NCBI GenBank assembly: GCA_002789955.1 | Contig: PFUG01000212.1 | Span: 357 to 64,356, forward strand | Origin: Deltaproteobacteria bacterium CG_4_9_14_3_um_filter_63_12 | GTDB taxonomy: Bacteria > Myxococcota_A > Bradymonadia > UBA4248 > UM-FILTER-63-12 | Direction of reading: 5' to 3' | Length of the DNA stretch: 64,000 nucleotides | In this document: positions 1 through 64,000 of the stretch, piece after piece | Position numbering within the stretch: the first letter of the stretch is position 1 | Layout: each line of letters starts with the position of its first letter | Position numbers and translations under genes: made by a program | Notes under the pieces: generated by a model | Told to the model about the DNA's origin: nothing | What the model saw: only the letters and a program-made list of their open reading frames with translations | Databases searched by the model: none

Positions 1-123
1 CACGTCCATACCGGCCTCGGCCAGCTCGGCGCCAACGACCGCGCCGCCCGCACCGGTCCCGACCACGACCACATCTGCCGAATATTCGCTGCGCTCTGAG
101 TAGCTCGAAAAATTCAAAATCAT
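1..123 (-). CDS. FAD-dependent oxidoreductase (GMC-like), N-terminal fragment; gene continues beyond window start
   Basis: Reverse-strand translation from ATG at 123-121 gives MILNFSSYSERSEYSADVVVVGTGAGGAVVGAELAEAGMDV, a Rossmann GxGxxG FAD-binding fingerprint typical of GMC/FAD oxidoreductase N-termini. The start overlaps the stop of the upstream gene as ATGA. Confidence 0.7.
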   Translation of the reverse strand, partial: MILNFSSYSERSEYSADVVVVGTGAGGAVVGAELAEAGMDV

Positions 124-803
124 GACGCCGCCTCCTCTGAGTAGGGGCCGATGTGCTCTTTGGGGGCGGGCTCGCTGCCGGCCATCATTCGCGTACGGAG
201 GTTCAATCGGCTCTGCATGAACTCGGTGGGCTCATAGCCGATCGCCTTCTGAACCTCGTCGCTGTCGAAGTACTGCGAGAGAATGGCCATGCGGGCCGCG
301 AACACCAGTTGGCGTCCCAGAGCCCTTTTCGCCACCTCGTTCAAGAAGTCCTCGGCCTCGTCTCGATCGAGCGCGCGCAGCCGGCGCAACCCCTTCAGGT
401 TCCAGAGCGGCGAGAGGTCCAATGCGTGCACCGCGATCAACAGGCTCGCCGCGAATAGAGGGTGCATGTAGCGCAACGCCCGCAGGACGTCCTCTTCGAT
501 CTTGGCGAACATGGCGGCGTTGCCTGGCGCCGGTGGCGGCGGGCAGATGGCCTTGATCAAAGCGCGGAACGCCACTTGGGTCGTCTTGGGGAGGGCGACC
601 GGATCGGCGAAGCGCCAACCGTCCTTCGGGTGCCGCTCCAGGGTCCCCAAGGACGGCATCCACAATGAGCGGTCCGCAGCCATCGAATCCTCGCCGCTGC
701 TCGCCTTGGCGTGGTCGCCTTTGCGGCCCCACTTCAGGCTCTTTGGCAGGTTGGGCAGCGCTGCCCAGTGCCCGCCCAAGAGCGTCGTAGCCAGTGATCT
801 CAT
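120..803 (-). CDS. 227-aa protein translationally coupled to the GMC-like oxidoreductase; possibly a gluconate 2-dehydrogenase subunit-3-like small subunit
   Basis: ORF with high GC3. Its TGA overlaps the ATG of the downstream oxidoreductase (ATGA). Small-subunit-plus-GMC-oxidoreductase pairs are common. The function is inferred from context only. Confidence 0.5.
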   Translation of the reverse strand: MRSLATTLLGGHWAALPNLPKSLKWGRKGDHAKASSGEDSMAADRSLWMPSLGTLERHPKDGWRFADPVALPKTTQVAFRALIKAICPPPPAPGNAAMFAKIEEDVLRALRYMHPLFAASLLIAVHALDLSPLWNLKGLRRLRALDRDEAEDFLNEVAKRALGRQLVFAARMAILSQYFDSDEVQKAIGYEPTEFMQSRLNLRTRMMAGSEPAPKEHIGPYSEEAAS

Positions 804-916
804 GTCATCCTCCTCGTGGTTCCAGCGCGTATCGAAAGCGGTCGCGTCACTGGTTTGCAGATGCGCAAGCGACCACCGCGGCGGCGGTCACTCGATGTCT
901 TCGGCCAGGCCTGAGG

Positions 917-1696
917 TCAGACGGCCTCACTGTGGCCGGGGTTGCTCTTGCGGCCCGCCTCGAGAAGCGGGCTGAGCAGAGTCAGAAGCACGCGGTCGAT
1001 CTTCGCGTAATAGGTGCGCGTCGCCGAGACCGCGCCCTCGGGGTCGTTCTCCGAGATGCAGCGCAGCAGACAGCGCAGGTAGTCCGGAAAGCTCGGGTCA
1101 GAGACCCACAGCGACTGGGTTCGAGAGATGAGACCGCGGTAGACCTCCAGCAGCGTGTTCGCGATCCACCGAGCCGTAAGCGAATGCGCAGCGTCCACCA
1201 AGGCGTTGATCAGCTCCACGTCGTCGTGGATCAGCGCCTCGCGGTCGTCCGTCTCGAAGTTGTGCAGCTGGAGCTCGACCAACCGCTCGAGCTGCTCGAT
1301 GTCCTCTGGCTTGGCGCGTTGAGCCGCCAGAGCCACGGACATCTCCAAGAGCTGCACCCGCGCCATGAGCAGATCCAACAGCGTGCGGATCTGCTCCGAC
1401 GGGTTGCGGGCTTGCATCAGGAAGGGTCCCAGACACTCGACCGTCGCAGTCTTGCGAAAGTCCAAGATGGTCACGCCCTGGCCGTGCCGCACCGAAACCA
1501 GGTGCGCGTGCTCCAGCTTGCGAAGCGCTTCGCGCAGCGTGTTGCGGTTGGTCTGGTAGTGGGCGGCGAGCTCCCTCTCGGACGGTAAACGTGTGCCCGG
1601 TTTGAGGTCGTCGCAAAGGATCCGCTTTAGCAAGTCTTCGTATATCGACAGCGCCAAATTGTCATTTTTGTTGCGCTCTGGCATGGAGTGCCCCAT
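917..1696 (-). CDS. GntR-family transcriptional regulator (FadR/FCD subfamily)
   Basis: N-terminal winged HTH reads DLKPGTRLPSERELAAHYQTNRNTLREALRKLEHAHLV, followed by an all-helical FCD-like C-terminal domain. Start taken at MGHSMPERNK; the ORF track starts at 1729. Confidence 0.85.
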   Translation of the reverse strand: MGHSMPERNKNDNLALSIYEDLLKRILCDDLKPGTRLPSERELAAHYQTNRNTLREALRKLEHAHLVSVRHGQGVTILDFRKTATVECLGPFLMQARNPSEQIRTLLDLLMARVQLLEMSVALAAQRAKPEDIEQLERLVELQLHNFETDDREALIHDDVELINALVDAAHSLTARWIANTLLEVYRGLISRTQSLWVSDPSFPDYLRCLLRCISENDPEGAVSATRTYYAKIDRVLLTLLSPLLEAGRKSNPGHSEAV

Positions 1697-1757
1697 CAAA
1701 CTCGTCCTGTGGCGGCTGCTCGTCCGCACCTCGCGGACTCTTCCGCGCCGCTGGCCT

Positions 1758-1802
1758 CAAATTGGTTGAACCAGTCCGAACCTATCTGGTTCAACCAATT
1801 TG
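1758..1802. promoter_or_regulatory. Perfect 17-bp inverted repeat (CAAATTGGTTGAACCAG-N11-CTGGTTCAACCAATTTG) in the divergent gntR-like/isomerase intergenic region; candidate GntR operator
   Basis: Each arm contains TGGTTGAACCA (TGGT-N3-ACCA), which fits the GntR/FadR operator pattern NyGT-Nx-ACNy. It lies between divergently transcribed genes. Confidence 0.5.
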
Positions 1803-1898
1803 TCAACCCCCTCTTTCGCGGCAGGATTGCGCTCCAAACTCCAAAGTCCTAGGAGAAGCCCTGTAACGCTCAATTCAAGGGACGAGAGGAGAGAAATC

Positions 1899-2492
1899 AT
1901 GGCCGAGCTCGAGTTCTTCTTCGACGTGGGTTCCCCCTACAGCTACCTCGCCGCCACTCAGCTCGAGGCCCTCGGCCACCGAACCGGCGCGACGGTGCGC
2001 TGGCGGCCTTTCCTGCTGGGCGCCGTCTTCAAGGCCACCTCGAATCACATGCCCGCAGCCGTCCAAGCCAAGGCAATGTGGATGCTGAGTGACCTGCGCA
2101 ACTGGGCCAACCACTACGGCGTGCCCTTCACCTTCTCGTCGCGCTTCCCGCTGAACACGCTCCTGCCGCAACGGTTCTTGTCCGCAGCAGTGCTCGACAA
2201 GGGTGAGCAAGGAATCGCCCCCCTGGCCCTCGCGCTCTTCGAGGCCTATTGGGTGCATGACCGCGACATCTCGAACCCGCAGGTCGCCGGAGCGGTGGCC
2301 GATGAGGTGGGACTGGACGGCAACACTCTGCTGGCGCTCGCGTCACAAGCGCCGGCCAAAGACGCCCTGCGCGCCACGACCGACGAAGCCGTAGCCCGCG
2401 GCGCCTTCGGTGCACCGTCCTTCTTCGTCGGCGAGCGCCTCTTCTGGGGCAACGATCGGCTAGACTTCGTCGAAGCGGCCCTGAAGGGCTAG
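1899..2492 (+). CDS. 2-hydroxychromene-2-carboxylate isomerase family protein (DsbA-like thioredoxin fold)
   Basis: MAELEFFFDVGSPYSYLA ... FGAPSFFVGERLFWGNDRLDFVE are hallmark motifs of the HCCA isomerase/DsbA-like family. GGAGA RBS 8 nt upstream of the ATG at 1899. Confidence 0.8.
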   Translation: MAELEFFFDVGSPYSYLAATQLEALGHRTGATVRWRPFLLGAVFKATSNHMPAAVQAKAMWMLSDLRNWANHYGVPFTFSSRFPLNTLLPQRFLSAAVLDKGEQGIAPLALALFEAYWVHDRDISNPQVAGAVADEVGLDGNTLLALASQAPAKDALRATTDEAVARGAFGAPSFFVGERLFWGNDRLDFVEAALKG

Positions 2493-2498
2493 CGCGCC

Positions 2499-3878
2499 TC
2501 AGCTTTGCCGGGCGATGGTGTCGGCGTTGTGCCTCGCCTTGAAGCGCACGCACTCCTCGATCCGCCGCCGGCGCGCTGCGTCATAGTGGAAGAAGTTGAC
2601 CTCGAGGGTCGGGTCTGCTTCGAGCCAGCCCTGCAAGGCCTGACCGCTCAGCCCCGTGAACGAGGTCTCGGGCGGAATTCGCCCAAGCTCCAGCCACCAC
2701 CGCTCGAAACCGTACGCCTGAGCAAACTGCTCGTAGATGGGTGTACCCGGAAACGGGATGAGGACCCCGCGGTTGTTGAAAAAATCGGTCAGCGGCACCA
2801 GCTCCTCCATGAAACGCAAGGTCTCTTCGAGCTCTTCGGCGCCCTCCTCGGGGAAGCCGAACATGACGTTGACCACCGTGCGGATGCCCGCCGCCTTGGC
2901 CGCCACGAGCGACTCGACGAAACGTTCGGGGGCGAGCCCCTTCTTGATGGCCTTGAGGACTTTGCGCGAGCCGCTCTCGAGCCCGAAGTTGATGGAGACG
3001 CAGCCCGCCGCGGCCATCTTCTTCAGGAGCTCGGCGCGCACCATGTTCGCCGGCGTGATGCAGCCCCAGGTCACGCCGCGCAGCGCTGGGTCGGCGCGCA
3101 GCTGCTCGCAGAACTGCTCGACCCGGTCGGCGCGGGCGGTGAAGGCGTCGTCGTGAAAGGGGAAATGGCGCACGCCGAAGCGGCTGCTGAGCTCGCGCAT
3201 CTCGAGCAGAACGTTCTCCACTGAGCGATAGCGAAACACTCGCCCCGTCACGTGGTTCGCGCAGAACGTGCAGCGCGCCGGGCAACCGCGGCTGCTGATG
3301 AGGCTGCACACCGCGCCGAAGGTCTCCACGCCGTACCAGCGCGGGTCGTAGCAGCCGAGCGCCTCGGACGGAAAGGGCAGCGCGTCCAGCTCCGCGATCG
3401 TCTCTCGCACAGGCCCATAGGCCGGGCCTCCGGCGTCTTGGGGCTTGTTCACGATGACGCCAGGGACGTGCTCGAGCGGCCCACCACGCTCTAGGGACGC
3501 GGCCAGCTCGACCAACGTGTGCTCGCCTTCGCCCGGGACGCAGACGTCGAACCCAAAGTCGAGGGGCTCGATGGGCGCTGCGGCGACGTGCGGGCCGCCA
3601 GCGACAAAGAGAGCGTCGAGGTCGGTCAGGGTCTGGCGCAGCCGATATCCTTCCAGCGCGTTGATGGTGAACAAGGTGAAGCCGACCAGCTGCGGCGCGA
3701 ACGCGTGAGCGGCGTCGAGGAAGTCGAGCCCGACCGCCTCCCAGTGGGTCGCGGCCAGGTCGAGGCAGCGGACTTCGTGACCGGCGCGAAGGAGGGCGGC
3801 GGCAACATACTGCTGACCGAGATACGGCGAGCCCAGGGGTTGTGGGAGTCGGGGGGTCAGCAGGAGAACTCGAGCCAT
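2499..3878 (-). CDS. B12-binding domain radical SAM protein (class B radical SAM)
   Basis: N-terminal B12-binding-like Rossmann region, then the CPARCTFCANH CxxxCxxC radical SAM cluster motif. 459 aa. Confidence 0.85.
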   Translation of the reverse strand: MARVLLLTPRLPQPLGSPYLGQQYVAAALLRAGHEVRCLDLAATHWEAVGLDFLDAAHAFAPQLVGFTLFTINALEGYRLRQTLTDLDALFVAGGPHVAAAPIEPLDFGFDVCVPGEGEHTLVELAASLERGGPLEHVPGVIVNKPQDAGGPAYGPVRETIAELDALPFPSEALGCYDPRWYGVETFGAVCSLISSRGCPARCTFCANHVTGRVFRYRSVENVLLEMRELSSRFGVRHFPFHDDAFTARADRVEQFCEQLRADPALRGVTWGCITPANMVRAELLKKMAAAGCVSINFGLESGSRKVLKAIKKGLAPERFVESLVAAKAAGIRTVVNVMFGFPEEGAEELEETLRFMEELVPLTDFFNNRGVLIPFPGTPIYEQFAQAYGFERWWLELGRIPPETSFTGLSGQALQGWLEADPTLEVNFFHYDAARRRRIEECVRFKARHNADTIARQS

Positions 3879-3979
3879 TCGAACCTCTGGCGATGCGCTT
3901 TGTTGGGCACAAGGAAGCTAACGCTCGATCGGCGTGCGTACAACGGCCAACGGCGACAATGATGGAAGAACTCCGTCGC

Positions 3980-4330
3980 GATGAGCTCGACTTCGCCTTG
4001 GCCATCGACGGTTCGACGGGCTCCGGACCAGTCTGGAGCTTGCTTCGGCCGAAGCAGTTGCTGCTGCGATGAGTTCGATGCTGCCTTGGCCATCGATGGT
4101 TCGACGGGCCCCGGGCTCCGGGCTCCGGGCTCCGGACTCCGGACTTGAACCTTTGTTCACGGTGTCCGTAATCCATGAACTCGGTTCCGACCAGTCTGGA
4201 GTCTGGAGTCTGGAACTTGCTTCGGCCGAAGCAGTTGCAGCTTCGGCGATGAGCTCGATGCTGTCTTGGCTATCGACGGTTCGACGGGCTCCGGACTCCG
4301 GACTTGGACCTTTGTTCTCGGTCTGAGCTG
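3980..4330. repeat. Intergenic tandem repeat array (3 units of about 88, 180 and 83 bp) with embedded perfect palindrome GCTTCGGCCGAAGC and a (GGCTCC)n microsatellite
   Basis: Units begin GATGAGCTCGA(T)..CCTTGGC(C/T)ATCGA(C/T)GGTTCGACGGGC at 3980, 4068 and 4248. CTTGCTTCGGCCGAAGCAGTTGC occurs at 4040-4062 and 4217-4239. GGGCTCCGGGCTCCGGGCTCCGGACTCCGGACT lies at 4108-4145. Confidence 0.85.
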
Positions 4331-4451
4331 TTCCCCATGTGCCCGGTTTGGATCTTATCGATCCTATCACGTTGGACTGGATATCACGGGGGCAATGGAG
4401 TTAGTCTTCGGGGGTCACGCTCGAGGAGAAGTTGGTAACGATGAGGCAAAG

Positions 4452-6911
4452 ATGTTCAGACCTGTAGGGCAGCCGAAATGGACCTTGTTTCTCGTCGCTC
4501 TCTCGCTGACCCTTGCGCTGGGCTGTGATGACGGCCCGTCGACGCAGACACCAACAGATGACGCCACAGAGCTGGGACCCGATGGGACCTCGAACCAAGG
4601 GCGAGTGAGTGACGGCTTGCTGGCCTTCTACACCTTCTCCGAGAGCCAGAGTCGCATCGCCTACGACCGGGCGAATACGGGCGACCCCATCGACCTCTAC
4701 CAGCGCGAGACCGAGTATCTCGAGCGTCTGCAGCACCGAAACGGTTTCGCCATACGGGAGTCGGAGTGGCGGGACAACGGGTTTGAGTCCCTCGAGCTGC
4801 CGCACCGCATCAACGACGCCATCAAGGAGAGCCATGAGTTCACCTTGGAGCTCTGGTGCAAGCCCGACGACGTCTTGGTCGAGGGCCCGGCGCGAATGCT
4901 CACCCTGTCCTTCGACGGCAACAACCGCAACGTCACGCTCGGGCAGTTCCAAGGCGACCTTGCCGTCGGCCTTCGAACCGACGACCCAGGCGTCACCGCC
5001 AACGGCATGCCGACGCTCTACGCGCCGAAGGCCGTCACGGCCAAACAGGAGACGCACTACGCGCTGACCTTCGCCGACGGGGTATTGAAGCTCTACCGCA
5101 ATGGCGTGGCCCAGTCGCTCTACGATCGCACCGAGGACGCCGACGGCAACACCGTGGAGACCCTCGTAGAAGGCCGCCTCGGGACGTTCTCGAACTGGGG
5201 CTCCGACTTCGCCTTGACGATCGGCGACGAGACCAGCGGTGACCGCTCGTGGGCTGGGGAGATCTACCTCGTCGCCATCTATGGTCGGGCGCTCAGCCTG
5301 GCCGAGCTGCAACGAAACATCGCCGCCGGCAGCCTCTTCGCCAAAGAGCCGCCGCCAGTGAAGGACGTGACGCCGCCGAGCTCGCCGCTGTTGACGGCCA
5401 AGGTGTTGCCCAACGGCGTACAGCTGGATTGGACGCGCGCCGCGGACATCGGCGGGGTCTCGGGTTATTGGGTCTACCGCAGCGGCAGCCGCATCGCGAC
5501 GACCGAGGATCTGTCCTACTTCGACACAGGCCTAGGAAACGGGGCGCAATACACCTACGCGATCGGGGCGTTCGATCGAGACATGAACCGCACTCTCAGC
5601 AACTCCGTGACGTTGCGTTCGGCCGTCGTGTCCGAGTGGAACCACCTCCATGTGCACTACAGCCAGCGGCAGCTCGAGAAAGACAACGGCGAACAGTTCT
5701 TCTACCTCTCCGACAACGCCACGGCCCTGCTCGAGAAGCTCAGCCTCACGGAGATGGACCAATACCTCAACGACCGAGCCCTCAAGGGGTTCACCGTCAT
5801 TCAGTTCGGGCTCTTGCCCACCTTGGACGGCTCGACGCCAGATGGCATCAAGCCCTTTGGCACGGACGGGCTCTCCCTCAACGAAGCGTACTTCGAGCGA
5901 GTCGACGCGGCGATGGCGAAGATGAAGGCCCGTGGGCTCTTCCCTGCCATCCAAGTGGTCCCTTACCAAGAGTATCTCGACGGCGCGACTCCAGTGATGA
6001 CGCGGGACCTGGCGACGACGTTGGGCGAGTTCGTCGGTGCTCGCTACTCAGACGACGCGGTCTTCATTCTCGGCGCGGGCACCTCACCTGAAGGCTTCAT
6101 CGACGTTTGGCACAACCTCGGGATGGGCCTGCGCACGGGGGGCACCGGCATCCGGACCTTCTTCCCTGGCCCTGGCGAGAGTTCCAGCACCTGGTTCCAC
6201 GCCGAGGAGTGGCTCGGGTTCAACAGTGTCAACTCGGGCCAGGTCGCCGACGCAGAGAGCTGGGCGCTGATCGAGCCCGACATGCTGCTCGAGACTCCAA
6301 GTCACCGGCCGTGCATGGAGCTGGGCGGGGGGCTCGAGGACATTCCCGCCGCAGGGTCCATGGACAACCCACGACTCGGCGACTGGGAAGTCCGCAAGGC
6401 GGCCTACCGCTCGGTCTTCTCCGGCGGACATGGCTACGCCTATGGCTCGAACGAGGTCAGTCAGTTCTGGACCAGTGCGGACTCGAGCGCGACGGGCGCT
6501 CGAACGCCCTGGCAGGTCGCACTCGACGCTCCAGGCGCGCGCCAGATGGGCTATCTCCGCGCGCTCTTCGAAGGACGCCCGTTCCGCGGTCGCACGGCGC
6601 AGCCGGAGCTCGTGGTCGGCCAGCCCAGCGCTCCTGCGCAGCACGTCAGCGTCACGATGGAAGACGATCACTGGCTCTTCGCCTACTTCCCCGAGGGCGG
6701 CGAGGCGACGCTGGACGTCTCCCTGCTCTCATCGCCCGAGGTCGATGGCTACTGGTACAGCCCCCGCACCGGTGCCTATTGGGAGCTCCAGCGGCACAGC
6801 GGCGAGAACACGAGGACATACACGCCCCCGACCTCAGGTCCAGGCAACGATTGGGTGTTGGTGCTCGACGCTCCGGAATATCGATACCCACCGCCCGGCC
6901 AGAGCTGGTGA
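4452..6911 (+). CDS. Secreted lipoprotein with LamG-like (concanavalin-A-like lectin/glucanase) domain, FN3 domain and large C-terminal glycoside-hydrolase-like domain
   Basis: Signal peptide with lipobox LTLALGC. WAGEIYLVAIYGRALSLAELQRN is typical of Laminin_G_3 domains. An FN3-like segment (VQLDWTRA..YTYAIGAFD) follows. The C-terminal domain is DUF4038/GH-like; this is a tentative call from memory. Confidence 0.75.
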   Translation: MFRPVGQPKWTLFLVALSLTLALGCDDGPSTQTPTDDATELGPDGTSNQGRVSDGLLAFYTFSESQSRIAYDRANTGDPIDLYQRETEYLERLQHRNGFAIRESEWRDNGFESLELPHRINDAIKESHEFTLELWCKPDDVLVEGPARMLTLSFDGNNRNVTLGQFQGDLAVGLRTDDPGVTANGMPTLYAPKAVTAKQETHYALTFADGVLKLYRNGVAQSLYDRTEDADGNTVETLVEGRLGTFSNWGSDFALTIGDETSGDRSWAGEIYLVAIYGRALSLAELQRNIAAGSLFAKEPPPVKDVTPPSSPLLTAKVLPNGVQLDWTRAADIGGVSGYWVYRSGSRIATTEDLSYFDTGLGNGAQYTYAIGAFDRDMNRTLSNSVTLRSAVVSEWNHLHVHYSQRQLEKDNGEQFFYLSDNATALLEKLSLTEMDQYLNDRALKGFTVIQFGLLPTLDGSTPDGIKPFGTDGLSLNEAYFERVDAAMAKMKARGLFPAIQVVPYQEYLDGATPVMTRDLATTLGEFVGARYSDDAVFILGAGTSPEGFIDVWHNLGMGLRTGGTGIRTFFPGPGESSSTWFHAEEWLGFNSVNSGQVADAESWALIEPDMLLETPSHRPCMELGGGLEDIPAAGSMDNPRLGDWEVRKAAYRSVFSGGHGYAYGSNEVSQFWTSADSSATGARTPWQVALDAPGARQMGYLRALFEGRPFRGRTAQPELVVGQPSAPAQHVSVTMEDDHWLFAYFPEGGEATLDVSLLSSPEVDGYWYSPRTGAYWELQRHSGENTRTYTPPTSGPGNDWVLVLDAPEYRYPPPGQSW

Positions 6912-6914
6912 GAA

Positions 6915-6986
6915 AATTGCCGAGCGGACGGCCGATTTTCGCACCGCAAGCCTTCGAAACGACACGAAAATCGGTCGGGGGCAAGC
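6915..6986 (-). repeat. Copy A of an about 72-bp AT-cored palindromic intergenic repeat (family 1), reverse orientation
   Basis: Reverse complement reads GCTTGCCCCCGACCGATTTTCGTGTCGTTTCGAAGGCTTGCGGTGCGAAAATCGGCCGTCCGCTCGGCAATTTT, about 90% identical to copy D at 61849-61920. It lies between convergent genes. Confidence 0.8.
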
Positions 6987-7040
6987 AAGGCTATAACCCC
7001 AGATCGGCGGGGCGGCGCGGGGGCGCCCCGTTCTCCTCGC

Positions 7041-7895
7041 TCAGCGCAGCAGGATCAGGCGGAAGCGGACCTCGGACTTGAAGCCCACGCTCTGGGCCGC
7101 CTCGGTCCAAACCTCCTTGTCGCTGTCGATGAACATGATGACCTCTTTGCCCTTCTCCAACAGCAGGTTTCCGGCTTGACCGAGGATGCCAGAGACCAGG
7201 CGAGGACGCTGCAGCGGCCGGGGAATGTAGACGCGGTCGAGCATCATCACGCCAGGCTCGGGACTCTTGGCTTCGCCGAAGAAGATGGGCTTGCCCTTCT
7301 GCTTCCCGATCAGGAACTCGCCGCGCTCGATGGACTGCAAACAGCGCTTCTCGTGCGCCTCACGTGAGGCTCGGCGAGGATCTGCGTCCCACTGCTCCAA
7401 CGACTGCTCGGCGGCGAACTCCGACACGAGCTTGAGGTCCTTGGCGGTGGCGATCTCTACGCTGTAGGCGCTGTTGGTCTCGGGCGCGGCCTTGAGCGAG
7501 GTCAGCGTGCGCTCTTTGTCGCCGACGACCTTGCGGTTGATCTTCTGGAAACCAGCCCAGAAGACGCCCATCAAGCCCACCTCACCGAAGAGCATGTGGG
7601 TCCCGCCGGTGCTCGCTCGGCTGCCAGCAGCGCGCGCCATGGCCTGCGCCAAGGTGCGGGTCGCGGAATCGTCTTCGCCATAGATGTTGGCCGTCGTCCC
7701 CTCGACTCCCGCCAGCGCCTTGATCTCTCCGCCTTTGCCGAAGGCCGCATGCCACCACCCGTCGAAATTTTCGAGGTCGAGGGCCGCGAGCTTCATGAGC
7801 AAGGTCGGGTATCGTGGCGCACGGGCCAAGAACGACGTGACTTTGTCGTAATCCTTGGGAGGCACTTGGTTGCACTGGTAAGTCGTCTCGTCCAC
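7041..7895 (-). CDS. Hypothetical protein (284 aa)
   Basis: Clean ORF with coding-like codon bias and no motif I can name. It sits inside a segment bracketed by inverted family-1 repeat copies. Confidence 0.6.
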   Translation of the reverse strand: MDETTYQCNQVPPKDYDKVTSFLARAPRYPTLLMKLAALDLENFDGWWHAAFGKGGEIKALAGVEGTTANIYGEDDSATRTLAQAMARAAGSRASTGGTHMLFGEVGLMGVFWAGFQKINRKVVGDKERTLTSLKAAPETNSAYSVEIATAKDLKLVSEFAAEQSLEQWDADPRRASREAHEKRCLQSIERGEFLIGKQKGKPIFFGEAKSPEPGVMMLDRVYIPRPLQRPRLVSGILGQAGNLLLEKGKEVIMFIDSDKEVWTEAAQSVGFKSEVRFRLILLR

Positions 7896-7997
7896 GGTTC
7901 TTACTCCATTTCACTCGCTGATTCACTGAGAGAAACACTTGCCGGCGTAGCCTATGGCCATTCTTGATGGTTTGCTCGAAGCGCCACGCGCTCGAGT

Positions 7998-8366
7998 TCA
8001 GTCGTCATCCGCTTCCATGGCCGCAAGGGTCGCCTCGTCGAATACTGGCTCTCCCGCGTCGAACTCCATCTCCACGAGGACATCCCCCTCTTCGCTGTAC
8101 TGGACATAGTCGCCGTGCAGCTTCCCGTCTTGGTAGGCGCTCTCTTCGAAGAGCTCTCCGCTGGGGTACCAGCGGCGATAGGGACCTTGCAGGACTCCGT
8201 CGACGTGGGTCGCCTCATAGAGGAGCTGTCCGTCCTCGTCCCAGCGCCGCAAGACCCCGTGCAGCATACCCCGCTCGTAGGCGACCTCGAACTGCCGCTG
8301 CCCGTCCTCGAAGAACTGCTCGTAGATTCCTTTGCCTTCGTCTTCTTCGTTCGCCATGGTTCTCAT
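7998..8366 (-). CDS. MORN-repeat (MORN_2 / YwqK-like) protein
   Basis: Repeated G-x-L-x-G-x-Y-x-x-W-Y-x-x-G units (GVLRRWDEDGQLLYEATHVDGVLQGPYRRWYPSGELFEESAYQDGKLHGDYVQY) and an acidic C-terminus. Start is either M1 or M4. Confidence 0.65.
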   Translation of the reverse strand: MRTMANEEDEGKGIYEQFFEDGQRQFEVAYERGMLHGVLRRWDEDGQLLYEATHVDGVLQGPYRRWYPSGELFEESAYQDGKLHGDYVQYSEEGDVLVEMEFDAGEPVFDEATLAAMEADDD

Positions 8367-8377
8367 TTGAGGCTTCG

Positions 8378-8446
8378 CTGACCACGACCAATTTTCGCTC
8401 TATTTCGAACCGTTGTGGTGCGAAAATCGGTCGTCCGCTTGGCATT
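8378..8446 (+). repeat. Copy B of family-1 palindromic repeat
   Basis: CTGACCACGACCAATTTTCGCTCTATTTCGAACCGTTGTGGTGCGAAAATCGGTCGTCCGCTTGGCATT. Confidence 0.8.
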
Positions 8447-8637
8447 CGATGTCGGCGCGAACCGCATTCGTTGAAGGCCGACGAAGTGGGACGACGGCTC
8501 TCTCGAGCAAAACCTCATCGTCGACACGTTCATCGGGCTCACATCAGGCGAAACTACCGTCGTTTCTAGAGCGCGACAACACGCCAAGAACCAGAGGCAC
8601 GGCGACAACTCTCTGCACCCCGAGCTCTTCCAGGAAG

Positions 8638-8696
8638 GATTTTCGCTTTATTTCGCTGCGTTGCGGTGCGAAAATTGGTCATCCGCTCAGCATATT
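8638..8696 (+). repeat. Copy C of family-1 palindromic repeat (more diverged)
   Basis: GGATTTTCGCTTTATTTCGCTGCGTTGCGGTGCGAAAATTGGTCATCCGCTCAGCATATT. Confidence 0.75.
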
Positions 8697-8792
8697 GACT
8701 GCGGCGGACTCTGGACTGAGGTTCTCGCAATATGGTGGAGCATCGGGTAATAAGCGAAGACCCCCTGCAGCAATCCGGGAGAACTCCTGCAG

Positions 8793-9284
8793 ATGACCAT
8801 TATTCGCGATTTCGAAGACGCCCCGCAGCCCCCCACGCCGCTCGAACAGCCGACGCACCGCTGTCGCGTGATGCTGACTCCATTTCAGCGCGAAGACGTT
8901 CGCAAGCGGACTGGCCGCGAGATGGCTTGGGTGGACATCCACGATGACGACGGCCGTGCGTTCGAGAAAGGGATGCCTCAGCGCAACCCCGACGACGTCT
9001 TGTGGCATGCCCTGAGAGACGCCGAGGAGCGCAACAAGTACGACGCGGACTACCACGCCTACCTGATCGCCTTGGCCGCCTGGCAGGACGCGAACAAGGC
9101 GACCCCGGCGCAAATCGCCGATGAGCTCGCCGAGGAGGCCGAAGAAGACGCTGAAGCGAGGGCGGAAGCGTTCGCCGAGTTCTATGCAGCGGAGGGTGCT
9201 GCGCTCGAGGCCGCGAAAGCCGCTGCCGTCGAGGCCTGGGATCCCAAAGGCAAGAAACGAAAGAAGGCCGCTGCCGGCGAGTGA
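8793..9284 (+). CDS. Hypothetical protein (163 aa) with acidic/Ala-rich C-terminus and lysine tail
   Basis: ORF with GC3 bias. No recognisable domain. Confidence 0.5.
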   Translation: MTIIRDFEDAPQPPTPLEQPTHRCRVMLTPFQREDVRKRTGREMAWVDIHDDDGRAFEKGMPQRNPDDVLWHALRDAEERNKYDADYHAYLIALAAWQDANKATPAQIADELAEEAEEDAEARAEAFAEFYAAEGAALEAAKAAAVEAWDPKGKKRKKAAAGE

Positions 9285-9315
9285 ATTATCCGTCTGAGAG
9301 TGAGGAGGAGGTTTT

Positions 9316-9864
9316 ATGGCCGGTCCAGGAGTCGAAGATGTCAAGGAAGAGCAGAAAGCCCTTCAGCTGATGATCGAAGAGCTGAACAAGACCAGTGATC
9401 CCGAGCAATTCAACCAGATTCTCGCGATGATCGAGGCTCAGGCCGCCAAGCTGAAGGCGACCGCTGTGGCCGCAGGAGACGCCATCGTCGCCAGCGTTGG
9501 CGGCACCGAGGGGCTGGCCTCGCCCCTTCTGGAAGGACCGCGGCCCAAGGTCGAGGTCCTCCTGACGCCCGAGCAGCGCCAAAAGGTCTTCGATGAGACT
9601 GGCGTGAACATGGAGAGCGTGCTCATCAAGGACGACACCGGCGCCCGCACCTCCACCATGCGGCAGACCACTCCGCCCGAGATCGAGTTCCAAGCCATCG
9701 AGCAGGCCCACGAGTTCAACCGAATGGTCGAGGCCCAGAAGACCATCAGCCAAGACGTCGCCGACGCCATGGCGGGGCTCGAGGACAGCGACGATCCGCG
9801 GCTCGTCGAGGCCCTGGAGAGGGCCAAGGCCGATCCCAATTTCCTCGCCGGTCTCAACAAGTAG
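9316..9864 (+). CDS. Hypothetical protein (182 aa)
   Basis: Strong Shine-Dalgarno (GAGGAGGAGG) 6 nt upstream of the ATG. Acidic, helical composition. Confidence 0.6.
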   Translation: MAGPGVEDVKEEQKALQLMIEELNKTSDPEQFNQILAMIEAQAAKLKATAVAAGDAIVASVGGTEGLASPLLEGPRPKVEVLLTPEQRQKVFDETGVNMESVLIKDDTGARTSTMRQTTPPEIEFQAIEQAHEFNRMVEAQKTISQDVADAMAGLEDSDDPRLVEALERAKADPNFLAGLNK

Positions 9865-9897
9865 TCGACGGCAACGACCCGCCAAACAGGTGACGAC

Positions 9898-10737
9898 GTG
9901 AAGATCGCGGTGATCAGCGACCTACACCTTTGCAGCGATCGCAGTTGCCGGGAGTTTACCTTCGACGAGCCCTTCGTCTTGGGACTCTTCGACAGGCTCG
10001 AGGCGCGGCACGACCACATCTTCGTGGTCGGCGATCTCTACAACCTGGAGCACTCTCGCCAGCCATTTGACTGGGCCGGCGAGCTCGAGGCCACCTGGCG
10101 TCGGTATCCGCGCTTGACGGCACGACTGCATGGCGGTGCCGGCTATTTCTTGGTGCATGGGAACCACGATCGCGCCATCGCCGAGTTGCTGGGTGTACCC
10201 GAGCACCTGCGCCTCGAGCTGGGAGGTAGCGTCATCACCGTGACCCACGGCCACAAGCTCGACGGCTGGCTCAAGCAGCTCCCGTGGGTCGCTCCGACCG
10301 GCGCCTGGGTCGAGGCCTGGTTGCGACGAGCCCATCTCGGAAAGGTCGCGGACTCCATCGTCGACGTCGGTCGCCTCGCAGCCCGCGTCGGAACGCCCAG
10401 CGGTGGCGTCGTCTATCGCGGCGAATTTCATGGGGAGCGCTCCATCCGGCTGGCCCGCGAGCTGCTGCTCAGAGAGCGCTCGGATGTGGTCATGATGGGA
10501 CACACGCACTTGGCCACAGCTGCCTTCTTCCCAGAAGGGGGGATCTACCTCAATGGGGGAGGCTGCGCGTTCGGCGAGCTGAGCTATGTCAGCTGCGACC
10601 TGGCCAGCGCCGAGGCGGTGATCCATCGCTACGAAGGCGGACAATGGACCCACGAAAGGACCGTTGCGAAGCAGGCCGCGGGCTGGTCTCAGATCGTCTC
10701 GGAGGGTAAACACCTCAGCTTGCGCGAGTCACGATAG
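9898..10737 (+). CDS. Metallophosphoesterase (calcineurin-like phosphoesterase)
   Basis: Motifs ISDLH, GDLYN, HGNHD and GHTH in canonical order. GTG start. Confidence 0.8.
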   Translation: MKIAVISDLHLCSDRSCREFTFDEPFVLGLFDRLEARHDHIFVVGDLYNLEHSRQPFDWAGELEATWRRYPRLTARLHGGAGYFLVHGNHDRAIAELLGVPEHLRLELGGSVITVTHGHKLDGWLKQLPWVAPTGAWVEAWLRRAHLGKVADSIVDVGRLAARVGTPSGGVVYRGEFHGERSIRLARELLLRERSDVVMMGHTHLATAAFFPEGGIYLNGGGCAFGELSYVSCDLASAEAVIHRYEGGQWTHERTVAKQAAGWSQIVSEGKHLSLRESR

Positions 10738-10784
10738 GCAGCTATCGTTGCCTCCAGATCGCTCGAAATTTCGCGTGAGATTTG

Positions 10785-12740
10785 ATGAACGACAACAGTC
10801 CTCCTATCCCTGTTCCGGGCGAAATCGTAGCTGGGCGCTACGAAATTGCTGCCGTGATCGGCCGTGGGGGCGGGGGTGTCGTCTACCGGGCGCGCCAGCT
10901 CGGGATCAACCGAGACGTGGCGATGAAGGTCTTGCCGCCCGAGAGCCAGCTGCACGCTTCGGCGGTGCGCCGGTTCGAGCGGGAGGCCCGCCTGGTCGCT
11001 CGCCTGCGCCACCCCAACACGGTCACGCTCTACGAGTTCAACCGCACCCAGACCGGCCTGCTCTACATCGTGATGGAGTTCGTGGACGGCGTCCCGCTGA
11101 AGGCCGTCCTAGAACGTGAGGGGCAGATTCCGCCCAATCGAGCGGTACCGATCTTCCGGCAAGTGCTCAAGAGCTTGGCTGAGGCGCACTCGCACGGCAT
11201 CGTGCACCGCGACCTCAAACCCGCCAACATCATGCTGTGCAACCTGCACGGCGAACGGGACTTCGTAAAAGTGCTCGACTTCGGCGTCGCCACCGTGCTC
11301 GAGGCCGACGACCAGCTCTTCGACGACGACATGACCCGCACCGCCGACGTGGTCGGCACCCCCAAGTACATGGCCCCTGAGCAGTTCCGCTCGGGCACCC
11401 TCACCGCGGCGAGCGACCTCTACGCCACGGCCTGCATCGCCTTCGAGATGCTCGCCGGATACTGCCCCTTCGACGGCGAGACGCTGCACGTCACCATCGC
11501 CAAACACCTCTTCCAGCCTGCACCCAAGTTGCCCGATTTCCTCAGCCGCTACCCCAACCTCGTCGCGACCATCGAGCGCTTGCTGGAGAAGACCCCCGAG
11601 ACCCGCTTCCAGACCGCCGAAGCCGTCCTCGAGTCGCTGACAAACTGGGAGGCCGGGGTTCCAGACGCCAAACCGTACGTGGCGACGATGCCGACTGCCA
11701 ACGACTCCTACGTCGAGGCCTACAAGCAAGAGGCCGGACCTGGCGGGCTCCCACACCAGATGCCCTTCGACGCCACACCGCAGCCTGGCTCCGTCAACTC
11801 GGTGACCAACAACGGATTGCGCAACGACATCAGCTCGCGCTATGGCCAACATCCATTGCAGCAGGGCTACACCGCAACTCCGAGCCACCCCATCTACCCA
11901 CAGGACGCCGTCAACGCGGGAGACACCAACCCGAACATGATGGTCCTGTCCCAGCCGCGCAGCAGCGGCGACGCCCGCACCTGGCTGCTCCTGGGCATGG
12001 TCTTCACCGTCATCGTGCTGGCCGCGGTCGCCTTCCTCATCCTCACGCGCCACATGCGCGGAAAAGACACGCAGTCCGAGGACGCCTCGGGCGCAGCGGA
12101 GGCCACGGAACACTCCGACCCAAGCACCGCAAGCAACGGTCATGGACTAGAGATGTCGTCGGACTCCCTCGATCGCATCAGCACCATCTACTTCGCCACC
12201 GACCAGGGCTCCATCTCCTGCGCCAACGGCTTTGTCGAAGGCAGCTCGCGAGCGAAGCCAGCGGCGAAGACCCCCATCCCGAAGGAGCTCCCTAAGGACC
12301 CGGTAAAGACAGATCCTGTCGTCAAGAACGACCCGGTAAAGACAGATCCTGTCGTCAAGAACGACCCGGTCAAGACAGATCCTGTCGTCAAGAACGACCC
12401 GGTCAAGACAGACCCTGTCGTCAAGAACGACCCGGTAACGACAGACCCTGTCGTCAAGAACGACCCGGTCAAGACAGGTCCGGACAAGGACGATCCAGCT
12501 AAGACCGCCCGCGAATACACCCGCTTCTCGTTCAAATATCAGCCTCCCACCTGCAAGGTGAAGGTCAGCGGCGCCAAGGAGTCGAGCTGCAAGGCGGGGG
12601 TCTGCAAGGTCCGGGCGGCCATCGGCACGACCCTCTCGATCGAGGTCTCCGCGGAGGGACGGCCCACTCTCAAAAAGAGCATCAAGGTCACCAAGGAAGT
12701 GACCGTGGACACCATCACGCTCTACCGGCGTTCGAACTAG
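10785..12740 (+). CDS. Hanks-type Ser/Thr protein kinase with TM segment and extracytoplasmic repeat/PEGA-like domain
   Basis: GRGGGGVVY glycine loop, AMK lysine, HRDLKPANIML, DFGVA and GTPKYMAPE. TM helix WLLLGMVFTVIVLAAVAFLIL. Tandem DPVKTDPVVKN repeats. Confidence 0.9.
   Translation: MNDNSPPIPVPGEIVAGRYEIAAVIGRGGGGVVYRARQLGINRDVAMKVLPPESQLHASAVRRFEREARLVARLRHPNTVTLYEFNRTQTGLLYIVMEFVDGVPLKAVLEREGQIPPNRAVPIFRQVLKSLAEAHSHGIVHRDLKPANIMLCNLHGERDFVKVLDFGVATVLEADDQLFDDDMTRTADVVGTPKYMAPEQFRSGTLTAASDLYATACIAFEMLAGYCPFDGETLHVTIAKHLFQPAPKLPDFLSRYPNLVATIERLLEKTPETRFQTAEAVLESLTNWEAGVPDAKPYVATMPTANDSYVEAYKQEAGPGGLPHQMPFDATPQPGSVNSVTNNGLRNDISSRYGQHPLQQGYTATPSHPIYPQDAVNAGDTNPNMMVLSQPRSSGDARTWLLLGMVFTVIVLAAVAFLILTRHMRGKDTQSEDASGAAEATEHSDPSTASNGHGLEMSSDSLDRISTIYFATDQGSISCANGFVEGSSRAKPAAKTPIPKELPKDPVKTDPVVKNDPVKTDPVVKNDPVKTDPVVKNDPVKTDPVVKNDPVTTDPVVKNDPVKTGPDKDDPAKTAREYTRFSFKYQPPTCKVKVSGAKESSCKAGVCKVRAAIGTTLSIEVSAEGRPTLKKSIKVTKEVTVDTITLYRRSN
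12297..12480 (+). repeat. In-frame 33-bp tandem repeat (about 5.5 copies) encoding (DPVKTDPVVKN)n inside the kinase gene
   Basis: GACCCGGT(A/C)AAGACAGA(T/C)CCTGTCGTCAAGAAC repeated head-to-tail with a few synonymous or conservative changes. Confidence 0.9.
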
Positions 12741-12757
12741 TCACGGGTTTCGGTCCG

Positions 12758-13342
12758 ATGAATGACCCGATAAACACCCCCGCTCTCTGGTCCCTAGAGA
12801 CCGAGCGGCTGCAGTTGGTTCACCTCTCCACGGTCGAGCCCGATGCCATGCGGCAGTTCACCCTGCGCAACAAAGAGCATCTGGCCGCCACCAGCCCGTC
12901 TCGACCGGCGGGTTTCTACACCCGAGAGTTCTGGGCCGAGCGCATTGTTCTTGCCCGCACTGAGCTCGAAGACGGCGTCGCGGTGCGGCTCGTCGGAAGG
13001 CTACACGGCGCAGAGCCCATAGCGCTTACCGTGAACTTCACCCAAATCGTTCGTGGCCCGATGCAGGCCTGTTATCTGGGCTACGATTGCGACGGCGCCC
13101 AACAGGGCCAGGGTCTCATGACCGAGGCCCTACGCGCTGCCATCGCTCACCTCTTCGACGTCCTCGACCTCCACCGCATCATGGCCAACCACCTCGTCGA
13201 GAACGTCGCCTCGGCGCGAGTCCTGGCCAAGCTCGGGTTTGCCGTCGAGGGCCGCGCTGCGAACCTTCTCCTGATCGCCGGCGAGTGGCGCGACCACATC
13301 CTCAACGCCCGAATCAATCCGAACTGGCGCGGCCTCTATTGA
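12758..13342 (+). CDS. GNAT-family N-acetyltransferase (RimJ/RimL-like)
   Basis: GYDCDGAQQGQGLMTEAL (acetyl-CoA-binding motif A) and LHRIMANHLVENVASARVLAKLGF. Starts 17 bp after the kinase stop. Confidence 0.8.
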   Translation: MNDPINTPALWSLETERLQLVHLSTVEPDAMRQFTLRNKEHLAATSPSRPAGFYTREFWAERIVLARTELEDGVAVRLVGRLHGAEPIALTVNFTQIVRGPMQACYLGYDCDGAQQGQGLMTEALRAAIAHLFDVLDLHRIMANHLVENVASARVLAKLGFAVEGRAANLLLIAGEWRDHILNARINPNWRGLY

Positions 13343-13344
13343 TG

Positions 13345-13650
13345 CTGCGATCGCGAGCGCGGGCACTCCAGCTCGCTCGTCTCGAGCGAGCGCCGTGTTG
13401 CGAAGCGAGCGAAATCCGGTCGGATTTCGCGCGCGACTCGGAACCGTGCTGGCTCGAAGCGAGCCACTTTGGTCCCCATGCGCGATCTAAACCCGCGCCT
13501 CTCATCCTTCTTTTTCTACGGCGGCGTCCTCGGTAGAGTGGCAACGTTGTCAAAATCGTCTAGGTGACTCTCGCCGCTTGGCGTGAGTCTTCGCAATCGG
13601 ATTTTCGCGCATGACCCGGAACAGAGGGGGCTCGAAGCGAGCCCCCTCGC
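13345..13650. repeat. Cluster of GC-rich hairpin repeats (family 2; REP-like): GCTCGCTCG-tct-CGAGCGAGC, two GGCTCGaagCGAGCC units, and a half-copy of family 1 (CGGATTTTCGCGC at 13592)
   Basis: 13352-13412 is about 85% identical to the reverse complement of 31201-31260. Palindromes GGCTCGAAGCGAGCC at 13451 and 13629. Confidence 0.7.
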
Positions 13651-13676
13651 GGCCCTACGCGCGATTGGAGTGCACC

Positions 13677-16600
13677 TTGAGCCGTCACGTTTCGCCCCCC
13701 TTCGCTCTCACGCTGCTCTGTGCCGTTTTTCTGTCGCTGGTTTGCGCTTGCGACAAGCTCGAGCCCGTTGGGTTCGATGACCTAGTGAACGACGCATTGC
13801 CCGATCTTGCGCACGACGTAAGCGCCGACGTGGACTCGTCGGACACCCCCGAAGAGGCCGACGAGACCGAGCTGCCCTTCGTCCCCGAGGTCATCGAGAC
13901 CGAGTGCATGGGCTCGTTCGCGCAGGGAGCGCCGGGCACCCGCGTGCTGGCCGACCTCTGCGACGCCATCGGCGAACCGGTCGGGCAAGGCACCGCCTCT
14001 GTTCACCAGATCACCGACGCCAGCGAGCTCTTCCAGGGCCCCGCTGCGCGCGGTCAGGTCGGCGACTGGATGGTCGACACCGGCGTCGCCCGTTTCATTA
14101 TCGAGGGGGTCGATCGCCACTCCATCCCCTGCCCCTACGGCGGCAGCCCAATCGACGTCAGTTACTTCGGCGAGTCGCCGACCGGGACCCCCGATCACCT
14201 AGGCGAGATCTGCTTCTTCATGCAGCTCGGCCGGACCGTCGCGCCACGCAGCGACGCCGACTTCGAGATCGTCGCCGACGGCTCGGACGGCGGCGCTGCC
14301 ATCCTCGCCGTCACCAGCCACGACACTTTGTCCGACTGGCTCAACCTCGAGGCGTTCGCCAAGGAGTACGTCGGATTCTTGGTCAACACTCCGTTCTCAC
14401 CGGAAAAAGACCTGCATCTGACGCTGACCCACTACTACATCGCCCGACCCGGCGACAACTATCTGTCCTACCTGACCGCAGCCCGCAACGACGGCGACCG
14501 TTTCCAGCATGTGTTGGGCGGTGACCTGATCGACTCCGGCGGACTGGGCCGCTTCTTCAATCCAGCCTCGGGGCTGCAAGGCTTCGGCTACCTGGACATG
14601 AACCCCGAGCAGATGGAGTACTTGGCCTTCATCTCCGACGAGTCCAGCCACGCTTACGTCCCCGGCATCCGGGGCCTCGACGACCAAGGTGAGGTCCTGC
14701 CCGACGCCACCTACCTCGCCATCAGCGGCGCGGCGGCCATTCTCCTCGGCACCACCGACCCCATCGCCCTGTTGAACAAGGGCCCCCAGGCTCTGCGAGA
14801 ACCCGGCGTCGTCAAGCTCGAGGTCGGCCGCTCGACGGTCTGGTCGCGGCGGATCTACGCCGGAGGCGCCGACTTCTCCACCATCACCGACGAACTCTTT
14901 GCGCTCCGCGGCCAGGCCACGGGACACGTCAAGGCTCGAGTGGTCGACGGTGCTGGCCTCGCTGTCGCTGGGGTCCCGGTCGCCGCCGTCCGCGTCTTCA
15001 GCGCAGTGGCGGGCCGCACCGAGACGCGCTTTGTGAGCGACGTCGACGGTTGGGTCGAGGGAGACCTGCCCGTCGGCAGCTACACCCTGCTCCCCGACGC
15101 TAATGACCGCGCCGCCGCCGCCCCGGTCCCGTTCGACCTGGCCGCTGGCGACTCGCTCGACCTCTCTCTCCCCGTTGGCGAGCCAGGCCTCATCCACTTC
15201 GACGTCAAGAACGGCATCGACGACTCGCCGCTCCCCGCCCGCGTCACCATCCTCTGCGACGGCACCTGCCCTCGCCCGACCAACTCGAAGCTGCGCGACG
15301 TCACCTTCGACGGCATCGGCGCCAACGTCGCCGCCGTCTTCTTCATCGGCGTCGACGGCCACATGGACTGGCCCATCGTGCCGGGAACCTACCGGGTGCT
15401 CGTCTCCCACGGCATGACCTGGTCGGTCTACCCGCTGGGCACCGCTGGTGAGGGACCCAATGCCGGAGGCGAGGTCGTGACCGTGCCCGAGGGCGGTGAG
15501 GCCGCCGTGAACGCCGTGCTCTACAAAGCCGTCGACACCAGTGAGTTCCTCAGCGCCGACTTCCACGTCCACGCCGTCAACTCCCCCGACGCGCCGGTGG
15601 CCAACAGCGAACGCGTCCTGTCCTTCCTCGGCGCAGGCGTCGACGTGCTGATCTCCACCGACCACGACTTCGTGACCGACTACGGCCCTTACGTCCGCGC
15701 GCTGGGCGCCGAGGGGCAGCTCGCGACCATGGTCGGCGAAGAGCTGACGACCTTCACCTACGGACACTTCAACGCCTTCCCGCTGCAGCACGCTCCCAAC
15801 GACCGCAACGGTGGGGCCATCGACTGGGCCGTCGATGACGGCCCTGCCATGCACCCCAGAGACATCTTCGCCGCCTTCACAGCCAACCCCGGTGAGCAAG
15901 TGATCCAGGTGAACCACCCGCAGAGCGGCTATTTTTCGGCCATCTACCTCGACGCGAGGACCCTGACCTCGCACGCCGACCCGACCCTCCACCGCATCGC
16001 TCCGGCCGAACCCGCTCCCGTGACGGGAGACACCGGCCTCTTCGACGAGGGTTTCACGGCCGTAGAGGTCTACAACGGATACAGCCGGAACAGCTTCTGG
16101 GGCGTGATGAACAGCTGGTTCCCCATGGTCGCGCAGGGCCTCGTCCCCACCATCACTGCCACCAGCGACAGCCATCGCGTCTATTCCAGCCTCGGTGGCA
16201 GCCCATGCACGTGGGTGCACGTCGGCGCAGGCCGCGACACCCCCTCGACCATGGACGCAGCGACCTTCGTGAGCCAGACCAACGCCAACCAAGCGTTCGG
16301 CAGCAACGGGCCGTTCGTGCGCTTATGGGCGACCAACGCCGCTGGCGAGCGGGTCGAGACCGCCGGGCTCCTCGCCAGCGGGGGGGCAAACCATGAGGTG
16401 ACCATTGGGGTCGAGGTCCAGACGCCCCTGTGGATGAAGGTGGATACGGTGACGCTCTACGGCAATCTCGTGGACACGGCCCCATTGCCTGGGGAAGTGA
16501 ACACTACGGAACCCACTTCCCTCGAGGTCGCAAGTTTCACCCTGACGGACGCCGACCTCCTGCCCTCGGCGAGCCCTGGGGCGGAACCGACCCGCCTGCT

Positions 16601-16901
16601 GCGCTACCGCAAAGAGGTGACCTTTACGGTCGCGCCCGCAGCCGACAGCTACTACGTGGTCACCGTCGAGGGAAAGAGCGCCCCCAGCATGGTCCCTGTG
16701 ATTTGGAGCAACACGCAGCCCTTCGCGTTCTCGAACGCGCTCCTCGTCGACGTGGACGGCGGTGGCTATGACAAGCCGCCGATGACCCGAGCCGCAGGGA
16801 GCGGGGGTGGGCATCCCAAGGCGACGCCCCAGACGCGCCCGCTCGAGACGCGAGAAGACTGGGAAGCGCTGCGTCGTGCGCTGATTGAACGTCTGCGCTG
16901 A
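13677..16901 (+). CDS. Large secreted multidomain protein with carboxypeptidase-regulatory-like beta-sandwich and C-terminal PHP-like metal-dependent phosphoesterase motifs
   Basis: Signal peptide PPFALTLLCAVFLSLVCAC. Start uncertain: TTG at 13677, while the ORF track starts at 13611. DFHVHAVNSPD and VLISTDHDF match PHP-domain motifs HxH..S.D and TDHD. 9-bp gap to the downstream kinase. Confidence 0.75.
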   Translation: MSRHVSPPFALTLLCAVFLSLVCACDKLEPVGFDDLVNDALPDLAHDVSADVDSSDTPEEADETELPFVPEVIETECMGSFAQGAPGTRVLADLCDAIGEPVGQGTASVHQITDASELFQGPAARGQVGDWMVDTGVARFIIEGVDRHSIPCPYGGSPIDVSYFGESPTGTPDHLGEICFFMQLGRTVAPRSDADFEIVADGSDGGAAILAVTSHDTLSDWLNLEAFAKEYVGFLVNTPFSPEKDLHLTLTHYYIARPGDNYLSYLTAARNDGDRFQHVLGGDLIDSGGLGRFFNPASGLQGFGYLDMNPEQMEYLAFISDESSHAYVPGIRGLDDQGEVLPDATYLAISGAAAILLGTTDPIALLNKGPQALREPGVVKLEVGRSTVWSRRIYAGGADFSTITDELFALRGQATGHVKARVVDGAGLAVAGVPVAAVRVFSAVAGRTETRFVSDVDGWVEGDLPVGSYTLLPDANDRAAAAPVPFDLAAGDSLDLSLPVGEPGLIHFDVKNGIDDSPLPARVTILCDGTCPRPTNSKLRDVTFDGIGANVAAVFFIGVDGHMDWPIVPGTYRVLVSHGMTWSVYPLGTAGEGPNAGGEVVTVPEGGEAAVNAVLYKAVDTSEFLSADFHVHAVNSPDAPVANSERVLSFLGAGVDVLISTDHDFVTDYGPYVRALGAEGQLATMVGEELTTFTYGHFNAFPLQHAPNDRNGGAIDWAVDDGPAMHPRDIFAAFTANPGEQVIQVNHPQSGYFSAIYLDARTLTSHADPTLHRIAPAEPAPVTGDTGLFDEGFTAVEVYNGYSRNSFWGVMNSWFPMVAQGLVPTITATSDSHRVYSSLGGSPCTWVHVGAGRDTPSTMDAATFVSQTNANQAFGSNGPFVRLWATNAAGERVETAGLLASGGANHEVTIGVEVQTPLWMKVDTVTLYGNLVDTAPLPGEVNTTEPTSLEVASFTLTDADLLPSASPGAEPTRLLRYRKEVTFTVAPAADSYYVVTVEGKSAPSMVPVIWSNTQPFAFSNALLVDVDGGGYDKPPMTRAAGSGGGHPKATPQTRPLETREDWEALRRALIERLR

Positions 16902-16910
16902 GGGGTCACC

Positions 16911-18467
16911 ATGAGTTCGAACGCGTCCTCGAGTATGAGCGCAGTGTTGGGAGCCTTGCCGGCAGGGACTTTGGTGCTGGACCGCTACGAGATCCTTTCG
17001 CGCGTCGGCGCCGGTGGTTTCGGCGTGGTCTACAAGGCGCGTCAGCTCAACACGGGCCAACTGGTCGCCATCAAGATGCTCAAGCAGGACCTGCGCGAGG
17101 GCTCCGAAGACCTCGAGACCCAGGTCAAGCGCTTCACTCGGGAGATGGAGCTGATCGCCGTCCTCAATCACCCCCACATCGTCGCCCTCAAGGACTCCGG
17201 AAAGGTCGACGACGACTGGGTCATGATCCTCGAATACGTCGAGGGCACCGAGCTGGCCGAGCGTATCACCCAGGGTGCGATGGAGCCTGGGCTGGTCAAG
17301 CGCGTGATCTGCCAGGCCCTCGAGGCGCTCATCGCGGCCCACCGACGGGGCGTCATTCACCGCGACCTGAAGCCCTCCAACATCATGCTCACGGGCTCCG
17401 CCGACCGGCCGCTGGTCAAGGTGCTGGACTTCGGCATCGCCACCTTCGCCCACGGCGAAGGCGGCGAGGGCGGTGCGCTGACGCAGACCCACGTGGTGCT
17501 TGGGACCCCGGCCTATATGGCGCCAGAGCAGATCCAAAAAGACGAGGCCAGCCCAAGCATCGACGTCTACTCCATGGGACTCATTTTGCTCGAGTGCCTC
17601 TCAGGCCGTCGGGCGGTGACCGGCAAGACCTCCATGGATGTAGCCATGAAGCAGCTCAACGAGCCGGTGCCCATCTCCACTGAGCTGCGCAAGAGCGCCT
17701 TTGGGCCGGTGATCCTCAAGGCCTGCGCCAAATATCCGGAAGACCGCTACACGAGCGCCGAGCAGATGCTCGAGGCCATCGAGGCGCTGGACCTCGAGGC
17801 GCTCGCCCCTCCGGAGAGAAGCAAGGTCGTTTTGTACGCCACGCTCGGCCTGGCCATCGTCCTCCTCATGACGGCCGGCGTGCTGCTCGGACTCAAGTTC
17901 CTGGGCAAGAAGCCGGCGGCCGCTGGCGGTGCCGAGACGCTCACCGAAGAACCAGGCGCCACCGAAGAGTTCTTGGCGCTTCAGCAGCGCGCTCGGCGTG
18001 GCGCAACCGATTCGTTGGCCAAGGGCGCCTTCCTGCCGGCGCTGAAGCTCGCCGAGCCAGTGGCCAACCCACCGGACACCATCTACGCGGCCATGGCCGA
18101 CCTCGAGCGCGACGGGCGCGAGATGCTCAAGGAGTTCTGCGACTGCTACACCGACAACGTCTTCGGCGGCAGTCGCGAGGACTGTGAATCGCAGTATAAG
18201 CTGCTCAAGGAAATCGACTGCGCGAAGGTCGCCTACGAGGTGCACCCCAAGGGCGCCATCGAGCATCTGCGCTGTACCCAAGGCGCCATCGTGAGCTTCA
18301 AAGACTGCGTGGCCGGCTGCCCAGCGCTCGACAGCGCCAAGGGCGGACAATGCCTGGCCAAAGCCGGCGACGACGCCAACACTTGCCGCAGCGAGTCTCC
18401 CCTCGGGCTCTTGGTCCAGATTGACTCCTGCATGGAGATCGCACTCAAGTCGCCGCACGGCCGCTGA
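16911..18467 (+). CDS. Hanks-type Ser/Thr protein kinase, single TM, Cys-rich extracytoplasmic domain
   Basis: GAGGFGVVYKA, AIK, HRDLKPSNIML, DFGIA and GTPAYMAPE. TM helix VLYATLGLAIVLLMTAGVLLGL. C-terminal CDCY..C..C..C. GAGGGG RBS. Confidence 0.9.
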   Translation: MSSNASSSMSAVLGALPAGTLVLDRYEILSRVGAGGFGVVYKARQLNTGQLVAIKMLKQDLREGSEDLETQVKRFTREMELIAVLNHPHIVALKDSGKVDDDWVMILEYVEGTELAERITQGAMEPGLVKRVICQALEALIAAHRRGVIHRDLKPSNIMLTGSADRPLVKVLDFGIATFAHGEGGEGGALTQTHVVLGTPAYMAPEQIQKDEASPSIDVYSMGLILLECLSGRRAVTGKTSMDVAMKQLNEPVPISTELRKSAFGPVILKACAKYPEDRYTSAEQMLEAIEALDLEALAPPERSKVVLYATLGLAIVLLMTAGVLLGLKFLGKKPAAAGGAETLTEEPGATEEFLALQQRARRGATDSLAKGAFLPALKLAEPVANPPDTIYAAMADLERDGREMLKEFCDCYTDNVFGGSREDCESQYKLLKEIDCAKVAYEVHPKGAIEHLRCTQGAIVSFKDCVAGCPALDSAKGGQCLAKAGDDANTCRSESPLGLLVQIDSCMEIALKSPHGR

Positions 18468-18875
18468 GCGAGCACACTTGCCGAACTGGTTACGGCGCCG
18501 TTTCAGGCGCACGCGAGGTTCCGATGGACGCGAACACGCGCCTGCAACGATGGCAGGCTGGAAGCGGCGCTCGCCGCGGCGGCGAGCCTGGGCACGACCG
18601 GTGGTGACGGCGACACCCCTTGTCTCTCGGTCGCGGCCCACTTGGGGCAGCTCGACCTCGTTCGCCGAGGGCGCGTCGGCAAATCGTCACGACGGCGACC
18701 GCCTCAGGCCCTTGAGATTCGAACCTGATTGCTGATGCAGACTGTGCTGGTCCGCGCTGCGCCTCTTCACAAGGTCGAAGTGCAGATGAGGTTTTTGTGC
18801 AGGGTACATTGACGGTGGCTCTACTTTGCCCTAACCCTCGAAGGCACGGGAGCACATGCATTCGAGTGAGAGGCC

Positions 18876-20654
18876 ATGACGGCAGAACTGAACACACAAA
18901 GCTTGGTCGAGGGATCGGTCGTCGACGGACGGTTCCGAATCAAGAAAATGCTTGGCGAAGGCGGCTTTGGCGTCGTTTTCAAGGCTGAGCAGCTCTCGAC
19001 TGGGCAGAACGTCGCGATCAAAGTGCTTCACACTCAGCGAATGGGAAATCCGAGCGCGGCACGGATGATCGAGGAGCGCTTCGTCCGCGAGATGCAGGTG
19101 ATCGCACGACTCAAGCACCCCAACATCGTGCGGCTCATCGACACAGGGAAGTTGGTGGGCGGAGAGCTCTACGCCGCCATCGAGTTCGTCGAGGGAGAAC
19201 CCCTCTCGGACCTGCTGAAGCGAGAAGGGCAGATGCAGGCTCAGGATGCGATCCGCGTCATGGGCCAGGTCCTCGACGCGCTGTCCTGCGCCCACGACTC
19301 GGGCATCGTCCACCGAGATCTGAAGCCCGACAACATCATGATCACCACCACCGGCGCGCGCCGCAACGCGCTGGTGCTGGACTTCGGCATCGCGGGCCTC
19401 GCCACGAGCGACCAAGACGACCCCTCCAAGAAGCTGACGGCGACGGGGCAATTCATCGGGACGCCCTACTACATGGCGCCCGAACAGCTGACTGGACACA
19501 GCACCACGCCGCAGAGCGACATCTACGCTTGGGGCTTGGTCTTTCTCGAGGTCTTGACCGGGAGAACCGTCGTAAACGGGAACTCTATCGCTGCCATCAT
19601 CATGGAGCAGTGCTCGCCAAAGCCGATTCCCATCGTTCCTTCGATCGCCAAATCGCCGCTGGGGCGCATCTTGGCACGGGCCACCGACAAGTCGCTGGAG
19701 CGTCGCTATCCACATGCTGGCGACGCGTTGAACGATCTCGACGGGGCGATGACCCAGTCTTACGTCTACAACATCCCGATCCTCGCGAATGACGCCCTGG
19801 CATCAGGCGAGACCCAGGACCTCATCGATGGCGAGGTTGCCTTCACACAGAACACGGGTGAGAGCGCCGCGAACTGGCGAGCGGCTGCGCCTGGGGACAA
19901 ATCCACCGCGCCGCATGTCGTCGGGGGTACCGACCAGTTCGAACGCCAGGTCAAGAACAGCAGGCTGGGCTTAATCGTTGGCCTTTTGGTTCTGTTGATC
20001 GCCGGGGCGGTCGTTGTGTTGCTCGCCCAGATGGGAGATGAGACGGCGCCGACCGACGCGAAGAGCGACAGCGCCCCTACCGAGAATGCCGTCGCTGCAG
20101 GCGCTCCTGTGGTTGCGCCAGAGGCCATTGAACCCAAAGAGACCTCGTTGCCGGCCGACTCGACCGTTGGCGAGGAGGTCACGGAGCCCACAGGGCAAGA
20201 GACGCACCCGCAAAACATCGACGAGCCCCTGCTCGTTGGGCTGCGGATGCAGAACGCTGGCGACGCCGTGGCCGCGAAGCAGGCCTTCCAAGAGGTCCTC
20301 GCCATCGACGCCGAACACACGGAAGCCCGAGAGGGCCTGGGCTGGGCGCTGCTCGAGCTCGGAGCGTTCGACGCCGCCTTTGAGCTCTACCGCGAACTGC
20401 AAAGGGAGCCCGAACTCGAAGCTCGTGCCATGTTGGGAGCCGCGCGCGCCAAGCGGGGTGCAGAGGCCTTCCCCGAAGCGAGACTGCTGTACAAAGAGTA
20501 TTTGCGGCGCTTCCCCGACGATTCGAACGTGGTGCAGGCCCGTGCAGAGCTGAAGAGCATGCGGCCCGAACGCACGCCCCATGGTCAGGGAGGCTCCCCC
20601 AAGACGGAGCCCAAGATCAAGCCCAAGGGGCTCGAGGTCGATCCGGACCTGTGA
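18876..20654 (+). CDS. Hanks-type Ser/Thr protein kinase, single TM, TPR-containing extracytoplasmic domain
   Basis: GEGGFGVVFKA, AIK, HRDLKPDNIMI, DFGIA and GTPYYMAPE. TM helix LGLIVGLLVLLIAGAVVVLLA. C-terminal TPR-like helices. Confidence 0.9.
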   Translation: MTAELNTQSLVEGSVVDGRFRIKKMLGEGGFGVVFKAEQLSTGQNVAIKVLHTQRMGNPSAARMIEERFVREMQVIARLKHPNIVRLIDTGKLVGGELYAAIEFVEGEPLSDLLKREGQMQAQDAIRVMGQVLDALSCAHDSGIVHRDLKPDNIMITTTGARRNALVLDFGIAGLATSDQDDPSKKLTATGQFIGTPYYMAPEQLTGHSTTPQSDIYAWGLVFLEVLTGRTVVNGNSIAAIIMEQCSPKPIPIVPSIAKSPLGRILARATDKSLERRYPHAGDALNDLDGAMTQSYVYNIPILANDALASGETQDLIDGEVAFTQNTGESAANWRAAAPGDKSTAPHVVGGTDQFERQVKNSRLGLIVGLLVLLIAGAVVVLLAQMGDETAPTDAKSDSAPTENAVAAGAPVVAPEAIEPKETSLPADSTVGEEVTEPTGQETHPQNIDEPLLVGLRMQNAGDAVAAKQAFQEVLAIDAEHTEAREGLGWALLELGAFDAAFELYRELQREPELEARAMLGAARAKRGAEAFPEARLLYKEYLRRFPDDSNVVQARAELKSMRPERTPHGQGGSPKTEPKIKPKGLEVDPDL

Positions 20655-20684
20655 GGCTGCGCGCGGACCCCACTGTCGTCGCTT

Positions 20685-20742
20685 GAAAGGCCGAGAAAGG
20701 CCGAGAAAGGCCGGAAAGCCGGAAAGCCGGAAAGCCGGAAAG
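20685..20742. repeat. Simple sequence repeat (GAAAGGCCGA)2(GAAAGCCG)4
   Basis: Read directly from the sequence, just downstream of the kinase stop. Confidence 0.85.
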
Positions 20743-20809
20743 ACTCGAGAGGGCAACCTGCCTAGTCTGGCGGTTTCCGAATTGCGAACCCCCAAGTGAG
20801 AGCGCCACC

Positions 20810-21103
20810 ATGCGTCGTTTGCTGTTGTTGATGTCGAGTCTGTCCCTTCTGCTCGCCTGCACCGAGGTTGGACTCAACGACCGGTATTACGCGTGCCAGA
20901 GCGACGCCGACTGTGTGGGAGGCAGGCGCTGCCTATATCCGTCGAGCGGCGCGGCTACCGAAAACTTGGCCGATTCGCTGCGTGAGACCTCGCGTAAAGA
21001 GTCTGCAGGGCGCTTCTACGTGCCACCTGCTCCGAGGGCCACCAAGACCTTGACTCTTCAGCCCTTGCCTGCGGCCTGGAGCCCCTTGAGGTCGATGCGC
21101 TGA
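20810..21103 (+). CDS. Small Cys-rich lipoprotein (putative)
   Basis: MRRLLLLMSSLSLLLAC has a perfect lipobox LLAC, followed by CQSDADCVGGRRC. Codon bias weakens in the 3' half, so the true length is uncertain. Confidence 0.45.
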   Translation: MRRLLLLMSSLSLLLACTEVGLNDRYYACQSDADCVGGRRCLYPSSGAATENLADSLRETSRKESAGRFYVPPAPRATKTLTLQPLPAAWSPLRSMR

Positions 21104-21333
21104 GCCCTCAAACCCATCGAAACGACTCATCTTAAGCTGGACCTCACCCAACGACGAACCCCAGCAAACGCTCACCAATCAGGGGGTTGACGGGCGAGCG
21201 CGACGGTTCGATAAGGGTGCGGCACCGGGGTGCCCCGCCGCCGCTTGGGCTGCAGGAAACCTCGTCGCTGAAATCCGTCCAATAGAGAGTATGCTTGGCC
21301 GACCAGTACGCTCGGCAACGACAAGGAGCAGCA

Positions 21334-22845
21334 ATGAGCGAGTCCACCCCCCGACTCGAGCCGACCACTCACGTCACCGCGTCCTTTGTGCATGAGGAGC
21401 GCTTGCTCTTCGAGCAGTCGAAGCCTGGCTGCCGTGGAATCGAGTTCCCACCACTCGGAGTGCCTGCGGTCGACGCCAGGTCTCTCCTCGGGAAGATGTT
21501 CCGAGCGCAGCTCGCCGAGCTTCCCGAGGTGAGCGAGCCCCAGGTGGTGCGCCACTTTGTGCGGCTGAGCCAGTGGAACTACTCGATCGAGATCGGCCCC
21601 TACCCGCTGGGGTCGTGCACGATGAAGTACAACCCGAAGGTGAACGAGGTCTTGGCGAATTTGCCGGGATTTGCGCGGCAGCATCCGTTCATGCCGGAGC
21701 AATGGACGCAGGGCTCGCTCAAGTTGATGAAGGAGCTCGAAAAGCAGCTCTGTGCCATCTCGGGGCTGGCGGCTTGTACGCTGCAGCCGGCGGCGGGCGC
21801 GCACGGCGAGTTCACCGGCCTGATGGTCATGCGCAAGTGGCAAGAGTCGCGCGGGCAGGGGCATCGCAACAAGGTGCTCGTGCCGGACTCGGCGCACGGG
21901 ACGAACCCGGCATCGGCAGCGTTGGCAGGGTGTGAGTCGATCGAGCTCAAGAGCAATGCGCAAGGGCTTCTCGACGCCGATGAGGTCCGGCGCGCAATGG
22001 GCGGAGACTGTGTCGGGTTGATGGTGACCAACCCCAACACGCTCGGTCTGTTCGAGGCGCAGATCGCCGAGGTCTGCGCCATCGTTCACGAGCGCGGCGG
22101 CTTGGTCTACATGGACGGCGCCAACATGAACGCCATCCAAGGCAAGGTCCTGCCCGGCGCCATGGGCATCGACGCGATGCACTTCAATCTGCACAAGACC
22201 TACTCTACGCCGCACGGCGGCGGCGGACCGGGCGCAGGTCCCATCTGCGTGCGCGCCGATCTGGCGCCCTTCTTGCCCGTCCCGCACATCGTCGAGCACG
22301 ACGACGGCACCTACTCGCTGGACTACGACCAGCCGCAGAGCGTCGGGAAGATGAAGGGGTTCTTCGGGAACTTCCTTATCCTGGTGCGGGCTTACGCCTA
22401 CCTGCGGGCCATCGGGGCGGAGGGCATTGCGCGCAACGCCGAGCTGGCCGTGCTCAACGCCAACTACATCATGGCCAAGCTGCGCGGCGTCTACTCGCCC
22501 GTCCACGACGTGCCGTGCATGCACGAGGCCGTCTTCTGCGACAAGTCGTTCAAGGACAACGTGAAGACCCTCGATGTGTGCAAGCGCCTGATGGACTATG
22601 GCTACCACCCGCCGACCATGTACTTCCCGCTCAACGTGAGTGGGTCGATCATGATCGAGCCCACCGAGAACGAGCCGAAGGAAGCCCTCGACGAGTTCAT
22701 CGAAGCCATGTTGGCGATCCACGCCGAGGCTAAATCCGAGCCCAAGACCTTGACCTCCAGCCCGCACCGGACGTTCCGCAAGCGCGTGGACGAGACGACC
22801 GCGAACCGCAAGCCGGTGCTGCGTTGGCGTCGAGAAGTTCTTTGA
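21334..22845 (+). CDS. gcvPB: Glycine dehydrogenase (decarboxylating) subunit 2, glycine cleavage P-protein C-terminal subunit
   Basis: YPLGSCTMKYNPK, TLQPAAGAHGE, VPDSAHGTNPASA, NLHKTYSTPHGGGGPG and MIEPTE are all highly conserved GcvPB motifs. AAGGAG RBS. Confidence 0.9.
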   Translation: MSESTPRLEPTTHVTASFVHEERLLFEQSKPGCRGIEFPPLGVPAVDARSLLGKMFRAQLAELPEVSEPQVVRHFVRLSQWNYSIEIGPYPLGSCTMKYNPKVNEVLANLPGFARQHPFMPEQWTQGSLKLMKELEKQLCAISGLAACTLQPAAGAHGEFTGLMVMRKWQESRGQGHRNKVLVPDSAHGTNPASAALAGCESIELKSNAQGLLDADEVRRAMGGDCVGLMVTNPNTLGLFEAQIAEVCAIVHERGGLVYMDGANMNAIQGKVLPGAMGIDAMHFNLHKTYSTPHGGGGPGAGPICVRADLAPFLPVPHIVEHDDGTYSLDYDQPQSVGKMKGFFGNFLILVRAYAYLRAIGAEGIARNAELAVLNANYIMAKLRGVYSPVHDVPCMHEAVFCDKSFKDNVKTLDVCKRLMDYGYHPPTMYFPLNVSGSIMIEPTENEPKEALDEFIEAMLAIHAEAKSEPKTLTSSPHRTFRKRVDETTANRKPVLRWRREVL

Positions 22846-22890
22846 TTCCGCGCTAGGGGTCGTCTCGAGCTTTGGGTTCTGCTATATCAA

Positions 22891-22945
22891 GGTCTTCGGC
22901 GTCTGTGCTGTGCGAGTGGGACGCCGAAGGCCCTGTTGTTTGCTG
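22891..22945 (+). terminator. Putative intrinsic terminator after gcvPB
   Basis: 10-bp stem CTTCGGCGTC/GACGCCGAAG with a 16-nt loop, followed by the T-rich stretch CCCTGTTGTTTGC. Confidence 0.4.
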
Positions 22946-23046
22946 GCCGACCGCCTTACGCTGTTGGCCGCGCCGCGGGTCGTGACCACCCCTTCGACAG
23001 TCCCGTGTGACGCCCATCGCCCAATTAGTGACCGAGGCCGACCGAG

Positions 23047-24699
23047 ATGACCGCAGCTGAGCGACGTCCCCCCCCTTTATTTCCGCAAGAAATCGAGCGA
23101 ATCTACATGATTGGTGTGTGCGGCACCGGAATGGGGTCGCTCGCCGGAATGCTGCGCGTGGCGGGATACGAGGTGATGGGCAGCGATCAGAACACCTATC
23201 CGCCCATGAGCGACCTGCTCGCCTCGCAAGGCATCGAGATTCTCAAGGGTTGGGACGCGCAGAACCTATTGCGATTGGAGACGCCGCCCGACCTCGTCGT
23301 GGTGGGCAACGTCTGTCGGGTCGACAACCCGGAGGTGCTGGCGGCCCTCGAGCTGGGCATCGTCTCGGTGAGCTTTCCCGAGACCCTGCGTGAGCTTTTC
23401 CTGCTCAAGTCCAAGAAGCGCGTGGTGATCAGCGGGACCCACGGCAAGACTACGACCAGCTCGTTGGTCGCGTGGTTCCTCGAGCACGCGGGCTACGACC
23501 CGTCGTTCATGATCGGCGGCGTGGCCGGCAACTTCGGCAGCAACTACAAGCTCGGCCAAGGCGATATTTTTGTGGTCGAAGGGGACGAGTACGACTCGGC
23601 CTACTTCGACAAGGTGCCGAAGTTCTGGCACTACGCGCCCAACACGCTGGCCATCACCAACATCGAGTACGATCACGCCGACATCTACAAGAACGTCGAA
23701 GAGATCATCGAGGTCTTCGAGCGACTGGTCGAGATGTTGCCCCCGACTGGCCGCATCTGGGCCAACCTCAAGGACGCCAACATCCGGCGCGTGGTCAAGA
23801 GCGCGGCCTGCTCCGTCCACGGCTTCGGCGTCGGCACGGGCGTCGAGCTCAAGGCGCAGAACCTGAAGTTCGTCGAGGGCGGTGGCGCGACCTTCGATGT
23901 GCAGCGCTCGGCGACTCGCCTCGGGACCCTCGAGAGCCCGCTGCCTGGCACGCACAACGTCTACAACGTGCTCACCGCGCTCGGCGTGGGCCTGAGCCTG
24001 GGCCTGCGCTTCGAGTCGATGGCCGAGGCGCTCGCGGCCTTCAAGGGCGTCAAGAAGCGCCAAGAACTCATCGACGTGGTCGACGGAATCACCATCTACG
24101 ACGACTTCGCCCACCACCCGACCGCGGTGCGCGAGACCGTCCGAGCCATTCGCGATCGCCACCCCACCTCGCGCCTGTGGGGCATCTTCGAAGCCAAGAG
24201 CAACACCAGCCGCAGAGCCGTCTTCCAAGCCGACTACCCTATCGCGCTCGCCGGCTGCGACCAAGTCATCCTCTCGGCGCCCTGGAAGCAGGACTCCCTG
24301 CCCAGCAGCGACCTCATCGATCTGGACAAGGTCGTCGCGGACTTACAGGCCGGTGGGACCGAAGCTTGGCTCATCCCTTCCGTCGACGACATCGTCGCCG
24401 CGTTGCTCGAGCAGCTCGAGGCGGGAGACGTGGTCCTGGGCTTGAGTGGGTCGGCGTTCGGCGGCTTGCACCGCAAGCTGGCGGCCGCGCTGCACCAACG
24501 CCCGAAAGAGCCCGTCGCCGCTGTGGCGAAGCCCGAGACCCCGGCAAAGCCGCACCGCCGGCCGGCCTCTGAGTTTGCGCCTCGTCCCCGGCGCACGAGC
24601 CGCCGCCGGCGCACGCCTCTGCAGCCCAAACCCAGGGGCCGACGGCCTCAGCGACCCCAGGCGAGCCGTCGTCGAGGACGCAAGCCCGTCGTCCGTTGA
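23047..24699 (+). CDS. mpl: UDP-N-acetylmuramate:L-alanyl-gamma-D-glutamyl-meso-diaminopimelate ligase (murein peptide ligase) with unusual basic Pro/Arg-rich C-terminal tail
   Basis: MIGVCGTGMGSLA, GSDQNTYPPMS, ISGTHGKTTT, VEGDEYDSAYFDK, DHADI and DDFAHHP match Mpl. The true start may be M21 at 23107. Confidence 0.85.
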   Translation: MTAAERRPPPLFPQEIERIYMIGVCGTGMGSLAGMLRVAGYEVMGSDQNTYPPMSDLLASQGIEILKGWDAQNLLRLETPPDLVVVGNVCRVDNPEVLAALELGIVSVSFPETLRELFLLKSKKRVVISGTHGKTTTSSLVAWFLEHAGYDPSFMIGGVAGNFGSNYKLGQGDIFVVEGDEYDSAYFDKVPKFWHYAPNTLAITNIEYDHADIYKNVEEIIEVFERLVEMLPPTGRIWANLKDANIRRVVKSAACSVHGFGVGTGVELKAQNLKFVEGGGATFDVQRSATRLGTLESPLPGTHNVYNVLTALGVGLSLGLRFESMAEALAAFKGVKKRQELIDVVDGITIYDDFAHHPTAVRETVRAIRDRHPTSRLWGIFEAKSNTSRRAVFQADYPIALAGCDQVILSAPWKQDSLPSSDLIDLDKVVADLQAGGTEAWLIPSVDDIVAALLEQLEAGDVVLGLSGSAFGGLHRKLAAALHQRPKEPVAAVAKPETPAKPHRRPASEFAPRPRRTSRRRRTPLQPKPRGRRPQRPQASRRRGRKPVVR

Positions 24700-25505
24700 T
24701 GAGTCCTGCGGAGCTAGAGCAGCCCGAGACTGGGTGGAAAGGGCGGGCCCGGCGAGCGCTGGTCGAGGCGCTGCCGCGCCCGGCGAACACGCCGACGCTC
24801 GACCGCCAGACCCTCGTCGTGTTGCTCTCCTCCGTCGTGCTCCTGGCCCTGCTTTGGTATTATGGCCGGCTGCCCTTCTTCAGAGAGGTCATCGCGCCGA
24901 GGTTTTTGGCCGGCGCCGAGGAGCGAGTCAGCGAGCTGTGGGGCTACTACTTTCTTGCCGGCGTCTCGATCCTCACCCGGATGCTGCTGCCCTTGACGAT
25001 CATCGTGCTGGTCTTCCGCAAACGGCCCAGAGACTTTGGCTACCGCGTGGCAGGGACGAAGGGGTTGCTCTACATCTACCTCGGGCTGCTCGGCATCATG
25101 TTGCCCGTCCTCTTTTACGCCAGCAGCTTGCAGTCGTTTCAGGAGCGCTACCCACTCTACGACTGGGCGCACGAGTCTCTGCTGGTCTTCTTCGTCTACG
25201 AGCTGTCCTACATCCTGGTCTTTCTCTCGGGCGAGTCGTTCTGGCGAGGCTTCATGGTCTTCGGGTTGGCGCCGAAGTTCGGGCTCTACGCGGTGTTCAT
25301 CATGGCGATCCCTTACTCCATGGTGCACTTTGGCAAGCCGTTTCCAGAGGCCTTGGGCGCGATCCTCACCGGCGTGGTGTTGGGGTTCTTAGCGCTGAAG
25401 CACCGCAGCTTCTGGCTGGGAATCGCCCTGCACAGCACGATTGGTTTCACCATGGACGTGCTCTGTCTGTGGCGAAAGGGGCAGCTCTGGGACCTGTGGT
25501 TTTAG
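24696..25505 (+). CDS. CPBP-family (CAAX/Abi-like) intramembrane glutamic protease, multipass membrane protein
   Basis: At least 6 predicted TM helices. Degenerate E-E-x-x-x-R motif (GESFWRGF) and later FxxxH/HxxxN-like motifs (MVHFGK, IALHSTIGF). ATGA overlap with the mpl stop. Confidence 0.75.
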   Translation: MMSPAELEQPETGWKGRARRALVEALPRPANTPTLDRQTLVVLLSSVVLLALLWYYGRLPFFREVIAPRFLAGAEERVSELWGYYFLAGVSILTRMLLPLTIIVLVFRKRPRDFGYRVAGTKGLLYIYLGLLGIMLPVLFYASSLQSFQERYPLYDWAHESLLVFFVYELSYILVFLSGESFWRGFMVFGLAPKFGLYAVFIMAIPYSMVHFGKPFPEALGAILTGVVLGFLALKHRSFWLGIALHSTIGFTMDVLCLWRKGQLWDLWF

Positions 25506-25706
25506 CGCCGATCGCCGAATTAGGGCGGCCGCCGGCCGCCCCTACGCGTCGTGGGTTCAGCGAACGCTCGGATTTCTCGCGTGCCCACGCGCGATCGCAG
25601 TTTGCGCTGGTGATGGGCCGCTGATATACCGATTACGGCTGGCTTTTGAGCCGCCGGTCATCACCAAAGGCTGCAAGATCCCGTACACAGTGTGAGCCCG
25701 AGCAGG

Positions 25707-27347
25707 ATGCAGCAATCAAGATATCGCGTGTTGGAGCGCATCGATTCCGGAGGGATGGCCGAGGTCTTTCGGGGCGTCGCCACCAGCATCAAGGGGTACG
25801 AGAAGGTCGTCGCGATCAAGCGCGTCCTGCCTCACCTCACGCGCAAGCACAAGTTCGTCCGCATGTTCCTGGACGAGGCGCGCCTCTCACTCGTGCTCAA
25901 CCACGCCAACATCGTGCAGGTCTTCGACCTGGGGTCGACCGACGGCACCTACTTCATCGTCATGGAGTACGTCGACGGTGTGAACATGCGCACCGTCATG
26001 CAGGAGCTCTTCAGCCGCGAAAAGAGTCTGCCCATCGGCCACGCCACCTACATCGCCATCGAGGTGTGCAAAGGGCTGGCCTACGCGCACACGCTGCAGG
26101 ACGTGTCTGGACGCACGCTCGGCATTGTGCACCGAGACGTCAGCCCGCCCAATATCCTCCTCTCGCTGCAGGGCGAGGTGAAGATCACCGACTTTGGTCT
26201 GGCCAAGGCGCGCAGCCAGTTGGAGCACACCGACCCCGGCATCATCAAGGGCAAGTTCGGCTACCTCTCGCCGGAGGCGGCCTACGGCGAGACGATCGAC
26301 TCACAGACGGACATCTTCGCCCTGGGGGTCGTGCTGTGGGAGATGCTCGCCGGGCGTCGACTGTTCGCGGGCGCGACCGAACCGAAGACTCTCGAGCTGG
26401 TGCGCAAGGCGGTCATTCCACGTCTGCGCTCCATCAACCCCGACGTGCCGGAGAACCTCGACAACATCGTCCAGAAGGCCCTCGCCCGCGACCGCGGCCG
26501 GCGCTATCACAAGGCCTCGGAGATGTCGGCGGAGCTGACGAATGTCCTCTTCGACAACAACTTCCGGGTGACCAATGCGGACATCGGTGAGTTCGCGAAG
26601 GCGAGCCTCGAGGCCGCCGGCGGAGGCTCAGGCGAGCTCGGTGTTGGCAGCGACTATCGACGCATCGACGACATGGTGCAGGAGGAGATCGAACGCATGA
26701 TCTCCCTGGACGAGTCCATGGTGATCCCCATCGTCGAAGGCGGCGGGCTGGAAGATCCGTCCAATTGGTTTTCCGACGACGCCCCCAATCAATGGGAGCG
26801 CATCAAGAGCGTCGAGGTCAGGGCGTTGAGTGTCGGCCCAGAGGCGGCCGACCCGATGACGATCAGCACGCTCATTCCCATCGACGTCGTCCAAGAGGCG
26901 ATCGAGGAGGCGAGAGCGCGCGGCGATCTGGACTGGATGACCGAGCAGGAAGGCGGAAGCGGTGAGCGACAAGACGCCGCCGCCATGCTCTCCGCGAATG
27001 CCGCTGCAGTGTACGAGGACGAGCTTCTGTCGGTCGATGTGGAGGCCTTTGATTTGGACCTCGAGCCCGCACCAGCGAAGGGCCCAGTGGACTTGCGTGC
27101 CTTTACTGCGATGGAGCCTCAGACCCTCGACGTCGAGGTGGTGACCAGCAGCGACGAGCCCATCGTCAGGGTTGCGCCCGAGAGCCCTGTGGCGAGTGAC
27201 GAGAGCTCTCTCGAGGCCTTGGAGAGCTACGCGGAAGAGGCCTTCGAGCGAGAGGAGGAGGAGGCCGAGGCCGACTTTTCGAAGCCGCTGCTGATCCTCG
27301 CCATACTGTTCACGCTCGCGGCGGTCGCCGCCGCGATGATGCTCTGA
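25707..27347 (+). CDS. Hanks-type Ser/Thr protein kinase with acidic linker and C-terminal tail-anchor TM
   Basis: VAIKRV lysine, HRDVSPPNILL, DFGLAKA and GKFGYLSPE. The glycine loop is degenerate (IDSGGMAEVF). Terminal TM helix LLILAILFTLAAVAAAMML. An alternative GTG start lies at 25692. Confidence 0.85.
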   Translation: MQQSRYRVLERIDSGGMAEVFRGVATSIKGYEKVVAIKRVLPHLTRKHKFVRMFLDEARLSLVLNHANIVQVFDLGSTDGTYFIVMEYVDGVNMRTVMQELFSREKSLPIGHATYIAIEVCKGLAYAHTLQDVSGRTLGIVHRDVSPPNILLSLQGEVKITDFGLAKARSQLEHTDPGIIKGKFGYLSPEAAYGETIDSQTDIFALGVVLWEMLAGRRLFAGATEPKTLELVRKAVIPRLRSINPDVPENLDNIVQKALARDRGRRYHKASEMSAELTNVLFDNNFRVTNADIGEFAKASLEAAGGGSGELGVGSDYRRIDDMVQEEIERMISLDESMVIPIVEGGGLEDPSNWFSDDAPNQWERIKSVEVRALSVGPEAADPMTISTLIPIDVVQEAIEEARARGDLDWMTEQEGGSGERQDAAAMLSANAAAVYEDELLSVDVEAFDLDLEPAPAKGPVDLRAFTAMEPQTLDVEVVTSSDEPIVRVAPESPVASDESSLEALESYAEEAFEREEEEAEADFSKPLLILAILFTLAAVAAAMML

Positions 27348-27668
27348 GCCCCGATAGGAGCGATATTGGCTGACGCGAATTCCTCTGACAAGCCAGGTTG
27401 CGCTTGCGTTTGGTGACCACCCAGCAGAGCCTTGACGGCGAACGGCGGGCGAAGTAGTGGCTGTGCCAAATCACAAGACGTTGGGTAGAGCCGATGGATG
27501 ATGGGTTCGGCGCACCGCGAGTCGTGGGTAGACACCTGACCAGGACGAGAGCCCGATAGGAGAGCGCCGACCGCGAGCGCAGGCACCTCACCTCACTCGC
27601 TCGAAGCGATGCCGCGGAGCGAGCGAACCTCAATCGACCATTCCTTTGTGCAATTAGAGGTTGTGGAG

Positions 27669-28892
27669 ATGGGAAACGTCCTAGTGATGATCCTGGCTGG
27701 TGGAGAGGGGAAACGCCTGTGGCCGTTGACCGCAGACCGTGCCAAGCCATCGGTGCCCTTCGGCGGACGGTATCGGCTGATCGACTTCGTTCTCTCGAAC
27801 TTCGTCAACTCCAAGTTCTTCAAGATCAAGGTGTTGACGCAGTACAAGTCGAACTCCCTGAACACCCACCTGAACCGAGGTTGGCGCCTGGCGCGCATCC
27901 TCGACCACTACATCGAGGCGGTGCCTGCGCAGCAGAACCTGGGTCCCAAGTGGTACGAAGGCTCGGCGGACGCCATCTATCAGAACCTCAACATCATCAC
28001 CGACGAGGAGCCAGACTACGTCTGTGTCTTCGGGGCCGACCACGTCTACAAGATGGACGTCTCGCAGATGTTGAAGTTCCACATCGAGACCCAGGCCGAC
28101 CTGACGGTCGCCGCCAAGCCGGTGTCCCTCGAGGAAGCGAAGGGCTTCGGCGTCATCGAGGTCGACAAGGACCTCCGCATGATCGCCTGGGAAGAGAAGC
28201 CTCCGGAGCCCAAACCCATGCCCTCGGACCCGACTCGAGCGCTGGCCTCCATGGGAAACTACGTCTTCAACACCGATGTCCTGGTTCGCGAGCTGCAACG
28301 AGATGCCGAGAAGGAGTCGAGCATCCACGACTTCGGGCGCAACATCATCACCGACATGTACAAGCGCTCGCGGGTCTACGCCTACGACTTCGAGACCAAC
28401 ATCATCCCTGGCCAGCCCGCCAACGAGAAAGGCTACTGGAAGGATGTCGGGACGCTGGACGCCTACTACGTCGCCAACCTCGATCTCGTCTCCGCCAGCC
28501 CGACCTTCGACCTCTACAACAAGCGCTGGCCAGTCCGAACGCACCGCGCCCAGATTCCTCCTGCGAAGTTCGTCCACTCCACCGGTGAGCGCATCGGCGT
28601 CGCGACCAACTCCTTGGTCTCGGATGGCTGCATCATTTCGGGAGGTCGTATCGAGCGCTCGATCCTCTTCCCCAACGTCCGCATCAACAGCTTCTCGCAG
28701 GTCGAGGAGTCCATCATCTTCGAGGGCGTGGACATCGGGCGGCACACGAGGATTCGTAACACCATCATCGACAAGGGCGTCCGCATCCCACCAGGCACAG
28801 AGATCGGTTACGACATCGAAGCCGACCGCGCGCGCTTCTTCGTCGACGAGGTCGGGCACGTGGTGGTCGCCAAGAACACGTTGATCGACTGA
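27669..28892 (+). CDS. glgC: Glucose-1-phosphate adenylyltransferase
   Basis: [45 protein letters not shown] and PPAKF match GlgC throughout. Confidence 0.9.
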
Positions 28893-28996
28893 TTCGTCGC
28901 CGCTCGAGGTGCGAGGGTGGAGCGGTCACGCTCCACTCTCGACTGGCACCTGAACGGGCGAGCCTCGGCCGGCCAGATTTCACGACAGAGCACGTC

Positions 28997-31171
28997 ATGA
29001 CAGCAGACCCCTCGACGACGCCAGTCGCTTTCATCTGGCACATGCACCAACCACCCTATTGGGTTGGCGACGAGGCCCCTATCCTGCCTTGGGTTCGGCT
29101 GCATGCCATCAAGGCCTACTACGATATGGCGTGGATCGCCGAGCGCTTCCCGAAAGTGCACGGGGTCTTCAACTTCTCCGGCGCGCTGTTGCAGCAACTC
29201 CAGATGCTCGCTGACGGCAAGGTGCGAGATCAGTGGTACCGGCTCTCCAGCAAGCCCGCAGAGTTGCTCGACCTGGACGAGCGGGCCTTCATCCTCGAGC
29301 ACTTCTTCAGCCTGTCTTGGGCTCGCTTGGTCGAACCCCACAGCCGTTACGCTGAGCTCCTGCTCAAGCGCGGCCGCGGGAACAAGAAAGTCCCCGCGAA
29401 GCTCGCCGCGACCTTTGATGTGAACGAGCTCAGAGACCTGCAGTGTCTCTTTAACTTGAGTTGGTTCGGGTTCGCGGCTCGCGAGACGCTTCCCGAGATC
29501 GGAGAGCTGCTCGCCCAGGGCCGGCTCTTCAGCGAGTCCCAGAAGGCACGAATCCTCGAGCTGCAGCTGCAGGTCTGCGAGCGCATCCTCCCGCTCTACA
29601 AGAAGCTCGCGGAGAGAGGGCAGAGCGAGCTGACGACGACACCCATGAACCACCCGATTCTGCCACTGCTCTGCGACACGAACGTGGCGATCGGGCTGGA
29701 GGTGGATCGCTCGATGCCACCCCGTTTTGCGTGGCCGAGCGACGCTGTGAGGCAGGTGCACCGCGCCCTCGACGTCTTCGAGCGGGCCTTTGGCCGCCGC
29801 CCAAGAGGGATGTGGCCGGCAGAAGGGGCGGTAAGCGACGAGTCCATCGGCCTCATCGCGAGCGCCGGGCTGCAGTGGATCGCTACCGACGAGCACATCC
29901 TGCTGCGCAGCCCAGGAGGCGAGGGGCCCAGAAATGACGTGGTGTACCGACCGTACACGATCCAGAGCACAGGGGGCCCGCTCAACATTCTGTTCCGAGA
30001 CACGGAGATCAGCGACCTCATCGGGTTCCAATATCGGGACAACCCGCCCCGAGAAGCCGCAGCGGACCTGATCTCCCGAATCGAGGGCGCTGGCGGTCGC
30101 GCCCTTCGCGCCAGGCCAGCCGACCGACTGGTGACCATCGTCTTGGATGGTGAGAACCCATGGGAGTACTACCCTAACGACGGACGGGACTTCCTCGAGG
30201 CGCTCTATAGCCAGCTCAGCGTGCACGCCAGTGTGAAAACCGTCCTACCCAGTCTGTACCTCGCAGGGAGCCCACCAGCACGCCGACTGGAACGCATCCA
30301 CCCTGGGAGCTGGATCGAGGCCGATTTCCACATCTGGATCGGCCATCCGGCAAAGAACCAAGCGTGGAAGCTGCTCGGGCAAGTCCGTGAGCTGGTCCAA
30401 GCCAAGCTGCACGGCGGCGAGCAAGACGCAGCGGTCGTCGAGCGCGTGATGGAGAGCCTGGACCGCGCCGAGGCGAGCGACTGGTTCTGGTGGTACGGCC
30501 CCAACTTCACCAGCGACCAGGACAGCATCTTCGACCTCCTCTTCCGATCCAACCTTCAGCGCGCCTGCAACCTGCTGCACATTGACCCTCCGGCCGAGCT
30601 TGCGAGCGCCATCGAGAGCACCGCGGGCGACGAGCTGCACGGTGATTTCACGGCGCCTGGAGCGTTCATCACTCCTCGGATCGACGGGGAGTGCGCCAAC
30701 TACTTCGACTGGCTCGAGGCCGGCAAATATCGTCCGACGGGCGGTCAGTCCAGCATGTTTCGAGCGCAGGGGCTGTTCACCGATGTGCAGTTCGGGCGAG
30801 ACCTCGAGCACCTCTACCTGCGCTTCGATCGCAACCCTGAGCGCCGTGTGGACTTCGAGCTGCGGCTCAAAGTCGCGTGCGGCGACCAAGTGCTCGATGT
30901 CGCCTACTCGTCCGAGCACCCCATCGACCTGCTGCTCAAACTGTCGAACGCCTCGTCGGAGCCCGCCGTCGCTCGCCATGGGAGCGCATCGCTCAGGCGC
31001 AGCCTGGTGTTGGCGATTCCGCTGGCGATGTTCGATGACTCGAAGGGGAGGTTGGTCACCTGGTCGGCCAGAGTGCTTTCACAAGGGCTCGAGGTCTCTC
31101 GGCTGCCCTCGAGCGGCTCGTTGGTGGTGCCTGGCCTCGAACAGACGCGGCAGCAGAACTGGTTCATCTAG
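28997..31171 (+). CDS. Glycoside hydrolase family 57 protein (alpha-glucan processing; glycogen metabolism)
   Basis: N-terminal FIWHMHQPPYW is the GH57 signature. 724 aa with a C-terminal extension. Adjacent to glgC. Confidence 0.8.
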   Translation: MTADPSTTPVAFIWHMHQPPYWVGDEAPILPWVRLHAIKAYYDMAWIAERFPKVHGVFNFSGALLQQLQMLADGKVRDQWYRLSSKPAELLDLDERAFILEHFFSLSWARLVEPHSRYAELLLKRGRGNKKVPAKLAATFDVNELRDLQCLFNLSWFGFAARETLPEIGELLAQGRLFSESQKARILELQLQVCERILPLYKKLAERGQSELTTTPMNHPILPLLCDTNVAIGLEVDRSMPPRFAWPSDAVRQVHRALDVFERAFGRRPRGMWPAEGAVSDESIGLIASAGLQWIATDEHILLRSPGGEGPRNDVVYRPYTIQSTGGPLNILFRDTEISDLIGFQYRDNPPREAAADLISRIEGAGGRALRARPADRLVTIVLDGENPWEYYPNDGRDFLEALYSQLSVHASVKTVLPSLYLAGSPPARRLERIHPGSWIEADFHIWIGHPAKNQAWKLLGQVRELVQAKLHGGEQDAAVVERVMESLDRAEASDWFWWYGPNFTSDQDSIFDLLFRSNLQRACNLLHIDPPAELASAIESTAGDELHGDFTAPGAFITPRIDGECANYFDWLEAGKYRPTGGQSSMFRAQGLFTDVQFGRDLEHLYLRFDRNPERRVDFELRLKVACGDQVLDVAYSSEHPIDLLLKLSNASSEPAVARHGSASLRRSLVLAIPLAMFDDSKGRLVTWSARVLSQGLEVSRLPSSGSLVVPGLEQTRQQNWFI

Positions 31172-31194
31172 AGCTAGGTCGCTCGCTCCGCAGC

Positions 31195-31265
31195 ACGGCG
31201 CTCGCTCGAAACGAGCGAGCTGGAGTGCCTGCGCTCGCGCTCGCGCGCAGGCACTCCCCCGGGCT
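31195..31265 (-). repeat. Family-2 GC-rich hairpin repeat copy plus a 13-bp-stem hairpin GGAGTGCCTGCGC/GCGCAGGCACTCC
   Basis: CTCGCTCGaaaCGAGCGAGCTGGAGTGCC is the reverse complement of the 13360-13395 unit. Downstream of the GH57 gene. Confidence 0.65.
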
Positions 31266-31443
31266 CGACGCGAGCACACTCCAGATTGACACGCCATCGT
31301 GGACGGCGTGGTTCCTGTACCCACGCCCCGAACTTTGGTAACAAACGCGGGTCGTTTCACGGGGCTGCGGCCAATCCACGTGGGACTCGAGCTGGTCTGC
31401 CCCAGACGGCTCGCCACTGAACCCGAACAGAGCCTGAGCTGCG

Positions 31444-33390
31444 ATGATGAGTAGACTGCAATCGAAACCAATGGGGCCTCTCACGAAGGCGGCCTGCTCT
31501 GTCGTCGCCCTGTGCCTCCTCGCCAGCGGCCTGCTCTCCTGCCAAGAGCGAGCAGAGCGCACTGTCGCGTTGACCCAAGAGCAGTGGAAACGCGTCAAGA
31601 AGAACGTCAGCGACGAGCGGCCGACCCCATCGACCGTGGTCGAGGCGACCTTCGGACTGAAAGATCGCCCCTTGATCGAGCTCGTGGGCTACGACCTCTC
31701 CCCTCGCAACCTCGTGACCGGCAAGAACTTCACCGTCACGTGGTACTGGCACAGCCTCGAAAAGACAGACACGAACTACAAAGCCTTCGTTCATCTCGTG
31801 CCTATCGGCAGCGGCGCCTTCCAGAACCTCGATCACCACCCTGTCGACAACCTCTATCAGACCAGCACCTGGGAGGCCGGGAAGTACGTCACCGACGCGC
31901 AGACCGTCACGCTCAAGGCTGGCTTCTCGTCTTCGGGCGGCAAGTTCCAGCTCGGTTTCTTCGAGCAGCAATCCGGTCAGCGGCTGAGCATCATCGACCC
32001 AGGCCGAGGCACCGTCATCGAGGACGGCAAGCTCGAGGTTGGCCAAACCTCCACAAAGAACGACAAGAACCTCGTCGTCCCGCTCGTCGACCTCGACGAG
32101 GCCCCCGTCATGGACGGACTGCTGACCGACCCGGCCTGGCGAATTGCCGGGCGGACTCAATCTTTCACGGCCGCAGGAGATGGCAAGCCAGTCGACTTCG
32201 CGACCACCGCGAAGGCCATCTACACCGCAGAGGCGCTCTACCTCGGCTTCGACGTTCGCGACAAGGACATCCGCACCCGCTTCACCAAGAGAGACGACAC
32301 GCTCTGGGAGCAGGACTGCGTCGAGATCTACCTCAACCCAGACAACGACAACGGCACCTACTGGGAACTGCAGCTCAGCCCAGGCGACGGCGAGAACGGT
32401 CAAACGCCCCTCTTCGACGCGTACTTCGAGACCCACCGCACTCCAGCGTGGAAGATCGCCATGAACACGACCTTTGTCGGCCTCGAGGCCAAGGTCGATC
32501 GCCGTGGCTCGCTCAACAGCGACGACAACACCCTCGACGACACTGGATACACCGTCGAGGTGAAGATCCCCTTCCAGAACCTCTCGAACACACCCAACGC
32601 CATCGAACGGATCAAGCTCGCGAACGCATCACCGAAGGTCGGAGACACCTGGCGGGTCAATTTCTTCCGAGTCGACTATCAGGAGACTGACGGCAACAAG
32701 CAGACTCGGCACGCGTCCTGGTCCCCTTCGGGGGGGGATTTCCACAACCTCGATGCGCTCGGGACGATGGAGTTCGGCGAGAAGTCGACCTCCAAGACCA
32801 GTCAGCCCACGCCACGGATGTCCTCGCCGAGAGTGCGAGCGATGCTCACGCAAAAGGGCAGAGCGGTCGACCCGTCCAGCCTGTCAAAGGCCCTGCGGGA
32901 GTCCGAGGCCCAGTTCCTGACTTGCTTCCACAAAGGGACCGAGATCCCTACCCAGGCGCTCACTCACGAATTCACCGTACGGCTCTCCGCCGAAGCCTCG
33001 GTGGATTCGGTCACCCGCATCGACAACGGAGATGCGGCGACGATGGACTGTCTGGTCAAGGAGATCGAAACCTGGACGGACCTCAAGATCGTGGAGCTGT
33101 CGCCTGAACCAGTCACTCCTCCGACCACCGACCAGGTAGGGGCCACCGCACCGACGGCCGACGACCAGACCTTGCGGTCGGTGGGCATCCGAATTCAATA
33201 CACACCCGGAGGGACAGGCGCGCACACCCCCCAGCGCACCGGCCAGGATGAACCGGCCGAGGGCGTTGCGCCGATGCTGGAGCCGGCGGCCGTCCCCACC
33301 AGGGTTGCCCCCATCGAGCTGCGCCGAACCATCAACACCGAAGGCGTGAACCCGGCCAGGCCCATGAAAGAAATGCGCGCACCTCAGTGA
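31444..33390 (+). CDS. Lipoprotein with CBM9-like/DOMON-like carbohydrate-binding domain
   Basis: Lipobox LLASGLLSC. DCVEIYLNPDNDNGTYWELQ and WRVNFFRVDY resemble CBM9-type motifs. Start is M1 or M10. Confidence 0.7.
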   Translation: MMSRLQSKPMGPLTKAACSVVALCLLASGLLSCQERAERTVALTQEQWKRVKKNVSDERPTPSTVVEATFGLKDRPLIELVGYDLSPRNLVTGKNFTVTWYWHSLEKTDTNYKAFVHLVPIGSGAFQNLDHHPVDNLYQTSTWEAGKYVTDAQTVTLKAGFSSSGGKFQLGFFEQQSGQRLSIIDPGRGTVIEDGKLEVGQTSTKNDKNLVVPLVDLDEAPVMDGLLTDPAWRIAGRTQSFTAAGDGKPVDFATTAKAIYTAEALYLGFDVRDKDIRTRFTKRDDTLWEQDCVEIYLNPDNDNGTYWELQLSPGDGENGQTPLFDAYFETHRTPAWKIAMNTTFVGLEAKVDRRGSLNSDDNTLDDTGYTVEVKIPFQNLSNTPNAIERIKLANASPKVGDTWRVNFFRVDYQETDGNKQTRHASWSPSGGDFHNLDALGTMEFGEKSTSKTSQPTPRMSSPRVRAMLTQKGRAVDPSSLSKALRESEAQFLTCFHKGTEIPTQALTHEFTVRLSAEASVDSVTRIDNGDAATMDCLVKEIETWTDLKIVELSPEPVTPPTTDQVGATAPTADDQTLRSVGIRIQYTPGGTGAHTPQRTGQDEPAEGVAPMLEPAAVPTRVAPIELRRTINTEGVNPARPMKEMRAPQ

Positions 33391-35678
33391 CTTGCTTGCT
33401 CGGACTCCGAGTAGCGCTCGCGCAGCAGGTAGATGATGGTGTCCTTCGCGCACTCCTTGCAGTAGCCGAAGGCGGTCTCCATGTTGCTTAGGGTCGTCTC
33501 AACCTGGGTGAGGTCGTCCTTCGCGAGGGCGTCACGTCCGTCGTGGAGGAAGAGCAGGAGGTTACGTTCGATGCGCTTCACCACCGTCTTGCGCTCGTTG
33601 AAGTAGGACTGCTCGATGGCGATGAAGAGCTCTGGGAAGATCTCGGAGTACTTGAGGTCGGCCTCTGGGTTGTCGATGCGAAACGCCGCGACAGCGCTGA
33701 TCACCTCATCGCGGAAGCGCACGTTGTCGGTGTTGATGCCGAGCTTCTTCTCCATCTCGTGCATGAAGCTCTCGCTGACCTCTTCGGTCTTGCCGGTGAC
33801 CGGGTTGAGAATCCTCTCCCCCTTCATCTGGTGTGAGACCATGGACACATAGCGCGAGAAGTAGCGCTCGTAGGAAGCCTCCTCCACGAGTCCCATGCTC
33901 GAACGCACGTCGCCGTCCACGAGATCGAGGTACTTCTGCTTGACGACATCGATGAACTCGGCCGGCGAATGGTATTGGCCGTCAGATTTGATTCTGAGGA
34001 AAGGATGGATGGACGCGTCCTTGACCAGCTCTCGCAGCTCCTCGAAGACCGATTGCGGGCTCAGGCAGGCGTACTCGGTTCGCTGTACGGCCCTGAAGAT
34101 CAGGCTCTTGGTCTCGCGAGGGCTCATCCCGTAGAGCCCTTCGTATTCAAGGGAGGACTGATACTCGGCGTGAATGTCCTCGACGAGGGCCCGCATCTCT
34201 CTGGCTTGTTCGCCGGTGAGCCCGTCCGGGACTTTTCCATGGGTGTAGAGCTCCGCCTTCTCCAACGGGCTCAGGCTCGTCATGACATCCCGGACCAGCT
34301 CTGGGTAGAGCTTCGCGTCCGGCGGCATCAGACGGGTCAATACCGACCACAGCGACGCCACATAAGTCGTGCGCGGCGCGACGTGAATCGGCAGCTCGGT
34401 CGCTTCGAGCATCTGGTCGTAGATCCGTTGCTCCGTCACGTAGTTGAGAATGTAGGGCATGCGGACAAGGTCCAAACGGCCTTTGAATGAGGCGTACTCT
34501 GGTTGTCCTTTGAACGCCTCGAGGAAGTTCTCGTTGGCGCTGCCGATAAGAAAACTGTCGATGGCGAGGATGGCGTGTTCGACGGGCACTGTGCCCTTCT
34601 CGACGGTGCCGATGAGGTACTTGTTGAGGTCGGGGTGGCGCTTGAGGAGGTCGTTGAACTCGGTGATGCCTCGGTTGCCGTCAACCAAATCCCCCATGGG
34701 TTCGAAGAGCGTTTGATTCTGCAGGGCGATGGGCAGGGCTTGCAGCGAGCGGTCCGCGGTGACCTGCCGAGAGCCGGCGTCGACGCGAAGCTGGGGTTCG
34801 ACCGTCACCGCAGATTGGCGGTAGCTCTTTGAGATGTAGAAGCGCTCGACCTGGACATGTTTGAGCACTTCTCGGAAATCCCCTCTATAAGAGGTGAGCA
34901 GCGCGTTGTAGATCAGTCGAGACTTGTGCGAGAGATCCCCCTCGAAAATGTAGTCTGACAGCGTGAAGTCTGCTTTCCCGCCCTTTGCTTTGATCTCGCG
35001 GCTCTCCTTTCCGAAGATCTTCAACAGGTGTTCTTGGCGTTGTTTCGGTGGGATGAGAAGGAGCGGGTTGTCACGGAGCTCCTCGAGCAGCTTGGCGTCC
35101 AGCTGCAGCTCGTCGAGGTGAGCGTAGCTCTCCAGACGAGGCTCCCGGCTCGCTTTCTCCCCTTCGTTGCCAAACCCAATCGCCGTGCGGATCAGCTTGT
35201 CAGTCGGGAACACCCAGTTGAACCGGTACAGCGGTCCTTCGTCGAGACGGCTGTAGTGCTCCAAACCCCTGACGATGCAGTTGATCAGACTCGATTTCGC
35301 CGAGCCGTTCGGTCCGTGTAGGAGGACCAGACGAGTGATCCGGCGCTCCCGAATGAAGTTGTTCAGGATTCGGTAGATCTCGTTCTGCGCCTCCTCGTGC
35401 CCGACCAGGCGATTCTTGCCGCCCAGGAAGTCCATGTCGAAAAGACGAAACCGGCGCTGCTTGCGGACCCCAATGTCGACGACGTCCTCGCCGAAGTAGT
35501 CGAACATGTCGCGCACGTACTGGGCGATGCTGCGGCTGTGCAGCTGAGGCTCGGCTTGGAAGGCTTCGAAGTACTCGTCGAAGCTCATCAAACTGCGCTT
35601 CTCTTCGAACGTCGTCCGAATCGAATCGCTGAGTTCGGTCAGAAAATTTGAGCTCGGGGTCTTCGTTTCCGTCGACAT
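33384..35678 (-). CDS. prkA: PrkA-family serine protein kinase (AAA+ N-domain)
   Basis: Walker A VLLHGPNGSAKSSL within a PrkA-like N-terminal region. The total length of 765 aa and conserved C-terminal PrkA region fit PrkA. Perfect AAGGAG RBS before the ATG at 35678. No yeaH or spoVR partners are adjacent. Confidence 0.85.
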   Translation of the reverse strand: MSTETKTPSSNFLTELSDSIRTTFEEKRSLMSFDEYFEAFQAEPQLHSRSIAQYVRDMFDYFGEDVVDIGVRKQRRFRLFDMDFLGGKNRLVGHEEAQNEIYRILNNFIRERRITRLVLLHGPNGSAKSSLINCIVRGLEHYSRLDEGPLYRFNWVFPTDKLIRTAIGFGNEGEKASREPRLESYAHLDELQLDAKLLEELRDNPLLLIPPKQRQEHLLKIFGKESREIKAKGGKADFTLSDYIFEGDLSHKSRLIYNALLTSYRGDFREVLKHVQVERFYISKSYRQSAVTVEPQLRVDAGSRQVTADRSLQALPIALQNQTLFEPMGDLVDGNRGITEFNDLLKRHPDLNKYLIGTVEKGTVPVEHAILAIDSFLIGSANENFLEAFKGQPEYASFKGRLDLVRMPYILNYVTEQRIYDQMLEATELPIHVAPRTTYVASLWSVLTRLMPPDAKLYPELVRDVMTSLSPLEKAELYTHGKVPDGLTGEQAREMRALVEDIHAEYQSSLEYEGLYGMSPRETKSLIFRAVQRTEYACLSPQSVFEELRELVKDASIHPFLRIKSDGQYHSPAEFIDVVKQKYLDLVDGDVRSSMGLVEEASYERYFSRYVSMVSHQMKGERILNPVTGKTEEVSESFMHEMEKKLGINTDNVRFRDEVISAVAAFRIDNPEADLKYSEIFPELFIAIEQSYFNERKTVVKRIERNLLLFLHDGRDALAKDDLTQVETTLSNMETAFGYCKECAKDTIIYLLRERYSESEQASH

Positions 35679-36079
35679 ATCGGGGATCTCCTTGCCAATT
35701 CGGAACGGGCGCACATCGGAGCCAAAAACGCGGGCATCATAGGATGAGACAACCGACGGGGAAAGCGAGCGCAAGCAGAGGACGACCGCTTGAGTTGGAC
35801 AGCGAGCGAGAACGGGATCAGCGGTCAGCATAGTGCGCTGCTGCCTTCGAAACAGTCCGGTGTCGCCGAGCGCGCGAAATCCAATCGTTGACACTGCGCG
35901 GTGCATCTTTGAGACTAACGGCGGTTTGGGTGTCGCCGCATCGGGCCGCGTTCGACCAAGCCCCGCGACGGGTCGCTGTGGGTCGGAAAGCTCGGACCAC
36001 ACAGGTGGCCGCACTCGAAGACTGTCTGGCTAGCTATAGCTATTATCCATCGAGGATTTGCATTCCAAAGGAGGTGACG

Positions 36080-36547
36080 GTGAGCCGTCGACTGCACTGT
36101 GATTACAAGGGTTTCCTGCTCATCCTCGGCGCGTTCTTGACGCTGCTGGTGCTGCCCTCTCTTGCGGCCGCTGATGAGGCTCAGGGATATCGAGAGCAGA
36201 TCAGCCAGTACAACCAGAAGGTCGTCAAGCTGCGGGCCAGCGAGAACGCCGCCCAAATGACCGCCGACTTGAACCAGACCCAGAGCTGGCTCGACGAGGC
36301 GCTCGTTCAGGTCGGCAAAGAGGAATACAACGCTGTGAAAGCGCTCCTGCGGCGTGCCGAGGTCCAGCTGGATTACATCGAGATGGAGCTCGAGCTCTCT
36401 CAAATGAAGGCGAAAGCTGACGCCAAAGAGGCGGAGTTCATGGAGGTGCAGACCCGCGCCGGGCAGCTCTCCAACGAGCTCGACGAGCTCACGGCCAAGG
36501 AAGCGCTTCTCCAGAACCAAGTCAGCGGCAAAGCAAACGGCAAGTGA
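36080..36547 (+). CDS. Secreted coiled-coil protein, DUF4398-like (OmpA-associated)
   Basis: GTG start 5 nt after AGGAGG. Signal peptide FLLILGAFLTLLVLPSLAA. Helical, lysine- and glutamate-rich mature region whose N-terminal part resembles that of the downstream OmpA lipoprotein. Confidence 0.6.
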   Translation: MSRRLHCDYKGFLLILGAFLTLLVLPSLAAADEAQGYREQISQYNQKVVKLRASENAAQMTADLNQTQSWLDEALVQVGKEEYNAVKALLRRAEVQLDYIEMELELSQMKAKADAKEAEFMEVQTRAGQLSNELDELTAKEALLQNQVSGKANGK

Positions 36548-36656
36548 CCTCTTCTGCTGGCCACGACCGATGGGCACCACCGGCCCAGGGTTGACCGCTG
36601 AGCGAGAGCGCTTGTCTCTGTAAACTTATCGCCAATTCGAATCGGAGCGAGAGATC

Positions 36657-37793
36657 ATGGCACAACAACGAACCCTGCTGGCCGCGGCCCCCCAATGGTC
36701 GCTGGCACTTCTGATGGTGCTCACCGCTGCCCTCGTCGCCTGCGGCCCTCCCCCCAAGCCCGCTGAGCTCCAAGAGCTCGAGAAGATGAGAAATGATTCC
36801 TTCACGGCGCAGATCAACACCGCTGCACCAAAACTCCTCGAGCAGGCAGACAAGTTTCACAAAATGGCCGTCACCGCTTGGCAAGAAGGCGATGCGCCGC
36901 GAGCCGCTGACTATGCCTGGCTCGGACAGCTTCGCTACAAGACCGCCAAGAGCAAGGCCAAATCGCTCGACGAGCAGGCTCGCTACGACGAGGCGGCGGC
37001 AAAAGTGACCAAGGCCAACCAAGAGGTCGAGGTCAACAAGCTCAAGATCGACGGCCTCAACAAGAGCATCGCGCAGCTCGAGCAGACTGTCGCGGCCTAC
37101 GATCAAAATGCCTCCATGAAGCGCCAGTCGACCGTCGACCAAGTCCTGCTCACCGCCGAAGGCGAACGAGAAAAGGCCAAAGCCGTCAACGCCGCAGAGC
37201 TCGCCGCTGGCAAGTGGAACTTCGCCGAGAACGTGATGAAGTTGACCCAAGAACATCTGACCGCTGGCCGCGTCGACGAGGCGCTCAAGTCCGCTGAAGA
37301 GGCCAAGGTCGCCTATATGGAAGCCTACGCCGTCGCCAAACCCGAGTTCGACAAGGCCTCAGCGTCCGCCACTCGCGCCGAACGAGAGAAGGCCCTCTAC
37401 GTCGCGGCGTCATCGGCCTTCTCCGTCGATGCCCTGCAAGACCAGCGCGGCGTCGTCGTCGTGATGCCCAGGGTATTCGACCTGAACAAGACCACGGTGT
37501 TGGAGGGCAAGGCCTTCATGCTCGACGCGGCCGTCAAGATCGCCACCGACTTCCCCGAGACGACGGTCATGATCGAGGGATATACCCAGAGCAAAGGCAG
37601 CGACAGTAAGAACCTGACCATCAGCCAGAGTCGCGCCGACTCAGTTCGCGACTACCTCGTCCAGAAGGGCGTGGATCCGAAACGCTGTGTCTCCTCTGGC
37701 TACGGCGAAGAAAAGCCGCGCTACGACAACAGCTCCAAAGACGACCGCGGCAAGAACGACCGTGTCGAGGTCGTCTTCGTCATGACGAAATGA
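36657..37793 (+). CDS. OmpA/MotB-family peptidoglycan-binding lipoprotein with N-terminal coiled-coil (DUF4398-like) domain
   Basis: Lipobox ALVAC. The C-terminal OmpA-like domain reads TVMIEGYTQSKGSDSKNLTISQSRADSVRDYLVQKGV..RVEVVF. Confidence 0.85.
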   Translation: MAQQRTLLAAAPQWSLALLMVLTAALVACGPPPKPAELQELEKMRNDSFTAQINTAAPKLLEQADKFHKMAVTAWQEGDAPRAADYAWLGQLRYKTAKSKAKSLDEQARYDEAAAKVTKANQEVEVNKLKIDGLNKSIAQLEQTVAAYDQNASMKRQSTVDQVLLTAEGEREKAKAVNAAELAAGKWNFAENVMKLTQEHLTAGRVDEALKSAEEAKVAYMEAYAVAKPEFDKASASATRAEREKALYVAASSAFSVDALQDQRGVVVVMPRVFDLNKTTVLEGKAFMLDAAVKIATDFPETTVMIEGYTQSKGSDSKNLTISQSRADSVRDYLVQKGVDPKRCVSSGYGEEKPRYDNSSKDDRGKNDRVEVVFVMTK

Positions 37794-38027
37794 CCTTCGC
37801 GCTTGGGTGGCCGGGACCCAACCCTGTGAGCTTGCTTCCTACGATGTGGCAAACGGCTCACGGCGTTGGGCCTCGTGGTCTCAGGCGAAGGTTCTTGCTC
37901 GCCCAGAAAGCCCGTTGTTCAGGTCGACTTCGTGGTCAACAGCCGGGTCGGTTGAGGCCGGGCGGGGCGTGGCATACGTCGTGCACCGGGCCTCCGGCAA
38001 CGCGACCCCCGCGAAGGAGAACTCAAG

Positions 38028-38684
38028 ATGGTCAGTTTGTTCGAGCGTCGCTCGCTTCCCGGCACTGAGATGCTCCGGGCCGAACGACGAAGGGTCTGGC
38101 AGGGTCGTGCGATCGCCCTCGCCCTGCTCGTCGTCTCGTCCGCAATCACCACCTCGGCCGCCGCCCAAGGAACGCACTTCATTGCCGAGGGCACATTCGG
38201 CGTCAGCATGCCGCTCGGCATCGAGACCGACCAGGTTGGAATGTCCATCGGGGCGACCGCAGGGTTCGGCGGCAAAGTCCCTGGTTCCTTGCTGCGGATG
38301 TATGCCCTCGCTCAGTTCAACGGCTCCCAATTCAGCATCCTGCGCGAGGACCTCGCTCTCGAGCGAACCCTCATGGAGCTGTCGGGCGGTGGCCGTGTGC
38401 TCTTTCCATTGACCAGCAATCTGCGCCTCTACGCCGACGCTCTGCTGGGGCTGAGTTGGCTGACGAGCGAAGAGCGTTCGATGAGCGGACGACCAGTCTT
38501 TGTCGAGGACGTGGAGCCTCGGATGTCGTTCACGAGCGCTCTAGGGATACAATTTCGGCCGCTGATTTTCCTGTCTGTCGGCGCCAAGACGAGCTTCCTC
38601 TTTCTCTTGGACGACTCCTATCTGCCGGCCGAAGACATCAGCGGCTGTCTGAACATTCTCGGCAGCGTGACGCTCCATTTTTGA
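38028..38684 (+). CDS. Small outer-membrane beta-barrel protein
   Basis: AAGGAG RBS. Signal peptide ending AAAQG. Alternating amphipathic beta-strands. C-terminal residue is F, as in OMP sorting signals. Confidence 0.65.
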   Translation: MVSLFERRSLPGTEMLRAERRRVWQGRAIALALLVVSSAITTSAAAQGTHFIAEGTFGVSMPLGIETDQVGMSIGATAGFGGKVPGSLLRMYALAQFNGSQFSILREDLALERTLMELSGGGRVLFPLTSNLRLYADALLGLSWLTSEERSMSGRPVFVEDVEPRMSFTSALGIQFRPLIFLSVGAKTSFLFLLDDSYLPAEDISGCLNILGSVTLHF

Positions 38685-38785
38685 GTGTCGCGTGACTGCT
38701 CGGTCAGAAAACCGGGATGGCGAGGCTGCAATCGTTTCGAGAGCCGGGAATCCCTTTGTGCGGGCGGTCGAGCGGCCGGGTTGGG

Positions 38786-38814
38786 TTGACAGATTGTTTG
38801 CGCCGGGATAGCAT
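38786..38814 (+). promoter_or_regulatory. Near-consensus sigma-70-type promoter TTGACA-17 nt-TAGCAT
   Basis: Perfect -35 hexamer, 17-nt spacer and 4/6 match at -10. About 120 bp upstream of the first gene of the TPR cluster. Confidence 0.4.
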
Positions 38815-38936
38815 CGCGGCCAGCGAGCTGGGGTCTAAACCCAATCTTTATCGACGTTTGCGGGACAACGAGCCCAGCCAAAGGGGCGAATTGGACCGAC
38901 GTCCGGCCGGATTTCGTTCTCACTAGGGGAAAGCAG

Positions 38937-40685
38937 ATGACCGTCGAAAATACTTTTTGGGGGCCCGTTCGCCTCGTACTGGCCGCACTGGTCGCGCTGA
39001 CGTTCCCCGCTCAGGCGTGGGGGCAGGACTTCGACTTCAGCGAAGGAGGCGAAGGCGGCGGGGGCGACATGGACTTCAGCGACGGCGGCGACGGCGGCGA
39101 CAGTGGCGGCGGTGACATGGACTTTGGCGGCGAAACGCAGCCGCTGGTTCAGTACACGGTCGACGAGACGTCCCCGACGTTCAAGACCATGAGCGAGGCC
39201 GACAGCTACAGCAAACAGAACCAGAACTACCAGGCGAGTCTGCTTTATTATCAGGTGCTTCAGGCCACTGATGACACGGCAAAGGCGCTGCGCAGCCGAA
39301 CTCACTATGAGCTTGGTCGCACCCTGTTCCAGCTCGGGCTCTACCAGTCGGCGTTGACGCAGTTCGACAAGATTCTCCAGGAGGGGCCTGCCAGCGAATT
39401 TTTCATGCCGACTCTCCAGTGGTTGGTTTTGATCGCCCGCGAGCTTCCGGGAGACCCGGCGAAGGCGTCCCGCATCTACGACAACTACCTGAACATGTTC
39501 CCCGATCAGATCGAGCCATCATTGCTGGCTGAGGTGGGGTTGCTCATGGGGCAGGCCGCCTACTCGAATGGGTTGCTCAACGACGCCATCTTCTTCCTCG
39601 GGCATGTGGACGAGAACAGTGAACTCTACCCGAAAGCTCGCTTCATCGAGGGCGTAACCTTTGTCCGTCAGTATGATGGCAAGCAAGCCGTCGAAAGCTT
39701 CAAGCACATCCTTCGCTGGGTCAAAGCGCAGCCGAACCCGACCCCAGACAACCTGCGCATGGAGGAGAAAGCGATCGCGTCTTTGGGGCGCGTCTTCTAC
39801 CAGGTCGGACACAACCTCTGGGTGGACGGGGAACGGCCCAAGGCCGTGAGCAGCTGGAACACCGCCATCAAGTACTACGCGCTATTCGACCAATCGAGTG
39901 AGATCTGGCTCGATTCCCTTTTTGAGGCGAGTTGGACGTACTATCGCGTTGACAACTTCAACAAGTCGCTGGGTCTCCTCCACACGTTGAACAGCCCGTT
40001 CTTTAACGACGAGTACTATCCCGAGGCGATGCTGTTGCAGGCGCAGATCTACTTCACGAACTGCCACTACGACCGCGTCATGTACATCCTCGAAGAGTTC
40101 AAGGAGCTCTATCCGCCGCTGAAAGAGCGGCTGGAGAGCCAGCTGACCAATCTGATCCAGCCGGAAGATGTGTTCAAGTTCCTGTTGGAGCTCAGGGAGG
40201 GGACGGGCGAGTTCGATCCGACGACCAAGCAGGTGGTGAACGCCGCTCTTCAGGACCGTGAGCTGAGTCGGATGCTTGCTTATATCGATATGTTGGACGC
40301 GGAGATCGCGCAGATCAAGAACGCTGAGAAGGGATGGTCCAGCCATCCTTTGGCGAAGTCCTTGATTCAGGATATCGAGTTTACGAGGGAGTTCGCGTCA
40401 GCGACCGCAGGCAACATGGCCAAGTCGAGGCTGGAGCGTGTCGTCGACGAGCTGAGCGACCTGATCAACAAGAGCCTGGACATCGAGATCGAGACGACTG
40501 AGAAGTTCGCGGGAATGGCCGAGCAGTTGGGAGCCGATCCGGCGAGTCGCCAGGAGTTCGAGAAAGAAATCAACCAGATGATGGCGGCGGACGACGAGCA
40601 TCTGTTTTGGACCTTTGGGGGCGAATATTGGCGAGATGAGCTCGGGTACTACTGGTACTATTTGACGTCTCGTTGTGGGCGCTGA
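38937..40685 (+). CDS. Secreted TPR-repeat protein with N-terminal acidic (D/G/F) repeat
   Basis: Signal peptide LVLAALVALTFPAQAWG. The DFDFSEGGEGGGGDMDFSDGGDGGDSGGGDMDFGGE repeat is followed by TPR-like helices. Confidence 0.8.
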   Translation: MTVENTFWGPVRLVLAALVALTFPAQAWGQDFDFSEGGEGGGGDMDFSDGGDGGDSGGGDMDFGGETQPLVQYTVDETSPTFKTMSEADSYSKQNQNYQASLLYYQVLQATDDTAKALRSRTHYELGRTLFQLGLYQSALTQFDKILQEGPASEFFMPTLQWLVLIARELPGDPAKASRIYDNYLNMFPDQIEPSLLAEVGLLMGQAAYSNGLLNDAIFFLGHVDENSELYPKARFIEGVTFVRQYDGKQAVESFKHILRWVKAQPNPTPDNLRMEEKAIASLGRVFYQVGHNLWVDGERPKAVSSWNTAIKYYALFDQSSEIWLDSLFEASWTYYRVDNFNKSLGLLHTLNSPFFNDEYYPEAMLLQAQIYFTNCHYDRVMYILEEFKELYPPLKERLESQLTNLIQPEDVFKFLLELREGTGEFDPTTKQVVNAALQDRELSRMLAYIDMLDAEIAQIKNAEKGWSSHPLAKSLIQDIEFTREFASATAGNMAKSRLERVVDELSDLINKSLDIEIETTEKFAGMAEQLGADPASRQEFEKEINQMMAADDEHLFWTFGGEYWRDELGYYWYYLTSRCGR

Positions 40686-40723
40686 ACGACGGCATGCAAG
40701 AAGAGAAATCTGGAGTGAGTTCT

Positions 40724-43700
40724 ATGTTTAAGTCAGGTCAGCTGTCCCTCGCATCGCTGAGGGGTGTTTGGGTTATTCTCGCCGTGCTCGCGCTCTACCC
40801 GGTTGCGGGTTGGTCTCAGGGGAACCCCTTCGACGGCGAGGACGCCCAGAAGGAAGAGGCTGCAGTCGAGCAGTTCGAGCGCAAGAAGGTCGAGCGCCCC
40901 GACATCAGCGAGGAAGAAGGCAAAGGCCCGAAGCTCGAACGTGAGTCGAACATCAAAGGGTGGGAGCGCTCCAAGCTGCAATATCAAGACAAGGCCATCC
41001 GCTTGATGGAAGAGCGTGTCGAGAAGGCAGATGAAGACGACCCTGACTATCCCCTCTACCTCGAACGTCTCTCGGAGATGTACTGGCAGAAGGCGCGGTT
41101 CCACGACCTCAGGGCGTTCGACCGTTTGACGGAGTCTCGCGAAGCCGAGGACGCAGGCAATGCCTCGAAAGCCGCCGAGCTGGTGCGAGGCCAAGAGGAA
41201 GACGAGAAGACCGCTCAGGAGTATCGCGAGAAGACCATCGCGACGTACGCCCGCATCATCAAGGAGTTTCCGCTTTACGACAACTCCGACAAGGTGCTCT
41301 TCTACCTCGCCTTCAACCTCGGCGAAATGGGCCGGGCCGAGGATGCCAATGGATTCTACAAAGACCTGGTTCGCGACTACCCGAACACGGACTATCTGGC
41401 TGAGGCCTACCTCGGACTGGCCGAGTATTCCTACCTCTACGACGACATAGACCTTTCGCTCTCCCAGTATGAGTCGGCCATTGCGGCGGCTCCCGACTCC
41501 CAGACCGCTGGTTACGCGATGTACAAGATGGGCTGGTGCTATTTCAACCGCGGCGAGCCGAAGAAAGCCCTGGCTCAGTTCGAGTCCGTCGTGGCCTACA
41601 GTGAGTCGCATACCGGGCGCATCGAGCTGCGCAAGGAGGCCGTAAAGGACCTCGTCAAGGCGTACAGCCTGTGGACCGAGGCGAGCCCGAAGAAGGCCAA
41701 GGGTTACCTCGGCAAGTTTTCCAGCGGGGATGAGGAGCTGCGAGAGATGCTCGAGCGCCTGGCGCGGCTCTATCAAGAGGATGGCGAGGTCGACAAGTCG
41801 ATTTTCGTCTACAACGAGCTGATCAAAGACAACTCGACCAACTTTCGGATCGTCGGCTACCAAACCGAGATCATGCTCAACGTCGAGACCAAGAACGTCC
41901 CAGACCAGACCGCTGAGGAGGTTATCCGCACAGTGCGGCTGTTCAATGCAGCGCGAGAGCAGAAGCTCGAGGGCGCAACAGAAGAGGCGGTCAAGGAAGC
42001 GTACGCACTCCTGGAGGAGTACACGCGTGAGACCGCCAAGTGGTACCACCTGACCGCTCAAACGACGAAAAATCCCCTGTACTACGCGCTCTCGTACGAG
42101 ATCTACAAGGCCTACGTGGACAACTTCCCGGAGGCTCAAGACAACTACGAGATGATGTATTACTACGGCGAATTGCTCTACTGGAAGAAGAACTACGCCG
42201 AGGCGGCCAAGCGCTACGACCAAGTCTTGGCCATTGATGCCGCGGGGAAATTCAGCCGCGACGCCGCCTACGGTGCGGTGTTGTCGTACAACAAGGTCTC
42301 AGAGACTCCGACCGCGGAGTGCCCGCCGATTCCAGTGGTTCCGGAGCCGAAGAAGGGGGAAGAGCCGACTTTCCCCGAGCTCACGATCGCAGACTGCCGG
42401 GTGAAGCTCATCGCGGCGTGTGGACGTTATGCCGAGGTCGTGCCGGACGGTGAACACATCGTCGACATCAAGTACACCGCAGCTCGGATCTACTACGACC
42501 ACAATCAGTTCGGGCCCGCGGTAAAGGCCTTCGAGGACATCGCGATGAACCATTCGGAGAACCGTTTGGGCATCATCTCCGCGAACCTTCTGCTCGACTC
42601 ATTGGGCATCGAAAAGGACTACAAGCAGATGTGGGAGTGGGTCCTGAAGTTCCGCGCCAACGAGCAACTCAATCGGCCGCCACTCGACGACATCCTTGAG
42701 ACACTGGAAACCGAGCTCGCTTTCAAGTTCTGCATCGACAAAGAGACCGAGAAGCTGTGGAAAGAGTCCGCGATGTGTTTCGAGGAATACGCAGGAAAGT
42801 ACGCGACCGCCTCCTACGCACCCAAGGCTTTGTGGAATGCGAGCGTCGATTGGGAGAACGCCTCTGAAGTCGGTAAGGCCATCGAGACCCGCATCCGCCT
42901 CCTTAAAGAGCACGGCGACGACGACTACCTCGCCCCGAAGGCGCTCTACGCGATCGGCCAGAACTTCCACGGCATCGCGGTGTATTCGGAGGCAGCTCGG
43001 TTCTACGAGATGTTTGTCGACAAATACCCCAAGAACGACACCGCCTGCGCACCGGACGGTGAGTCCTCGGAGAATGTCTGCTCCATGTCCGCGCTGCAGA
43101 ACGCCGCGGCGTTCAGAGGCGGCTTGGGTCAATACGAGAAGGCCGTCGAAGACTACGACCGATATATCGTGATGTTCCCCAATGACAAGGCGCAGATCTC
43201 GCTGCTCAAGTTCAACACCGGTCGAATCTATTTTGACCAAGGGCTCTACGAAAAAGCCATCGAGCGCTACAACGAGTATCTGAGCCGTTACGCGAAACTG
43301 GGACCAGAGGGACGAAAGGTCGCCGCGATGACCGCCATCGGTCGCTGCTACTGGAAAAACAAAGATCGTCACGCCGGACTGAAGTCCTTCGAGAAAGCCG
43401 AGAAACTCTACGACAGCAAGCCCTTCCAGAAGTGGTTGGCTGGCGCGGATCCCGAAGCGGTCAAAGAGGCAAACGACGCCGCAGCGGAGGCTCGGTTCAT
43501 GCGCGGCGAAGGGATCTTCTTCGAGGCGCTGGCCATCCGCCTCTCGGACGAGACCATCGAGAGCGCGACGAAGTCTGGCAATTTTCTGAAGAGGCAGCTG
43601 ACAAAGAAGGCCGCGCTGATGCAAGAAGCCAAGCCCATCTACGTCGAGGTCATCACCAGGTTCAACAACCCCAAGTGGGGTCTTGCGGCGATGTGTCGCC

Positions 43701-44140
43701 TCGGGATGATGTATCACGACGTGGCCGACCAGATTCAGAACGCTCCAATCCCAAAGGAGCTCGACGAAGACCAGTCGCTCATCTACGAGGATCTGCTGTT
43801 GGAGTTCGCCGACCGTTTCGAGACCGAGGCGATCGGGTACTACATCACGGCAGTAGAGAAGGCCGCCGACTTGGGCTGGTTCAGCACCTACACGACGTTG
43901 GCGCAGAGGCGACTCTTCGACCTGCGGCCAGAAGAGTACCGGTCGGCTTCCGAGATCAAGGCGCAGCCGGACCGAGCCTCCGTCACCTGGCACAAGTCCA
44001 AGCTCTATGTGGATGTTGAAGCTGCAGCAGGTCGCAAGGCCAAGAAGAAGCGCGGCGCAATCGATCTCCAATCCAACGAGATGGAGAAGGTCAAGGGCGA
44101 AGGGGACGTTGACCCAGAGGGTGTCAAAGCCCCTGAGTGA
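40724..44140 (+). CDS. Periplasmic TPR-repeat protein, 1138 aa (AgmU/GltD-like by size, TPR content and position)
   Basis: Signal peptide MFKSGQLSLASLRGVWVILAVLALYPVAGWSQG. TPR repeats throughout. GGAG RBS. The ORF track starts at an upstream TTG at 40673. Confidence 0.8.
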   Translation: MFKSGQLSLASLRGVWVILAVLALYPVAGWSQGNPFDGEDAQKEEAAVEQFERKKVERPDISEEEGKGPKLERESNIKGWERSKLQYQDKAIRLMEERVEKADEDDPDYPLYLERLSEMYWQKARFHDLRAFDRLTESREAEDAGNASKAAELVRGQEEDEKTAQEYREKTIATYARIIKEFPLYDNSDKVLFYLAFNLGEMGRAEDANGFYKDLVRDYPNTDYLAEAYLGLAEYSYLYDDIDLSLSQYESAIAAAPDSQTAGYAMYKMGWCYFNRGEPKKALAQFESVVAYSESHTGRIELRKEAVKDLVKAYSLWTEASPKKAKGYLGKFSSGDEELREMLERLARLYQEDGEVDKSIFVYNELIKDNSTNFRIVGYQTEIMLNVETKNVPDQTAEEVIRTVRLFNAAREQKLEGATEEAVKEAYALLEEYTRETAKWYHLTAQTTKNPLYYALSYEIYKAYVDNFPEAQDNYEMMYYYGELLYWKKNYAEAAKRYDQVLAIDAAGKFSRDAAYGAVLSYNKVSETPTAECPPIPVVPEPKKGEEPTFPELTIADCRVKLIAACGRYAEVVPDGEHIVDIKYTAARIYYDHNQFGPAVKAFEDIAMNHSENRLGIISANLLLDSLGIEKDYKQMWEWVLKFRANEQLNRPPLDDILETLETELAFKFCIDKETEKLWKESAMCFEEYAGKYATASYAPKALWNASVDWENASEVGKAIETRIRLLKEHGDDDYLAPKALYAIGQNFHGIAVYSEAARFYEMFVDKYPKNDTACAPDGESSENVCSMSALQNAAAFRGGLGQYEKAVEDYDRYIVMFPNDKAQISLLKFNTGRIYFDQGLYEKAIERYNEYLSRYAKLGPEGRKVAAMTAIGRCYWKNKDRHAGLKSFEKAEKLYDSKPFQKWLAGADPEAVKEANDAAAEARFMRGEGIFFEALAIRLSDETIESATKSGNFLKRQLTKKAALMQEAKPIYVEVITRFNNPKWGLAAMCRLGMMYHDVADQIQNAPIPKELDEDQSLIYEDLLLEFADRFETEAIGYYITAVEKAADLGWFSTYTTLAQRRLFDLRPEEYRSASEIKAQPDRASVTWHKSKLYVDVEAAAGRKAKKKRGAIDLQSNEMEKVKGEGDVDPEGVKAPE

Positions 44141-44207
44141 GCGCGAACCGGTGTCGCAATCCAACGGGCTCGACGGGCTATGCCCGAGATTTGAAAGAGG
44201 TAATGAA

Positions 44208-45737
44208 ATGAGTGTCGTGCGCCTCCCCTTCATCCTGATAGTGCTCTCCATGCTGGCCATAGCATGCGGCCCGCCCAGTGGGCCGGAAAATCCCCTCGAC
44301 AAAGACGGGGGCAAAGAGTCCCAGCAACTCGTCCGCGAGGAAGCACTGAAGAAGTTCGAAGAGGGCATCGCCATCTTTCGTACGAACCCCGTGAAGGCAA
44401 AACAGCTCTTCGAGGAAGCCGTCGATGAGGATGAGACCTTTGGCGAAGCTTGGTACAACCTGGCGCTCGTCCAAGAGTCGGCGGGCGATATCCCGGGTGC
44501 AATCACCTCCTACGAGAACGCGATCAAGTCGCGCCCAGACATGGCTGAGCCCAACGTCAACCTCGGCGTCATTCTCCTGCAGAAAGGAGAGCGCGAGAAG
44601 GCGAAAGAGCTCTTCATGAAGGTCGTCAACGAGACCAATGGGATCGATCCTTTCAACGTCGAGGCAAACCTCGACCTGGGCATGATCTATCGGCTCGAGG
44701 GCGAGGAGATCGTCGCCAAAGACAACATCGGCAAAGACTTATCGACCCAAATCAACGAAGGCGAGGTCGTCGAGCGTGACATCGTCGTCAGCGACGAGGC
44801 CAAGGTGCGTTTCGCCGAAGCCGTGAAGAACGTTCGCCGAGCCCTCGCCGGTGACTCGAACAACATCACGAGCTACGAGAACCTCGCTGCGATCTATTAC
44901 GATCTCGACAGCCTCGAGGTCGCAACGTTGGTGTGCCAACAGGCTATTCAGAAGGAGATCGACCGCAATGCGGAGCTCGAGGCGCAGCTGGCGGCGAAGC
45001 AGATCACGCAGGCTGAGTTCAACGAGCACGAGATCACTGCCGTACAAATGAGCGCGGTCTACAACACGTTCGGGCTGGTTTGGATGGCTCGCGGTGAGGT
45101 CGCTCTGGCCTACGCGAACTTCAAGACCGCAATGGAGCTCGACCCTGTGTCCACAGAGGCGTTGTTCAACGTCGCTGGAATCGCCGTCAACGTGCAAGAT
45201 TACGCGATGGCCTACCAAACCTACGGTGATATTCTCAAGACCGAGCCCAACAACCGTGAGGCACGCTTGAGCCAAGCCGTTGCCGCACGTGGTTTGGACA
45301 ACCTCGCCGAGGCCGAGCAGGTCTACGATGCGCTGCTCAAGGACGACCCGACCTATTCCCCCGCGACCTTCAACAAGGCGGTTCTGTATCAGGAGTACCA
45401 CCGTGACTTGGTCAAGGCGAAAAGCATTTACGAGGAGTTCATCGCCATGCCGGCCGCAGCCAAGCAAGCCCCTGCATACGTCGCCGAAGCGCAACGCCGG
45501 GTGAAGCAGATCGAGGACATTTGGGAAGCGCAGAAGAAGGCAGAGGAAGAGCAGAAGAAGATCGAGAAAGAGATGAAAGAGCTCGAGGAGCTCCAGAAGC
45601 AGCGGGACAAGGAATACGAAGACGCGGAGAAAGCAGAGAAGGCGGCGGCAGAGGCCGCTGCGGGAGGAGGCGCTGCGAACGGCGAAACCCCTCCCGCTGA
45701 CGGAGAGAAAACACCGGAGACGCCCGCCACACCTTGA
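44208..45737 (+). CDS. TPR-repeat lipoprotein, 509 aa (AglT/GltE-like) with K/E-rich coiled-coil tail
   Basis: Lipobox LSMLAIAC. TPR repeats. C-terminal EEQKKIEKEMKELEELQKQRDKEYEDAEKAEK. AGAGG RBS. Confidence 0.85.
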   Translation: MSVVRLPFILIVLSMLAIACGPPSGPENPLDKDGGKESQQLVREEALKKFEEGIAIFRTNPVKAKQLFEEAVDEDETFGEAWYNLALVQESAGDIPGAITSYENAIKSRPDMAEPNVNLGVILLQKGEREKAKELFMKVVNETNGIDPFNVEANLDLGMIYRLEGEEIVAKDNIGKDLSTQINEGEVVERDIVVSDEAKVRFAEAVKNVRRALAGDSNNITSYENLAAIYYDLDSLEVATLVCQQAIQKEIDRNAELEAQLAAKQITQAEFNEHEITAVQMSAVYNTFGLVWMARGEVALAYANFKTAMELDPVSTEALFNVAGIAVNVQDYAMAYQTYGDILKTEPNNREARLSQAVAARGLDNLAEAEQVYDALLKDDPTYSPATFNKAVLYQEYHRDLVKAKSIYEEFIAMPAAAKQAPAYVAEAQRRVKQIEDIWEAQKKAEEEQKKIEKEMKELEELQKQRDKEYEDAEKAEKAAAEAAAGGGAANGETPPADGEKTPETPATP

Positions 45738-45756
45738 TCGGAGAGGGACGAGTGTC

Positions 45757-45805
45757 AGAGACGCCCTCGCGCTGCAGCAGCACGAGGGCGTTTTGCGTCT
45801 CTCGG
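45757..45805 (+). terminator. Intrinsic terminator (9-bp GC stem ACGCCCTCG/CGAGGGCGT followed by TTTT)
   Basis: GAGACGCCCTCGCGCTGCAGCAGCACGAGGGCGTTTTGCGTCTC, also with outer complementary arms. Confidence 0.5.
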
Positions 45806-45909
45806 TTTCATTCCACTAGTCGGTCGACAGAACTTGGATTATGATGGCCGACGAAGTGAAATCCACTGAGGGTCGCATTCGGCGCGGCCTTGTAGGGAGA
45901 GGTTCTGGA

Positions 45910-46155
45910 ATGAGTACGATCTTCAAGGGTATCGTTGCCATCACATTGACCCTGTCTCTCGGCGGTGTGGCTTGGGCGCAGGACGCTGGCGCCAAAGTGA
46001 AGGAGATCAACTTCGAAGACGACACAATCGAAGGCGAACTCCAGATGCCAAATCAGACGAACATCCGAGGCGATGATATGGGCGACCTGTCGAGCCTAAT
46101 CAAGGCGAGAGAGGACTTTGTCGATGAGATGTTGAAATCCGTCGAAGACCTCTGA
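45910..46155 (+). CDS. Small secreted protein, 81 aa (PglI/GltF-like by size and position)
   Basis: Signal peptide MSTIFKGIVAITLTLSLGGVAWA. Acidic mature peptide. GAGAGG RBS. Confidence 0.55.
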   Translation: MSTIFKGIVAITLTLSLGGVAWAQDAGAKVKEINFEDDTIEGELQMPNQTNIRGDDMGDLSSLIKAREDFVDEMLKSVEDL

Positions 46156-46328
46156 GCCAAGAAGTCAAAAGAATGTCGGACGAGGGAACTTTGTGAAAGG
46201 CTGTGTGTCGAAGATTCAGAACACGGACCCGGCAAGAAGTTCTCGAGTGAGAATGACCGACCTGGCAGGCGATAATGCCAGGCAGATGGGTCCATAGCCC
46301 AGACACCCAAAGGCCGGAGCAGGCAACG

Positions 46329-48503
46329 ATGGCAAGCACAACCCCACTGCGGTTCGACATTTACAAAGGGGACCAAATCATCCAGACGGTGACCCTCGAG
46401 CAGACCCCAATCAAGATTGGGAAACTGCCGAGTTCGCACCTGCGGATCGACGATCAGAAAGTCTCTCGAATCCATGCGGTAATTGAGCCGGCGAGGGATG
46501 AGGGTTTCCACATCATCGACCTTGGGAGTTCGAGCGGGACGTTCGTCAACGGTGCGAAGGTCAACAAGCAACGATTGAACTCTGGCGACGAGATTACGTT
46601 GGGTGACACCAAGATCGTCGTGGTGATTGAGTCCGAGTCTGAGGCGGAGTCAGAGGCGACCATGTTGTCTTCTCTGGACGCCTTGGGTGCGGCGGCGGCC
46701 CCCATGGCAGCCGCGCCAATGGCCCATGATTCCAACGAGGTGTTCGCCGGAGGCGGGATTCCTAACATGGGCCCCATGGCTGGCTTGCCTGCTGCCAATC
46801 CGGCGACCAATGCTGGATTCGCGATGCCAAGTGCGCCGCCGGCGTTTGGAGGAGCCCCCTCGGTTTTTGGACTTCCACAGCAAGGCTTCGGGCAGTCGGC
46901 CATGAATCCGCTCGCCGCAGGGGGATTCGGAGTCGCACAGGGACAGCTCAGTGCTTCCCCATTTGGGCTCCCGCAGCCGGCGCCCGCGCCAGCACCCGTC
47001 GTGATGGCGCCCGCTCCTCAACCGGTTCGTCAGCAAGCCAAACCCAAAGATAATTTTGAACGGCGCTTCCTTTCCGAGTCCTACAAGGGCGGAGCGGGTG
47101 CCCTCGAAGTGGCGTTGCTCTGGCGTGGGAACCTCTTCCACATCGACCAGTACAAGAAGGCCGCGAACATCACCATCGGCTCCAGTGCTGACGCAACCTA
47201 CGCGGTGGAAGCCGCTGCGGTTGGCCCGATTCGGCCCTTCGCTCTGCATGCAGGCGGCGAGTGGACCCTCTATTTTACCGACGAAATGGATGGCTTCATC
47301 CTCGTCGATCCGAAAAAGACCGGCGGCAAGGAGAAGCTCTCACTGAAAGAGGCTGCAGCCATCGGCTTGGCACAAAGGTCTCCCGATGGCTGGGCACTCC
47401 CGCTCAGCGGCTCGACTCGGGCGAAGATCAGTGTGGGGGACGTCGTGTTCCTCATCCACTACATCTCGCTGCCAGTCTTGAGCATGCCGCTCATCGCTCT
47501 GGGCGGCGCGGCTGGGGCGAGCCTAATCGTCTCACTCGTAACCTTCGGCGTCTCGTTCCTTCTGCACAGCGGATTCTGGGTGCTGGTCTCCTTCACGACG
47601 GATCGCGTCGATGCGCTGACTATCGACCAGCTGATGAGTGACTCTGCGTTCGCGGAGGCCCTCATCACCCCGGAGCAGGAAGAGGAAGAGGAGCCAGAGG
47701 AGGAGGAAGACAAGGAAGAAGAGGACGCACCTGAAGAAGACGAGGGCGCGCGCGCCGCTGAAGAAGAAGGCGACGTCGGCAAGCCAGACGAGACCGCACT
47801 GGAAGGGAAATTCGCCATCGAGGGCAACGACGACAACATGGCGTTGCGCAAGGCCTACAACACGCAAGTCGCGATGGGAACCGGCGTTCTGAGCGCGAGC
47901 GAAGAGATGGAGTCCCTTCTCGGCGGCGGTTTGGAAGCTGCAGGTTACGATGCCGTCAGCGCATGGGGTGAGTTCGATTCCACCGCAGCAGCCGGAAACA
48001 CTGCCGGTAACTACGGTCTCGGTATGAGTGGAGCGGGGCGTGGTGGTGGTGGCTCGAACGTCGGTGGCTTTGGCGTCGGTCGATTCGGCACCGCAGGACG
48101 AGGTGGTGGCGGCAGTGGTGGTCGGAACTATGGCAGCGCGGCAGCCTCTCTCGGTGACAAAGCTGTCGGAGCGCCGAAACTCAAGCCAGGACGCCCTGAT
48201 GTCTCAGGCTCGCTCGACAAGCGAATCATTCGAAAGGTTGTCAACCAACACAAACGAGAGATCAAGGCCTGTTACGAGAAAGAGCTCGCGAAGAAGAAAG
48301 GTCTGTTCGGAAAGGTGGTCGTCAAGTGGACCATTGATCAGTCAGGGAACGTCCCGTCAGCGGTTGTGGTCTCGACGACCATGAACAACAAAGAAGTCGA
48401 GAAGTGTCTCTCTAGCGCTATCTCCTACTGGCGATTCCCTGCACCGAGGGGAGGAGGGTTGGTCATCGTCTCCTATCCGTTCGTCTTCGAGGTCGGGAAC
48501 TAG
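46329..48503 (+). CDS. FHA-domain protein with low-complexity linker, TM helix, polyacidic stretch, Gly-rich region and C-terminal TonB_C-like domain (AgmV/GltG-like)
   Basis: FHA motif GSSSGTFVNG..L..GD preceded by IGKLPSSHLRIDDQKVSRIHAVIE. TM helix LIALGGAAGASLIVSLVTFGVSFLL. EQEEEEEPEEEEDKEEEDAPEEDE. The C-terminal VVKWTIDQSGNV..ISYWRFPAP has a TonB-C/TolA-like fold pattern. Confidence 0.85.
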   Translation: MASTTPLRFDIYKGDQIIQTVTLEQTPIKIGKLPSSHLRIDDQKVSRIHAVIEPARDEGFHIIDLGSSSGTFVNGAKVNKQRLNSGDEITLGDTKIVVVIESESEAESEATMLSSLDALGAAAAPMAAAPMAHDSNEVFAGGGIPNMGPMAGLPAANPATNAGFAMPSAPPAFGGAPSVFGLPQQGFGQSAMNPLAAGGFGVAQGQLSASPFGLPQPAPAPAPVVMAPAPQPVRQQAKPKDNFERRFLSESYKGGAGALEVALLWRGNLFHIDQYKKAANITIGSSADATYAVEAAAVGPIRPFALHAGGEWTLYFTDEMDGFILVDPKKTGGKEKLSLKEAAAIGLAQRSPDGWALPLSGSTRAKISVGDVVFLIHYISLPVLSMPLIALGGAAGASLIVSLVTFGVSFLLHSGFWVLVSFTTDRVDALTIDQLMSDSAFAEALITPEQEEEEEPEEEEDKEEEDAPEEDEGARAAEEEGDVGKPDETALEGKFAIEGNDDNMALRKAYNTQVAMGTGVLSASEEMESLLGGGLEAAGYDAVSAWGEFDSTAAAGNTAGNYGLGMSGAGRGGGGSNVGGFGVGRFGTAGRGGGGSGGRNYGSAAASLGDKAVGAPKLKPGRPDVSGSLDKRIIRKVVNQHKREIKACYEKELAKKKGLFGKVVVKWTIDQSGNVPSAVVVSTTMNNKEVEKCLSSAISYWRFPAPRGGGLVIVSYPFVFEVGN

Positions 48504-48557
48504 GCTAGAGTCCCCCTTCGTCTTCGAGGTGACGACGCACTGAGAGCGAGCGGTGAC

Positions 48558-48600
48558 GCCGGGAATCGACATTGGGCGATTCCCGGCCCTGTCGTTTGCT
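48558..48600 (+). terminator. Intrinsic terminator-like hairpin (11-bp stem GCCGGGAATCG/CGATTCCCGGC) with T-rich tail
   Basis: Read directly from the sequence, 55 bp after the FHA/TonB gene stop. Confidence 0.5.
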
Positions 48601-48779
48601 GTGTCAGTTCAGCAAGTCACTGCAAGTCACTGACACGATGTTGACAAATTGACTCGGCTTGTGGGAGCTTCGCACCCTTCTCAGGCAAGGTGGGCGGTCT
48701 GAAGTTTGTCGCCCTGGCAAGGACCCAGACCACGCCCACATCTGTTTGTCGTTCCTGTCGGAGCCTCTAGGAGATCCTC

Positions 48780-49841
48780 ATGCGAGCCATTTCTGTGTCG
48801 TTGATCGCATCGATCCTCATCGCGTTCACAGCGGTTTTCAGCGCGTGTGACACATCCTACGTGGATTCGACGGACCACATGAACGAAGGGATCAAGCTCT
48901 ATTCGGCTGGACAGATTTCCAAAGCGCTTGACGAGCTCAAGAAAGCGATCGAGATCTACCCCGAAAACCACAAAGCGCACTACCAGATGGGCATGATCTA
49001 CAACAGCCCACGTGTCAGCGATTTCGTGAAAGCGGCGGAGGCTTTCAAACGCGCGACCGAGATCAGCAAGGATAACGGCGAATATTGGTACTATCTCGGG
49101 GCGGCGAATCACAACGAAGGCAACAAGCTGGTCGCGGATAAACGAGGCAGCGACGCCGTGAAGTTCTTCGAGGCTGGCCGAGACGCGTTTATCCAAGCGG
49201 TCTCTGCCGATGAGTACTACGCGGAGGCCTATTATCGGTTGGCTCAGATCTACCGGGAGTTGGGGGACATTTCCAAGGCCATTGACGCCTATTCGAACTC
49301 GATCAATTCGGATCCGACGCTGACGAACGAGCAGGGCACCGCCATTGGTTACCTCGAGCTCGGGATGCTGTATCTGGAGTACTCGTTCTTGGACGAGGCG
49401 CTCCAGGTCCTGCGCAACGGTGTCGCCAACAACCCTGACGACGTTCAGCTGCAGGCGCAACTGGGCAACGTGTACCTCGCACAAGATCGATTCGAAGAGG
49501 CCAATCATCACTTCGAGAAGTCGTATGAGACCCAGCAGCGATTGGGGGGGCCGAACGAGCACATTCTCCCGGCCCTATACGGCCTTGGGCTCTCCTATGC
49601 GTCTCTTGGGGACGCAGCGATGCTCAAGTCGGACATCGGTGGTGCGATGAAGCAGTACGAAGAGTCGAGCAAATGGTTCGACACGTTCATCGCCAACGCT
49701 TCGGGCGACTCCCTTCAGGCCCAGCGGATCGCGGCAACCGGCAAGGTGACCGAGGTCAAAGAGATGATGAAGGAGCTCAAGGAAGGCAAGCTTCCGCAGT
49801 TCATCATCGATCGCCAGAAGATGGAATCGGCGCCCAAGTAG
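48780..49841 (+). CDS. TPR-repeat lipoprotein (353 aa)
   Basis: Lipobox AVFSAC. TPR repeats (AHYQMGMIY, EYWYYLGAA, AYYRLAQIY). AGGAGA RBS. Confidence 0.8.
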   Translation: MRAISVSLIASILIAFTAVFSACDTSYVDSTDHMNEGIKLYSAGQISKALDELKKAIEIYPENHKAHYQMGMIYNSPRVSDFVKAAEAFKRATEISKDNGEYWYYLGAANHNEGNKLVADKRGSDAVKFFEAGRDAFIQAVSADEYYAEAYYRLAQIYRELGDISKAIDAYSNSINSDPTLTNEQGTAIGYLELGMLYLEYSFLDEALQVLRNGVANNPDDVQLQAQLGNVYLAQDRFEEANHHFEKSYETQQRLGGPNEHILPALYGLGLSYASLGDAAMLKSDIGGAMKQYEESSKWFDTFIANASGDSLQAQRIAATGKVTEVKEMMKELKEGKLPQFIIDRQKMESAPK

Positions 49842-50318
49842 CTGCTTTGGTCTACATTTCGGCCGACTTGCAGTTTGCGGCAATGCACACCCAACGCGGT
49901 TGTGGCAGTGCTTTGCACCGTGATATAAGCGCAGTGTTCGAGCCGAAGTCCGCCTCAGTGGTGGCGTAGAACCGACGGGAGATGGGCTGATCGCCTGTGT
50001 TCCCCCGGTTTGTGTGTGATGCGCGGTGGTTCCCCCTCTTGTGCCCATCGCAGGTGCTTGGAAGGCACGAGCGGTGTTCTTTGTCCGGCCACGGACGCAG
50101 GTCGAGCTTTTGCGACCGTCGGCATGGGAGGCGTTCTGTTGGTCATCCGTTGTGAGCAAGTTTAGTCTAGTGGCTCGCCGCGGAGTGCAAAGAGTTTTTT
50201 CCTAGCCGTCGTCAGTGTTGTTCACCGTTTCGGTGAGTCGAAGCTGTGAACAACCGAGAACATCCCGATGGGCCAACCCGAGAGGTTGCCCGCAATCATA
50301 GTCTTCTAGAGGCATGGC

Positions 50319-53300
50319 ATGAGCGACCACCACGAGACGGATTCGACCCCCACCCCTGACGCCGAGAACCCCGAGGAGAGCGCCCTCGTTGGGGCCGTCT
50401 TGGACGCAGAGGACGCGGCCGAGGCGCTCGATGAGCACGCCGGAGATGAGTTGGAGGGATCTGGCGAGGCTGCGGCGTCCGAAGAGGCCTCACCGGCTGA
50501 TGGTGAGGCCCCGGATGCTGATGGCGACATCGACGTCGACGAGCAAGAGCCGAGCGAAGACGCGGCCGATGAAGCTGAGCCTTCTGACGAGGTTGTGGAG
50601 GTCTCGTGGGAAGACAAGGCGGAGGCCCTGATTGCAGGCGCTGCCGCTGCTTCCTCTCCCGAAGAGAGTTTGTCGAAGTACGTTGCGGCGATCTTGCTCG
50701 CCGATCAGAACGCTCCTGGGGACGGACGAATCGCAGAGACTTGGGGCGATGCGCTGCAAAGAATCCCTGGGTTGGCGCGCGAGTTGTGGGCGCGGCTCAG
50801 CGGCAGAGTGACGTCCGAAGTGGATGTTTGGGAGCAGATTTCCATCGCCCACCAGGTCAACTCGACGGACGCCGATGGAGACGAGGCGCTCGCCATTTCA
50901 GAGGCTTGGGGTTGGGTTCAGGTGCTTCGCTCTGGAGAGGTCGAGGCAGGGAAGGCTCGTTTGCAGGCTTTCGCCGAAGGCGACGCCAACGGCTATTCCG
51001 CAGCGATTCTCGAGGCCGTGATTTCGGCTGAGAGTGGCAACTGGAGGAAGGTCGAAAGTGAGATCAAGGATCGGCTGGCCGCGACCGGTCTCGACGGAGA
51101 GCCGCTGGCCGCCGAGGTTGCGTTACGACTTGCTGATGTGAGCATGGGGCAAGCGGCTAGGGACCGTGCGGTCGAGGTCCTTCGACGCGCACAGCGCAGC
51201 GATCCCGAGCACAGCAGCCTTCGCAACCGGCTGACGGTGCTCTATCGAGACACCGCAAAGTGGAACGCCTACGTCGATCTCCTGAAAGAGGCAGTGGCGC
51301 GCACCCCTGATCCCGAAGAGCAGGTCAGCATCTACTTCGAGATGATCCGCATCTACACGGATCAGATGCACCTCGAAGCGATGGCGGTGAAAGCCTATGA
51401 GTCACTGTTGCTGATCGAGCCGACGAACGAGAGGGCGATCGGTGCGCTCGCCGCGGCTTATGAGTCCTCGCGTCGTTGGCCGGACTTGGTCTCATTGCTG
51501 CGTGGGCAAGCGGACGCGGCCAAATCTGCTGCGCGCCGTGTGGCGCTGAACTACCGCATCGCCGTGGTGTACTTGGACAACCTCTCCCGTCAAGTCGACG
51601 CCATCAAAGCGTTCGAAATGGTCTTGGAGGACTCGCCCTACCACGAAGAGACGATCGCACACCTCAAAGACCTCTACGGTCGGCGAAGGGAGTGGGAGAA
51701 GCTCATTGATGTTCACAAGGCGGAGATCAGCCGCCTCGCCGATCCATTTGAGCAAGCCGAGCGGCTGAAGGAGGTCGCGGAGATTGCAGACAAGCTGCGG
51801 CAGCCATCTATCACCGCGTTGATTTGGAGCGAAGTGCTCGAGCGTTCTCCGAAGGACGAGGCAGCTCTTTCGGCCCTCGAAGGGCTTTACGAGAGAGAGA
51901 AAGATTGGCCGAAGCTGGCGGACATCTGCGAGCGAAAGGCCACCCTCGAGGAGGATCCGGCGGAACAGCTCAAACTCTGGACGAAGCTCGGCGGGCTGTA
52001 TGGAAGCAGCATCCGTGACTCGGAGGGAGCGATCCGGGCTTGGCGCGCTGTTTTGATGTTGGAGCCTGGTCACACCAAGGCCTCCGATTCTTTGCGCAAG
52101 CTCCTCATCGACACGAAGAAGTGGGACGATCTCGAGACGTTCTACGCTGAGCAGGATGCCGGGGCCGAGCTGGTCCGCGTCCTGGAAACCCTCGCCAACA
52201 CCTCGAAAGAGGACGCCGATGTCGTCGAGCTGCGCTTCAGAGCCGCTCGCGTCTGGCGGGATGATCTGGGGAACCCCGATCGCGCCGTGGCTTCGCTCGA
52301 GAAGGTCTTCGAGACCGACGCTGCGAATGCACGAGCCGCAGCCGAGTTGGCCCCCCATTACGAGTCGATCGCCGATCACGCCAAGTTGGTCGCGATGTTG
52401 GAGATCCAGCACGCGGCGGAAGATGGCCTGGAACGCCGCGTCGAGCTGGCTCTCAAGATCGCGACGCTGAACGAGAAGTCCCTCAACGATTTGGCGGCAA
52501 GCTACCGTTGGCTCGCGTCCGTCATCGAGCAGAAGCCTGACCACGACGCCGCCTACGACGCCTTCGAGCGCGTCGGCATCCAGCTCGACAAGGCCGCTGA
52601 CGTCGTCAAACGCTACCGCGATGCGAGCAGCAAGGTCGAGACCGAAGTCGAGCGGCAGGAGTTGACGTTCAGGATGGGCATCATTTTGGCCAACCAGCTC
52701 GGCAAAGTCGACGCAGCCCTCGCTATGTTCGAGTCCATTCTCGAGCAGGAACCCGACAACCTCAAAGCTCTCGGCGCGCTGGAGCGGATCCTCGAACAGA
52801 CAGGGCGCTTCGACGAGCTGATCCAGGTCAACGAGCGTCGGCTAGGATTGGCGACCACGCCTGCGGAAGAGGCCGAGATCCTGCTCTCAGGGGCGCGGAT
52901 TCACGAGCAGCAGAGAGGGGACAAGGTCACCGCGATCGAATCGTACGAACGCGTGCGGGAGTTGGCCCCGAAGAATCAAGCGGCCTTGATCGAGTTGCAT
53001 CGCCTGTACAAGGAGCGAGGCGACTGGGAGGCGATGGCCAACGCCATCCGTGCGCGCCTCGCGTTGATGGCCGAGGCGGCCCCTCGGCCAACAAAGAGGG
53101 TGGAGCACCGCAGCCCCGTCCAGTTGGACGAGGACGGTCATCTCGACGCACCAGCTGGAGCCGACCTCGACGAAGACGCCGACGGGAACGTCTTTGTTGT
53201 TCGCGTCGAGGAGGTCATCGACGAGACGGCAGAGCCACAGCTCGAGGCGAGCGTGGCCATTCCGCTGTGGATGGAGTTGGGCAGCGTGGTCCAACACGAG

Positions 53301-56300
53301 CTCGCCGAGTACGACGAGGCCATCGGCTGCTATCGCCGGATCATGGAAACGGACATTGAGAACGAGGCAGCGCAAGAAGCCTTGGAGACCCTTCTCGGCG
53401 AAGGGATCGAGGCTGGGCGAGTCGCTACGATTCTCGAGCCCGTCTACGCGTTCCAAGCGGACTTCGACGCGCTGGTCAAGGTGCTCTCGATCCAGTTGGA
53501 GCATAACACCGTCAAGGACCAGCAGATCGTCTTGTGGACCCGAGTCGCGGGCTTGCAGCGCGATGAACTCGGCGATCAAGAATCGGCCTTCGAAGCGTAT
53601 GGGAAGGCTCTCGAGCTCTTACCCGCCGACGACGAGGTCTTCGGCCAGCTTTCGAGCGTCGCTGCGGGCTTGGACGACATTCCGCGACTGGCAGCGAAGT
53701 TGGAGAGCATCACAGAGTCTATCGAGGACGAGCGGCTCCGCACGTCGTATGAGTTGCGGCTCGCTGGGATCTACGAGACCAGCCTCGACGACATCGAACG
53801 CTCGAGGGACTTTGCCCGCTCCGCTCTGCAGCGTGGTGGGAAGGACCCGGCGGTTCTGGAGTCCCTCGAAGCTCTACACACACGCACCGAGTCTTGGGAC
53901 GATTTGCTCGCGGTTTTGTCGAAGCAGAAGGGCCGAGTGGCAGAGGAGCCTGAACGGGTGCTCGCCCTCAACCTTCGGATTGCCTCGGTCAAAGAGGAGC
54001 TGCTTCAGGATCCGGAAGGCGCCATCGAGGTGTACCTCGAGGTCCTGAACGCCGATGGCGCCAACGAGCAGGCGCTGGCAGCCCTCGACCGGCTCTACGC
54101 CGACCTCGAGCGCTGGGACGAGGCCGCTTCGAACTTGGGCCGAAGACTCGAGCTCCAAGAAACCGAAGCGGGGCGCGACGCGGTGCATTGCCAACTCGCG
54201 AAGGTCCTGGATCGCCACCTCGGTGAGTCGGAGCGAGCGATTGAGATCTACACCGAGGTCTTGGGACGCGACTCACAGAACGCGACGGCGATCTTGGATC
54301 TCGAGGCGATGCTCGAGACGGCAGATCCCATCCCCGCCGAGTCGATCATGGAGCTGCTGCTGCCGCTCTACGACGCGGCTGGAGACTGGAGGAAGCGCGC
54401 CTGGGTCAATGAGAAGATGCTGCGGGTCGTCGACGATACACAGCGCCGGGTCGCGCTGTTGGCGGAGATCGCCAACCTGCACGAGAGCCAAGGGCAGGAG
54501 TACGAAGAGGCCTTTATCGCCTACTCTCGTGCGCACACGGAAGACCCGACCGACGAGAACACTCTCGAGCAGCTCCGCCGTTATGCGGAGGCGTTGGACG
54601 TCTGGCGCGAGTTGGTGGAGGTGATGCAGACCGCAGCAGAAACCATCGCCGATGGCACTCAGGCTAAAGAAGCGCAGATTCGCATCGCTTCGATCTACCG
54701 CGACAATCTCGCCGATCTTGAAGGCGCGACGACAGCTTACGAGCGTGCCAGCGAGTACGACCCAGAGGACACCAGCATTCTCGATTCGCTCGAGACGATC
54801 TACCGAGAGCGTTCCGCCTGGGAACCCCTCACCGCGGTTCTCGCCAAGAAGGCAGTGCGCTGCGAAGATCTCACGGAGAAGAAGGAGTACCTCTTCCAGG
54901 CTGCCATTCTCTGTGAAGAGATGCTCGAGCGGATGGACCGTGCCACCGAGATGTACCAAGAGGTCTTGAGCCTCGATTCCGAGGATCGGACCGCCATCGA
55001 CAGCCTCGAGCGACTCTATCTGAGCACCGAGCGCTGGAACGACTTGATGTCGATCTACAACATCAAGATCGAAGCGGCGCAGACGCCCGAGCAACAGCTC
55101 GAGCTCTACTACATCGTTGGGGCCTTGCAGGAGCGCGAGCTCGACGACAACTACGGTGCCATCGAGACCTACCGCAAGGTTTTGGACATCAACTCTGACG
55201 ACCCCCACGGTCTCGAGGCGCTTGACCGGCTGTATACGCTGGTCGAGGACTGGATGAATCTCCTCGAGATCCTGGAGCGAGAAGAGGCGACGGCCAGCGA
55301 TCCAGATGCCAAGCTCGAGCTGCGCTTCCGCCAAGGCGACGTGTGGAGACTCAATCTCAACGAGTCGCTGCGCGCGATCGAGGTGTACCGCAGTGTTCTC
55401 GAGGTGCACTCGGCGCATGAGGCGAGCATCGCCGCTCTCGAAGCGGTCATCGCCAGCGGAGAGAACGGGGTCGATGCCGCGAAGGTGCTCGAGCCAGTCT
55501 ACAAATCGGCGGCTGAGTGGGAGAAGTTGGTCGCGGTCTATGAGGTGATGTTCGAGCAGTCCGAGGACGAGCAAGGCCGAATCGAGCTGTTGAGCACGAT
55601 CGCCATGATTCGTGAGGACATGCAGGGCGATGCTGCGGCTGCATTCGACGTCTGGATTCGGGCGCTCCACCAAGATCCTCGAGACGCGACGGCTTGGGAG
55701 ACCTTGCAGCGCATCGCCGCTGTGATGGACCTCTGGGACACTCTCGTTTCGAAGGGAGGAGAGATCCTCGCCAAGACCGAGGAGAGCGATGCGGCAAGCA
55801 TCGTCGCCAGTCACTTGGCCCGTATCTACGAGGAGAATATTGGCTCGCCGACCGACGCCATCTCGATGTGGGGCCGTGTACTCGAGGTCGAGCCCGCGGA
55901 GCCCACGGCGATCGCCGCTCTCGATGGTCTCTACGAAAGGCAAGCCATGTGGCCCCAGCTGGCCGAGACACTGTCCCGAGAGATCGAGCTGGCCACCCGC
56001 GAGGAGGACATTCTCAGATTCCGTCTGCGCCTGGGGACCCTTTACGAGAACTTCTTGGAGGACCTGAGCGAAGCGATCAGTTGCTACAACGAGATGCTGA
56101 TGCTGCAGGCCGGAAACGCGGATGCCGTCGCCTCTTTGGAGCGCATGTTCGCAGCCGGTCAAGAACAGCTCGCCGTTGGTGGGATCTTGGAGCCGTTCTA
56201 CCGAGACACCGAGCAATGGGACAACTTGGTCGGGATCGCGTTGGCCCTATTGGAGCATTTTGAGACCGCCACGGAGCGCTATCAGAAGCTCCTGGACATC

Positions 56301-59300
56301 GCTGAGATCTACCTCGGACCGCTATCGAACGCAGCCAATGCCCTCTTCGTCTATGGTCGTGCTCTCGTCGAACGCCCAGGGGACGAATTCGCTCTCACTC
56401 GCTTGAGCGAATTGGCGGAAATCACACAGTCTTGGGAGGAGGCAGTGGACTTCCTCGCCGCCGCTTTGGACGCGTCCGAAGAGCCGACGGTCCAAAGGGA
56501 ACTGTTGTGGCGCATGGCGACAGCCTACAACGACGAGATCGGCAACTTCGAGCAAGCAGAGCACGCCTATTTGCGAGTCTTCGAGGTCGACCCCGAAGCG
56601 CTCGACGCCATGCAGGCCCTCGATAAGCTCTACCTCGAGCAGTCCCGGTGGGACGATCTGGTCAACGTCTTGCGTCACGAGATCGCCCTTTCTCAAGGCG
56701 ATCACGAGAAGATCGAGCTCTACCTGCGGTTGGGTCAGATCTATGAGGACATGATCCAGAACTCAGCCGCTGCGGTGCAATCTTTCCGCCTGGCCCTCGA
56801 GCTCGAGCCCTCACAATCGGAGGCGCTCGCTGCCCTCGAACGAATCCACATGCAAAGTGAGGAGTGGGAGCTCCTCTACGCCGTCTACAGTCAGCAATCG
56901 ACCATCGCCGACAGCGAAGAGGTGCGTTCGGAGATCTGGGCCAAGATGGCCAACCTCGCCGCCGAGGTCCTCGACCGCCGCAACGACGCCATCGAGCTCT
57001 GGTTCCAAGTGCTCGACGCCCGAGGGGCAGATCTCAACGCCCTCCAGAACCTCGAGCGGCTCTTCGAGTACGATAAGCGCTGGCCTGACATGACCGACGT
57101 CATCGAGCGCCAGGTGCCATTGGTTCAGACTGCCGAAGCGCAGCTGGAGCTCTTCCGCAAGCTCGGCAGAATTTGGAGCGGGCCTCTCGAGAACGAGGAG
57201 AGAGCCCTCGAGTATTGGCGTCGCGCCATGGACGTCCACCAAGAGGACCTCGAGACCCTCTGCGCCATCAAGCAGATCGATGAGAACCTCGGCGACTATG
57301 AAGACCTGGTGGACATCATTCGCCGCATCGTCGCGCTCGGCGTTTTGGAGCACGAGGTTCAGCTCGCCCATTACGTGCAGCTCGGCGAGATCTTGAGCCA
57401 GGTCCTCATTCGCTCGCAGGAGGCGATCGACACTTGGATTCAGGTCCTCCAGCTCAATCCCGCCCACCTCCAGGCGCTGGTCGCGTTGGAGCAACTCTAT
57501 GTCGACGAAGCTCGATGGGAGGAGGCTGTCGACGTCCTCGACCGCAAGGCGGACGTCGTCGAAGACTCGAACGAGGCGCTCAACATTCGCATGCAGATCG
57601 CCGAAATCTGGGAGAACCAGGTTGGCAATGCCGAGCTCGCAGCGGCGGCCTACGACAACGTCCTGGATATGGATCCAGCCAACAACGACGCGTTCCTCCG
57701 CCTCGAGACTTTGCACACCAACGGTGAGAACTGGCAACAGCTGCTTGGCCTCTACGTCACACGCGCCGAGGTGATCGAGGAGCCGAAGACCCGCCTCGAG
57801 GTGCTGCGGCGGGCCGCCAGCATCGCCGAAGAGCGCCTCGACCAACCCGAGATGGCCTTTGTCGTGCTGCAGACGGCGCTGGCCGATCACTGGCGCGATT
57901 CGACCATCGCCAATGAGCTCGAGCGGCTCGCTGACGTGACGCGAAACTGGCGAGAGCTGGTCGGGATCTACGAGCAGATCATCGAGACGGTGAAGGACCC
58001 TTCCGAAGCCCTCGAGCTCCACAACAACGTCGCCCGTTGGTACTTCCACAAGCTCAACGACAACGAGAAGTCCTGGCAACACTTCCAGTTCGTGCTCTCG
58101 CTCGACCCCAACAACCTCAACGCGCTTGCGGCTCTCTCGAAGATCTACGAGCGGCTGGGCAGCTGGCAAGAGCTGGTCAACGTCCTGGTTCGTCGCGCCG
58201 AGTTGACCCAAGAGGTCGAAGACAAGATCGAGCTCTACACGCAGATCGCCGTCGTCTGGGAGGACAACCTCTCAAACGAAGCGCAAGCCATCGAGGCGTT
58301 CCGACAGGTTCTCGCGCTCGATGAAGGCAACCTCAACGCCTTGCGTCAGCTCGAGCGCATCTTCCAAGGAACTCAACAGTGGGAGGAGCTCGTCGACGTG
58401 CTGGAGACACTCTGCCAGGTCGTCTACGAACCTGCGGACGTCGTCAAGATGCGCTATCGCGTCGGCGAGATCTGGGAGACCTGCCTCGAGGTCGACCAGA
58501 AGGCGATCGATTCTTACCGGCAAGTCCTCACCATCGAGGAGACCCATGCGCCCGCTCTCGATGCGCTGGAGCGACTCTTCACGCGACTCCAGCAGTGGGC
58601 GGACCTCATCGGTGTCTACGAGGCGCAGCTGACCTCTGCGGAGTCTGGCGACGAGCAGATCGCGCTCTACCTCAAGATGGCAACCGTCTATGAGGAAGAG
58701 TTCGGTGACGTCGAGAACTCGATCGCCTGCATGCAGCGCATCACGATGGTCGATCCGGCGAACTTAATGGCCATCCAGACCCTCGAGCGTCTCTATCGCG
58801 ACAACGGACGCTGGCCGGACCTGATCGACGCACTCACGACCCACATTAGCATCGTCTACGACCGAAAGGAGCAGATCGAGCTGTACCGACAGCTGGGTGA
58901 GGTCTTCCGAGACCATCTCCAAGATGTCTACCGGGCCATCGAGAGCTTCCGGAATATCCTCGAAATCGACCCCAATCATTCGCTCGCCTTGGGGGCGTTG
59001 GCCGACCTCTACTACAACAGCGCCGACTGGCAGACCTGCATCGAGACCCTCAACCGCCTCGTCGCGGTCACCTTCGAAGTCGCTGACGGCGTCGAGCTCC
59101 AATATCGGATCGGTAAGATCTTCGAGGAGCATCTGGCGGAGTACGACCAGGCAGAAGAGCGCTTCCAGATCGCCCTCGATCTCGACGGCTCGTTCATGCC
59201 CGCCATCGATGCCCTGCAGCAACTCTACGAACGCCGCGAGGACTTCATCGGCGTGATCCGGATCCTGAAGCAGAAGGTCGAGCACACGGTCGACCTCGAG

Positions 59301-61622
59301 GAGAAGGCCGATCTTCTCTGCCTGATCGGACAGATCTACGACCTGCGAATGAACGACGCGATCAACGCCGTCGACTACTACGAGAAGACCCTGCAGCTCA
59401 GCCCCTCGAACATCTACGCCGCACGCCCGTTGGCGGAAAAGTTCATCCGGGAGCAGCGCTGGGCACGCGCCGAGACGTTGCTCGAGACCCTGATCCACAA
59501 GATCGGCTACAGTCGCGACGTCGAGGATCTCTACATGCTCCACTACTGGCTCGGCTTGGCCAGCCAGGAGTTGGGACAGCAAGAGAAGTCGCTCACCCAC
59601 TTCCGTGAGTCCTACGAGCTCAACCAGGCCTATCTCCCCACCCTGCTCGGGTTGGGGCGGCAGCTCTACAACTGCCATGACTATGAGCGTGCGTACAAGA
59701 TGTTCCAGACCATCCTGGTTCAGTACGCCGAGGAACTCTCTGGCGAGCAGCTGATCCAGGTCTACTTCGACTCCGCGCAGATCAAGCACGCGACCGGAGA
59801 CATGGTTCAGTCTCAGCACCTCTTCGAGAAGGTCTTGGAGATCGATCCAACCCACGAGAAGACTCTGGGCGCCATGATCGAGCTCTGCGAAGACGCAGAG
59901 AACTGGGAGTACGTCGTCTACTACAAACGAGCGAGGCTCTCGGTCGCCGGTGACGTCGCCGAGAAGTTCGCCGAGCTCGCCGAGATGGCGGAGATCTACC
60001 AACGTCAAATGGGAGACCTCGAGAAGGCCATCTCGTGCTTCCGTGAGGCGATGGAGATCGAGCCCGACTCCAAGTTCGTGATGCTGAAGCTCCTCGACAT
60101 CTACACGAACTCGAAACAGTGGACAGAGGCCATCACCCTCCTCGACCGGCTCTGCGAGCTCGAGTCCGGGCCAGAGCGCTTGGCCAAGTTCAACTACACC
60201 ATCGGCGTCATCTACCGAGACGAGTTGAACCAGGACCTGCAAGCCGTCACCTACTTCAACCGTACGTTGGACGCGAACATCAACGAGCTCAAGGCCTTCG
60301 AGGCCATCGACCGCATCCTCACTGCCATGAAGGATTGGCGAGAGCTCGAGCGCAACTACCGCAAGATGATCAAGCGTGTCTACGACCTCGACGAAGGCCA
60401 GTTCGACGACACCAAGTTCCTGCTCTGGTACGGCTTGGCCGAGATCTATCGCACCCGGCTCACCGAGTGGGACAGCGCCATCAGCGCCTTCCAACAGGCC
60501 AGCTCACTGCGGCCCAAGGATCCCAGAATGCACCGCATCCTGGCCGATCTCTTCGTGCGCAGTGGAGACCAAGACGATGCCGCCATCGGGGAGTTCAAAA
60601 CCCTGATCAACATGCCACCGGATCCCAGTGACCCCTACGCACGTGGCGGCAATCTGCACGAGCGAAACGCAGAGTTCTACCACTCGCTTTTCAAGCTCTA
60701 CCTCAAGACCAAGCGCTACGATGAGGCTTGGTGCATCTGCAACGTGATGTGCTACCTGCGCATCGCCACCGACGAGGAGAAGCAGTTCAACGAGCGCTAC
60801 CTCGGGCCATCCCTGGTCCAGGCTCAAGGTCGCCTGACGCCCGATACGTGGAAGATGGTCTACCATCCCGACGAGAATCTGCGCATTGGCAACGTTCTCA
60901 ACGTGATCCAGGCCTACTGCCGCGATCTCTTCGCCTACGACCTGAAGAAGACGTGGTCCCTCAAGAAGAAGGACGAGCTCGATCAGAACGCGGACTTCCT
61001 CTTCTGCAAGATGTACCGCTACCTCGCCCAGGTCATCGGCGTCGTTCCGGCCCCGAAGCTCTTCCTGAAACGCGACCAGGCCCTCGGCATGATCAACGGC
61101 AACATCGATCCACCTGGCTTCATCGTCGGGGCGGACATGATGCAGGGACGTGGGCAGCGCGAGCTGGGCTTCATCATCGCTCGCCAGTTGGCTCTGGCCA
61201 CACCCATCCACTACTTGGGCGGACTGCGCCTGCCAACCGAGAACCTCAGGTTCCTGGTTATGGGCGCGATCCAGGCCGCCACCAACGCGGCGACCGCGGA
61301 TAGCAATCTCGATGCGGTCATCAAAGCGATTCACAAGATGCCACCCCCTGTGAAGGTGGACTTGGGCAAGATCCTCAAGCCCATCATCGAAGGGACGGTC
61401 GAAGTGAATATGTCGCGCTGGCTCAAGGCCATCGACAACACCTCGAACCGCGTTGGGCTCCTGCTCTGCGGCGATGTCGAGGTCGCCATGAGTGCCATCA
61501 AGAACGACCCAACTCCGATCTCGAAGCTCACCATCCCCGAGAAGGAGGCTGAGCTGCTCCAATTCGCGATCAGTGAAGAGTTCTTCCAAGTGCGAGCACG
61601 GCTCGGACTCTCCATCGCCTGA
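50319..61622 (+). CDS. Giant cytoplasmic TPR-repeat protein, 3767 aa (AgmK/GltI-like)
   Basis: Uninterrupted 11,304-bp ORF with uniform GC3 bias. N-terminal about 100-aa polyacidic disordered region, then about 90 TPR-like helical hairpins (recurrent AW..LG.LY, A..Y..VL..DP.N). AGAGG RBS. No signal peptide or TM. Confidence 0.9.
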   Translation: MSDHHETDSTPTPDAENPEESALVGAVLDAEDAAEALDEHAGDELEGSGEAAASEEASPADGEAPDADGDIDVDEQEPSEDAADEAEPSDEVVEVSWEDKAEALIAGAAAASSPEESLSKYVAAILLADQNAPGDGRIAETWGDALQRIPGLARELWARLSGRVTSEVDVWEQISIAHQVNSTDADGDEALAISEAWGWVQVLRSGEVEAGKARLQAFAEGDANGYSAAILEAVISAESGNWRKVESEIKDRLAATGLDGEPLAAEVALRLADVSMGQAARDRAVEVLRRAQRSDPEHSSLRNRLTVLYRDTAKWNAYVDLLKEAVARTPDPEEQVSIYFEMIRIYTDQMHLEAMAVKAYESLLLIEPTNERAIGALAAAYESSRRWPDLVSLLRGQADAAKSAARRVALNYRIAVVYLDNLSRQVDAIKAFEMVLEDSPYHEETIAHLKDLYGRRREWEKLIDVHKAEISRLADPFEQAERLKEVAEIADKLRQPSITALIWSEVLERSPKDEAALSALEGLYEREKDWPKLADICERKATLEEDPAEQLKLWTKLGGLYGSSIRDSEGAIRAWRAVLMLEPGHTKASDSLRKLLIDTKKWDDLETFYAEQDAGAELVRVLETLANTSKEDADVVELRFRAARVWRDDLGNPDRAVASLEKVFETDAANARAAAELAPHYESIADHAKLVAMLEIQHAAEDGLERRVELALKIATLNEKSLNDLAASYRWLASVIEQKPDHDAAYDAFERVGIQLDKAADVVKRYRDASSKVETEVERQELTFRMGIILANQLGKVDAALAMFESILEQEPDNLKALGALERILEQTGRFDELIQVNERRLGLATTPAEEAEILLSGARIHEQQRGDKVTAIESYERVRELAPKNQAALIELHRLYKERGDWEAMANAIRARLALMAEAAPRPTKRVEHRSPVQLDEDGHLDAPAGADLDEDADGNVFVVRVEEVIDETAEPQLEASVAIPLWMELGSVVQHELAEYDEAIGCYRRIMETDIENEAAQEALETLLGEGIEAGRVATILEPVYAFQADFDALVKVLSIQLEHNTVKDQQIVLWTRVAGLQRDELGDQESAFEAYGKALELLPADDEVFGQLSSVAAGLDDIPRLAAKLESITESIEDERLRTSYELRLAGIYETSLDDIERSRDFARSALQRGGKDPAVLESLEALHTRTESWDDLLAVLSKQKGRVAEEPERVLALNLRIASVKEELLQDPEGAIEVYLEVLNADGANEQALAALDRLYADLERWDEAASNLGRRLELQETEAGRDAVHCQLAKVLDRHLGESERAIEIYTEVLGRDSQNATAILDLEAMLETADPIPAESIMELLLPLYDAAGDWRKRAWVNEKMLRVVDDTQRRVALLAEIANLHESQGQEYEEAFIAYSRAHTEDPTDENTLEQLRRYAEALDVWRELVEVMQTAAETIADGTQAKEAQIRIASIYRDNLADLEGATTAYERASEYDPEDTSILDSLETIYRERSAWEPLTAVLAKKAVRCEDLTEKKEYLFQAAILCEEMLERMDRATEMYQEVLSLDSEDRTAIDSLERLYLSTERWNDLMSIYNIKIEAAQTPEQQLELYYIVGALQERELDDNYGAIETYRKVLDINSDDPHGLEALDRLYTLVEDWMNLLEILEREEATASDPDAKLELRFRQGDVWRLNLNESLRAIEVYRSVLEVHSAHEASIAALEAVIASGENGVDAAKVLEPVYKSAAEWEKLVAVYEVMFEQSEDEQGRIELLSTIAMIREDMQGDAAAAFDVWIRALHQDPRDATAWETLQRIAAVMDLWDTLVSKGGEILAKTEESDAASIVASHLARIYEENIGSPTDAISMWGRVLEVEPAEPTAIAALDGLYERQAMWPQLAETLSREIELATREEDILRFRLRLGTLYENFLEDLSEAISCYNEMLMLQAGNADAVASLERMFAAGQEQLAVGGILEPFYRDTEQWDNLVGIALALLEHFETATERYQKLLDIAEIYLGPLSNAANALFVYGRALVERPGDEFALTRLSELAEITQSWEEAVDFLAAALDASEEPTVQRELLWRMATAYNDEIGNFEQAEHAYLRVFEVDPEALDAMQALDKLYLEQSRWDDLVNVLRHEIALSQGDHEKIELYLRLGQIYEDMIQNSAAAVQSFRLALELEPSQSEALAALERIHMQSEEWELLYAVYSQQSTIADSEEVRSEIWAKMANLAAEVLDRRNDAIELWFQVLDARGADLNALQNLERLFEYDKRWPDMTDVIERQVPLVQTAEAQLELFRKLGRIWSGPLENEERALEYWRRAMDVHQEDLETLCAIKQIDENLGDYEDLVDIIRRIVALGVLEHEVQLAHYVQLGEILSQVLIRSQEAIDTWIQVLQLNPAHLQALVALEQLYVDEARWEEAVDVLDRKADVVEDSNEALNIRMQIAEIWENQVGNAELAAAAYDNVLDMDPANNDAFLRLETLHTNGENWQQLLGLYVTRAEVIEEPKTRLEVLRRAASIAEERLDQPEMAFVVLQTALADHWRDSTIANELERLADVTRNWRELVGIYEQIIETVKDPSEALELHNNVARWYFHKLNDNEKSWQHFQFVLSLDPNNLNALAALSKIYERLGSWQELVNVLVRRAELTQEVEDKIELYTQIAVVWEDNLSNEAQAIEAFRQVLALDEGNLNALRQLERIFQGTQQWEELVDVLETLCQVVYEPADVVKMRYRVGEIWETCLEVDQKAIDSYRQVLTIEETHAPALDALERLFTRLQQWADLIGVYEAQLTSAESGDEQIALYLKMATVYEEEFGDVENSIACMQRITMVDPANLMAIQTLERLYRDNGRWPDLIDALTTHISIVYDRKEQIELYRQLGEVFRDHLQDVYRAIESFRNILEIDPNHSLALGALADLYYNSADWQTCIETLNRLVAVTFEVADGVELQYRIGKIFEEHLAEYDQAEERFQIALDLDGSFMPAIDALQQLYERREDFIGVIRILKQKVEHTVDLEEKADLLCLIGQIYDLRMNDAINAVDYYEKTLQLSPSNIYAARPLAEKFIREQRWARAETLLETLIHKIGYSRDVEDLYMLHYWLGLASQELGQQEKSLTHFRESYELNQAYLPTLLGLGRQLYNCHDYERAYKMFQTILVQYAEELSGEQLIQVYFDSAQIKHATGDMVQSQHLFEKVLEIDPTHEKTLGAMIELCEDAENWEYVVYYKRARLSVAGDVAEKFAELAEMAEIYQRQMGDLEKAISCFREAMEIEPDSKFVMLKLLDIYTNSKQWTEAITLLDRLCELESGPERLAKFNYTIGVIYRDELNQDLQAVTYFNRTLDANINELKAFEAIDRILTAMKDWRELERNYRKMIKRVYDLDEGQFDDTKFLLWYGLAEIYRTRLTEWDSAISAFQQASSLRPKDPRMHRILADLFVRSGDQDDAAIGEFKTLINMPPDPSDPYARGGNLHERNAEFYHSLFKLYLKTKRYDEAWCICNVMCYLRIATDEEKQFNERYLGPSLVQAQGRLTPDTWKMVYHPDENLRIGNVLNVIQAYCRDLFAYDLKKTWSLKKKDELDQNADFLFCKMYRYLAQVIGVVPAPKLFLKRDQALGMINGNIDPPGFIVGADMMQGRGQRELGFIIARQLALATPIHYLGGLRLPTENLRFLVMGAIQAATNAATADSNLDAVIKAIHKMPPPVKVDLGKILKPIIEGTVEVNMSRWLKAIDNTSNRVGLLLCGDVEVAMSAIKNDPTPISKLTIPEKEAELLQFAISEEFFQVRARLGLSIA

Positions 61623-61658
61623 TCCGAAAGCGACGGCCAAATTCAAACCACCACGCCG

Positions 61659-61687
61659 AAGCGAGAGGGACTCCCCCTCTCGCTTCC
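61659..61687 (+). terminator. Perfect 12-bp-stem hairpin GAAGCGAGAGGG-actc-CCCTCTCGCTTC after the giant gene (no U-tract)
   Basis: Read directly from the sequence. A second 7-bp-stem hairpin lies at 61707-61727. Confidence 0.4.
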
Positions 61688-61848
61688 GCTTGGCGAGTGT
61701 TCAGTCGGTGCTCAGGCGAGCACCGCAGTAAAAGAAATCACCGAAGAACGCGTTCCCACAAAGCGGCCCTTCACACCTGGGTCTGCGGGCGAGTTGTCGG
61801 TGCTGCACGAGCCGCAAACGTCACGGCTCATTTGGAATCTAGACCCCC

Positions 61849-61920
61849 GCTTGCCCACGACCGATTTTCGCTTCATTTCGATATGTTACGGTGCGAAATT
61901 CGGTCGTCCGCTCGGCAATT
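61849..61920 (+). repeat. Copy D of family-1 palindromic repeat
   Basis: GCTTGCCCACGACCGATTTTCGCTTCATTTCGATATGTTACGGTGCGAAATTCGGTCGTCCGCTCGGCAATT. Confidence 0.8.
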
Positions 61921-61942
61921 CTTCTGACTGAGAGGTGAGGAC

Positions 61943-62845
61943 ATGGCAGGAACCCTCTTCGTCGTCGCGACACCCCTCGGAAACCTTGAGGACATCACCC
62001 TGCGCGCACGCAGGATCCTCCAGGACGTGCTTTGGATCGCCTGCGAAGACACCCGACATTCTGGGCGCTTCCTGCGAGGACTCGGCGCCAACGCCAGCCT
62101 CCTCAGCTACCACGCCCACAACGAAGCCAGCCGCGAGGCGAAGATCCTCGGGATCCTGCAAAACGGCGAAGACGTCGCGCTGATCGCGGACGCTGGCACT
62201 CCCTGCATCTCAGATCCCGGCGAGCGCCTCGTGCGCGCCTGCCGCGCCGCCGGTCTCACCGTCGTCCCAATCCCTGGGCCGAGCGCCGTCATCACCGCCC
62301 TCTCAGGCAGCGGGTTGCCCTCTGGCCGCTTTCATTTCGAAGGCTTTTTGCCTCGAGAAGACAAGCATCGGCGCGCGCGGCTCGAAGCACTCAACTCGAG
62401 CGAGACGACTTTTGTCCTTTATGAGTCGCCCAAGAGAATCCACAAGCTGCTCGAAGAGCTCGTCGAAATCTGCGGCGAATCGCGCCAGGTTTGCGTCGCT
62501 CGTGAGCTGACCAAGATGCACGAAGAGTTCTTGAACGCCACCGCTCGCGAGCTGCTAGACCAAATCAGCGAGCGCAACGCGCTCAAGGGCGAGTTCACCG
62601 TGATCGTCGAGGCCTCCGAACCGAAGCAGGAAGACGCCGACGACGTGCGCGTCGCCGCCCTCGTGCAGACCTTGCGCAACGAGGGGCTGAGCGATCGCAG
62701 CATTCGCGGGGTCATCATGGAGACCTTCGAATTGAGCCGAAACGCCGCCTACGCCTACGTGCTCGACCTCGCGGACGGCCCCGCGGACGGCCCCGCGGAC
62801 GGCCCCACGGACGGGCTCGCGGACGGCCCCGCGGACGAAAGCTGA
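61943..62845 (+). CDS. rsmI: 16S rRNA (cytidine1402-2'-O)-methyltransferase with C-terminal (ADGP)n repeat tail
   Basis: LFVVATPLGNLEDIT, EDTRHSG, DAGTPCISDPG, VPIPGPSA and YESPKR match RsmI. GAGGTGAGG RBS. Confidence 0.9.
   Translation: MAGTLFVVATPLGNLEDITLRARRILQDVLWIACEDTRHSGRFLRGLGANASLLSYHAHNEASREAKILGILQNGEDVALIADAGTPCISDPGERLVRACRAAGLTVVPIPGPSAVITALSGSGLPSGRFHFEGFLPREDKHRRARLEALNSSETTFVLYESPKRIHKLLEELVEICGESRQVCVARELTKMHEEFLNATARELLDQISERNALKGEFTVIVEASEPKQEDADDVRVAALVQTLRNEGLSDRSIRGVIMETFELSRNAAYAYVLDLADGPADGPADGPTDGLADGPADES
62771..62836 (+). repeat. 12-bp tandem repeat (GCGGACGGCCCC)x5 encoding ADGP repeats at the rsmI 3' end
   Basis: Read directly from the sequence. Encodes LADGPADGPADGPTDGLADGPADES. 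Confidence 0.85.
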
Positions 62846-62854
62846 CTCATGGCG

Positions 62855-64000
62855 TCAGGGGAGCATGCCGAAGAACTTCAGACCTTGGACCATCACCTCG
62901 TTGCGGCGCGCACCTGAGTCAATGCTCTCGAAAGGGAAGCCCCAGACCAGCAGCTTGTAGTCCCCGTCGTACTCGATCCCTGCAGAGCCACTCGTGCCGC
63001 CCTCGTAGGCGAGGTTTGAGCGCGCTCCGTTCACGGGCGAAAGCACGTCGGGCGTAGTGATGTCCATGAAACCCGGCGTGTTGAACCCGATCAAGTTGGA
63101 CCCCCCAAAGGCCCCACCGTTGGCGCGGGCGACCAAGGTGCAGGCGTCGTCCGAGGCGAAGCGCACTTTCAGCACCTCCTCCAAGAAACGCTTCCCGTCG
63201 TCGCCTTCGGTGAGCAAGTCGAAACCGAGCTCGGAGCCCGTGATCCAGAGCGCTCCACCTTGCTTGAGATAGCCTTCGAGTGTGTCCCGCTCCAACGCCG
63301 TCAACGCCTTGGACTCCCCAGCCTCCTCGCCTAGAGCCCAGATGACCAAGGGGTAGCCCGAGAGGGGGAGGGACGCGGCGGTCTCCTCGTTGGCGCAGGT
63401 GTCGAACGCCACCCCATCGATGGCTTGTCCATATTCGGCCATAAAGGCATGCGCTGCACCCATGGCGTTCTCTTTCGCCGGTTCGTCCTGCCAGCGGTCG
63501 TCTCCATCGACTAACAAGAGCCTCGCCGCACCCTCGCCGACTGCGGCACCGTAGACATCGGAGGGCGTGCTCTCTCCGCTCTTCGAGACGGCGCTGACCC
63601 GGATATAGACTTTCTTTCCGGCCGGCACGTCTCGCAACTTCAGGCGCTCTGCGGTGCAGCCGCGAGCAACCTGTGGGCTCCAGGTGGCGCCGTCGTCGCT
63701 GAGCCAGACGCGGTAGCCGTCGGCCCCCTCGACCGCCGACCAGCTCACCTCGAGACCCCCCGCGACGTTGCGAACCATACGCAGCACCGGAGCCTCTGGT
63801 GGCGAGCCTTGTTGCAGGAGGTCGCCAGCAAAGGCTTGCACCATGTCGTCGAGGGCGGTGCGGCCGAGCTTGCGGCTCTTGACCTGATCGAGCAGGAGCG
63901 AAAAAGCGATGCGATGGTTGCCGTGTTTCGATAGAAGGACACCACTGGTGGCCAAGGTCCCATCTAGAGTTCCCGATTTGGCGAAGACCCGGCCACGGGT
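62855..64000 (-). CDS. Partial CDS (N-terminus beyond window end): secreted protein with FN3-like domain and class-I glutamine-amidotransferase-like/ThuA-like C-terminal domain
   Basis: The reading frame is open to position 64000 with no upstream stop. FN3-like VSWSAVEGADGYRVWLSDDGATWSP. C-terminal LVIWALGEEAGE..GGALWITGSE. Converges on rsmI with a 9-bp gap. Confidence 0.6.
   Translation of the reverse strand, partial: TRGRVFAKSGTLDGTLATSGVLLSKHGNHRIAFSLLLDQVKSRKLGRTALDDMVQAFAGDLLQQGSPPEAPVLRMVRNVAGGLEVSWSAVEGADGYRVWLSDDGATWSPQVARGCTAERLKLRDVPAGKKVYIRVSAVSKSGESTPSDVYGAAVGEGAARLLLVDGDDRWQDEPAKENAMGAAHAFMAEYGQAIDGVAFDTCANEETAASLPLSGYPLVIWALGEEAGESKALTALERDTLEGYLKQGGALWITGSELGFDLLTEGDDGKRFLEEVLKVRFASDDACTLVARANGGAFGGSNLIGFNTPGFMDITTPDVLSPVNGARSNLAYEGGTSGSAGIEYDGDYKLLVWGFPFESIDSGARRNEVMVQGLKFFGMLP

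Follow-up and report, generated by a model that had tools for sequence, protein, structure and literature searches.

Comparison with described palindromic repeats

REPINs are doublets of REP sequences that form hairpins and are mobilised by RAYT tyrosine transposases (Bertels and Rainey, PMC3337134, PMC3116915). MITEs are reported to favour AT-rich intergenic DNA and positions just upstream of genes, as exemplified by the Correia elements, and RPE and ERIC are reported as forming in-frame fusions (PMC10969869). The window, that is the whole 64-kb stretch of DNA analysed here, carries four copies of a palindromic repeat of ~90 bp that is best read, with a probability of about 0.75, as a member of a non-autonomous, lineage-specific family of the MITE/REPIN kind. 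This is an ordinary kind of feature. For the family itself, Rfam and the collections searched gave no match, and its copies have so far come from a single uncultured groundwater bacterium, 'Deltaproteobacteria bacterium CG2_30_63_29'.

The element resembles REPINs in its length (~90 bp, against 89 bp for the GI REPIN of Pseudomonas fluorescens; PMC3337134), in its two inverted conserved units that are separated by a variable spacer and can be folded into one long hairpin, in its almost always extragenic location and, in part, in its best-conserved arm, which can form an imperfect palindrome by itself. It differs from them in that no RAYT gene was found in the ~260 kb examined, that at least 15 copies are known rather than hundreds, that one copy is intragenic, that an asymmetric tail of ~12 nt is present and that it shares no sequence similarity with REPs described so far. 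The host also differs, being of an uncultured deltaproteobacterial/myxobacteria-like lineage and not a pseudomonad or an enterobacterium. With the Correia/NEMIS elements of Neisseria and the ERIC sequences of enterobacteria the repeat shares its short, non-coding nature, imperfect terminal inverted repeats (PMC10969869), a GC content below that of the genome, an intergenic location that is often immediately upstream of genes, and the property that it would be co-transcribed as a stable hairpin. Unlike Correia elements, it has no sigma-70-like promoter inside, and unlike IS-derived MITEs it shows no demonstrable target-site duplication and no parent IS with matching ends among the sequences searched.

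Rickettsia palindromic elements (RPE) are approached through one copy, which adds a peptide segment in frame to a yfhO-family protein (locus L009). Most RPEs are intragenic, in contrast to 1 of 15 copies here, and they measure ~100–150 bp (~90 bp here) and belong to an unrelated host lineage; the in-frame insertion is a shared behaviour, not membership. The element also resembles the IS200/IS605-derived palindrome-associated transposable elements (PATEs) in its subterminal hairpins, in the lack of a clear target duplication and in similar short sequences just outside one end and at the other (AATT.../...AATT). The sequence examined contained no TnpA/TnpB gene bounded by such ends.

Copies in the window

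A profile search of the window returned the four places listed in Table 1 (E = 3e-18 to 3e-24) and nothing else. The sequence-only reading had placed four copies at or close to these positions; each of them holds the 23-mer GGTGCGAAAATCGGTCGTCCGCT with 0–2 mismatches, and the chance expectation for this 23-mer is 0.00 in 100 shuffles. The half-copy that the same reading had placed at 13592 is a chance match: the profile search finds nothing there, and 10-mer matches with at most one mismatch outside the four copies number 4, vs 6.6 expected by chance. The GC content of the window is 62.1%, vs the 67% given before.

Table 1. Copies of the repeat in the 64-kb window, with the position of the 23-mer GGTGCGAAAATCGGTCGTCCGCT in each
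Copy	Position	Strand	23-mer (strand)	Evidence
A	6915..7004	+	6923-6945 (-)	nhmmer E = 5e-24, sequence, flanking ORFs
B	8362..8446	-	8417-8439 (+)	nhmmer E = 2e-21, sequence
C	8620..8695	-	8665-8687 (+)	nhmmer E = 3e-18, alignment
D	61831..61920	-	61890-61912 (+)	nhmmer E = 3e-24, sequence

Copy A lies between the stop of an apiosidase-like gene (6911) and the stop of a convergent gene of 284 aa (7041), with its inner arms at 6928-6942 and 6964-6978. Its orientation, AATTGCC...GGCAA followed by the tail, is called sense throughout and is the reverse of that in which the consensus was first written. The 3' end of copy B abuts the start codon (8366) of a MORN-repeat gene, 7998-8366(-) (Pfam MORN_2). 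Copy C, which has the orientation of copy B and is found ~170 bp upstream of it, is 97 nt from the start (8793) of a divergent gene of 163 aa; it is the most decayed of the copies, with a degraded 3' arm and outer stem and the weakest fold (z = -1.0). Copy D is located between the end of a gene coding a 3767-aa TPR protein (61622) and the start of rsmI (61943). It is antisense to both, its 5' end being 22 nt upstream of the rsmI ATG. Copy D is identical in 11 strain contigs, and the TPR-rsmI spacer of a relative with 58% identity and the same gene order is only 72 nt long and has no copy. The strain contigs at copies A, B, C, D and at the acyl-CoA dehydrogenase copy described below are ~99.8–100% identical and all carry the copies; no empty site at close evolutionary distance was found among the available strains (~99.8% identical), and no sister species with 70–95% protein identity is present in the collections searched.

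In the window, small ORFs that overlap the repeat are artefacts, as had been stated. The strictly intergenic location claimed for the repeat is correct for the four window copies and does not extend to the family, one copy of which is inside a gene.

Anatomy and conservation

Four parts make up the element: an inner inverted repeat of 15 bp, an outer one (TTGCC/GGCAA), a centre of variable sequence and a short tail on one side only. The consensus reads AATTGCCGAGCGG-ACGACCGATTTTCGC-ACCGCAAG-(~14 variable nt)-GAAATGA-GCGAAAATCGGTCGT-GGGCAAGCGAGGCAAG-AAATCCAAT, and the arm sequence is GCGGTGCGAAAATCGGTCGTCCGC. Its terminal inverted repeats, outer TTGCC/GGCAA and inner 15 bp, are imperfect and asymmetric. 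The ~72 bp first proposed falls short of the ~90 bp found here: some 18 bp more on one side (TTGCCTCGCTTGCC..., in the orientation then used) pair with the GGCAA at the opposite end.

The two arms of ~30 nt show ~86% identity between copies and the tail is weakly conserved (36%). A hypervariable loop had been described; this holds for the central ~14 nt (only 48% mean identity), whereas CACCGCAAG and GAAATGA, at the edges of the loop, are conserved. Between copies A and D, previously given as more than 90% identical, identity is 76% overall and reaches 89% in the best-conserved arm. The 30-nt block GCCGAGCGGACGACCGATTTTCGCACCGC is nearly invariant in 15/15 copies and is conserved better than the partner arm, and the spacing between the 15-bp arms is variable (20–24 bp). 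The better-conserved arm can form an imperfect palindrome, GCGG-A-CGA...TCG-CA-CCGC, whose 7 bp (GCGG/CCGC plus CGA/TCG) comprise 96 Watson-Crick and 8 G-U pairs among 105 cells; only the CGA/TCG part is retained in the partner arm. AATTG-like pentamers occur at both ends of the element. The two match fully in L017 and at 4 of the 5 positions in L016, D, B, L015 and L010b; the match is poor in L009 and A. The similarity of the end pentamers from copy to copy could mean that they belong to the element or that they mark a favoured target.

Copies on other contigs and their neighbours

Eleven further distinct copies are found on other contigs of Deltaproteobacteria bacterium CG2_30_63_29, giving a total of 15 with the four of the window; the count is thus at least 15 distinct copies, 14 of the 15 being extragenic. 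The element-bearing contigs share only the element with the window, and their proteins carry the same NCBI organism name as a window protein. Flanking DNA of ~100 kb, picked without regard to the element, contains one further copy, from which the total number is probably in the tens. That the repeats arose by a duplication or a chance similarity confined to the window has practically no probability. Copies B and C do share one spacer, and L010 has a 138-bp tandem duplication that includes the element, so local duplication occurs; yet no match is expected by chance, the window copies are up to 55 kb apart and the 11 others have unrelated flanks, which refutes this explanation.

The neighbouring genes are ftsA|ftsZ, glyS|ppdK, GNAT|xth, acyl-CoA dehydrogenase, an HlyD-type efflux operon, smpB|csp, the MORN protein gene and rsmI. 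They have no common function, for which reason the idea of a regulon was discarded, and no regulator gene is adjacent. The L012 copy is antisense in the ftsA-ftsZ spacer and the L015 copy is antisense to its neighbours. One orientation relative to local transcription is common to 10 of the 13 loci, copies crowd 0–60 nt from start codons, and at eight loci the element lies in AATTGCC... orientation 0–100 nt upstream of a start codon. Such orientation bias and crowding are unexpected under purely random insertion; the bias could reflect a strand-specific, single-strand transposition like that of PATEs. Start-codon calls vary at the copies: the same acyl-CoA dehydrogenase gene is annotated with 386, 389, 392 or 401 aa, and xth with 258 or 265 aa.

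The L009 copy is in frame within an unbroken ORF of 658 aa coding a membrane protein of the yfhO family (P0121). Both sides of the copy are in the same frame with a GC3 of 0.81–0.86, and the alignment with the best homologue, P0122 (36–39% identity), runs through the site and is gapped at the residues that the element encodes. This in-frame insertion with an open frame is seen in one copy only.

The preference for promoter-proximal DNA, where most copies lie, and the near-invariance of the block GCCGAGCGGACGACCGATTTTCGCACCGC, which suggests sequence-specific recognition, would also suit an operator or architectural site at which a dimeric regulator or a nucleoid-associated protein would control nearby promoters by binding to the two arms, ACGACCGATTTTCGC and its complement. 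This is very unlikely. Arms of 15 bp with a variable spacing of 20–24 bp are unlike known operators. Copies are present at convergent gene ends (A), in antisense (L012) and in frame inside a coding region (L009), and their neighbours share no function and include no adjacent regulator gene. Moreover, the high identity over 90 bp, non-palindromic parts included, fits recent common descent better than convergent conservation of a site, and the block might just as well be recognised by a transposase. The locations, the unrelated neighbours and the two conserved arms with a variable centre, the anatomy of REPINs and MITEs (PMC3337134), therefore favour a MITE/REP-like element over an operator.

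Pairing, covariation and strand

The 15-bp arms are 92% paired across the 15 copies, and DNA fold z-scores range from -1.0 to -4.7. The inverted arms noticed in the sequence-only reading are real and, as it stated, the differences between copies are not compensatory: 0 of 15 pairs of the inner helix have changes on both sides. In the outer helix, one pair changes from U-A to C-G in L010a, L010b and L041b, with a U-G intermediate in L016, which is weak support for selection for pairing. The overall covariation score is 0.079 vs 0.067 in shuffles and is reached by 25 of 500 shuffles, marginally above the shuffled level. G-U and A-C mismatches in the inner stem number 9 and 8, respectively, and hence there is no signature of a transcribed strand. 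These results agree with the earlier reading, which preferred an element acting as DNA (MITE/REP-like, or an operator) to a conserved stem of RNA. Of the two outcomes then named as contradicting it, copies confined to this locality and covariation in favour of an RNA, neither was obtained.

It is unlikely that the family is instead a cis-regulatory 5' leader RNA, in which the element, transcribed in sense orientation, would fold into a long hairpin whose outer stem UUGCCGAGC/GCGAGGCAA (with tandem G-A pairs) would hide a Shine-Dalgarno-like GAGG, so that translation of a group of genes would be controlled jointly, for instance by temperature. The eight sense copies before start codons point to such a role, as do the outer-stem pair described above, the predicted folds of L017, L009 and copy D, which include the outer stem, and L041, where GAGG precedes the ATG of csp, which codes a cold-shock protein, by 6 nt and is likely the only plausible ribosome-binding site of this gene. 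However, 4 or 5 copies are impossible as leaders (A lies between convergent genes, L012, D and L015 are antisense and L009 is intragenic), compensatory change is lacking in the inner helix and overall covariation is marginal, G-U does not exceed A-C on the proposed transcribed strand, and the downstream genes are functionally unrelated. In several of them (ppdK, acyl-CoA dehydrogenase) the gene's own Shine-Dalgarno sequence follows the element, and Rfam has no match.

The clustering at start codons and the GAGG of csp make a co-option of single copies as 5' leader hairpins conceivable. A bolder version, in which the element is a portable 5' leader module that supplies or masks GAGG in a long hairpin whenever it lands just before a start codon in sense orientation, is quite improbable. 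If it were true, the spread of the module would have wired csp, ppdK, xth, acyl-CoA dehydrogenase and the efflux operon into one post-transcriptional response, and the mobile element would be the distributor of a translational switch responding, for example, to temperature.

Database and motif searches

No match to Rfam 15 was obtained in the window at gathering scores, and the region 6800-8900 searched at E up to 10 gave chance-level matches only. A tRNA/tmRNA scan found none, and scans for sigma-70 promoters and intrinsic terminators around the four window copies were equally negative. Motifs of sigma-54, sigma-28 and ECF type, sought by eye, gave no fit. Two scans of 185,579 species-representative genomes returned no family member. 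Three matches of the second scan (Acetobacteraceae, Pleurocapsa, Sulfuricurvum) were set aside as chance, their conservation being limited to the specified bases; by eye, two of the three seem to lie in coding sequence. Viral contigs, scanned twice, gave no copy. In the metagenome scan every pattern match was a short element, and no full-length IS with the same ends is among the matches in the metagenome, species-representative or viral scans. No transposase or RAYT gene (Y1 transposase, PF01797) is found among the genes called in ~260 kb of the genome.

A coding peptide was rejected, as the copies differ by central indels of 1–3 nt and the overlapping ORFs read different frames. Integron attC sites, CRISPR and terminators were likewise rejected on anatomy, since the copies occur singly and scattered, form no array and have neither R'/R'' core sites nor a T-run.

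Proposed spread of the family

As a mobile repeat of the MITE/REPIN kind, the element would be spread to unrelated places by a transposase acting in trans. Candidate enzymes are of the RAYT/IS200-IS605 type, which recognises a single-strand hairpin, or a conventional IS transposase. Insertion would take place mostly in less GC-rich DNA beside gene boundaries and, once, in frame within a gene, and would be followed by decay through uncompensated point mutation, copy C being the oldest-looking. Transcription of a copy in a 5' leader would give a long hairpin with GAGG on one of its strands. Individual copies may be co-opted in this way, which would be a side effect and not the reason for the existence of the family.

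Significance

The general understanding of such elements is unchanged by this family, which is chiefly of practical use in that it accounts for spurious small ORFs and for start codons called at varying positions. The repeat is also a marker sequence for an uncultured lineage, and it contributes a family of palindromic repeats from a branch of the former Deltaproteobacteria that is poorly sampled. The copies in the membrane-protein gene and at the likely ribosome-binding site of csp are small, concrete examples of repeats built into genes. Should the mobilising enzyme be found, it would widen the range of hosts known for REPIN/RAYT-like or MITE systems.

Repeat Copies in the Window and Their Anatomy

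The repeat family is real, lineage-specific, palindromic and about 90 bp long. Four full copies had been claimed in the window from the sequence alone, and they are found near the proposed places. Matches with 0–2 mismatches to the 23-mer GGTGCGAAAATCGGTCGTCCGCT, the most conserved part of the consensus first proposed, occur four times where dinucleotide-preserving shuffles of the window predict none, and a profile HMM trained on the full set of copies recovers the same four (E values of 3e-18 to 3e-24) with no fifth match in the 64-kb window. The half-copy proposed at 13592 is rejected as a family member: 10-mer matches (≤1 mismatch) outside the four copies number 4 against 6.6 expected by chance, and the profile is silent there. 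Note also that the GC content of the window is 62.1%, not 67%.

Table. Copies of the repeat family and their genomic contexts (A–D, window copies; L-numbers, loci on contigs outside the window).
Copy	Profile match or locus position	23-mer match (strand)	Context
A	6915–7004	6923–6945 (-)	apiosidase-like gene and convergent 284-aa gene; between two stop codons
B	8362–8446	8417–8439 (+)	MORN-repeat gene and divergent 163-aa gene
C	8620–8695	8665–8687 (+)	MORN-repeat gene and divergent 163-aa gene
D	61831–61920	61890–61912 (+)	3767-aa TPR gene and rsmI
L007/L043			HlyD-type subunit of RND efflux operon
L009	301–391		within yfhO-family gene
L010 (two copies)	1142–1370		SprT-like/DUF2786/DUF7168 gene downstream
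L011			purple-acid-phosphatase gene/secreted protein
L012			ftsA/ftsZ spacer; antisense
L013/L036			TonB-dependent receptor/acyl-CoA dehydrogenase
L015			PCC-domain gene
L016			GNAT gene/xth
L017			glyS/ppdK
L041	5997–6082		smpB/csp

Copies found elsewhere extend conservation ~18 bp past the left end of the 72-bp unit first described. The element has polarity and its consensus, in the reverse of the original orientation, reads AATTGCCGAGCGG ACGACCGATTTTCGC ACCGCAAG (~14 variable nt) GAAATGA GCGAAAATCGGTCGT GGGCAAGCGAGGCAAG AAATCCAAT, ~90 bp in total. It features an inner inverted repeat of 15 bp and an outer one, TTGCC(GAGC)/(GCGA)GGCAA. Mean pairwise identity is 86.5% in the 5' block, 85.7% in the 3' arm, 70% in the outer 3' part, 47.7% in the centre and 36% in the tail. 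The near-invariant 5' block GCCGAGCGGACGACCGATTTTCGCACCGC can self-fold (GCGG/CCGC plus CGA/TCG). Folding of the copies as single-stranded DNA yields the expected long hairpin (-10.7 to -21.3 kcal/mol, z = -1.0 to -4.7), the weakest being that of copy C, whose 3' arm is degraded. By eye from the consensus, the element is less GC-rich than the genome. AATTG-like pentamers are present at both ends and are too uniform across copies to speak for or against a target-site duplication.

Dispersal and Host Population

A degenerate 23-mer scan of JGI metagenome contigs returned 13 stretches representing 10 further distinct copies, and an eleventh, more diverged outside copy (L041) came from flanking sequence fetched later. 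The element is the sole sequence that these contigs share with the window. Their proteins are filed in NCBI as “Deltaproteobacteria bacterium CG2_30_63_29”, the name also carried by window protein OIP36245.1, and the window rsmI gene is present in GCA_001873925.1; all 15 copies are thus assigned to a single species population sampled in groundwater metagenomes. Window positions 8000 and 62000, towards its two ends, fall on separate contigs of that assembly (MNYG01000278.1 and MNYG01000341.1), so the window derives from another, more contiguous assembly of this population, and the 284-aa protein is also recorded on a 73-kb contig. In ~100 kb of flanking sequence unselected for the element there is one extra copy, from which a total probably in the tens can be roughly extrapolated.

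Species-representative genomes (185,579) were scanned twice with only three chance matches and no true copy, and viral contigs, likewise scanned twice, had none. The host lineage is isolated: among RsmI homologues a 99% strain variant is followed by the next at 58% identity. Strains are ~99.8% identical and carry every copy, with no close-range empty site among them. The relative with 58% RsmI identity has the same TPR-rsmI gene order and a 72-nt spacer without the element, which is weakly consistent with gain in this lineage given the large distance.

Genomic Contexts

The neighbours of the copies are unrelated housekeeping genes (Table). At eight loci the element lies in AATTGCC... orientation 0–100 nt upstream of a start codon, while for copies D and L015 the opposite end is found 22–26 nt upstream of one. 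Orientation relative to local transcription is the same in 10 of 13 loci, a bias that is suggestive only (binomial p ~0.09, our own calculation). Crowding near start codons exceeds uniform placement within spacers (p ~0.01, estimated roughly by hand from four loci together). At L010 a tandem duplication of 138 bp, 47 bp of it flank outside the element, produced the two copies.

All four window copies are intergenic, as had been proposed, but this does not extend to the family. The copy on contig Ga0210044_10001940 (L009) lies within an unbroken reading frame whose third-position GC in one frame is 0.81–0.86 upstream and 0.84 downstream of the element, with no start codon 3' of it. Gene callers in several assemblies predict a single 658-aa yfhO-family protein (P0121/P0140, PF09586) spanning the copy. 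BLASTP against the closest homologue, P0122 (36–39% identity), aligns both sides and places gaps over the element-encoded CRADGRFSHRKFSEIGENRSWASEATNPN. The simplest reading is an in-frame insertion of ~30 codons, its exact junctions being uncertain as the site is a variable loop and P0122 is distant. RPE and ERIC elements are known to make in-frame fusions of this sort (PMC10969869). The immediate flanks of this copy, ...GCGCCCGG and GGGCGCGC..., are inverted complements, as though a 12-nt palindrome were split by insertion.

A GC-rich inverted repeat (7009–7029, GGGGCG...CGCCCC) separates copy A from the 284-aa gene's stop codon and resembles the stem of a terminator serving the convergent genes; it has no T-run and was not called by the terminator scan. 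The TPR-rich protein gene (50319–61622) is directly upstream of rsmI, an arrangement kept, with a 3776-aa protein, in the 58%-RsmI relative (L023:1-9928), and the hairpin GCGAGAGGG-ACTC-CCCTCTCGC is found 3' of its stop codon. A 39-codon ORF, MSRDVCGSCSTDNSPADPGVKGRFVGTRSSVISFTAVLA (61662–61781, minus strand), takes as its start the ATG with which copy D ends and is probably no gene, since its third-position GC is ~0.69 against the 0.8 typical of genes here. The RsmI carboxyl terminus (62780–62845) has ADGP/TDGL-type tetrapeptide repeats, and strain variants differ by one unit (300 versus 296 aa, P0001). At least four Pkinase-type genes are present in the window (10782, 16911, 18876, 25692); the first (ORF 10782–12740) codes a Ser/Thr kinase with ~6 near-perfect PVKTDPVVKND repeats (12300–12600) before its carboxyl-terminal domain. 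Downstream of the penicillin-binding-protein gene by rsmI, strain CG17 (GCA_002781545.1) differs in gene content: it carries 154-aa and 110-aa ORFs and an nSTAND/AAA_16 kinase (L024:13400-15979) where other strains carry a PEGA-domain kinase (L001:13400-16300). By gene content this region is a strain-variable island.

DNA or RNA Element

The preference for a DNA-level repeat over a conserved RNA stem is borne out. The element has no match in Rfam, and scans for sigma-70 promoters and intrinsic terminators detect none around the four window copies. In the inner 15-bp helix no pair is changed on both sides and seven deviate through mismatches only; these would be G-U in 9 cases on one strand and 8 on the other, such equal counts indicating that neither strand behaves like a selected transcript. 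One outer-helix pair changes from U-A to C-G in L010a, L010b and L041b, and to U-G in L016. The covariation score of the whole structure is marginal (0.079 versus 0.067 in shuffles, 25 of 500 of which reach 0.079) and is not counted as structural evidence because of the tool's stated false positives with related sequences.

Some copies might act as co-opted leader hairpins. With the element read as AATTGCC..., the outer stem has GCGAGGCAA as its 3' strand and would sequester the GAGG in it. At L041, a diverged copy without the usual tail, the cold-shock-protein gene has its ATG 6 nt downstream of this GAGG, which is the sole plausible ribosome-binding site, so the repeat seems to supply it. 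Copies A, D, L012, L015 and L009 cannot be leaders, however, covariation is absent, and several genes downstream of copies have their own ribosome-binding sites. As an account of the whole family the leader reading therefore fails, and it is rated improbable.

Nature of the Family

The DNA-level repeat is most likely a non-autonomous palindromic element of the MITE/REPIN kind. This fits its conserved inverted arms and variable centre, its dispersal to unrelated sites within one genome, the intragenic in-frame copy, the uncompensated decay, the lower GC judged by eye and the preference for gene-proximal spacers. It is alike in layout and size to the REPIN, an 89-bp element of two inverted REPs with a variable spacer that forms a hairpin (PMC3337134), and alike in gene-upstream position and predicted transcript hairpin to MITEs such as Correia, which sit upstream of genes and form a hairpin in transcripts (PMC10969869). 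Such an element would be transposed in trans by an enzyme that may be of the RAYT/IS200-IS605 type or a conventional IS transposase, and may have a target preference; no transposase is found among the genes called in ~260 kb of this genome. The family is best filed as a new one of an already known kind. Its worth lies in the annotation of this uncultured lineage, and the yfhO and csp copies provide two small examples of repeats incorporated into genes.

Follow-up and report, generated by a model that had tools for sequence, protein, structure and literature searches.

Seven co-directional genes at positions 38937–61622 of the window (the whole stretch of DNA that was analysed, 64,000 nucleotides) probably encode an envelope-spanning force-transmission complex of the Glt type (Agl-Glt/Nfs family), or rather those components of it that lie in the periplasm, the inner membrane and the cytoplasm; its most likely output is surface gliding. 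By sequence, the genes show a remote but clear kinship with the Myxococcus Glt genes, namely gltC-D-E-F-G, an extra lipoprotein gene (here 'x') and gltI; because the order C-D-E-F-G-x-I is common to many uncultured relatives, we count the locus as one more example of a known system and not as a new kind of system.

Gene calls and matches to Glt families

ORF calling confirmed the seven co-directional genes of the original prediction, all on the + strand, with products of 582, 1138, 509, 81 or 104, 724, 353 and 3767 aa. The same seven sizes were found on three other metagenome contigs of this organism, which carry an identical GltG-like protein and whose genes had been called independently by others. 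Signal peptides were predicted in genes 1, 2 and 4 and lipoboxes were present in genes 3 and 6, in agreement with the secreted 582-aa TPR protein, the 353-aa TPR lipoprotein and the other exported products expected from the first reading of the DNA. The features of the locus were as follows.

38786..38814, + strand: promoter-like site TTGACA-17-TAGCAT, about 120 nt 5' of gltC (consensus scan, 10/12 matches)
38937..40685, + strand: gltC homologue, 582-aa secreted periplasmic TPR protein with an acidic D/G/F-rich N-terminus
40724..44140, + strand: gltD homologue, periplasmic TPR 'pillar' of 1138 aa; it has a signal peptide but lacks a lipobox
44208..45737, + strand: gltE homologue, 509-aa TPR lipoprotein, lipobox LAIAC
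45910..46155, + strand: gltF (cglF) homologue, small and secreted, 81 aa; a start at the ATG at 45841 would give 104 aa
46329..48503, + strand: gltG homologue, 724-aa bitopic inner-membrane protein
48558..48587, + strand: strong hairpin just 3' of gltG (11 bp, 8 G-C pairs; terminator-like scan)
48780..49841, + strand: 'x', TPR lipoprotein of 353 aa, conserved, encoded between gltG and the giant
50319..61622, + strand: gltI-like giant of 3767 aa, cytoplasmic; its N-terminus is acidic, a repeat array follows, and the C-terminal domain is non-TPR
60636..61622, + strand: domain closing the giant at its C-terminus, with a fold like that of M48 peptidases (BepA/HtpX/Ste24) but without the HExxH zinc site

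The promoter-like site is suggestive only, and the total number of such sites in the region was not above chance. The hairpin has a weak T-tail, and the overall hairpin count was likewise not above chance; it is possibly the end of a gltC–G transcription unit, which fits the gene arrangement of one relative (L001), where gltC–G lie together, x is inverted and the giant is absent nearby.

Proteins were compared with the NCBIfam equivalog models and, by BLASTP, with a Myxococcaceae locus (L072) that was used as the verified G1 locus, since the neighbours of its GltD score higher than the equivalog thresholds set by NCBIfam for GltE, GltG, CglF/GltF and CglE/GltH. Gene 1, left unnamed in the original prediction, matched gliding_GltC (E 1.4e-92, 311 bits, model positions 117–619 of 622, equivalog cut-off 450) and is, by sequence, gltC. 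Since gltC belongs to the G2 cluster in M. xanthus, the locus is a combination of G1 and a portion of G2. Gene 3 matched gliding_GltE (E 1.5e-26, 93 bits, cut-off 225) and aligned with Myxococcaceae GltE over 83–496 at 22.7% identity (E 5e-19). Gene 4 matched gliding_CglF in the C-terminal half (E 5.8e-14, 52 bits, cut-off 90), a model on which the protein in the gltF position of L072 scored 120.7 bits. The scores for GltC, GltE and GltF are highly significant yet each below the equivalog cut-off, and the likening of the 509-aa lipoprotein to AglT/GltE and of the 81-aa secreted protein to PglI/GltF was upheld at that level. Their positions are conserved in relatives, the gltC position being occupied by homologues in 49 related loci and the gltE position following directly on gltD.

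The 1138-aa protein, whose ORF opens at a TTG at 40673, had been equated with AgmU/GltD, and the alignment named at the time as the test of this was run against the GltD of L072: a single colinear HSP (3–1073 of 1138 against 15–1123 of 1211) was returned with 26.7% identity and E 1e-93, covering 94% of the 1138-aa protein. NCBIfam has no GltD-specific model, and true GltD receives the same generic YbgF/BamD matches as the 1138-aa protein. The window GltD has a plain signal peptide, whereas a lipoprotein Cys is implied for M. xanthus GltD by its 'Cys1' numbering (PMC11761067).

In gene 5, Pfam, NCBIfam and the AlphaFold2 layout agreed on the AgmV/GltG architecture (FHA, TM helix, TonB_C-like domain) that had been claimed for the 724-aa product. 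The model places an FHA domain at aa 1–100, a second all-beta domain at aa 250–380 and a TM helix at aa 394–422. A disordered linker rich in acidic residues and Gly leads from there to the TonB_C-like AgmX/PglI tail (aa 615–722); the published domain layout of M. xanthus GltG is the same (PMC11761067). The match to gliding_GltG was strong (E 4e-108, 363 bits, equivalog cut-off 650), the myxo_SS_tail domain exceeded its cut-off of 40 with 111.6 bits, and the FHA domain was found by Pfam at E 2.9e-18, with 44% identity to Myxococcaceae. Since all curated equivalog scores lie below their cut-offs, the genes are distant relatives of the named families, and identity to Myxococcaceae was about 23–27% over most of the protein lengths.

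The lipoprotein x and the giant

A homologue of 'x' lies between gltG and the giant in 40 related loci, with a lipobox in 31 of them and, in most, the mature N-terminal motif C-(N/D)-x-x-R-x-x-S-I-x-x-M-N-x-G. Curated libraries (Pfam, NCBIfam) gave generic TPR matches only, and BLASTP returned no real match within the verified G1 locus L072. On these comparisons 'x' is a conserved TPR lipoprotein without a Myxococcaceae counterpart; its slot is held in M. xanthus G1 by the barrel gene gltH.

Neither a signal peptide nor a TM segment was found in the 3767-aa protein, which accords with the cytoplasmic TPR giant first described. Its repeat array comprises about 43 units of 72 aa (double-TPR) between aa ~280 and ~3420. 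Whole-protein self-BLAST returned the identity match only; after chunking the period became visible, with self-similarity offsets at multiples of 72 aa. M. xanthus GltI is likewise a cytoplasmic TPR protein of near-equal length (3822 aa). Against Myxococcaceae GltI, BLASTP gave a best HSP of 999–2729 to 720–2480 (E 6e-71) plus off-register HSPs, the alignment being multi-register owing to the 72-aa repeats. A profile of window-type giants matched Myxococcaceae GltI with 559 bits (E 1e-170) and 430 bits and did not match GltD or GltE of the same organism, in support of the proposed kinship with AgmK/GltI; the position of the giant after gltG is conserved among relatives. The likeness to GltI lies in the repeats and the position.

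No Myxococcaceae copy of the C-terminal domain was found, L072 being truncated. Word-indexed searches for the Myxococcus GltI C-terminal domain returned only short fragments, and no protein with more than 29% identity to the N-terminal part of Myxococcaceae GltI occurred among the best 150 exhaustive matches or in the metagenome loci. The HExxH zinc site by which M48 zinc metallopeptidases are recognized was missing in 23 of the 23 C-terminal domain members examined, so the domain is probably a binding module and not an enzyme. We read it as a catalytically dead M48-peptidase-like domain, a new detail for these giants. In BepA (YfgC) an M48 peptidase is joined to a TPR domain; the giant has the reverse domain order, is cytoplasmic and is about ten times longer.

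Conservation of the locus and parts not found in the window

Among 80 distinct genome loci from relatives, 39 have all seven genes in the same order on one strand, far more than chance would give, and C-D-E-F-G occurs in 12 more. The order C-D-E-F-G-x-I occurs in Bradymonadia, Polyangia, Kofleriaceae and Nannocystaceae. The equation of D-E-F-G-x-I with the G1 order, made in the original prediction, agrees with the finding that the homologues stand in the same relative order as in M. xanthus. The gene complement, there called noticeably different, does depart from that of Myxococcus ('x' present, no gltH or gltJ), but it is not peculiar to this organism, being the common arrangement in Bradymonadia and Polyangia. 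A tree of GltD sequences puts the window clade next to Bradymonadales as its sister group. The verified G1 protein belongs to another clade of that tree than the window type, which leaves strict orthology (one-to-one) with the gliding cluster unproven.

Compared with M. xanthus Agl-Glt, that is, G1 (gltD-E-F-G-H-..-I-J) together with gltC of G2, the locus keeps the relative order of its C, D, E, F, G and I homologues, with a shared three-domain layout of GltG and a colinear GltD. In contrast to M. xanthus, where gltC is in a separate cluster, gltC is here contiguous with gltD–G, and no gltJ follows the giant and no gltA/B/K is linked. The M. xanthus Nfs system (nfsA–H) resembles the locus in being one contiguous operon with C-D-E-F-G homologues, and it uses the same kind of motor; unlike the locus, it has the barrel genes A, B and H and no GltI-like giant. 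Clusters of the type barrel-C-D-E-F-G(-H-I) in other Myxococcota MAGs share the C-D-E-F-G core, and one of them (L076) also has GltI and GltH. These clusters start with a TIGR04565 (OMP_myx_plus) barrel, which the window type lacks; at 518 bits their GltC attains the equivalog cut-off, whereas window GltC stays below it; and their GltD groups with Myxococcaceae G1, the window type forming separate clades. With Tol-Pal and TonB the locus shares its logic: a bitopic protein of the inner membrane, whose long linker spans the periplasm and carries a TonB_C-like tail, would be energised by a TolQR/ExbBD-type channel and contacts TPR proteins (YbgF/CpoB-like repeats in GltD). It differs from them in its many extra TPR components, the cytoplasmic FHA domain and the giant cytoplasmic scaffold, and in having neither TolB nor Pal nor linked motor genes.

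No TolQ/ExbB-like protein was found in the window. A CAAX protease is the single ORF product there with several TM segments, and the larger window ORFs (those of about 180 aa and above, hence not of ExbD/TolR size) gave no match to the MotA_ExbB or ExbD families, consistent with the earlier remark that AglRQS genes are missing. Motor genes were also not found within the flanks of related loci. The motor genes of M. xanthus (aglRQS) are unlinked as well, so a motor may still be encoded outside these 64 kb. Families of motor size (TolQ/TolR) that recur 5' of gltC in relatives proved to be RimM, TrmD, L19, RNase HII and YraN. The 243-, 153- and 154-aa genes 3' of the giant in three loci (L091–L093) were likewise rejected as motors, two of the three families being RlmH and RsfS; in the third, the 243-aa member from L092 had no Pfam match and its relative in L093 had a weak phosphoribosyltransferase-domain match.

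For the GltA/B/H barrels, GltK and CglB, no TIGR04565, CglE or other match was obtained in the window, which contains no member of a small Cys-rich lipoprotein family and no OMP_myx_plus barrel; such genes may lie in another part of the genome. The statement that no agmX/gltJ-like gene follows the giant held: rsmI follows (61943–62845), as it also does in three relatives (L086, L092, L093), and no second protein with an AgmX/PglI tail was found in the window. GltJ has the architecture ZnR-GYF-TM-TonB_C-like and provides the link to MglA and AglZ; the motor, GltA/B/H/K, CglB and GltJ are all essential for gliding of M. xanthus. The three upstream genes, put forward at first as outer-membrane partners, are not conserved beside the cluster: the barrel and the coiled-coil protein had homologues in 0 of 82 loci, and the OmpA lipoprotein had one matching gene among the 82, in L071. 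The upstream 218-aa barrel-like protein was rejected as a GltA/B relative (no NCBIfam match, hhalign probability 0.14%), and the label 'DUF4398-like' for the protein at 35888–36547 was dropped, no Pfam family being matched at E<=0.01.

Proposed machine and its output

That the locus encodes a machine of the Glt family is very probable, and a TolQR-like motor is likely to power it; for its output we lean towards surface gliding of the bacterial focal-adhesion type. As aglRQS, gltA/B/H/K and gltJ are absent from the window, we infer function only, taking the mechanistic steps from work on M. xanthus. GltG would sit in the inner membrane and take its power from a TolQR-like proton channel (AglRQS), whose genes would lie at another place in the genome; an interaction of AglR with GltG has been described (PMC3169522). 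Through its disordered periplasmic linker and TonB_C-like tail GltG would grip the long TPR pillar GltD. The latter would bind GltE, a lipoprotein, and GltC, a TPR protein, and the small GltF would bridge C, D and G; the published work likewise gives GltD the role of central pillar and GltF that of a bridge between these three (PMC11761067). GltC would reach outer-membrane partners encoded outside the locus. In the cytoplasm, the 3767-aa repeat array may offer many docking sites for the FHA domain of GltG, so that several units cluster; in GltI, several sites that bind the FHA domain of GltG have been predicted (PMC11761067).

Gliding appears the most likely output because a GltI-like scaffold is present, Nfs being without GltI, J and K (PMC3858216), and because the nearest named relatives, the Bradymonadales, are reported gliders: Persicimonas, Bradymonas and a third compared genus were scored as gliding (PMC7188933). 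The cluster type is present in a Persicimonas sp. MAG (L010). On the other hand, surface movement of Bradymonadales has been attributed to type IV pili (PMC11509652, PMC7460792), and core Glt genes occur in non-gliders too, according to Luciano et al. (PMC3169522). A Glt/Nfs-family machine whose motor-driven relay moves or assembles a surface polymer, or performs another envelope task, is an unlikely alternative. Such re-use of the family is known, since Nfs combines GltA–H homologues with the AglRQS motor (PMC3858216) and Agl-Nfs acts on the spore coat, and M. xanthus has more paralogous clusters of unknown function (PMC3169522). The separate clade of window-type GltD, the lack of linked adhesin, outer-membrane platform genes and gltJ, and the possible presence of several GltG paralogues per genome (L054, L062 and L070 come from one MAG) point the same way. 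Against a non-locomotion output stand the GltI-like scaffold, absent from Nfs, and the fact that the window arrangement is the main GltI-bearing cluster type in Bradymonadia and Polyangia, reported gliders included (PMC7188933).

It is quite improbable that the locus is an ancestral-type 'core complex' with a non-motility envelope function, like the GltC/D/E/G plus AglRQS sets of non-gliding Gammaproteobacteria, with the giant as an unrelated neighbour. According to Luciano et al., who found the core genes in bacteria that do not glide, these genes do not suffice for motility (PMC3169522), and neither motor nor outer-membrane genes were found in the window; however, gltF and the gltI-like giant, both present here in conserved synteny, are Group A genes restricted to Myxococcales/Bdellovibrionales, gltI to Myxococcales only (PMC3169522), and the non-delta core clusters have linked motor genes, unlike the window locus. 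Generic TPR families were all that Pfam gave for genes 1, 2, 3, 6 and 7, as a chance run of TPR genes with a superficial resemblance to the Glt module in size and order would lead one to expect; this explanation is refuted, to the point of being hardly conceivable, by the family-specific GltC, GltE, CglF and GltG matches, the colinear GltD alignment and the seven-gene synteny in 39 loci of several classes.

The Agl-Glt machine has been dissected by experiment only in Myxococcus xanthus, and its known principle is left unchanged by this locus. The roughly 40 loci of this kind indicate that compact, contiguous periplasmic/inner-membrane/cytoplasmic modules with a GltI-type giant are usual in Bradymonadia and Polyangia. 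If Bradymonadia are counted outside the Myxococcales, GltI would have arisen earlier than in the 'ancestor of Myxococcales' proposed in 2011. We suggest tentatively, as a rather doubtful reading, that the window-type locus (gltC-D-E-F-G, 'x' and a gltI-like giant with a dead M48-like end) is a distinct, widespread Glt branch in Bradymonadia and Polyangia that could drive the Bradymonadales 'gliding' now credited to type IV pili; as barrels, gltH and gltJ are not linked, this branch would need an outer-membrane end and a cytoplasmic regulator different from those of Myxococcus. The locus points to two parts missing from the Myxococcus model, the conserved TPR lipoprotein and the M48-like pseudopeptidase domain that ends the giant scaffold, and it offers a concrete candidate for surface motility in the predatory, culturable Bradymonadales.

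The seven-gene cluster and its protein families

The locus is of a known kind, since the Glt family to which it belongs was already defined by Luciano et al. (2011), who found it across Myxococcales, gltI included, and gltC grouped with the G1 genes in some genomes (PMC3169522). All seven + strand genes of the original prediction, which had proposed an Agl-Glt (G1)-like gliding module, were present.

Genes of the cluster (window coordinates, strand, open reading frame, NCBIfam match)
38937-40685, +, gene 1, gltC homologue, 582 aa; GltC, E 1.4e-92, 311 bits (cut-off 450), model positions 117-619 of 622
40724-44140, +, gene 2, gltD homologue, 1138 aa; generic TPR matches alone
44208-45737, +, gene 3, gltE homologue, 509 aa; GltE, E 1.5e-26, 93 bits (cut-off 225)
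45910-46155, +, gene 4, gltF (cglF) homologue, 81 aa (104 aa with a start at 45841); CglF, E 5.8e-14, 52 bits (cut-off 90)
46329-48503, +, gene 5, gltG homologue, 724 aa; GltG, E 4e-108, 363 bits (cut-off 650), and AgmX/PglI C-terminal domain, 111.6 bits (cut-off 40, exceeded)
48780-49841, +, gene 6, 'x', 353 aa; generic TPR matches alone
50319-61622, +, gene 7, giant, 3767 aa; generic TPR matches alone

An identical copy of the GltG-like protein was found on 11 metagenome contigs, and gene calls on three of these reproduced the seven protein sizes. Signal peptides (genes 1, 2 and 4), lipoboxes (genes 3 and 6) and a TM helix (gene 5) were predicted, neither signal peptide nor TM segment was found in the giant, and for all seven proteins these predictions agreed with the export signals originally proposed. 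The GltD homologue starts with a plain signal peptide without Cys (40724-40830); as the residue numbering of M. xanthus GltD begins at 'Cys1', implying a lipoprotein (PMC11761067), membrane anchoring may differ.

Pfam gave generic TPR families, FHA and a weak TonB_C match for the cluster proteins and nothing else. For genes 2, 6 and 7, a locus from a Myxococcaceae MAG (L072) was chosen as bona fide comparison; its scores for GltE (519 bits), GltG (765), CglE/GltH (171) and CglF (120.7) all exceed the equivalog cut-offs, so it is a true G1 cluster. L072 GltD (1211 aa) and GltI likewise matched generic TPR models only, which means that NCBIfam holds no GltD or GltI model and that missing specific matches for genes 2 and 7 are uninformative either way. 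Gene 2, proposed as AgmU/GltD, aligned with L072 GltD in one colinear HSP (3-1073/1138 vs 15-1123/1211, 26.7% identity, E 1e-93), and gene 3, proposed as AglT/GltE, with L072 GltE (22.7% identity, E 5e-19), its NCBIfam match being below cut-off; both assignments stood. GltG aligned in two colinear pieces (FHA domain 44%, remainder 27% identity). Its AlphaFold2 model (12-sequence alignment) has three confident domains connected through disordered linkers: FHA at the N-terminus (residues 1-100), another all-beta domain at 250-380 that immediately precedes the TM helix (394-422), and an alpha/beta C-terminal domain (615-722). This is the published layout of M. xanthus GltG (PMC11761067) and, with the NCBIfam GltG match, bears out the proposed AgmV/GltG architecture of FHA, TM helix and TonB_C-like domain.

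The giant and its C-terminal domain

The best HSP between the giant and L072 GltI covered 999-2729 vs 720-2480 (E 6e-71), with many off-register HSPs besides. These are explained by an almost unbroken array of about 43 units (residues ~280-3420, window 51156-60578) with a period of 72 aa and self-similarity offsets of 72, 144, 216, 288, 360 and on, each unit being two TPR-like hairpins. A profile made from 29 window-type giants (their N-terminal 900 aa) matched GltI of L072 (559 bits, E 1e-170) and of L076, another related locus (430 bits), and matched neither GltD nor GltE from the same organism, which marks the repeats as GltI-specific rather than generic TPR. M. xanthus GltI has 3822 aa (PMC11761067). 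The giant is accepted as GltI-like, and as a putative GltI, judging by repeat similarity, cytoplasmic location, near-equal length and conserved position; of the proposed likeness to AgmK/GltI, size, location, position and specific repeats held, and the alignment over the repeats ran in several registers.

The last 328 residues (3440-3767, window 60636-61622) are not TPR and matched no Pfam family. An exhaustive search found the domain in 1920 representative clusters, at the extreme C-terminus in 150/150 matches listed, where full-length proteins measured about 2900-4200 aa. AlphaFold2 yielded a confident model (pLDDT 92.8) with an M48 (BepA/HtpX/Ste24)-like fold; as HExxH was retained in 0/23 aligned members, the domain is read as a dead, M48-derived binding module.

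Gene order, relatives and flanking genes

One genome per species was searched, and the best 80 of 535 stretches encoding a GltG relative were retained. By tblastn with the window proteins, 39/80 distinct loci had all seven genes in the same order on one strand and 12 further loci had C-D-E-F-G, the labels of these loci being Bradymonadia, Polyangia, Kofleriaceae, Nannocystaceae and, for a single locus, Myxococcia. The closest GltG among these 80 (65% identity; L003, CAXXSX010000001.1, a 1.09-Mb contig) lies in the same seven-gene cluster; the second (59%; L001/L008, CAYVQF010000005.1) is labelled 'uncultured Myxococcales', and Bradymonadales, Persicimonas and Microvenator MAGs follow at 35-41%. 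In a neighbour-joining tree of GltD, the window grouped with its two close relatives as sister to Bradymonadales; verified G1 GltD fell in a different clade, alongside clusters starting with a TIGR04565 barrel (GltA/B-like). L003 was deposited as 'Victivallales bacterium', a label that its Glt cluster and tree position beside Bradymonadales make doubtful and that is probably wrong.

The 59% relative has gltC-G intact, then a redoxin gene and an inverted x homologue, with no giant within 10 kb, so the C-G block is separable from x and the giant. This layout, a promoter-like site 5' of gltC and a strong hairpin 3' of gltG (sequence scan) all fit gltC-G as one transcription unit. The x lipoprotein genuinely belongs to this type of cluster and is conserved in it: its homologue sits between gltG and the giant in 40 loci (e.g. 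L004, L035, L062), mostly with a lipobox and the mature N-terminal motif C-(N/D)-x-x-R-x-x-S-I-x-x-M-N-x-G. It has no counterpart in L072, and the Myxococcaceae G1 locus has the barrel gene gltH in that slot. Some Bradymonadales have extra genes directly after gltG (L007 12366-14215, L018 10198-10821, L037 11550-13055), absent from the window; they encode GltG-similar products, either small lipoproteins of 207-309 aa or a protein of 501 aa, probably resembling GltG via an AgmX/PglI-type tail, and could be PglI- or GltJ-like additions.

As predicted, the giant is followed by rsmI (61943-62845) and not by an agmX/gltJ-like gene, and rsmI has the same place in three other lineages (L086, L092, L093); the junction is conserved though the C-terminal domains share only 31-68% identity. 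No gltJ-like or motor gene was found downstream, and nothing TolQ/ExbB-like in the 64-kb window, in line with the predicted absence of AglRQS. Another sub-lineage has rimM-trmD-rplS-rnhB-yraN upstream of gltC; such embedding in housekeeping genes suggests vertical inheritance. The upstream trio (35888-38684) starts with a coiled-coil protein; next to it are an OmpA-family lipoprotein of 378 aa, whose N-terminal part is long and helical, and a 218-aa barrel-like protein with the terminal Phe of outer-membrane barrels. These genes, proposed as outer-membrane partners, lack conservation beside the cluster: none (0/3) occurs in the 65% relative, and only the OmpA lipoprotein has a counterpart in any relative (L071). 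The 218-aa protein also proved unrelated to GltA/B.

A family of small Cys-rich lipoproteins (about 110-270 aa, either strand, no NCBIfam match), absent from the window, lies within about 1.5 kb 5' of gltC in 17 loci (L007, L011, L012, L015, L016, L018, L021, L028, L030, L032, L037, L038, L041, L043, L046, L051, L082), and loci of Kofleriaceae and Polyangia have a similar family. The window (G+C about 60-63%) otherwise carries housekeeping genes, four eukaryotic-type Ser/Thr kinases and a PrkA-like AAA kinase (10782-12740, 16911-18467, 18876-20654, 25692-27347, 33384-36014). Several such kinases within 64 kb are typical of Myxococcota-like genomes; they may be of interest as GltG bears a phospho-threonine-binding FHA domain.

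Proposed working and output of the machine

By analogy with genetic and modelling work on M. xanthus (PMC3169522, PMC3858216, PMC11761067), AglRQS, a TolQR-like channel, would power GltG, whose linker would wrap around GltD; GltD would bear GltE and touch GltC, GltF would bridge C, D and G, GltC would reach the outer-membrane platform, and GltI would cluster several units via the FHA domain of GltG. Of these parts, the window lacks a motor, an outer-membrane platform and GltJ and supplies all others. As output, gliding is favoured over a role like that of Nfs, the sporulation paralogue, because Nfs is without a GltI-like scaffold whereas this locus has one, and because cultured Bradymonadales are reported to glide (PMC7188933). 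The preference for gliding is moderate, as the locus is distant from G1, its GltD falls in a separate clade, parts are missing, and published work ascribes the surface movement of Bradymonadales to type IV pili (PMC11509652, PMC7460792). Among the papers searched, none was found to link Agl-Glt with Bradymonadia. To this known family the locus adds two modest new details, the x lipoprotein and the putative pseudopeptidase end of the giant.

Follow-up and report, generated by a model that had tools for sequence, protein, structure and literature searches.

The literature on Myxococcus xanthus presents GltG as a TonB/TolA-like transducer, the transmembrane (TM) helix of which binds the TolQ-like AglR of the AglRQS proton motor and the periplasmic part of which reaches the Glt complex of the periplasm and outer membrane (OM) (PMC3169522, PMC3858216, PMC11761067). 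Two-hybrid interactions of AglR with GltG and with NfsG have been published. GltG contains an N-terminal FHA domain, a central FHA domain before the TM helix, a disordered periplasmic segment and a TonB-like C-terminal domain (CTD) (PMC11761067). Published modelling places the N-terminal FHA domain on repeated sites of GltI (PMC11761067), a giant TPR protein whose length is listed as 3822 aa (PMC11761067) or 4132 aa (PMC3169522). This architecture has been known since 2011, with a structural model from 2025, and a function from motor to periplasm is the accepted working model for GltG.

Here, we identify the gene at 46329–48503 of a 64-kb stretch of DNA (the window, i.e., the whole stretch analysed) as a distant gltG orthologue and, thus, as part of a system that is already known. 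The original prediction presented the product as a new candidate transducer, did not recognize it as GltG and missed the surrounding glt cluster; the architecture that it described (FHA, low-complexity, TM, polyacidic, Gly-rich and TonB_C-like segments) is borne out by Pfam, composition, hydropathy and AlphaFold2 (AF2). On its own, the gene matters little because its unusual-looking architecture is the signature of GltG, a known family. The annotation of the window can include a gltC-D-E-F-G-(TPR)-gltI gliding cluster of an uncultured Myxococcota lineage.

The glt-like cluster and the assignment to GltG

The open reading frame runs from an ATG, with GGAG 10–13 nt 5′ of it, to a stop codon and encodes 724 aa. 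It lies among the following genes:

38937–40685, forward strand: gltC-like TPR gene (NF033756 gliding_GltC, E 1.4e-92, 311 bits, below the cut-off of 450; syntenic)
40673–44140, forward strand: gltD-like large TPR gene, 1155 aa (TPR Pfam matches, size, position, tblastn synteny)
44205–45737, forward strand: gltE-like TPR lipoprotein gene (NF033758 gliding_GltE, E 1.5e-26, below cut-off; lipobox AIAC)
45841–46155, forward strand: gltF/cglF-like gene for a small secreted protein (NF033764 gliding_CglF, E 5.8e-14, below cut-off; syntenic)
46329–48503, forward strand: gltG-like gene, the subject of this work, 724 aa (open reading frame and NF033760 match)
48780–49841, forward strand: gene for a TPR lipoprotein of 353 aa at the position of M. 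xanthus gltH (TPR Pfam matches)
50319–61622, forward strand: gltI-like gene for a giant cytoplasmic TPR protein, 3767 aa (TPR matches throughout)

The gltD-like gene agrees in size and position with M. xanthus GltD (1191 aa; PMC3169522). Conservation of the cluster was assessed in 80 related loci, found with an 11-sequence alignment and each taken with 10-kb flanks. The order C-D-E-F-G-TPR-I recurs in ∼30 of these, in Bradymonadia, Polyangia, Nannocystaceae and Sandaracinaceae. By tblastn, the gltI-like protein has its counterpart 3′ of gltG in more than 25 loci (30–36% identity, 500–1450 bits), and the 353-aa TPR lipoprotein has weak but position-conserved matches in ∼25 loci. Searches of the 64-kb window with Pfam and NCBIfam, extended to E values as high as 1 for unassigned open reading frames, recognized neither a motor of the AglRQS, TolQR or ExbBD type nor gltA, gltB, gltH, gltJ, gltK or cglB. 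These absences are consistent with the separate clusters in M. xanthus.

The 724-aa protein has 86 homologues, mostly ∼600–790 aa in length and most with FHA/Yop-YscD Pfam matches; one of them, P0001 from a JGI metagenome, is identical. Its top family match in NCBIfam is NF033760 gliding_GltG (E 4e-108, 362.7 bits), which matches in two stretches, the better of which covers most of the model. This score is below the equivalog cut-off of 650 bits. For calibration, Vulgatibacter P0072 scores 796 bits and Polyangia-type proteins score 430–448 bits, while a probable NfsG-type paralogue of Myxococcus eversor scores 355.7 bits, i.e., approximately the same as the 724-aa protein. Thus, the score alone cannot separate Glt proteins from Nfs or other core-complex paralogues in this lineage and, therefore, we relied on gltI adjacency and a neighbour-joining tree instead. 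In this tree, which is a simple BLOSUM62 tree without support values, the 724-aa protein pairs with P0002, the own locus of which is without gltI, and adjoins a gltI-linked Bradymonadales-like clade, far from the Nfs-like proteins of Myxococcaceae. Altogether, a domain plan as in M. xanthus GltG, the matches to the GltG and AgmX/PglI models and the glt neighbours support the GltG identity. The 724-aa protein is a member of the GltG family and likely an orthologue, while not an equivalog on the NCBI criterion. Very probably, it serves as GltG in an envelope-spanning machine of the Agl-Glt type for surface transport (gliding, “bacterial focal adhesion”) in an uncultured Bradymonadales-related member of the Myxococcota.

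To one alternative we give a small chance, namely that this GltG/NfsG-family transducer serves a nongliding machine, either an Nfs-like transporter of polymer or spore coat or an ancestral “core complex” (which Luciano et al. found in nongliders). The contiguous C-D-E-F-G genes match an Nfs-like or ancestral layout, given that M. xanthus gltC is in a separate cluster (PMC3169522), the score with the GltG model equals that of the probable NfsG, and the 64-kb window yielded none of the gliding-specific genes gltJ, gltH, gltK and cglB. However, the gene for the 3767-aa gltI-like TPR protein lies downstream in the order G-TPR-I, the 724-aa protein adjoins the gltI-linked clade in the tree, and Bradymonadales are thought to use surface motility in predation (PMC8460266); in the literature on glt clusters of Bradymonadales, we found only this passing mention of surface-motility predation (PMC8460266).

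Domains of the 724-aa protein

The protein has no signal peptide and a sole TM candidate, with FHA folds N-terminal and a Cys-pair domain C-terminal of the TM helix; we infer that it is bitopic with a cytoplasmic N terminus. Its parts are as follows:

46329–46640, forward strand: N-terminal cytoplasmic FHA domain (aa 1–104) with a noncanonical pocket, K32, S46, H49 and S69 (Pfam and GarA/OdhI alignment)
46641–47063, forward strand: Ala/Pro/Gly/Met-rich cytoplasmic linker (aa 105–245; composition)
47097–47471, forward strand: second, cryptic FHA-like β-sandwich (aa ∼257–381) right before the TM helix (AF2 and Foldseek)
47508–47597, forward strand: single TM helix (aa 394–423) with S409-x3-H413, similar to SHLS of TonB/TolA (hydropathy and AF2)
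47664–47774, forward strand: poly-acidic periplasmic segment (aa 446–482; composition)
47775–48137, forward strand: conserved periplasmic linker (aa 483–603), with a Gly-rich double motif of the GTGRGGGG type at its end (family alignments)
48201–48500, forward strand: C-terminal AgmX/PglI-type TonB-CTD-like domain (aa 625–724) with Cys648 and Cys693 (NF033768, AF2 and Foldseek)

The N-terminal FHA domain is matched by Pfam at residues 28–92 (E 2.9e-18) and by the PDB sequences of GarA/OdhI (E 1e-9). A canonical pThr-binding FHA pocket has Gly-Arg, Ser-x-x-His and Thr-Asn (Rad53 R70, S85, H88, T106 and N107). In the register set by the GarA/OdhI alignment, the 724-aa protein has G31-K32, S46, H49, S68 and S69, i.e., Lys32 is at the position of the phosphate-binding Arg and Ser69 at that of the Asn, and only Ser46 and His49 are kept. 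In a 52-sequence family alignment, the Arg position is Lys in 43 of 52 and Arg in 8 of 52 sequences, the Thr position is Ala in 26 of 52, and the Asn position is variable with Asn not among the common residues; Asn occurs in 0 of the 36 genome loci scored and only in a few side-clade sequences. Of the Arg, Ser and Asn, the lack of which the original prediction had named as refuting it, Ser46 alone is retained, and this check largely went against the prediction. Judged by these residues, which speak neither for nor against phospho-binding as such, the domain would not be a canonical pThr reader, and this family-wide noncanonical pocket argues against simple kinase coupling and would fit the predicted binding of the FHA domain to the GltI scaffold.

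Ser/Thr kinases influence motility in myxobacteria, and the idea that the 724-aa protein is a kinase adaptor, the N-terminal FHA domain of which reads pThr marks of nearby Hanks-type kinases and relays them across the membrane, draws on this and on two further points. First, the FHA fold is genuine, retains Ser46, Arg47 and His49 and has the basic Lys32 at the phosphate-binding position. Second, the window encodes four Hanks-type kinases (10782–12740, 16911–18467, 18876–20654 and 25692–27347) and one PrkA-type kinase (33384–36014, minus strand). Nevertheless, we consider this idea very improbable. Lys replaces the canonical Arg, and the family conserves neither the Thr (Ala/Ser) nor the Asn (variable) position. 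The four kinases exist as originally stated, but only that at 25692–27347 is within the claimed 25 kb, with the others at ∼26–36 kb; at 19–36 kb, all lie behind unrelated housekeeping and glycogen genes (between the kinases and the glt run are genes for glycine dehydrogenase, a Mur ligase, glgC, GH57, CBM9, PrkA and OmpA-family proteins). Moreover, the N-terminal FHA domain has been assigned to the repeated GltI sites in published modelling (PMC11761067). The proposed coupling to Ser/Thr kinases is, therefore, weak.

Between the N-terminal FHA domain and the membrane, residues 105–245 (A 23%, P 16%, G 12% and M 6%) are weakly conserved in the family alignment. The second FHA-like domain, which had not been singled out before, has an AF2 pLDDT of 86, and its best PDB matches in Foldseek are the FHA domains 4h87, 1uht, 3po8 and 6hc1 (probability 0.99–1.0) and SMAD MH2. 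M. xanthus GltG also has a second FHA-like domain ahead of the TM helix (PMC11761067).

The TM helix is long, spanning residues 394–423 by hydropathy and in AF2 (model residues 150–179). Its S-x3-H motif gains significance from TonB S16/H20 and TolA S18/H22, which lie in the TM helices that couple to ExbB and TolQ. Across the family, the Ser is present in 45 of 52 and the His in 33 of 52 sequences, and the clade with the equivalog-passing GltG proteins is without the motif. Thus, S-x3-H in non-Myxococcia GltG is a mutational handle on motor coupling that M. xanthus GltG does not offer.

On the periplasmic side, the segment 446–482, which includes EQEEEEEPEEEEDKEEEDAPEEDE at residues 449–472, is 62% E+D (E 51%, D 11%), and the family consensus is likewise acidic here, with a PEExEEE patch. 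In the linker that follows, invariant Gly residues in two family alignments include G563, G570, G573–575, G582, G587, G590 and G592, and the stretch 556–603 is 48% Gly with two RGGGGS motifs. The homologous segment of M. xanthus GltG (428–543) has been modelled as wrapping GltD (PMC11761067). The C-terminal domain scores 111.6 bits with the AgmX/PglI tail model NF033768 (cut-off 40), and both columns of the Cys648/Cys693 pair are invariant in the family. Pfam TonB_C (PF03544) matches the last 100 aa weakly (22.9 bits, below the gathering threshold of 24.6), and TIGR01352 reaches 27.1 bits, which is its cut-off. In AF2, the domain has a pLDDT of 90.9, and its top PDB matches in Foldseek are the TonB CTDs 6fip, 5lw8, 2gsk_B and FusB, followed by TolA (2x9a and 1tol). 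The fold is TonB-CTD-like at TM 0.5–0.6, and the TonB/TolA-like C terminus on which the original prediction had staked itself beforehand, thus, held.

We give almost no credence to, and reject, a conventional TonB paralogue that energizes TonB-dependent OM transporters for nutrient uptake: the TonB-CTD-like fold with TIGR01352 exactly at cut-off, the S-x3-H in the TM helix and the label “TonB family protein” of homologues in some databases would suit it, but Pfam TonB_C is below threshold, the TM helix, unlike in TonB, comes only after ∼390 cytoplasmic residues that include two FHA folds, the spacer, acidic and rich in Gly, is not of the Pro-rich (EP/KP) kind, there is no exbBD (MotA_ExbB/ExbD) in the window and no TonB-dependent transporter gene nearby, the gene sits inside the glt cluster, and the tail is of the Cys-pair AgmX/PglI subtype.

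Proposed mechanism and its implications

For the GltG reading, we suggest a mechanism in which every partner interaction is carried over from M. xanthus, for which AlphaFold predictions supply most of these interactions. The FHA-like domain next to the membrane would, together with the TM helix, dock on the pentamer of TolQ-like AglR in the proton-driven AglRQS 5:2 motor, the genes of which would lie elsewhere in the genome. The N-terminal FHA domain would tether this unit to GltI, the giant TPR scaffold of the cytoplasm, probably with no need for phosphothreonine. In the periplasm, the linker may run along GltD, and the TonB-like tail may bind GltD and GltF by β-strand augmentation. Motor work would thereby be passed across the peptidoglycan to the OM part of the machine. 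Of the two functions originally proposed, that of a transducer between motor and periplasm stands and is essentially the published GltG model, whereas the case for kinase signalling is weak, given Lys for Arg in the pocket and the loose proximity of the kinases.

Tentatively, the Bradymonadales-related Glt system might represent an older or alternative version of the gliding motor, a possibility that we consider rather doubtful. Its marks would be motor coupling through a TonB/TolA-type helix with S-x3-H, a motif lost in Myxococcia GltG and NfsG, an FHA domain acting as a phospho-independent GltI clamp (Lys for Arg and no Asn), a TPR lipoprotein at the gltH position and no adjacent gltJ. If true, this would provide a simpler, more TonB-like system in which to dissect how a 5:2 motor pulls on the focal-adhesion complex.

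Comparison with known systems

The closest relative is M. xanthus GltG (PglI, MXAN_4867), which shares the N-terminal FHA domain and the cryptic central FHA domain before a single TM helix, a long periplasmic segment that is disordered and carries conserved Gly-rich motifs, an AgmX/PglI TonB-CTD-like domain with two Cys residues at the C terminus, and a gene position after gltD-E-F and ahead of the giant TPR gene gltI. By contrast, identity to Myxococcia-type proteins is only ∼23–28%, the 724-aa protein differs by Lys for Arg in the FHA pocket, and it has the S-x3-H motif that the equivalog-passing clade is without. The loci also differ in that here gltC is directly upstream, a TPR lipoprotein is at the gltH position and gltI is not followed by gltJ.

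NfsG of the Agl-Nfs spore-coat machine of M. xanthus is a GltG paralogue that is built on the same general plan and likewise binds AglR, and the nfsC-G order resembles the contiguous C-D-E-F-G genes described here. In loci of Myxococcus and Corallococcus, the probable NfsG-type proteins differ in having a more degenerate FHA domain (Ser at the Arg position), no S-x3-H, no adjacent gltI and a distant long branch in the tree. GltJ (AgmX, MXAN_4862) is similar in its AgmX/PglI-type TonB-CTD-like tail and bitopic topology; however, the GltJ tail match on the 724-aa protein is weak (39.8 bits), and the GltJ model covers only the last 100 residues. The cytoplasmic domains of GltJ are ZnR and GYF (PMC11761067), in place of which the 724-aa protein has FHA domains.

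From TonB and TolA of the ExbBD-TonB and TolQRA systems, the 724-aa protein differs by a large N-terminal region that lies in the cytoplasm and contains two FHA folds, by an acidic and Gly-rich linker (that of TonB is Pro-rich and that of TolA helical), by the Cys pair of its tail, by the lack of exbBD or tolQR neighbours and by a subthreshold Pfam TonB_C match. It shares with them a bitopic inner membrane topology, an S-x3-H helix, an extended periplasmic tether and the TonB-CTD fold and probably works as they do, as a tether driven by a proton motive force-dependent motor.

Domain architecture and fold of the GltG-like protein

The ORF at 46329-48503 (+) extends from ATG to stop, encodes 724 amino acids and has a GGAG sequence 10-13 nt 5' of the ATG; an identical 724-residue protein (P0001) comes from a JGI metagenome contig. 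The original prediction listed an FHA domain, a low-complexity linker, a TM helix, an acidic run, a Gly-rich stretch and a TonB_C-like tail, all of which are present. The layout was correct, except that residues ~257-381 form a folded domain and are more than a linker.

Domain layout of the 724-residue protein
aa 28-92: FHA domain (Pfam, E 2.9e-18)
aa 105-245: Ala/Pro/Gly/Met-rich linker (A 23%, P 16%, G 12%)
aa ~257-381: folded beta-sandwich domain (AlphaFold2 model)
aa 394-423: single hydrophobic helix of 30 residues (TM)
aa 449-472: acidic run EQEEEEEPEEEEDKEEEDAPEEDE
aa 556-603: Gly-rich stretch (48% Gly, two RGGGGS motifs)
C terminus: TonB_C-like domain (Pfam 22.9 bits, GA 24.6; TIGR01352 27.1 bits, equal to the cut-off)

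The AlphaFold2 model of the tail (aa 612-724) has a pLDDT of 90.9, and its best PDB matches are throughout TonB C-terminal domains (probability 0.98-1.0, TM up to 0.62), including those of P. aeruginosa (6fip), H. pylori (5lw8), E. coli TonB in the BtuB complex (2gsk_B) and FusB (7zc8), followed by TolA C-terminal domains. The TonB/TolA-like fold proposed for this domain is thus confirmed at the level of the model. C648 and C693 of the tail are invariant across all clades, a pattern that fits a periplasmic disulfide, and the name of model NF033768, "myxo_SS_tail", agrees with this Cys pair. Residues 245-432 (pLDDT 86) were modelled as a beta-sandwich (~257-381) followed by helix 394-423, with FHA domains (kanadaptin 4h87, 1uht, Rv0020c 3po8 and Bdellovibrio DgcB 6hc1) and SMAD MH2 as best PDB matches. 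The periplasmic "low-complexity" segment is conserved in the family, with many invariant Gly residues plus A515, S529 and D541.

Family assignment and the glt gene cluster

The protein is a distant orthologue of GltG, a known protein of a known machine, and the lineage-specific differences of the protein and its cluster are variations within that known kind. Its best NCBIfam match is the curated GltG model (adventurous gliding motility; NF033760, E 4e-108, 362.7 bits), in two stretches of which the best spans most of the model. It also scores clearly above the cut-off with NF033768, which describes the AgmX/PglI C-terminal domain (111.6 bits versus 40). The ~363 bits for GltG are below the equivalog cut-off of 650 bits. 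With the same GltG model, a Vulgatibacter protein scores 796 bits, and Polyangia and Sandaracinaceae proteins score 430-448 bits. A Myxococcus eversor protein whose C-D-E-G locus lacks gltI scores 356 bits; it is probably NfsG, the GltG paralogue from the spore-coat assembly machine. Because 363 bits is so close to this probable NfsG, the score alone cannot separate Glt from Nfs. A Glt-type assignment is favoured because a gltI-like gene is adjacent and because, in a simple NJ tree, the protein is placed beside a gltI-linked Bradymonadales-like clade. The nearest relative, P0002 (59% identity), has a C-D-E-F-G locus that diverges afterwards and has no adjacent gltI; the best named relatives are from Persicimonas and Bradymonadales MAGs (~35% identity), so that the source is probably an uncultured lineage related to Bradymonadia. 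A long-branch GltG-like clade (P0011-P0025) also lies beside the protein in the tree. A gut or rumen origin of this clade is our guess from two loci outside the tree, L005 (goat omasum MAG) and L006 (water buffalo rectum MAG); if true, finding glt-type genes in bacteria from the gut would be surprising for a soil/sediment gliding system.

Genes flanking the gltG-like gene
38937-40685: GltC-like protein (GltC model, 311 bits)
40673-44140: 1155-aa TPR protein of GltD size (size/TPR)
44205-45737: TPR lipoprotein (GltE model)
45841-46155: small secreted protein (GltF/CglF model)
48780-49841 (+): 353-aa TPR lipoprotein, lipobox FSAC, between the gltG-like and gltI-like genes
50319-61622: 3767-aa TPR protein of GltI size (TPR and size)

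Among the GTDB species representatives scanned, >556 loci encode relatives, and the 80 kept are all from Myxococcota or unclassified MAGs. Based on tblastn of each window protein, the order C-D-E-F-G-(small TPR)-giant TPR recurs in ~30 of the 80, i.e., in Bradymonadia, Polyangia, Nannocystaceae and Sandaracinaceae MAGs. The gltC-like stop and the putative TTG start of the longest gltD-like ORF overlap by 13 nt (40673-40685), which together with the short C-D-E-F-G gaps suggests a single operon. The lipoprotein gene at 48780-49841 occupies the site of the beta-barrel gene gltH in M. xanthus; because weak homologues are at the same position in ~25 related loci, it may encode a lineage-specific component of the machine.

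3' of the gltI-like gene, where M. xanthus has gltJ, lies rsmI (16S rRNA 2'-O-methyltransferase; 61943-62845, +). No GltJ-like ORF (ZnR-GYF-TM-TonB tail) was recognised across the window, and neither were aglRQS, gltA/B/H/J/K or cglB, which in M. xanthus are likewise in other clusters (PMC3169522). Directly 5' of the gltC-like gene, 36657-38684 (+) encodes a 378-aa OmpA-family protein and an unassigned 218-aa ORF, neither of which matches a Glt model. Because the related locus L010 also has an OmpA-like gene 5' of gltC, these two might be components of the machine in the outer membrane, analogous to GltA/B/K.

The N-terminal FHA pocket and the Ser/Thr kinases

The original prediction was to be refuted if the FHA domain lacked the conserved phosphopeptide-binding residues (Arg/Ser/Asn), and it named four Ser/Thr kinases within 25 kb as candidate upstream partners. 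In the alignment to GarA/OdhI that set the register, Lys32 takes the place of the Arg that binds phosphate in the Gly-Arg pair, Ser46, Arg47 and His49 are retained, and Ser68-Ser69 are at the Thr-Asn pair. Of 52 homologues, 43 have Lys and eight have Arg at the Arg position, 26 have Ala in place of the Thr, and Asn is outside the six commonest residues at the Asn position; an independent genome-locus set has Lys in 28 and Arg in eight, and Asn in none. At the Arg position, the window, Bradymonadales-like and Polyangia-type groups typically have Lys and the clade with equivalog-passing GltG typically has Arg; Ser occurs in Myxococcaceae Nfs-like proteins. In the same comparison of clades, the Asn position is Asn only in 4/11 of the gut/rumen-like clade and 1/3 of one gltI-lacking group. 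Thus, the canonical pocket largely fails, with one of the three named residues strictly kept, and the main argument for kinase coupling is gone. Because Lys is basic, the domain could still bind phosphopeptides.

Hanks-type Ser/Thr kinase genes
10782-12740 (+)
16911-18467 (+)
18876-20654 (+), with C-terminal TPR
25692-27347 (+)

All four kinase genes exist, inside 17 kb (10782-27347, +), but only one is inside the 25 kb. Among them are genes for a 1096-aa CehA/McbA-like metallohydrolase-domain protein (13611-16901), a GNAT protein, a calcineurin-like phosphoesterase, glycine dehydrogenase and a Mur ligase. Between kinases and glt cluster lie genes for glycine dehydrogenase, Mur ligase, CAAX protease, GlgC, GH57 enzyme, CBM9 protein, PrkA and the OmpA-family protein. 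Here, glgC, the GH57 enzyme and the CBM9-domain protein form a glycogen-related block (27609-33390, +), and the CBM9 gene shares a few bases with the end of the 876-aa PrkA-type kinase gene (33384-36014, -). With a non-canonical pocket and unrelated genes separating kinases from cluster, a kinase-signalling role is unsupported.

Probable motor coupling and comparison with M. xanthus

S16/H20 of TonB and S18/H22 of TolA belong to the "SHLS" motif that couples these proteins to ExbB/TolQ. The helix of the GltG-like protein has S409-x3-H413 with the same spacing (window 47553-47567), followed by V420 and T424. In the family, these positions are Ser in 45/52 and His in 33/52. Both the window clade and the Bradymonadales-like clade have the motif, as do most Polyangia-type GltG homologues; it is missing in the clade that holds the equivalog-passing GltG (Vulgatibacter P0072) and in the Nfs-like proteins of Myxococcaceae. 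The GltG literature cited here does not mention it.

Two-hybrid assays with M. xanthus proteins show that AglR, which is the TolQ-like subunit in the proton-driven AglRQS motor, is bound by GltG and also by its paralogue NfsG. M. xanthus no longer glides once gltG is deleted, and GltD depends on GltG for cluster localisation (PMC3169522, PMC3858216). From AlphaFold modelling, the TMH and central FHA domain of GltG are proposed to dock on AglR5QS, and its N-terminal FHA domain to bind six repeated sites in GltI. In the same proposal, a groove of GltD holds the disordered segment in the periplasm, and the TonB-like tail contacts GltD and forms a strand pairing with GltF (PMC11761067). The window encodes the same GltG parts and also has the partner genes D, F and I. 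For this reason, the protein most likely uses the same mechanism, in which it would pass motor work across the periplasm in a TolA/TonB-like manner, as in M. xanthus. We infer all its partner interactions by homology; its anatomy and gene context are observed. The proposed transducer of force from a PMF motor to the periplasm therefore restates the accepted GltG model. Compared to M. xanthus GltG, the protein has a Lys in the FHA pocket and retains the S-x3-H helix motif; compared to M. xanthus glt, the cluster encodes a TPR lipoprotein at the site of gltH, lacks an adjacent gltJ and has gltC contiguous with gltD.

Follow-up and report, generated by a model that had tools for sequence, protein, structure and literature searches.

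An uninterrupted open reading frame of ~11.3 kb, coding for a protein of 3767 aa, raises the question of whether a bacterial gene of this size is real and, if so, which cellular machinery its product serves. The frame lies in a stretch of 64,000 nucleotides (hereafter the window, meaning the whole stretch of DNA that was analyzed) from an uncultured Myxococcota-type bacterium. A previous sequence-only reading had described its product as a giant, cytoplasmic, non-enzymatic protein built of tetratricopeptide repeats (TPR). That description stands, but it missed the glt-like gene cluster in which the gene is embedded, the domain at the C-terminus of the protein, and its probable membership of the GltI/AgmK family. 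The features of the locus are compiled in Table 1.

Table 1. Features of the giant gene and of its neighborhood, in window positions.
Position	Strand	Feature	Evidence
36657..37793	+	OmpA-C-domain (peptidoglycan-binding) lipoprotein, cluster head	Pfam OmpA; NCBIfam OmpA-family
38028..38684	+	Predicted outer membrane beta-barrel-like protein, 218 aa	Signal peptide; C-terminal ...TLHF
38937..40685	+	GltC-like secreted TPR protein	NCBIfam gliding_GltC, E 1.4e-92, profile 117-619 of 622
40673..44140	+	Secreted TPR protein with the position and size of GltD/AgmU, 1155 aa	Pfam TPR
44205..45737	+	GltE-like TPR lipoprotein	NCBIfam gliding_GltE, E 1.5e-26; lipoprotein signal
45841..46155	+	GltF/CglF-like small secreted protein, 104 aa	NCBIfam gliding_CglF, E 5.8e-14
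46275..48503	+	GltG-like protein: cytoplasmic FHA, membrane segment, AgmX/PglI (TonB-like) C-terminal domain	
48780..49841	+	TPR lipoprotein, 353 aa, recurrent upstream partner of the giant	Pfam TPR; signal ...FSAC/D
49842..50318	+	Intergenic leader, 477 nt, without recognized element	Gap size; strain comparison
50319..61622	+	Giant gene, probable GltI/AgmK-family cytoplasmic TPR scaffold	ATG start; 3767 aa + stop
50319..50603	+	Acidic low-complexity N-terminal tail, residues 1-95	Composition; strain comparison
50604..51149	+	N-terminal region, residues 96-277	Outside self-derived repeat HMM coverage
51150..60704	+	Tandem 72-residue double-TPR modules, residues 278-3462	Autocorrelation; HMM; AF2; Pfam
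53115..53294	+	Acidic non-repeat insertion between modules, 60 residues (933-992)	Repeat-HMM coverage gap
60705..61619	+	Conserved non-TPR C-terminal domain, 305 residues (3463-3767), family signature	Profile search; AF2
61943..62845	+	TP_methylase-family gene, conserved downstream neighbor of the giant	Pfam

Reality of the giant gene

Start codon, frame, and translation agree with a single gene for 3767 aa, and both the ORF listing and the translation of 50319-61622 (+) are free of internal stops. The possibility that an assembly or sequencing artefact has falsely joined several genes by read-through is practically nil. No point in its support was found, and the evidence against it is of several kinds: the locus occurs on 15 independently assembled metagenomic contigs, with the gene intact at 3767 and 3762 aa on two of the three whose calls were examined (the third, at 1506 aa, is cut by the contig end); indels between strains keep the frame; many full-length orthologues are collinear with the giant over ~3500-3800 residues; and GC content at codon positions 1/2/3 is 0.66/0.37/0.80. 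The continuity of the frame, proposed earlier as a check against assembly error, thus holds, and so far as sequence data reach the artefact is already refuted. Along the whole protein, TPR families are the sole Pfam matches, in keeping with the reported lack of enzymatic motifs. Its cytoplasmic nature is likewise upheld, as the highest 19-residue Kyte-Doolittle mean is 1.22, with no transmembrane-grade stretch, and the acidic N-terminus leads into a protein without signal peptide or membrane helix.

The long antisense ORFs that the sequence-only reading had warned of are present where it placed them and are indeed spurious, being a consequence of sense codon usage. They do not occupy every antisense frame as had been stated: all of them share one frame, the one whose first codon position lies opposite the third position of the sense codons, and this frame contains 17 stops vs. 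113 and 138 in its two counterparts.

The 477-nt gap between the giant and the upstream gene is real, and its description as AT-richer is marginally true, given a GC content of 0.579 vs. 0.612 in the giant gene, but the upstream gene is lower still (0.564). The suggestion that this leader carries its own promoter or a regulatory RNA found no support: a scan for sigma-70 sites and a consensus search for sigma-54 sites returned none, Rfam at a lenient threshold gave no match, and fold stability is not unusual. Polymorphism between strains peaks in the leader; the hotspot extends from 49976 to 50306, and of three strain variants in the comparison, two carry 12 and 22 substitutions in the leader, vs. 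0-3 in 3.2 kb of flanking coding DNA. Nor does a terminator-like hairpin follow the upstream stop codon (fold z-score +0.59, no T-run), and the sole terminator-like match in the region, at 50055-50073, is at chance level.

Architecture of the giant protein

Autocorrelation of the protein sequence peaks at a lag of 72, and a self-derived repeat HMM finds 41 domains, mostly of exactly 72 residues, or 42 if a degenerate copy at residues 3082-3156 is counted. Each module comprises four helices forming two hairpins, so that the earlier estimate of about 90 hairpins was near, but the real unit is the 72-residue module, giving ~82-84 hairpins in all. In the AF2 model of residues 2577-3008 (pLDDT 94.6), 24 helices are formed, four per module, and the best PDB matches of this segment by Foldseek are the TPR superhelices of OGT, SPINDLY, and CTPR (probability 1.0). 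The TPR annotation and segment modeling once proposed as checks therefore both came out positive, with Pfam TPR matches, 41 HMM modules, and an all-helical, superhelix-like segment, and the 41-42 modules are predicted to build a continuous alpha-solenoid. The fold is common to the giant's repeat region and the OGT, SPINDLY, and CTPR arrays, whereas the latter consist of 8-16 repeats of 34 residues and the giant of ~84 hairpins in 72-residue double units; global TM-scores of 0.25-0.33 indicate that the curvature differs as well.

The protein is not composed of TPR throughout, as had been thought, since residues 3463-3767 form a separate domain, residues 96-277 are non-repeat, and an acidic insertion occupies residues 933-992. 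The N-terminus was correctly recognized as polyacidic and probably disordered, with 38 D/E and a single K/R in the first 100 residues. Every amino acid difference and in-frame indel of the giant among the strain variants falls within this tail, and a tail of such kind was seen in 3 distinct lineages only, among ~38 giants. The acidic tail is, judged by sequence comparison, a lineage-specific, fast-changing disordered appendage and not a feature of the family. The ~180 residues that follow it are helical, with no match to the 72-residue module.

The C-terminal domain matches 1920 cluster representatives at E<=1e-3, always at the extreme C-terminus. Its conserved motifs include YDxAWC, RELAF, RPEHYL, and NRVGLLLCGD, and its invariant residues are Y, D, W, C, W, D, R, L, and G. 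It is modeled with high confidence (pLDDT 92.3, pTM 0.91) as mainly helices with one small sheet, and it has no match in Pfam, in NCBIfam, or among PDB sequences. Look-up of clusters of proteins bearing the domain gave no informative names, and a word-indexed protein database queried with the domain alone or as a profile returned short fragments and no named GltI, a search in which known giants were also missed.

A glt-like gene cluster upstream of the giant

The giant closes a cluster of genes on one strand that runs from the OmpA-like lipoprotein through the barrel-like and the gltC-, gltD-, gltE-, gltF-, and gltG-like genes to the TPR lipoprotein. All NCBIfam gliding matches lie below the equivalog cut-offs, so the gene products are to be read as homologues and not as assured functional equivalents. 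For instance, the GltG-like protein reaches 362 bits against gliding_GltG (E 4.5e-108; cut-off 650), while its score against myxo_SS_tail (111.6 bits) is above the cut-off of 40, and Pfam identifies FHA and TonB_C in it, the FHA domain lying within residues 1-125. The GltD-sized protein matches no specific NCBIfam model; it is collinear with proteins of 1125 and 1099 aa at the same position in loci L035 and L040, respectively, and M. xanthus GltD has 1191 aa (PMC3169522). A core trio of GltD-like and GltE-like TPR proteins and a GltG-like protein with FHA and TonB-like domains is thereby present. The 218-aa barrel-like protein has no family match and may occupy the place of the GltA/B-type barrels of glt and nfs clusters.

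Among the main ORFs of the 64-kb window scanned against Pfam, no AglRQS motor (MotA/TolQ/ExbB-type) was found; the motor genes of M. xanthus also reside at a separate locus (PMC3169522), and hence their absence from the window says little. The window likewise contains no gltK/cglB and no gltJ, GltJ-like sequence being limited to the tail domain shared with GltG.

Homologous giants and their loci

Giants of 3300-4200 aa with the same C-terminal domain are collinear with the window protein, at 29-42% identity over ~3500-3800 residues, and the other TPR proteins of the window give no match. They occur in Myxococcota-type genomes, often after a gltC-D-E-F-G block; the 33 genomic loci carry Myxococcota-type or broad, uninformative labels with one exception, probably mislabeled. 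Full-length collinear giants of uncultured Myxococcota/Bradymonadia (P0006, P0105, P0012, P0077, L001, L003, and others) share with the window the small TPR gene upstream and the TP_methylase gene downstream, the closest of them having C-terminal domains 53-72% identical to that of the window, whereas they mostly lack the acidic tail and differ in N-terminal length by several modules. In the databases these proteins are annotated merely as "tetratricopeptide repeat protein."

The gene order of the window recurs in the distant lineages L035, L040, and L039. In L035, L037/L038, L039, and L040 the giant is immediately preceded by a TPR gene of 291-346 aa, with tblastn similarity to the 353-aa protein of the window in L035 and L037/L038, and in 18 other loci the next gene after the giant is the TP_methylase gene. 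Positional orthology of the repeats holds even where lineages share only 27-46% identity, one segment ending 744-779 residues before the C-terminus in 14 giants.

A narrower profile used in a genome scan reached MAGs labeled Haliangiales, Kofleriaceae, and Anaeromyxobacter and returned no Myxococcus. The link of the giant to M. xanthus GltI runs via locus L027 and gene context. The L027 giant (3623 aa) has the same C-terminal domain, aligns at 26.6% identity over 1723 residues (E 1e-171), and is directly followed by a GltJ homologue (gliding_GltJ, 1.5e-64), an adjacency equal to the gltI-gltJ order of M. xanthus (PMC3169522). Two Anaeromyxobacter-labeled loci (L032, L033) were left out of this link; they carry the domain in ORFs of only 750-1660 aa with no GltJ downstream, and may be paralogues or broken GltI genes.

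Probable identity as GltI and alternative readings

On this evidence the giant is probably a GltI (AgmK)-family cytoplasmic TPR scaffold of the Agl-Glt gliding machinery, which would cluster inner-membrane Glt units. GltI-family proteins, of ~3800-4100 aa without signal peptide or membrane segment (published sizes 3822-4104 aa; 4074-4104 aa for homologues other than that of M. xanthus), are matched by the window giant in size and solubility, in the TPR solenoid over most of the length, and in the position of the gene, which follows gltD, gltE, gltF, and gltG in a cluster of G1 type. M. xanthus GltI itself (AgmK, MXAN_4863; UniProt Q1D2V1, PMC3447774) has 3822 aa vs. 3767 aa, is equally devoid of signal peptide and membrane segment, and consists of TPR nearly throughout, followed at the C-terminus by a sizeable non-TPR domain made up largely of helices (PMC11761067), to which the C-terminal domain of the window giant presumably corresponds. 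Both genes lie on the same strand as the gltD-E-F-G genes preceding them, in a Myxococcota host. On the other hand, the window giant is followed by the TP_methylase gene and not by gltJ (agmX), which does come next in L027; no gltH-like barrel gene stands between the gltG-like gene and the giant, the 353-aa TPR lipoprotein taking that place; the gltC-like and barrel-like genes are within the window cluster but in a separate G2 cluster in M. xanthus; and the window giant adds the acidic tail. One might speculate that the contiguous gltC-D-E-F-G-(TPR)-gltI arrangement of non-Myxococcia lineages resembles the ancestral layout more than does the G1/G2 split of M. xanthus.

Among the alternatives, an envelope machine of Glt/Nfs type with a non-gliding output, such as predation or polymer transport at the surface (the latter known from Nfs in the assembly of the spore coat), with the giant as its scaffold, is the one to be taken most seriously, although it seems unlikely. 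The sub-cut-off gliding matches would suit it, as would the window's lack of motor genes, adhesin genes, and gltJ and the existence in M. xanthus of several paralogous clusters with differing outputs (PMC3169522). Yet the non-motility paralogue of M. xanthus, Nfs, has no GltI, J, or K (PMC3169522), so that a giant of GltI type speaks for the motility variant, and Bradymonadales, which possess related giants, are thought to be surface-motile predators (PMC8460266). That the protein is a TPR scaffold of general use, with no tie to the glt genes beside which it lies by chance, is less probable again: many processes use TPR proteins, and the giants of L034, L036, and L037 have no adjoining glt genes, but gltC-D-E-F-G, the small TPR gene, and the giant follow one another in this order again where the giants share only 29-35% identity, and one family member adjoins gltJ.

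A further reading concerns the C-terminal domain, which could be a zincin-like metallopeptidase and would make the giant an enzyme whose very long arm recruits substrates. The model places a long helix after a sheet of three strands, an arrangement also seen in zincins, and metallopeptidases head the Foldseek matches (MATCAP, E 0.04; an M32 carboxypeptidase and ZMPSTE24, both E ~1). None of these is significant, with no match at E<=0.001 and TM-scores of ~0.2 (0.21 for the best match), and Pfam and PDB sequences offer nothing in its favor. Since the domain has no invariant His or Glu and HExxH is absent, the metallopeptidase identity was rejected as highly improbable.

Proposed role and implications

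As a GltI-family scaffold, the solenoid would measure roughly 0.1 micrometre in length, as the published AlphaFold prediction for GltI of M. xanthus suggests (PMC11761067), and would offer several sites to the FHA domain of the inner-membrane TonB-like GltG (PMC11761067), whose counterpart is encoded two genes upstream of the giant. Several motor/transducer units could in this way be gathered by the giant into one adhesion complex, with the C-terminal domain docking a putative partner. Because the repeat unit is strictly 72 residues and the repeats are positionally orthologous, we tentatively consider that the GltI family might act as a molecular ruler, in which module number and register are selected and set the spacing or stoichiometry of motor units per adhesion complex, a proposal that appears rather doubtful at present. 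If it were true, the machine would include two overlooked parts, the C-terminal domain and the small TPR lipoprotein that recurs beside the giant.

These findings do not overturn the current understanding of gliding. They extend the work on M. xanthus by a sequence signature for GltI, that is, a C-terminal domain that ~1900 cluster representatives share and for which neither Pfam nor NCBIfam has a model, and by a TPR array of 72-residue modules conserved in count and register. The recurrent neighbors of the giant, namely the TPR gene of 290-350 aa (a lipoprotein in the window) and the TP_methylase gene, may guide experiments. For annotation, what would have remained a "hypothetical giant TPR protein" can be given the probable name of a GltI-family gliding scaffold, and its neighbors can be read as one contiguous glt-like cluster of this uncultured bacterium.

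A giant gene in a glt-like cluster

The giant protein is encoded by a single open reading frame with an ATG start and 3767 codons without an internal stop, as the sequence-only reading had described, and its GC content by codon position (0.66/0.37/0.80) is typical for a real gene in that frame. Fifteen metagenome contigs, assembled independently, encode the upstream 353-aa TPR protein without any change in sequence, and three of them were examined for the giant: it is called at 3767 aa in one and 3762 aa in another, and is cut by the contig end in the third. Strain variants carry in-frame indels only, and the protein aligns collinearly with many full-length giants over ~3500–3800 residues. These independent contigs, in-frame indels and full-length relatives rule out a false read-through by assembly error; the gene is real and its boundaries are correct.

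The eight genes upstream all lie on the giant's strand, and half of them match NCBI curated gliding models (table). The GltG-like protein has an N-terminal FHA and a C-terminal TonB_C domain in Pfam, which is the published architecture of GltG/PglI (PMC3169522). Between the GltC-like and GltE-like genes, a secreted TPR protein of 1155 aa has the place and size of GltD, 1191 aa in M. xanthus (PMC3169522), where the G1 cluster is ordered gltD-E-F-G-H-(two doubtful ORFs)-gltI-gltJ. Further upstream, beyond the GltC-like gene, lies an OmpA-C lipoprotein gene. The product of a 218-aa ORF, which carries a signal peptide, ends in ...TLHF with an aromatic last residue and has no family match, appears to be outer-membrane barrel-like; the ORF overlaps, in another frame, a 201-aa ORF that is probably spurious, being Arg/Ser/Pro-rich and without family match. 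All gliding-model matches in the window score under the equivalog cut-offs, and the Glt-like proteins are homologues from a distant lineage, with functional equivalence not assured.

Within 40 kb upstream of the cluster are genes for four Ser/Thr protein kinases, one of which is fused to TPR repeats, and for a PrkA-type kinase; the FHA domain of the GltG-like protein, downstream of them, is of the phosphothreonine-binding type. The window also contains a gene for a 1096-aa protein, in which NCBIfam recognises a CehA/McbA-family metallohydrolase domain (1.1e-26) and Pfam nothing, and a run of glucan-metabolism genes.

Coordinates of features in the window, in the giant protein and at related loci
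Feature	Position	Strand	Remark
Kinase genes	10782-12740; 16911-18467; 18876-20654; 25692-27347	+	
Kinase gene	33384-36014	-	
Metallohydrolase-domain gene	13611-16901		
Glucan-metabolism run	27609-33390		GlgC-like nucleotidyltransferase, GH57 enzyme, CBM9-containing protein
201-aa ORF	37807-38412		
218-aa protein gene	38028-38684		
GltC-like gene	38937-40685	+	gliding_GltC E 1.4e-92, nearly full length
GltE-like gene	44205-45737	+	gliding_GltE E 1.5e-26
GltF-like gene	45841-46155	+	gliding_CglF (= GltF) E 5.8e-14
GltG-like gene	46275-48503	+	gliding_GltG E 4.5e-108; AgmX/PglI C-terminal domain above cut-off
Small TPR gene	48780-49841		
Leader	49842-50318		
Giant gene	50319-61622	+	
TP_methylase gene	61943-62845		
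Acidic tail	residues 1-95		
N-terminal part not matching the module	~180 residues		outside repeat HMM coverage
Acidic insertion	residues 933-992		60 residues, outside array
C-terminal region	residues 3463-3767		305 residues, non-TPR
Small TPR gene, other loci	L035 8858-9745; L037 9041-9916; L039 1525-2445; L040 8842-9882		
TP_methylase gene, other loci	L001 11029-11856; L040 22148-22996		
TIGR04552 gene	L027 14058-15182		E 2e-94
Shorter C-terminal-domain frames	L032 5522-10510; L033 7958-10210		

Module architecture

Pfam matches on the giant are exclusively to TPR families, and the highest hydrophobicity of any 19-residue window (1.22) is below transmembrane level, in agreement with the earlier statement that it lacks TM segments. 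Self-comparison gives a single sharp period of 72 residues, and an HMM derived from the protein's own repeats detects 41 tandem modules over residues 278–3462, mostly of exactly 72 residues, five having insertions of 13–19 residues; residues 3082–3156 are probably one degenerate copy. Modelling of segments with AlphaFold had been suggested, and for residues 2577–3008 (six modules; input alignment of 11 orthologous segments) AlphaFold2 gave an unbroken all-helical run of 24 helices (pLDDT 94.6), four per module, so that each module corresponds to two TPR-like hairpins. In the PDB, this model is best matched by long TPR superhelices, namely those of O-GlcNAc transferase, SPINDLY and designed CTPR proteins. 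The giant is thus a soluble solenoid of ~84 hairpins with a globular end: the previous estimate of about 90 was near the counted ~82–84 (41–42 two-hairpin modules), and "all-TPR" holds for the Pfam matches but not for four non-module parts, including the C-terminal region. Repeat positions are orthologous across the family: in 14 further giants the segment equivalent to 2577–3008 ends 744–779 residues before the C-terminus (759 in the window protein), and its offset in the genome loci is nearly equal.

The C-terminal domain

An exhaustive HMMER search with residues 3430–3767 against 1.84 billion cluster representatives returned 1920 proteins at E<=1e-3, including 161 at E<=1e-30; dozens are 3300–4227 aa long, and in every one among the matches listed the match reaches the protein C-terminus. 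Strongly conserved motifs are YDxAWC, RELAF, RPEHYL, LSxW, NRVGLLLCGD and YFxLRxxLG. The model (pLDDT 92.3, pTM 0.91) shows a globular, largely helical fold that includes a single three-stranded sheet. Neither Pfam nor NCBIfam has a family for the domain, the PDB contains no relative by sequence, and Foldseek gave no significant structural match, the top one being the metallopeptidase MATCAP (E 0.04, TM 0.21). An enzymatic reading was rejected because neither His nor Glu is invariant at any position in the family. The domain is the signature of the family and, being uncatalogued, is modestly new.

The same domain also ends shorter open frames of 750–1750 aa in L032, L033 and L021–L031 (labels Haliangiales, Kofleriaceae, Anaeromyxobacter), with no GltJ downstream. 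These may form a paralogous subfamily of shorter proteins, or be giants interrupted by stops in frame; in L032, an ORF in the same frame stops immediately before the open frame.

Leader, acidic tail and antisense frames

At 477 nt the leader is, as noted from sequence, unusually long: other gaps in the cluster are 64–320 nt, and those before the giant in relatives 84–255 nt. Its supposed AT-richness is marginal (GC 0.579, hardly different from neighbours), and the terminator-like hairpin after the upstream gene did not hold, as the sequence just past the stop gains no folding stability over shuffled controls (z = +0.59). A promoter or regulatory RNA of its own finds no support in the leader, which contains no sigma-70-like or sigma-54 site, a single terminator-like match at chance level, and nothing that matches Rfam at a threshold as lenient as E<=1. 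Two of three strain variants compared carry 12 and 22 leader substitutions, all within 49976–50306, against 0–3 in 3.2 kb of flanking coding DNA, an excess which speaks against an RNA element under tight constraint.

The first 100 residues are indeed D/E-rich (38 D/E vs 1 K/R). Among the first 840 residues, all strain amino-acid changes and two in-frame indels fall in the acidic tail, which is present in only three distinct lineages among ~38 giants. In the strain variants L042 and L043, differences concentrate in 49976–50603, the distal leader and acidic tail, with in-frame indels of 1 and 4 codons, while the adjoining 3 kb of coding DNA shows almost none.

The long antisense ORFs are spurious, as had been supposed, but they do not occupy every antisense frame: all lie in the one in which codon position 1 stands opposite sense position 3 (17 stops vs 113 and 138 in the other two). 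Codon-order shuffles yield equally long runs (mean longest 710 codons vs 657 observed), and these ORFs are therefore a by-product of codon usage.

Relatives and the link to GltI

A genome scan with the motif [NSD]R[VLI]G[LM]L[LM]CGD, confirmed by tblastn, gave 33 loci, whose informative labels are Bradymonadaceae, Bradymonadales, Bradymonadia, 'Myxococcales', Myxococcota, Haliangiales, Kofleriaceae and Anaeromyxobacter; several others bear broad labels only (Proteobacteria, delta proteobacterium, 'bacterium'). The closest genomic relative, L001 (CAXXSX010000001.1; C-terminal domain 72% identical, same TP_methylase neighbour, GC 0.51), is labelled 'Victivallales bacterium', the sole label outside the Myxococcota/Proteobacteria range and probably a binning or classification error.

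Two loci, L035 (4146-aa giant) and L040 (4042 aa), repeat the window order of gltC-, D-, E-, F- and G-like genes, a TPR gene of 295–346 aa and the giant, and L039 has the gltG-like gene, TPR gene and giant. L034, L036 and L037 have a giant without adjoining glt genes, so that the linkage, though frequent, is not strict. The locus that ties most closely to the canonical system is L027, whose 3623-aa giant shares the C-terminal domain and is 26.6% identical to the window protein over 1723 collinear residues (E 1e-171), and is directly followed by a gene matching gliding_GltJ (1.5e-64) with an MJ0042 zinc finger and AgmX/PglI tail. Downstream of this gltI-gltJ pair lies a gene of the uncharacterised TIGR04552 family. 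Through L027 and the chain of gene context, rather than direct M. xanthus alignment, we identify the giant as the predicted GltI/AgmK scaffold of the Agl-Glt machinery, and its gene as part of a compact glt-like cluster in an uncultured bacterium of Myxococcota type.

In most of the lineages examined, including L037 without other glt genes, the gene immediately preceding the giant encodes a TPR protein of 290–350 aa. The window's copy is a lipoprotein by its signal peptide; it corresponds to none of the Glt proteins that have been named, and may be a partner so far overlooked. A TP_methylase gene directly follows the giant in 18 loci and the window; this adjacency is kept across lineages whose giants are only ~30% identical, and the gene looks housekeeping-type. 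Modestly new, too, are these recurrent neighbours and the strict 72-residue module, whose register is conserved.

A proposed role

The giant is encoded together with envelope-spanning Glt-like proteins. The main rival explanation, that this machine serves a function other than gliding, seems unlikely to us, as the known non-motility paralogue, Nfs, is without GltI (PMC3169522). As a gliding scaffold, one giant could gather several inner-membrane motor or transducer units into a focal adhesion (PMC11761067), and, speculatively, the conserved module count would fit a role in spacing or stoichiometry.
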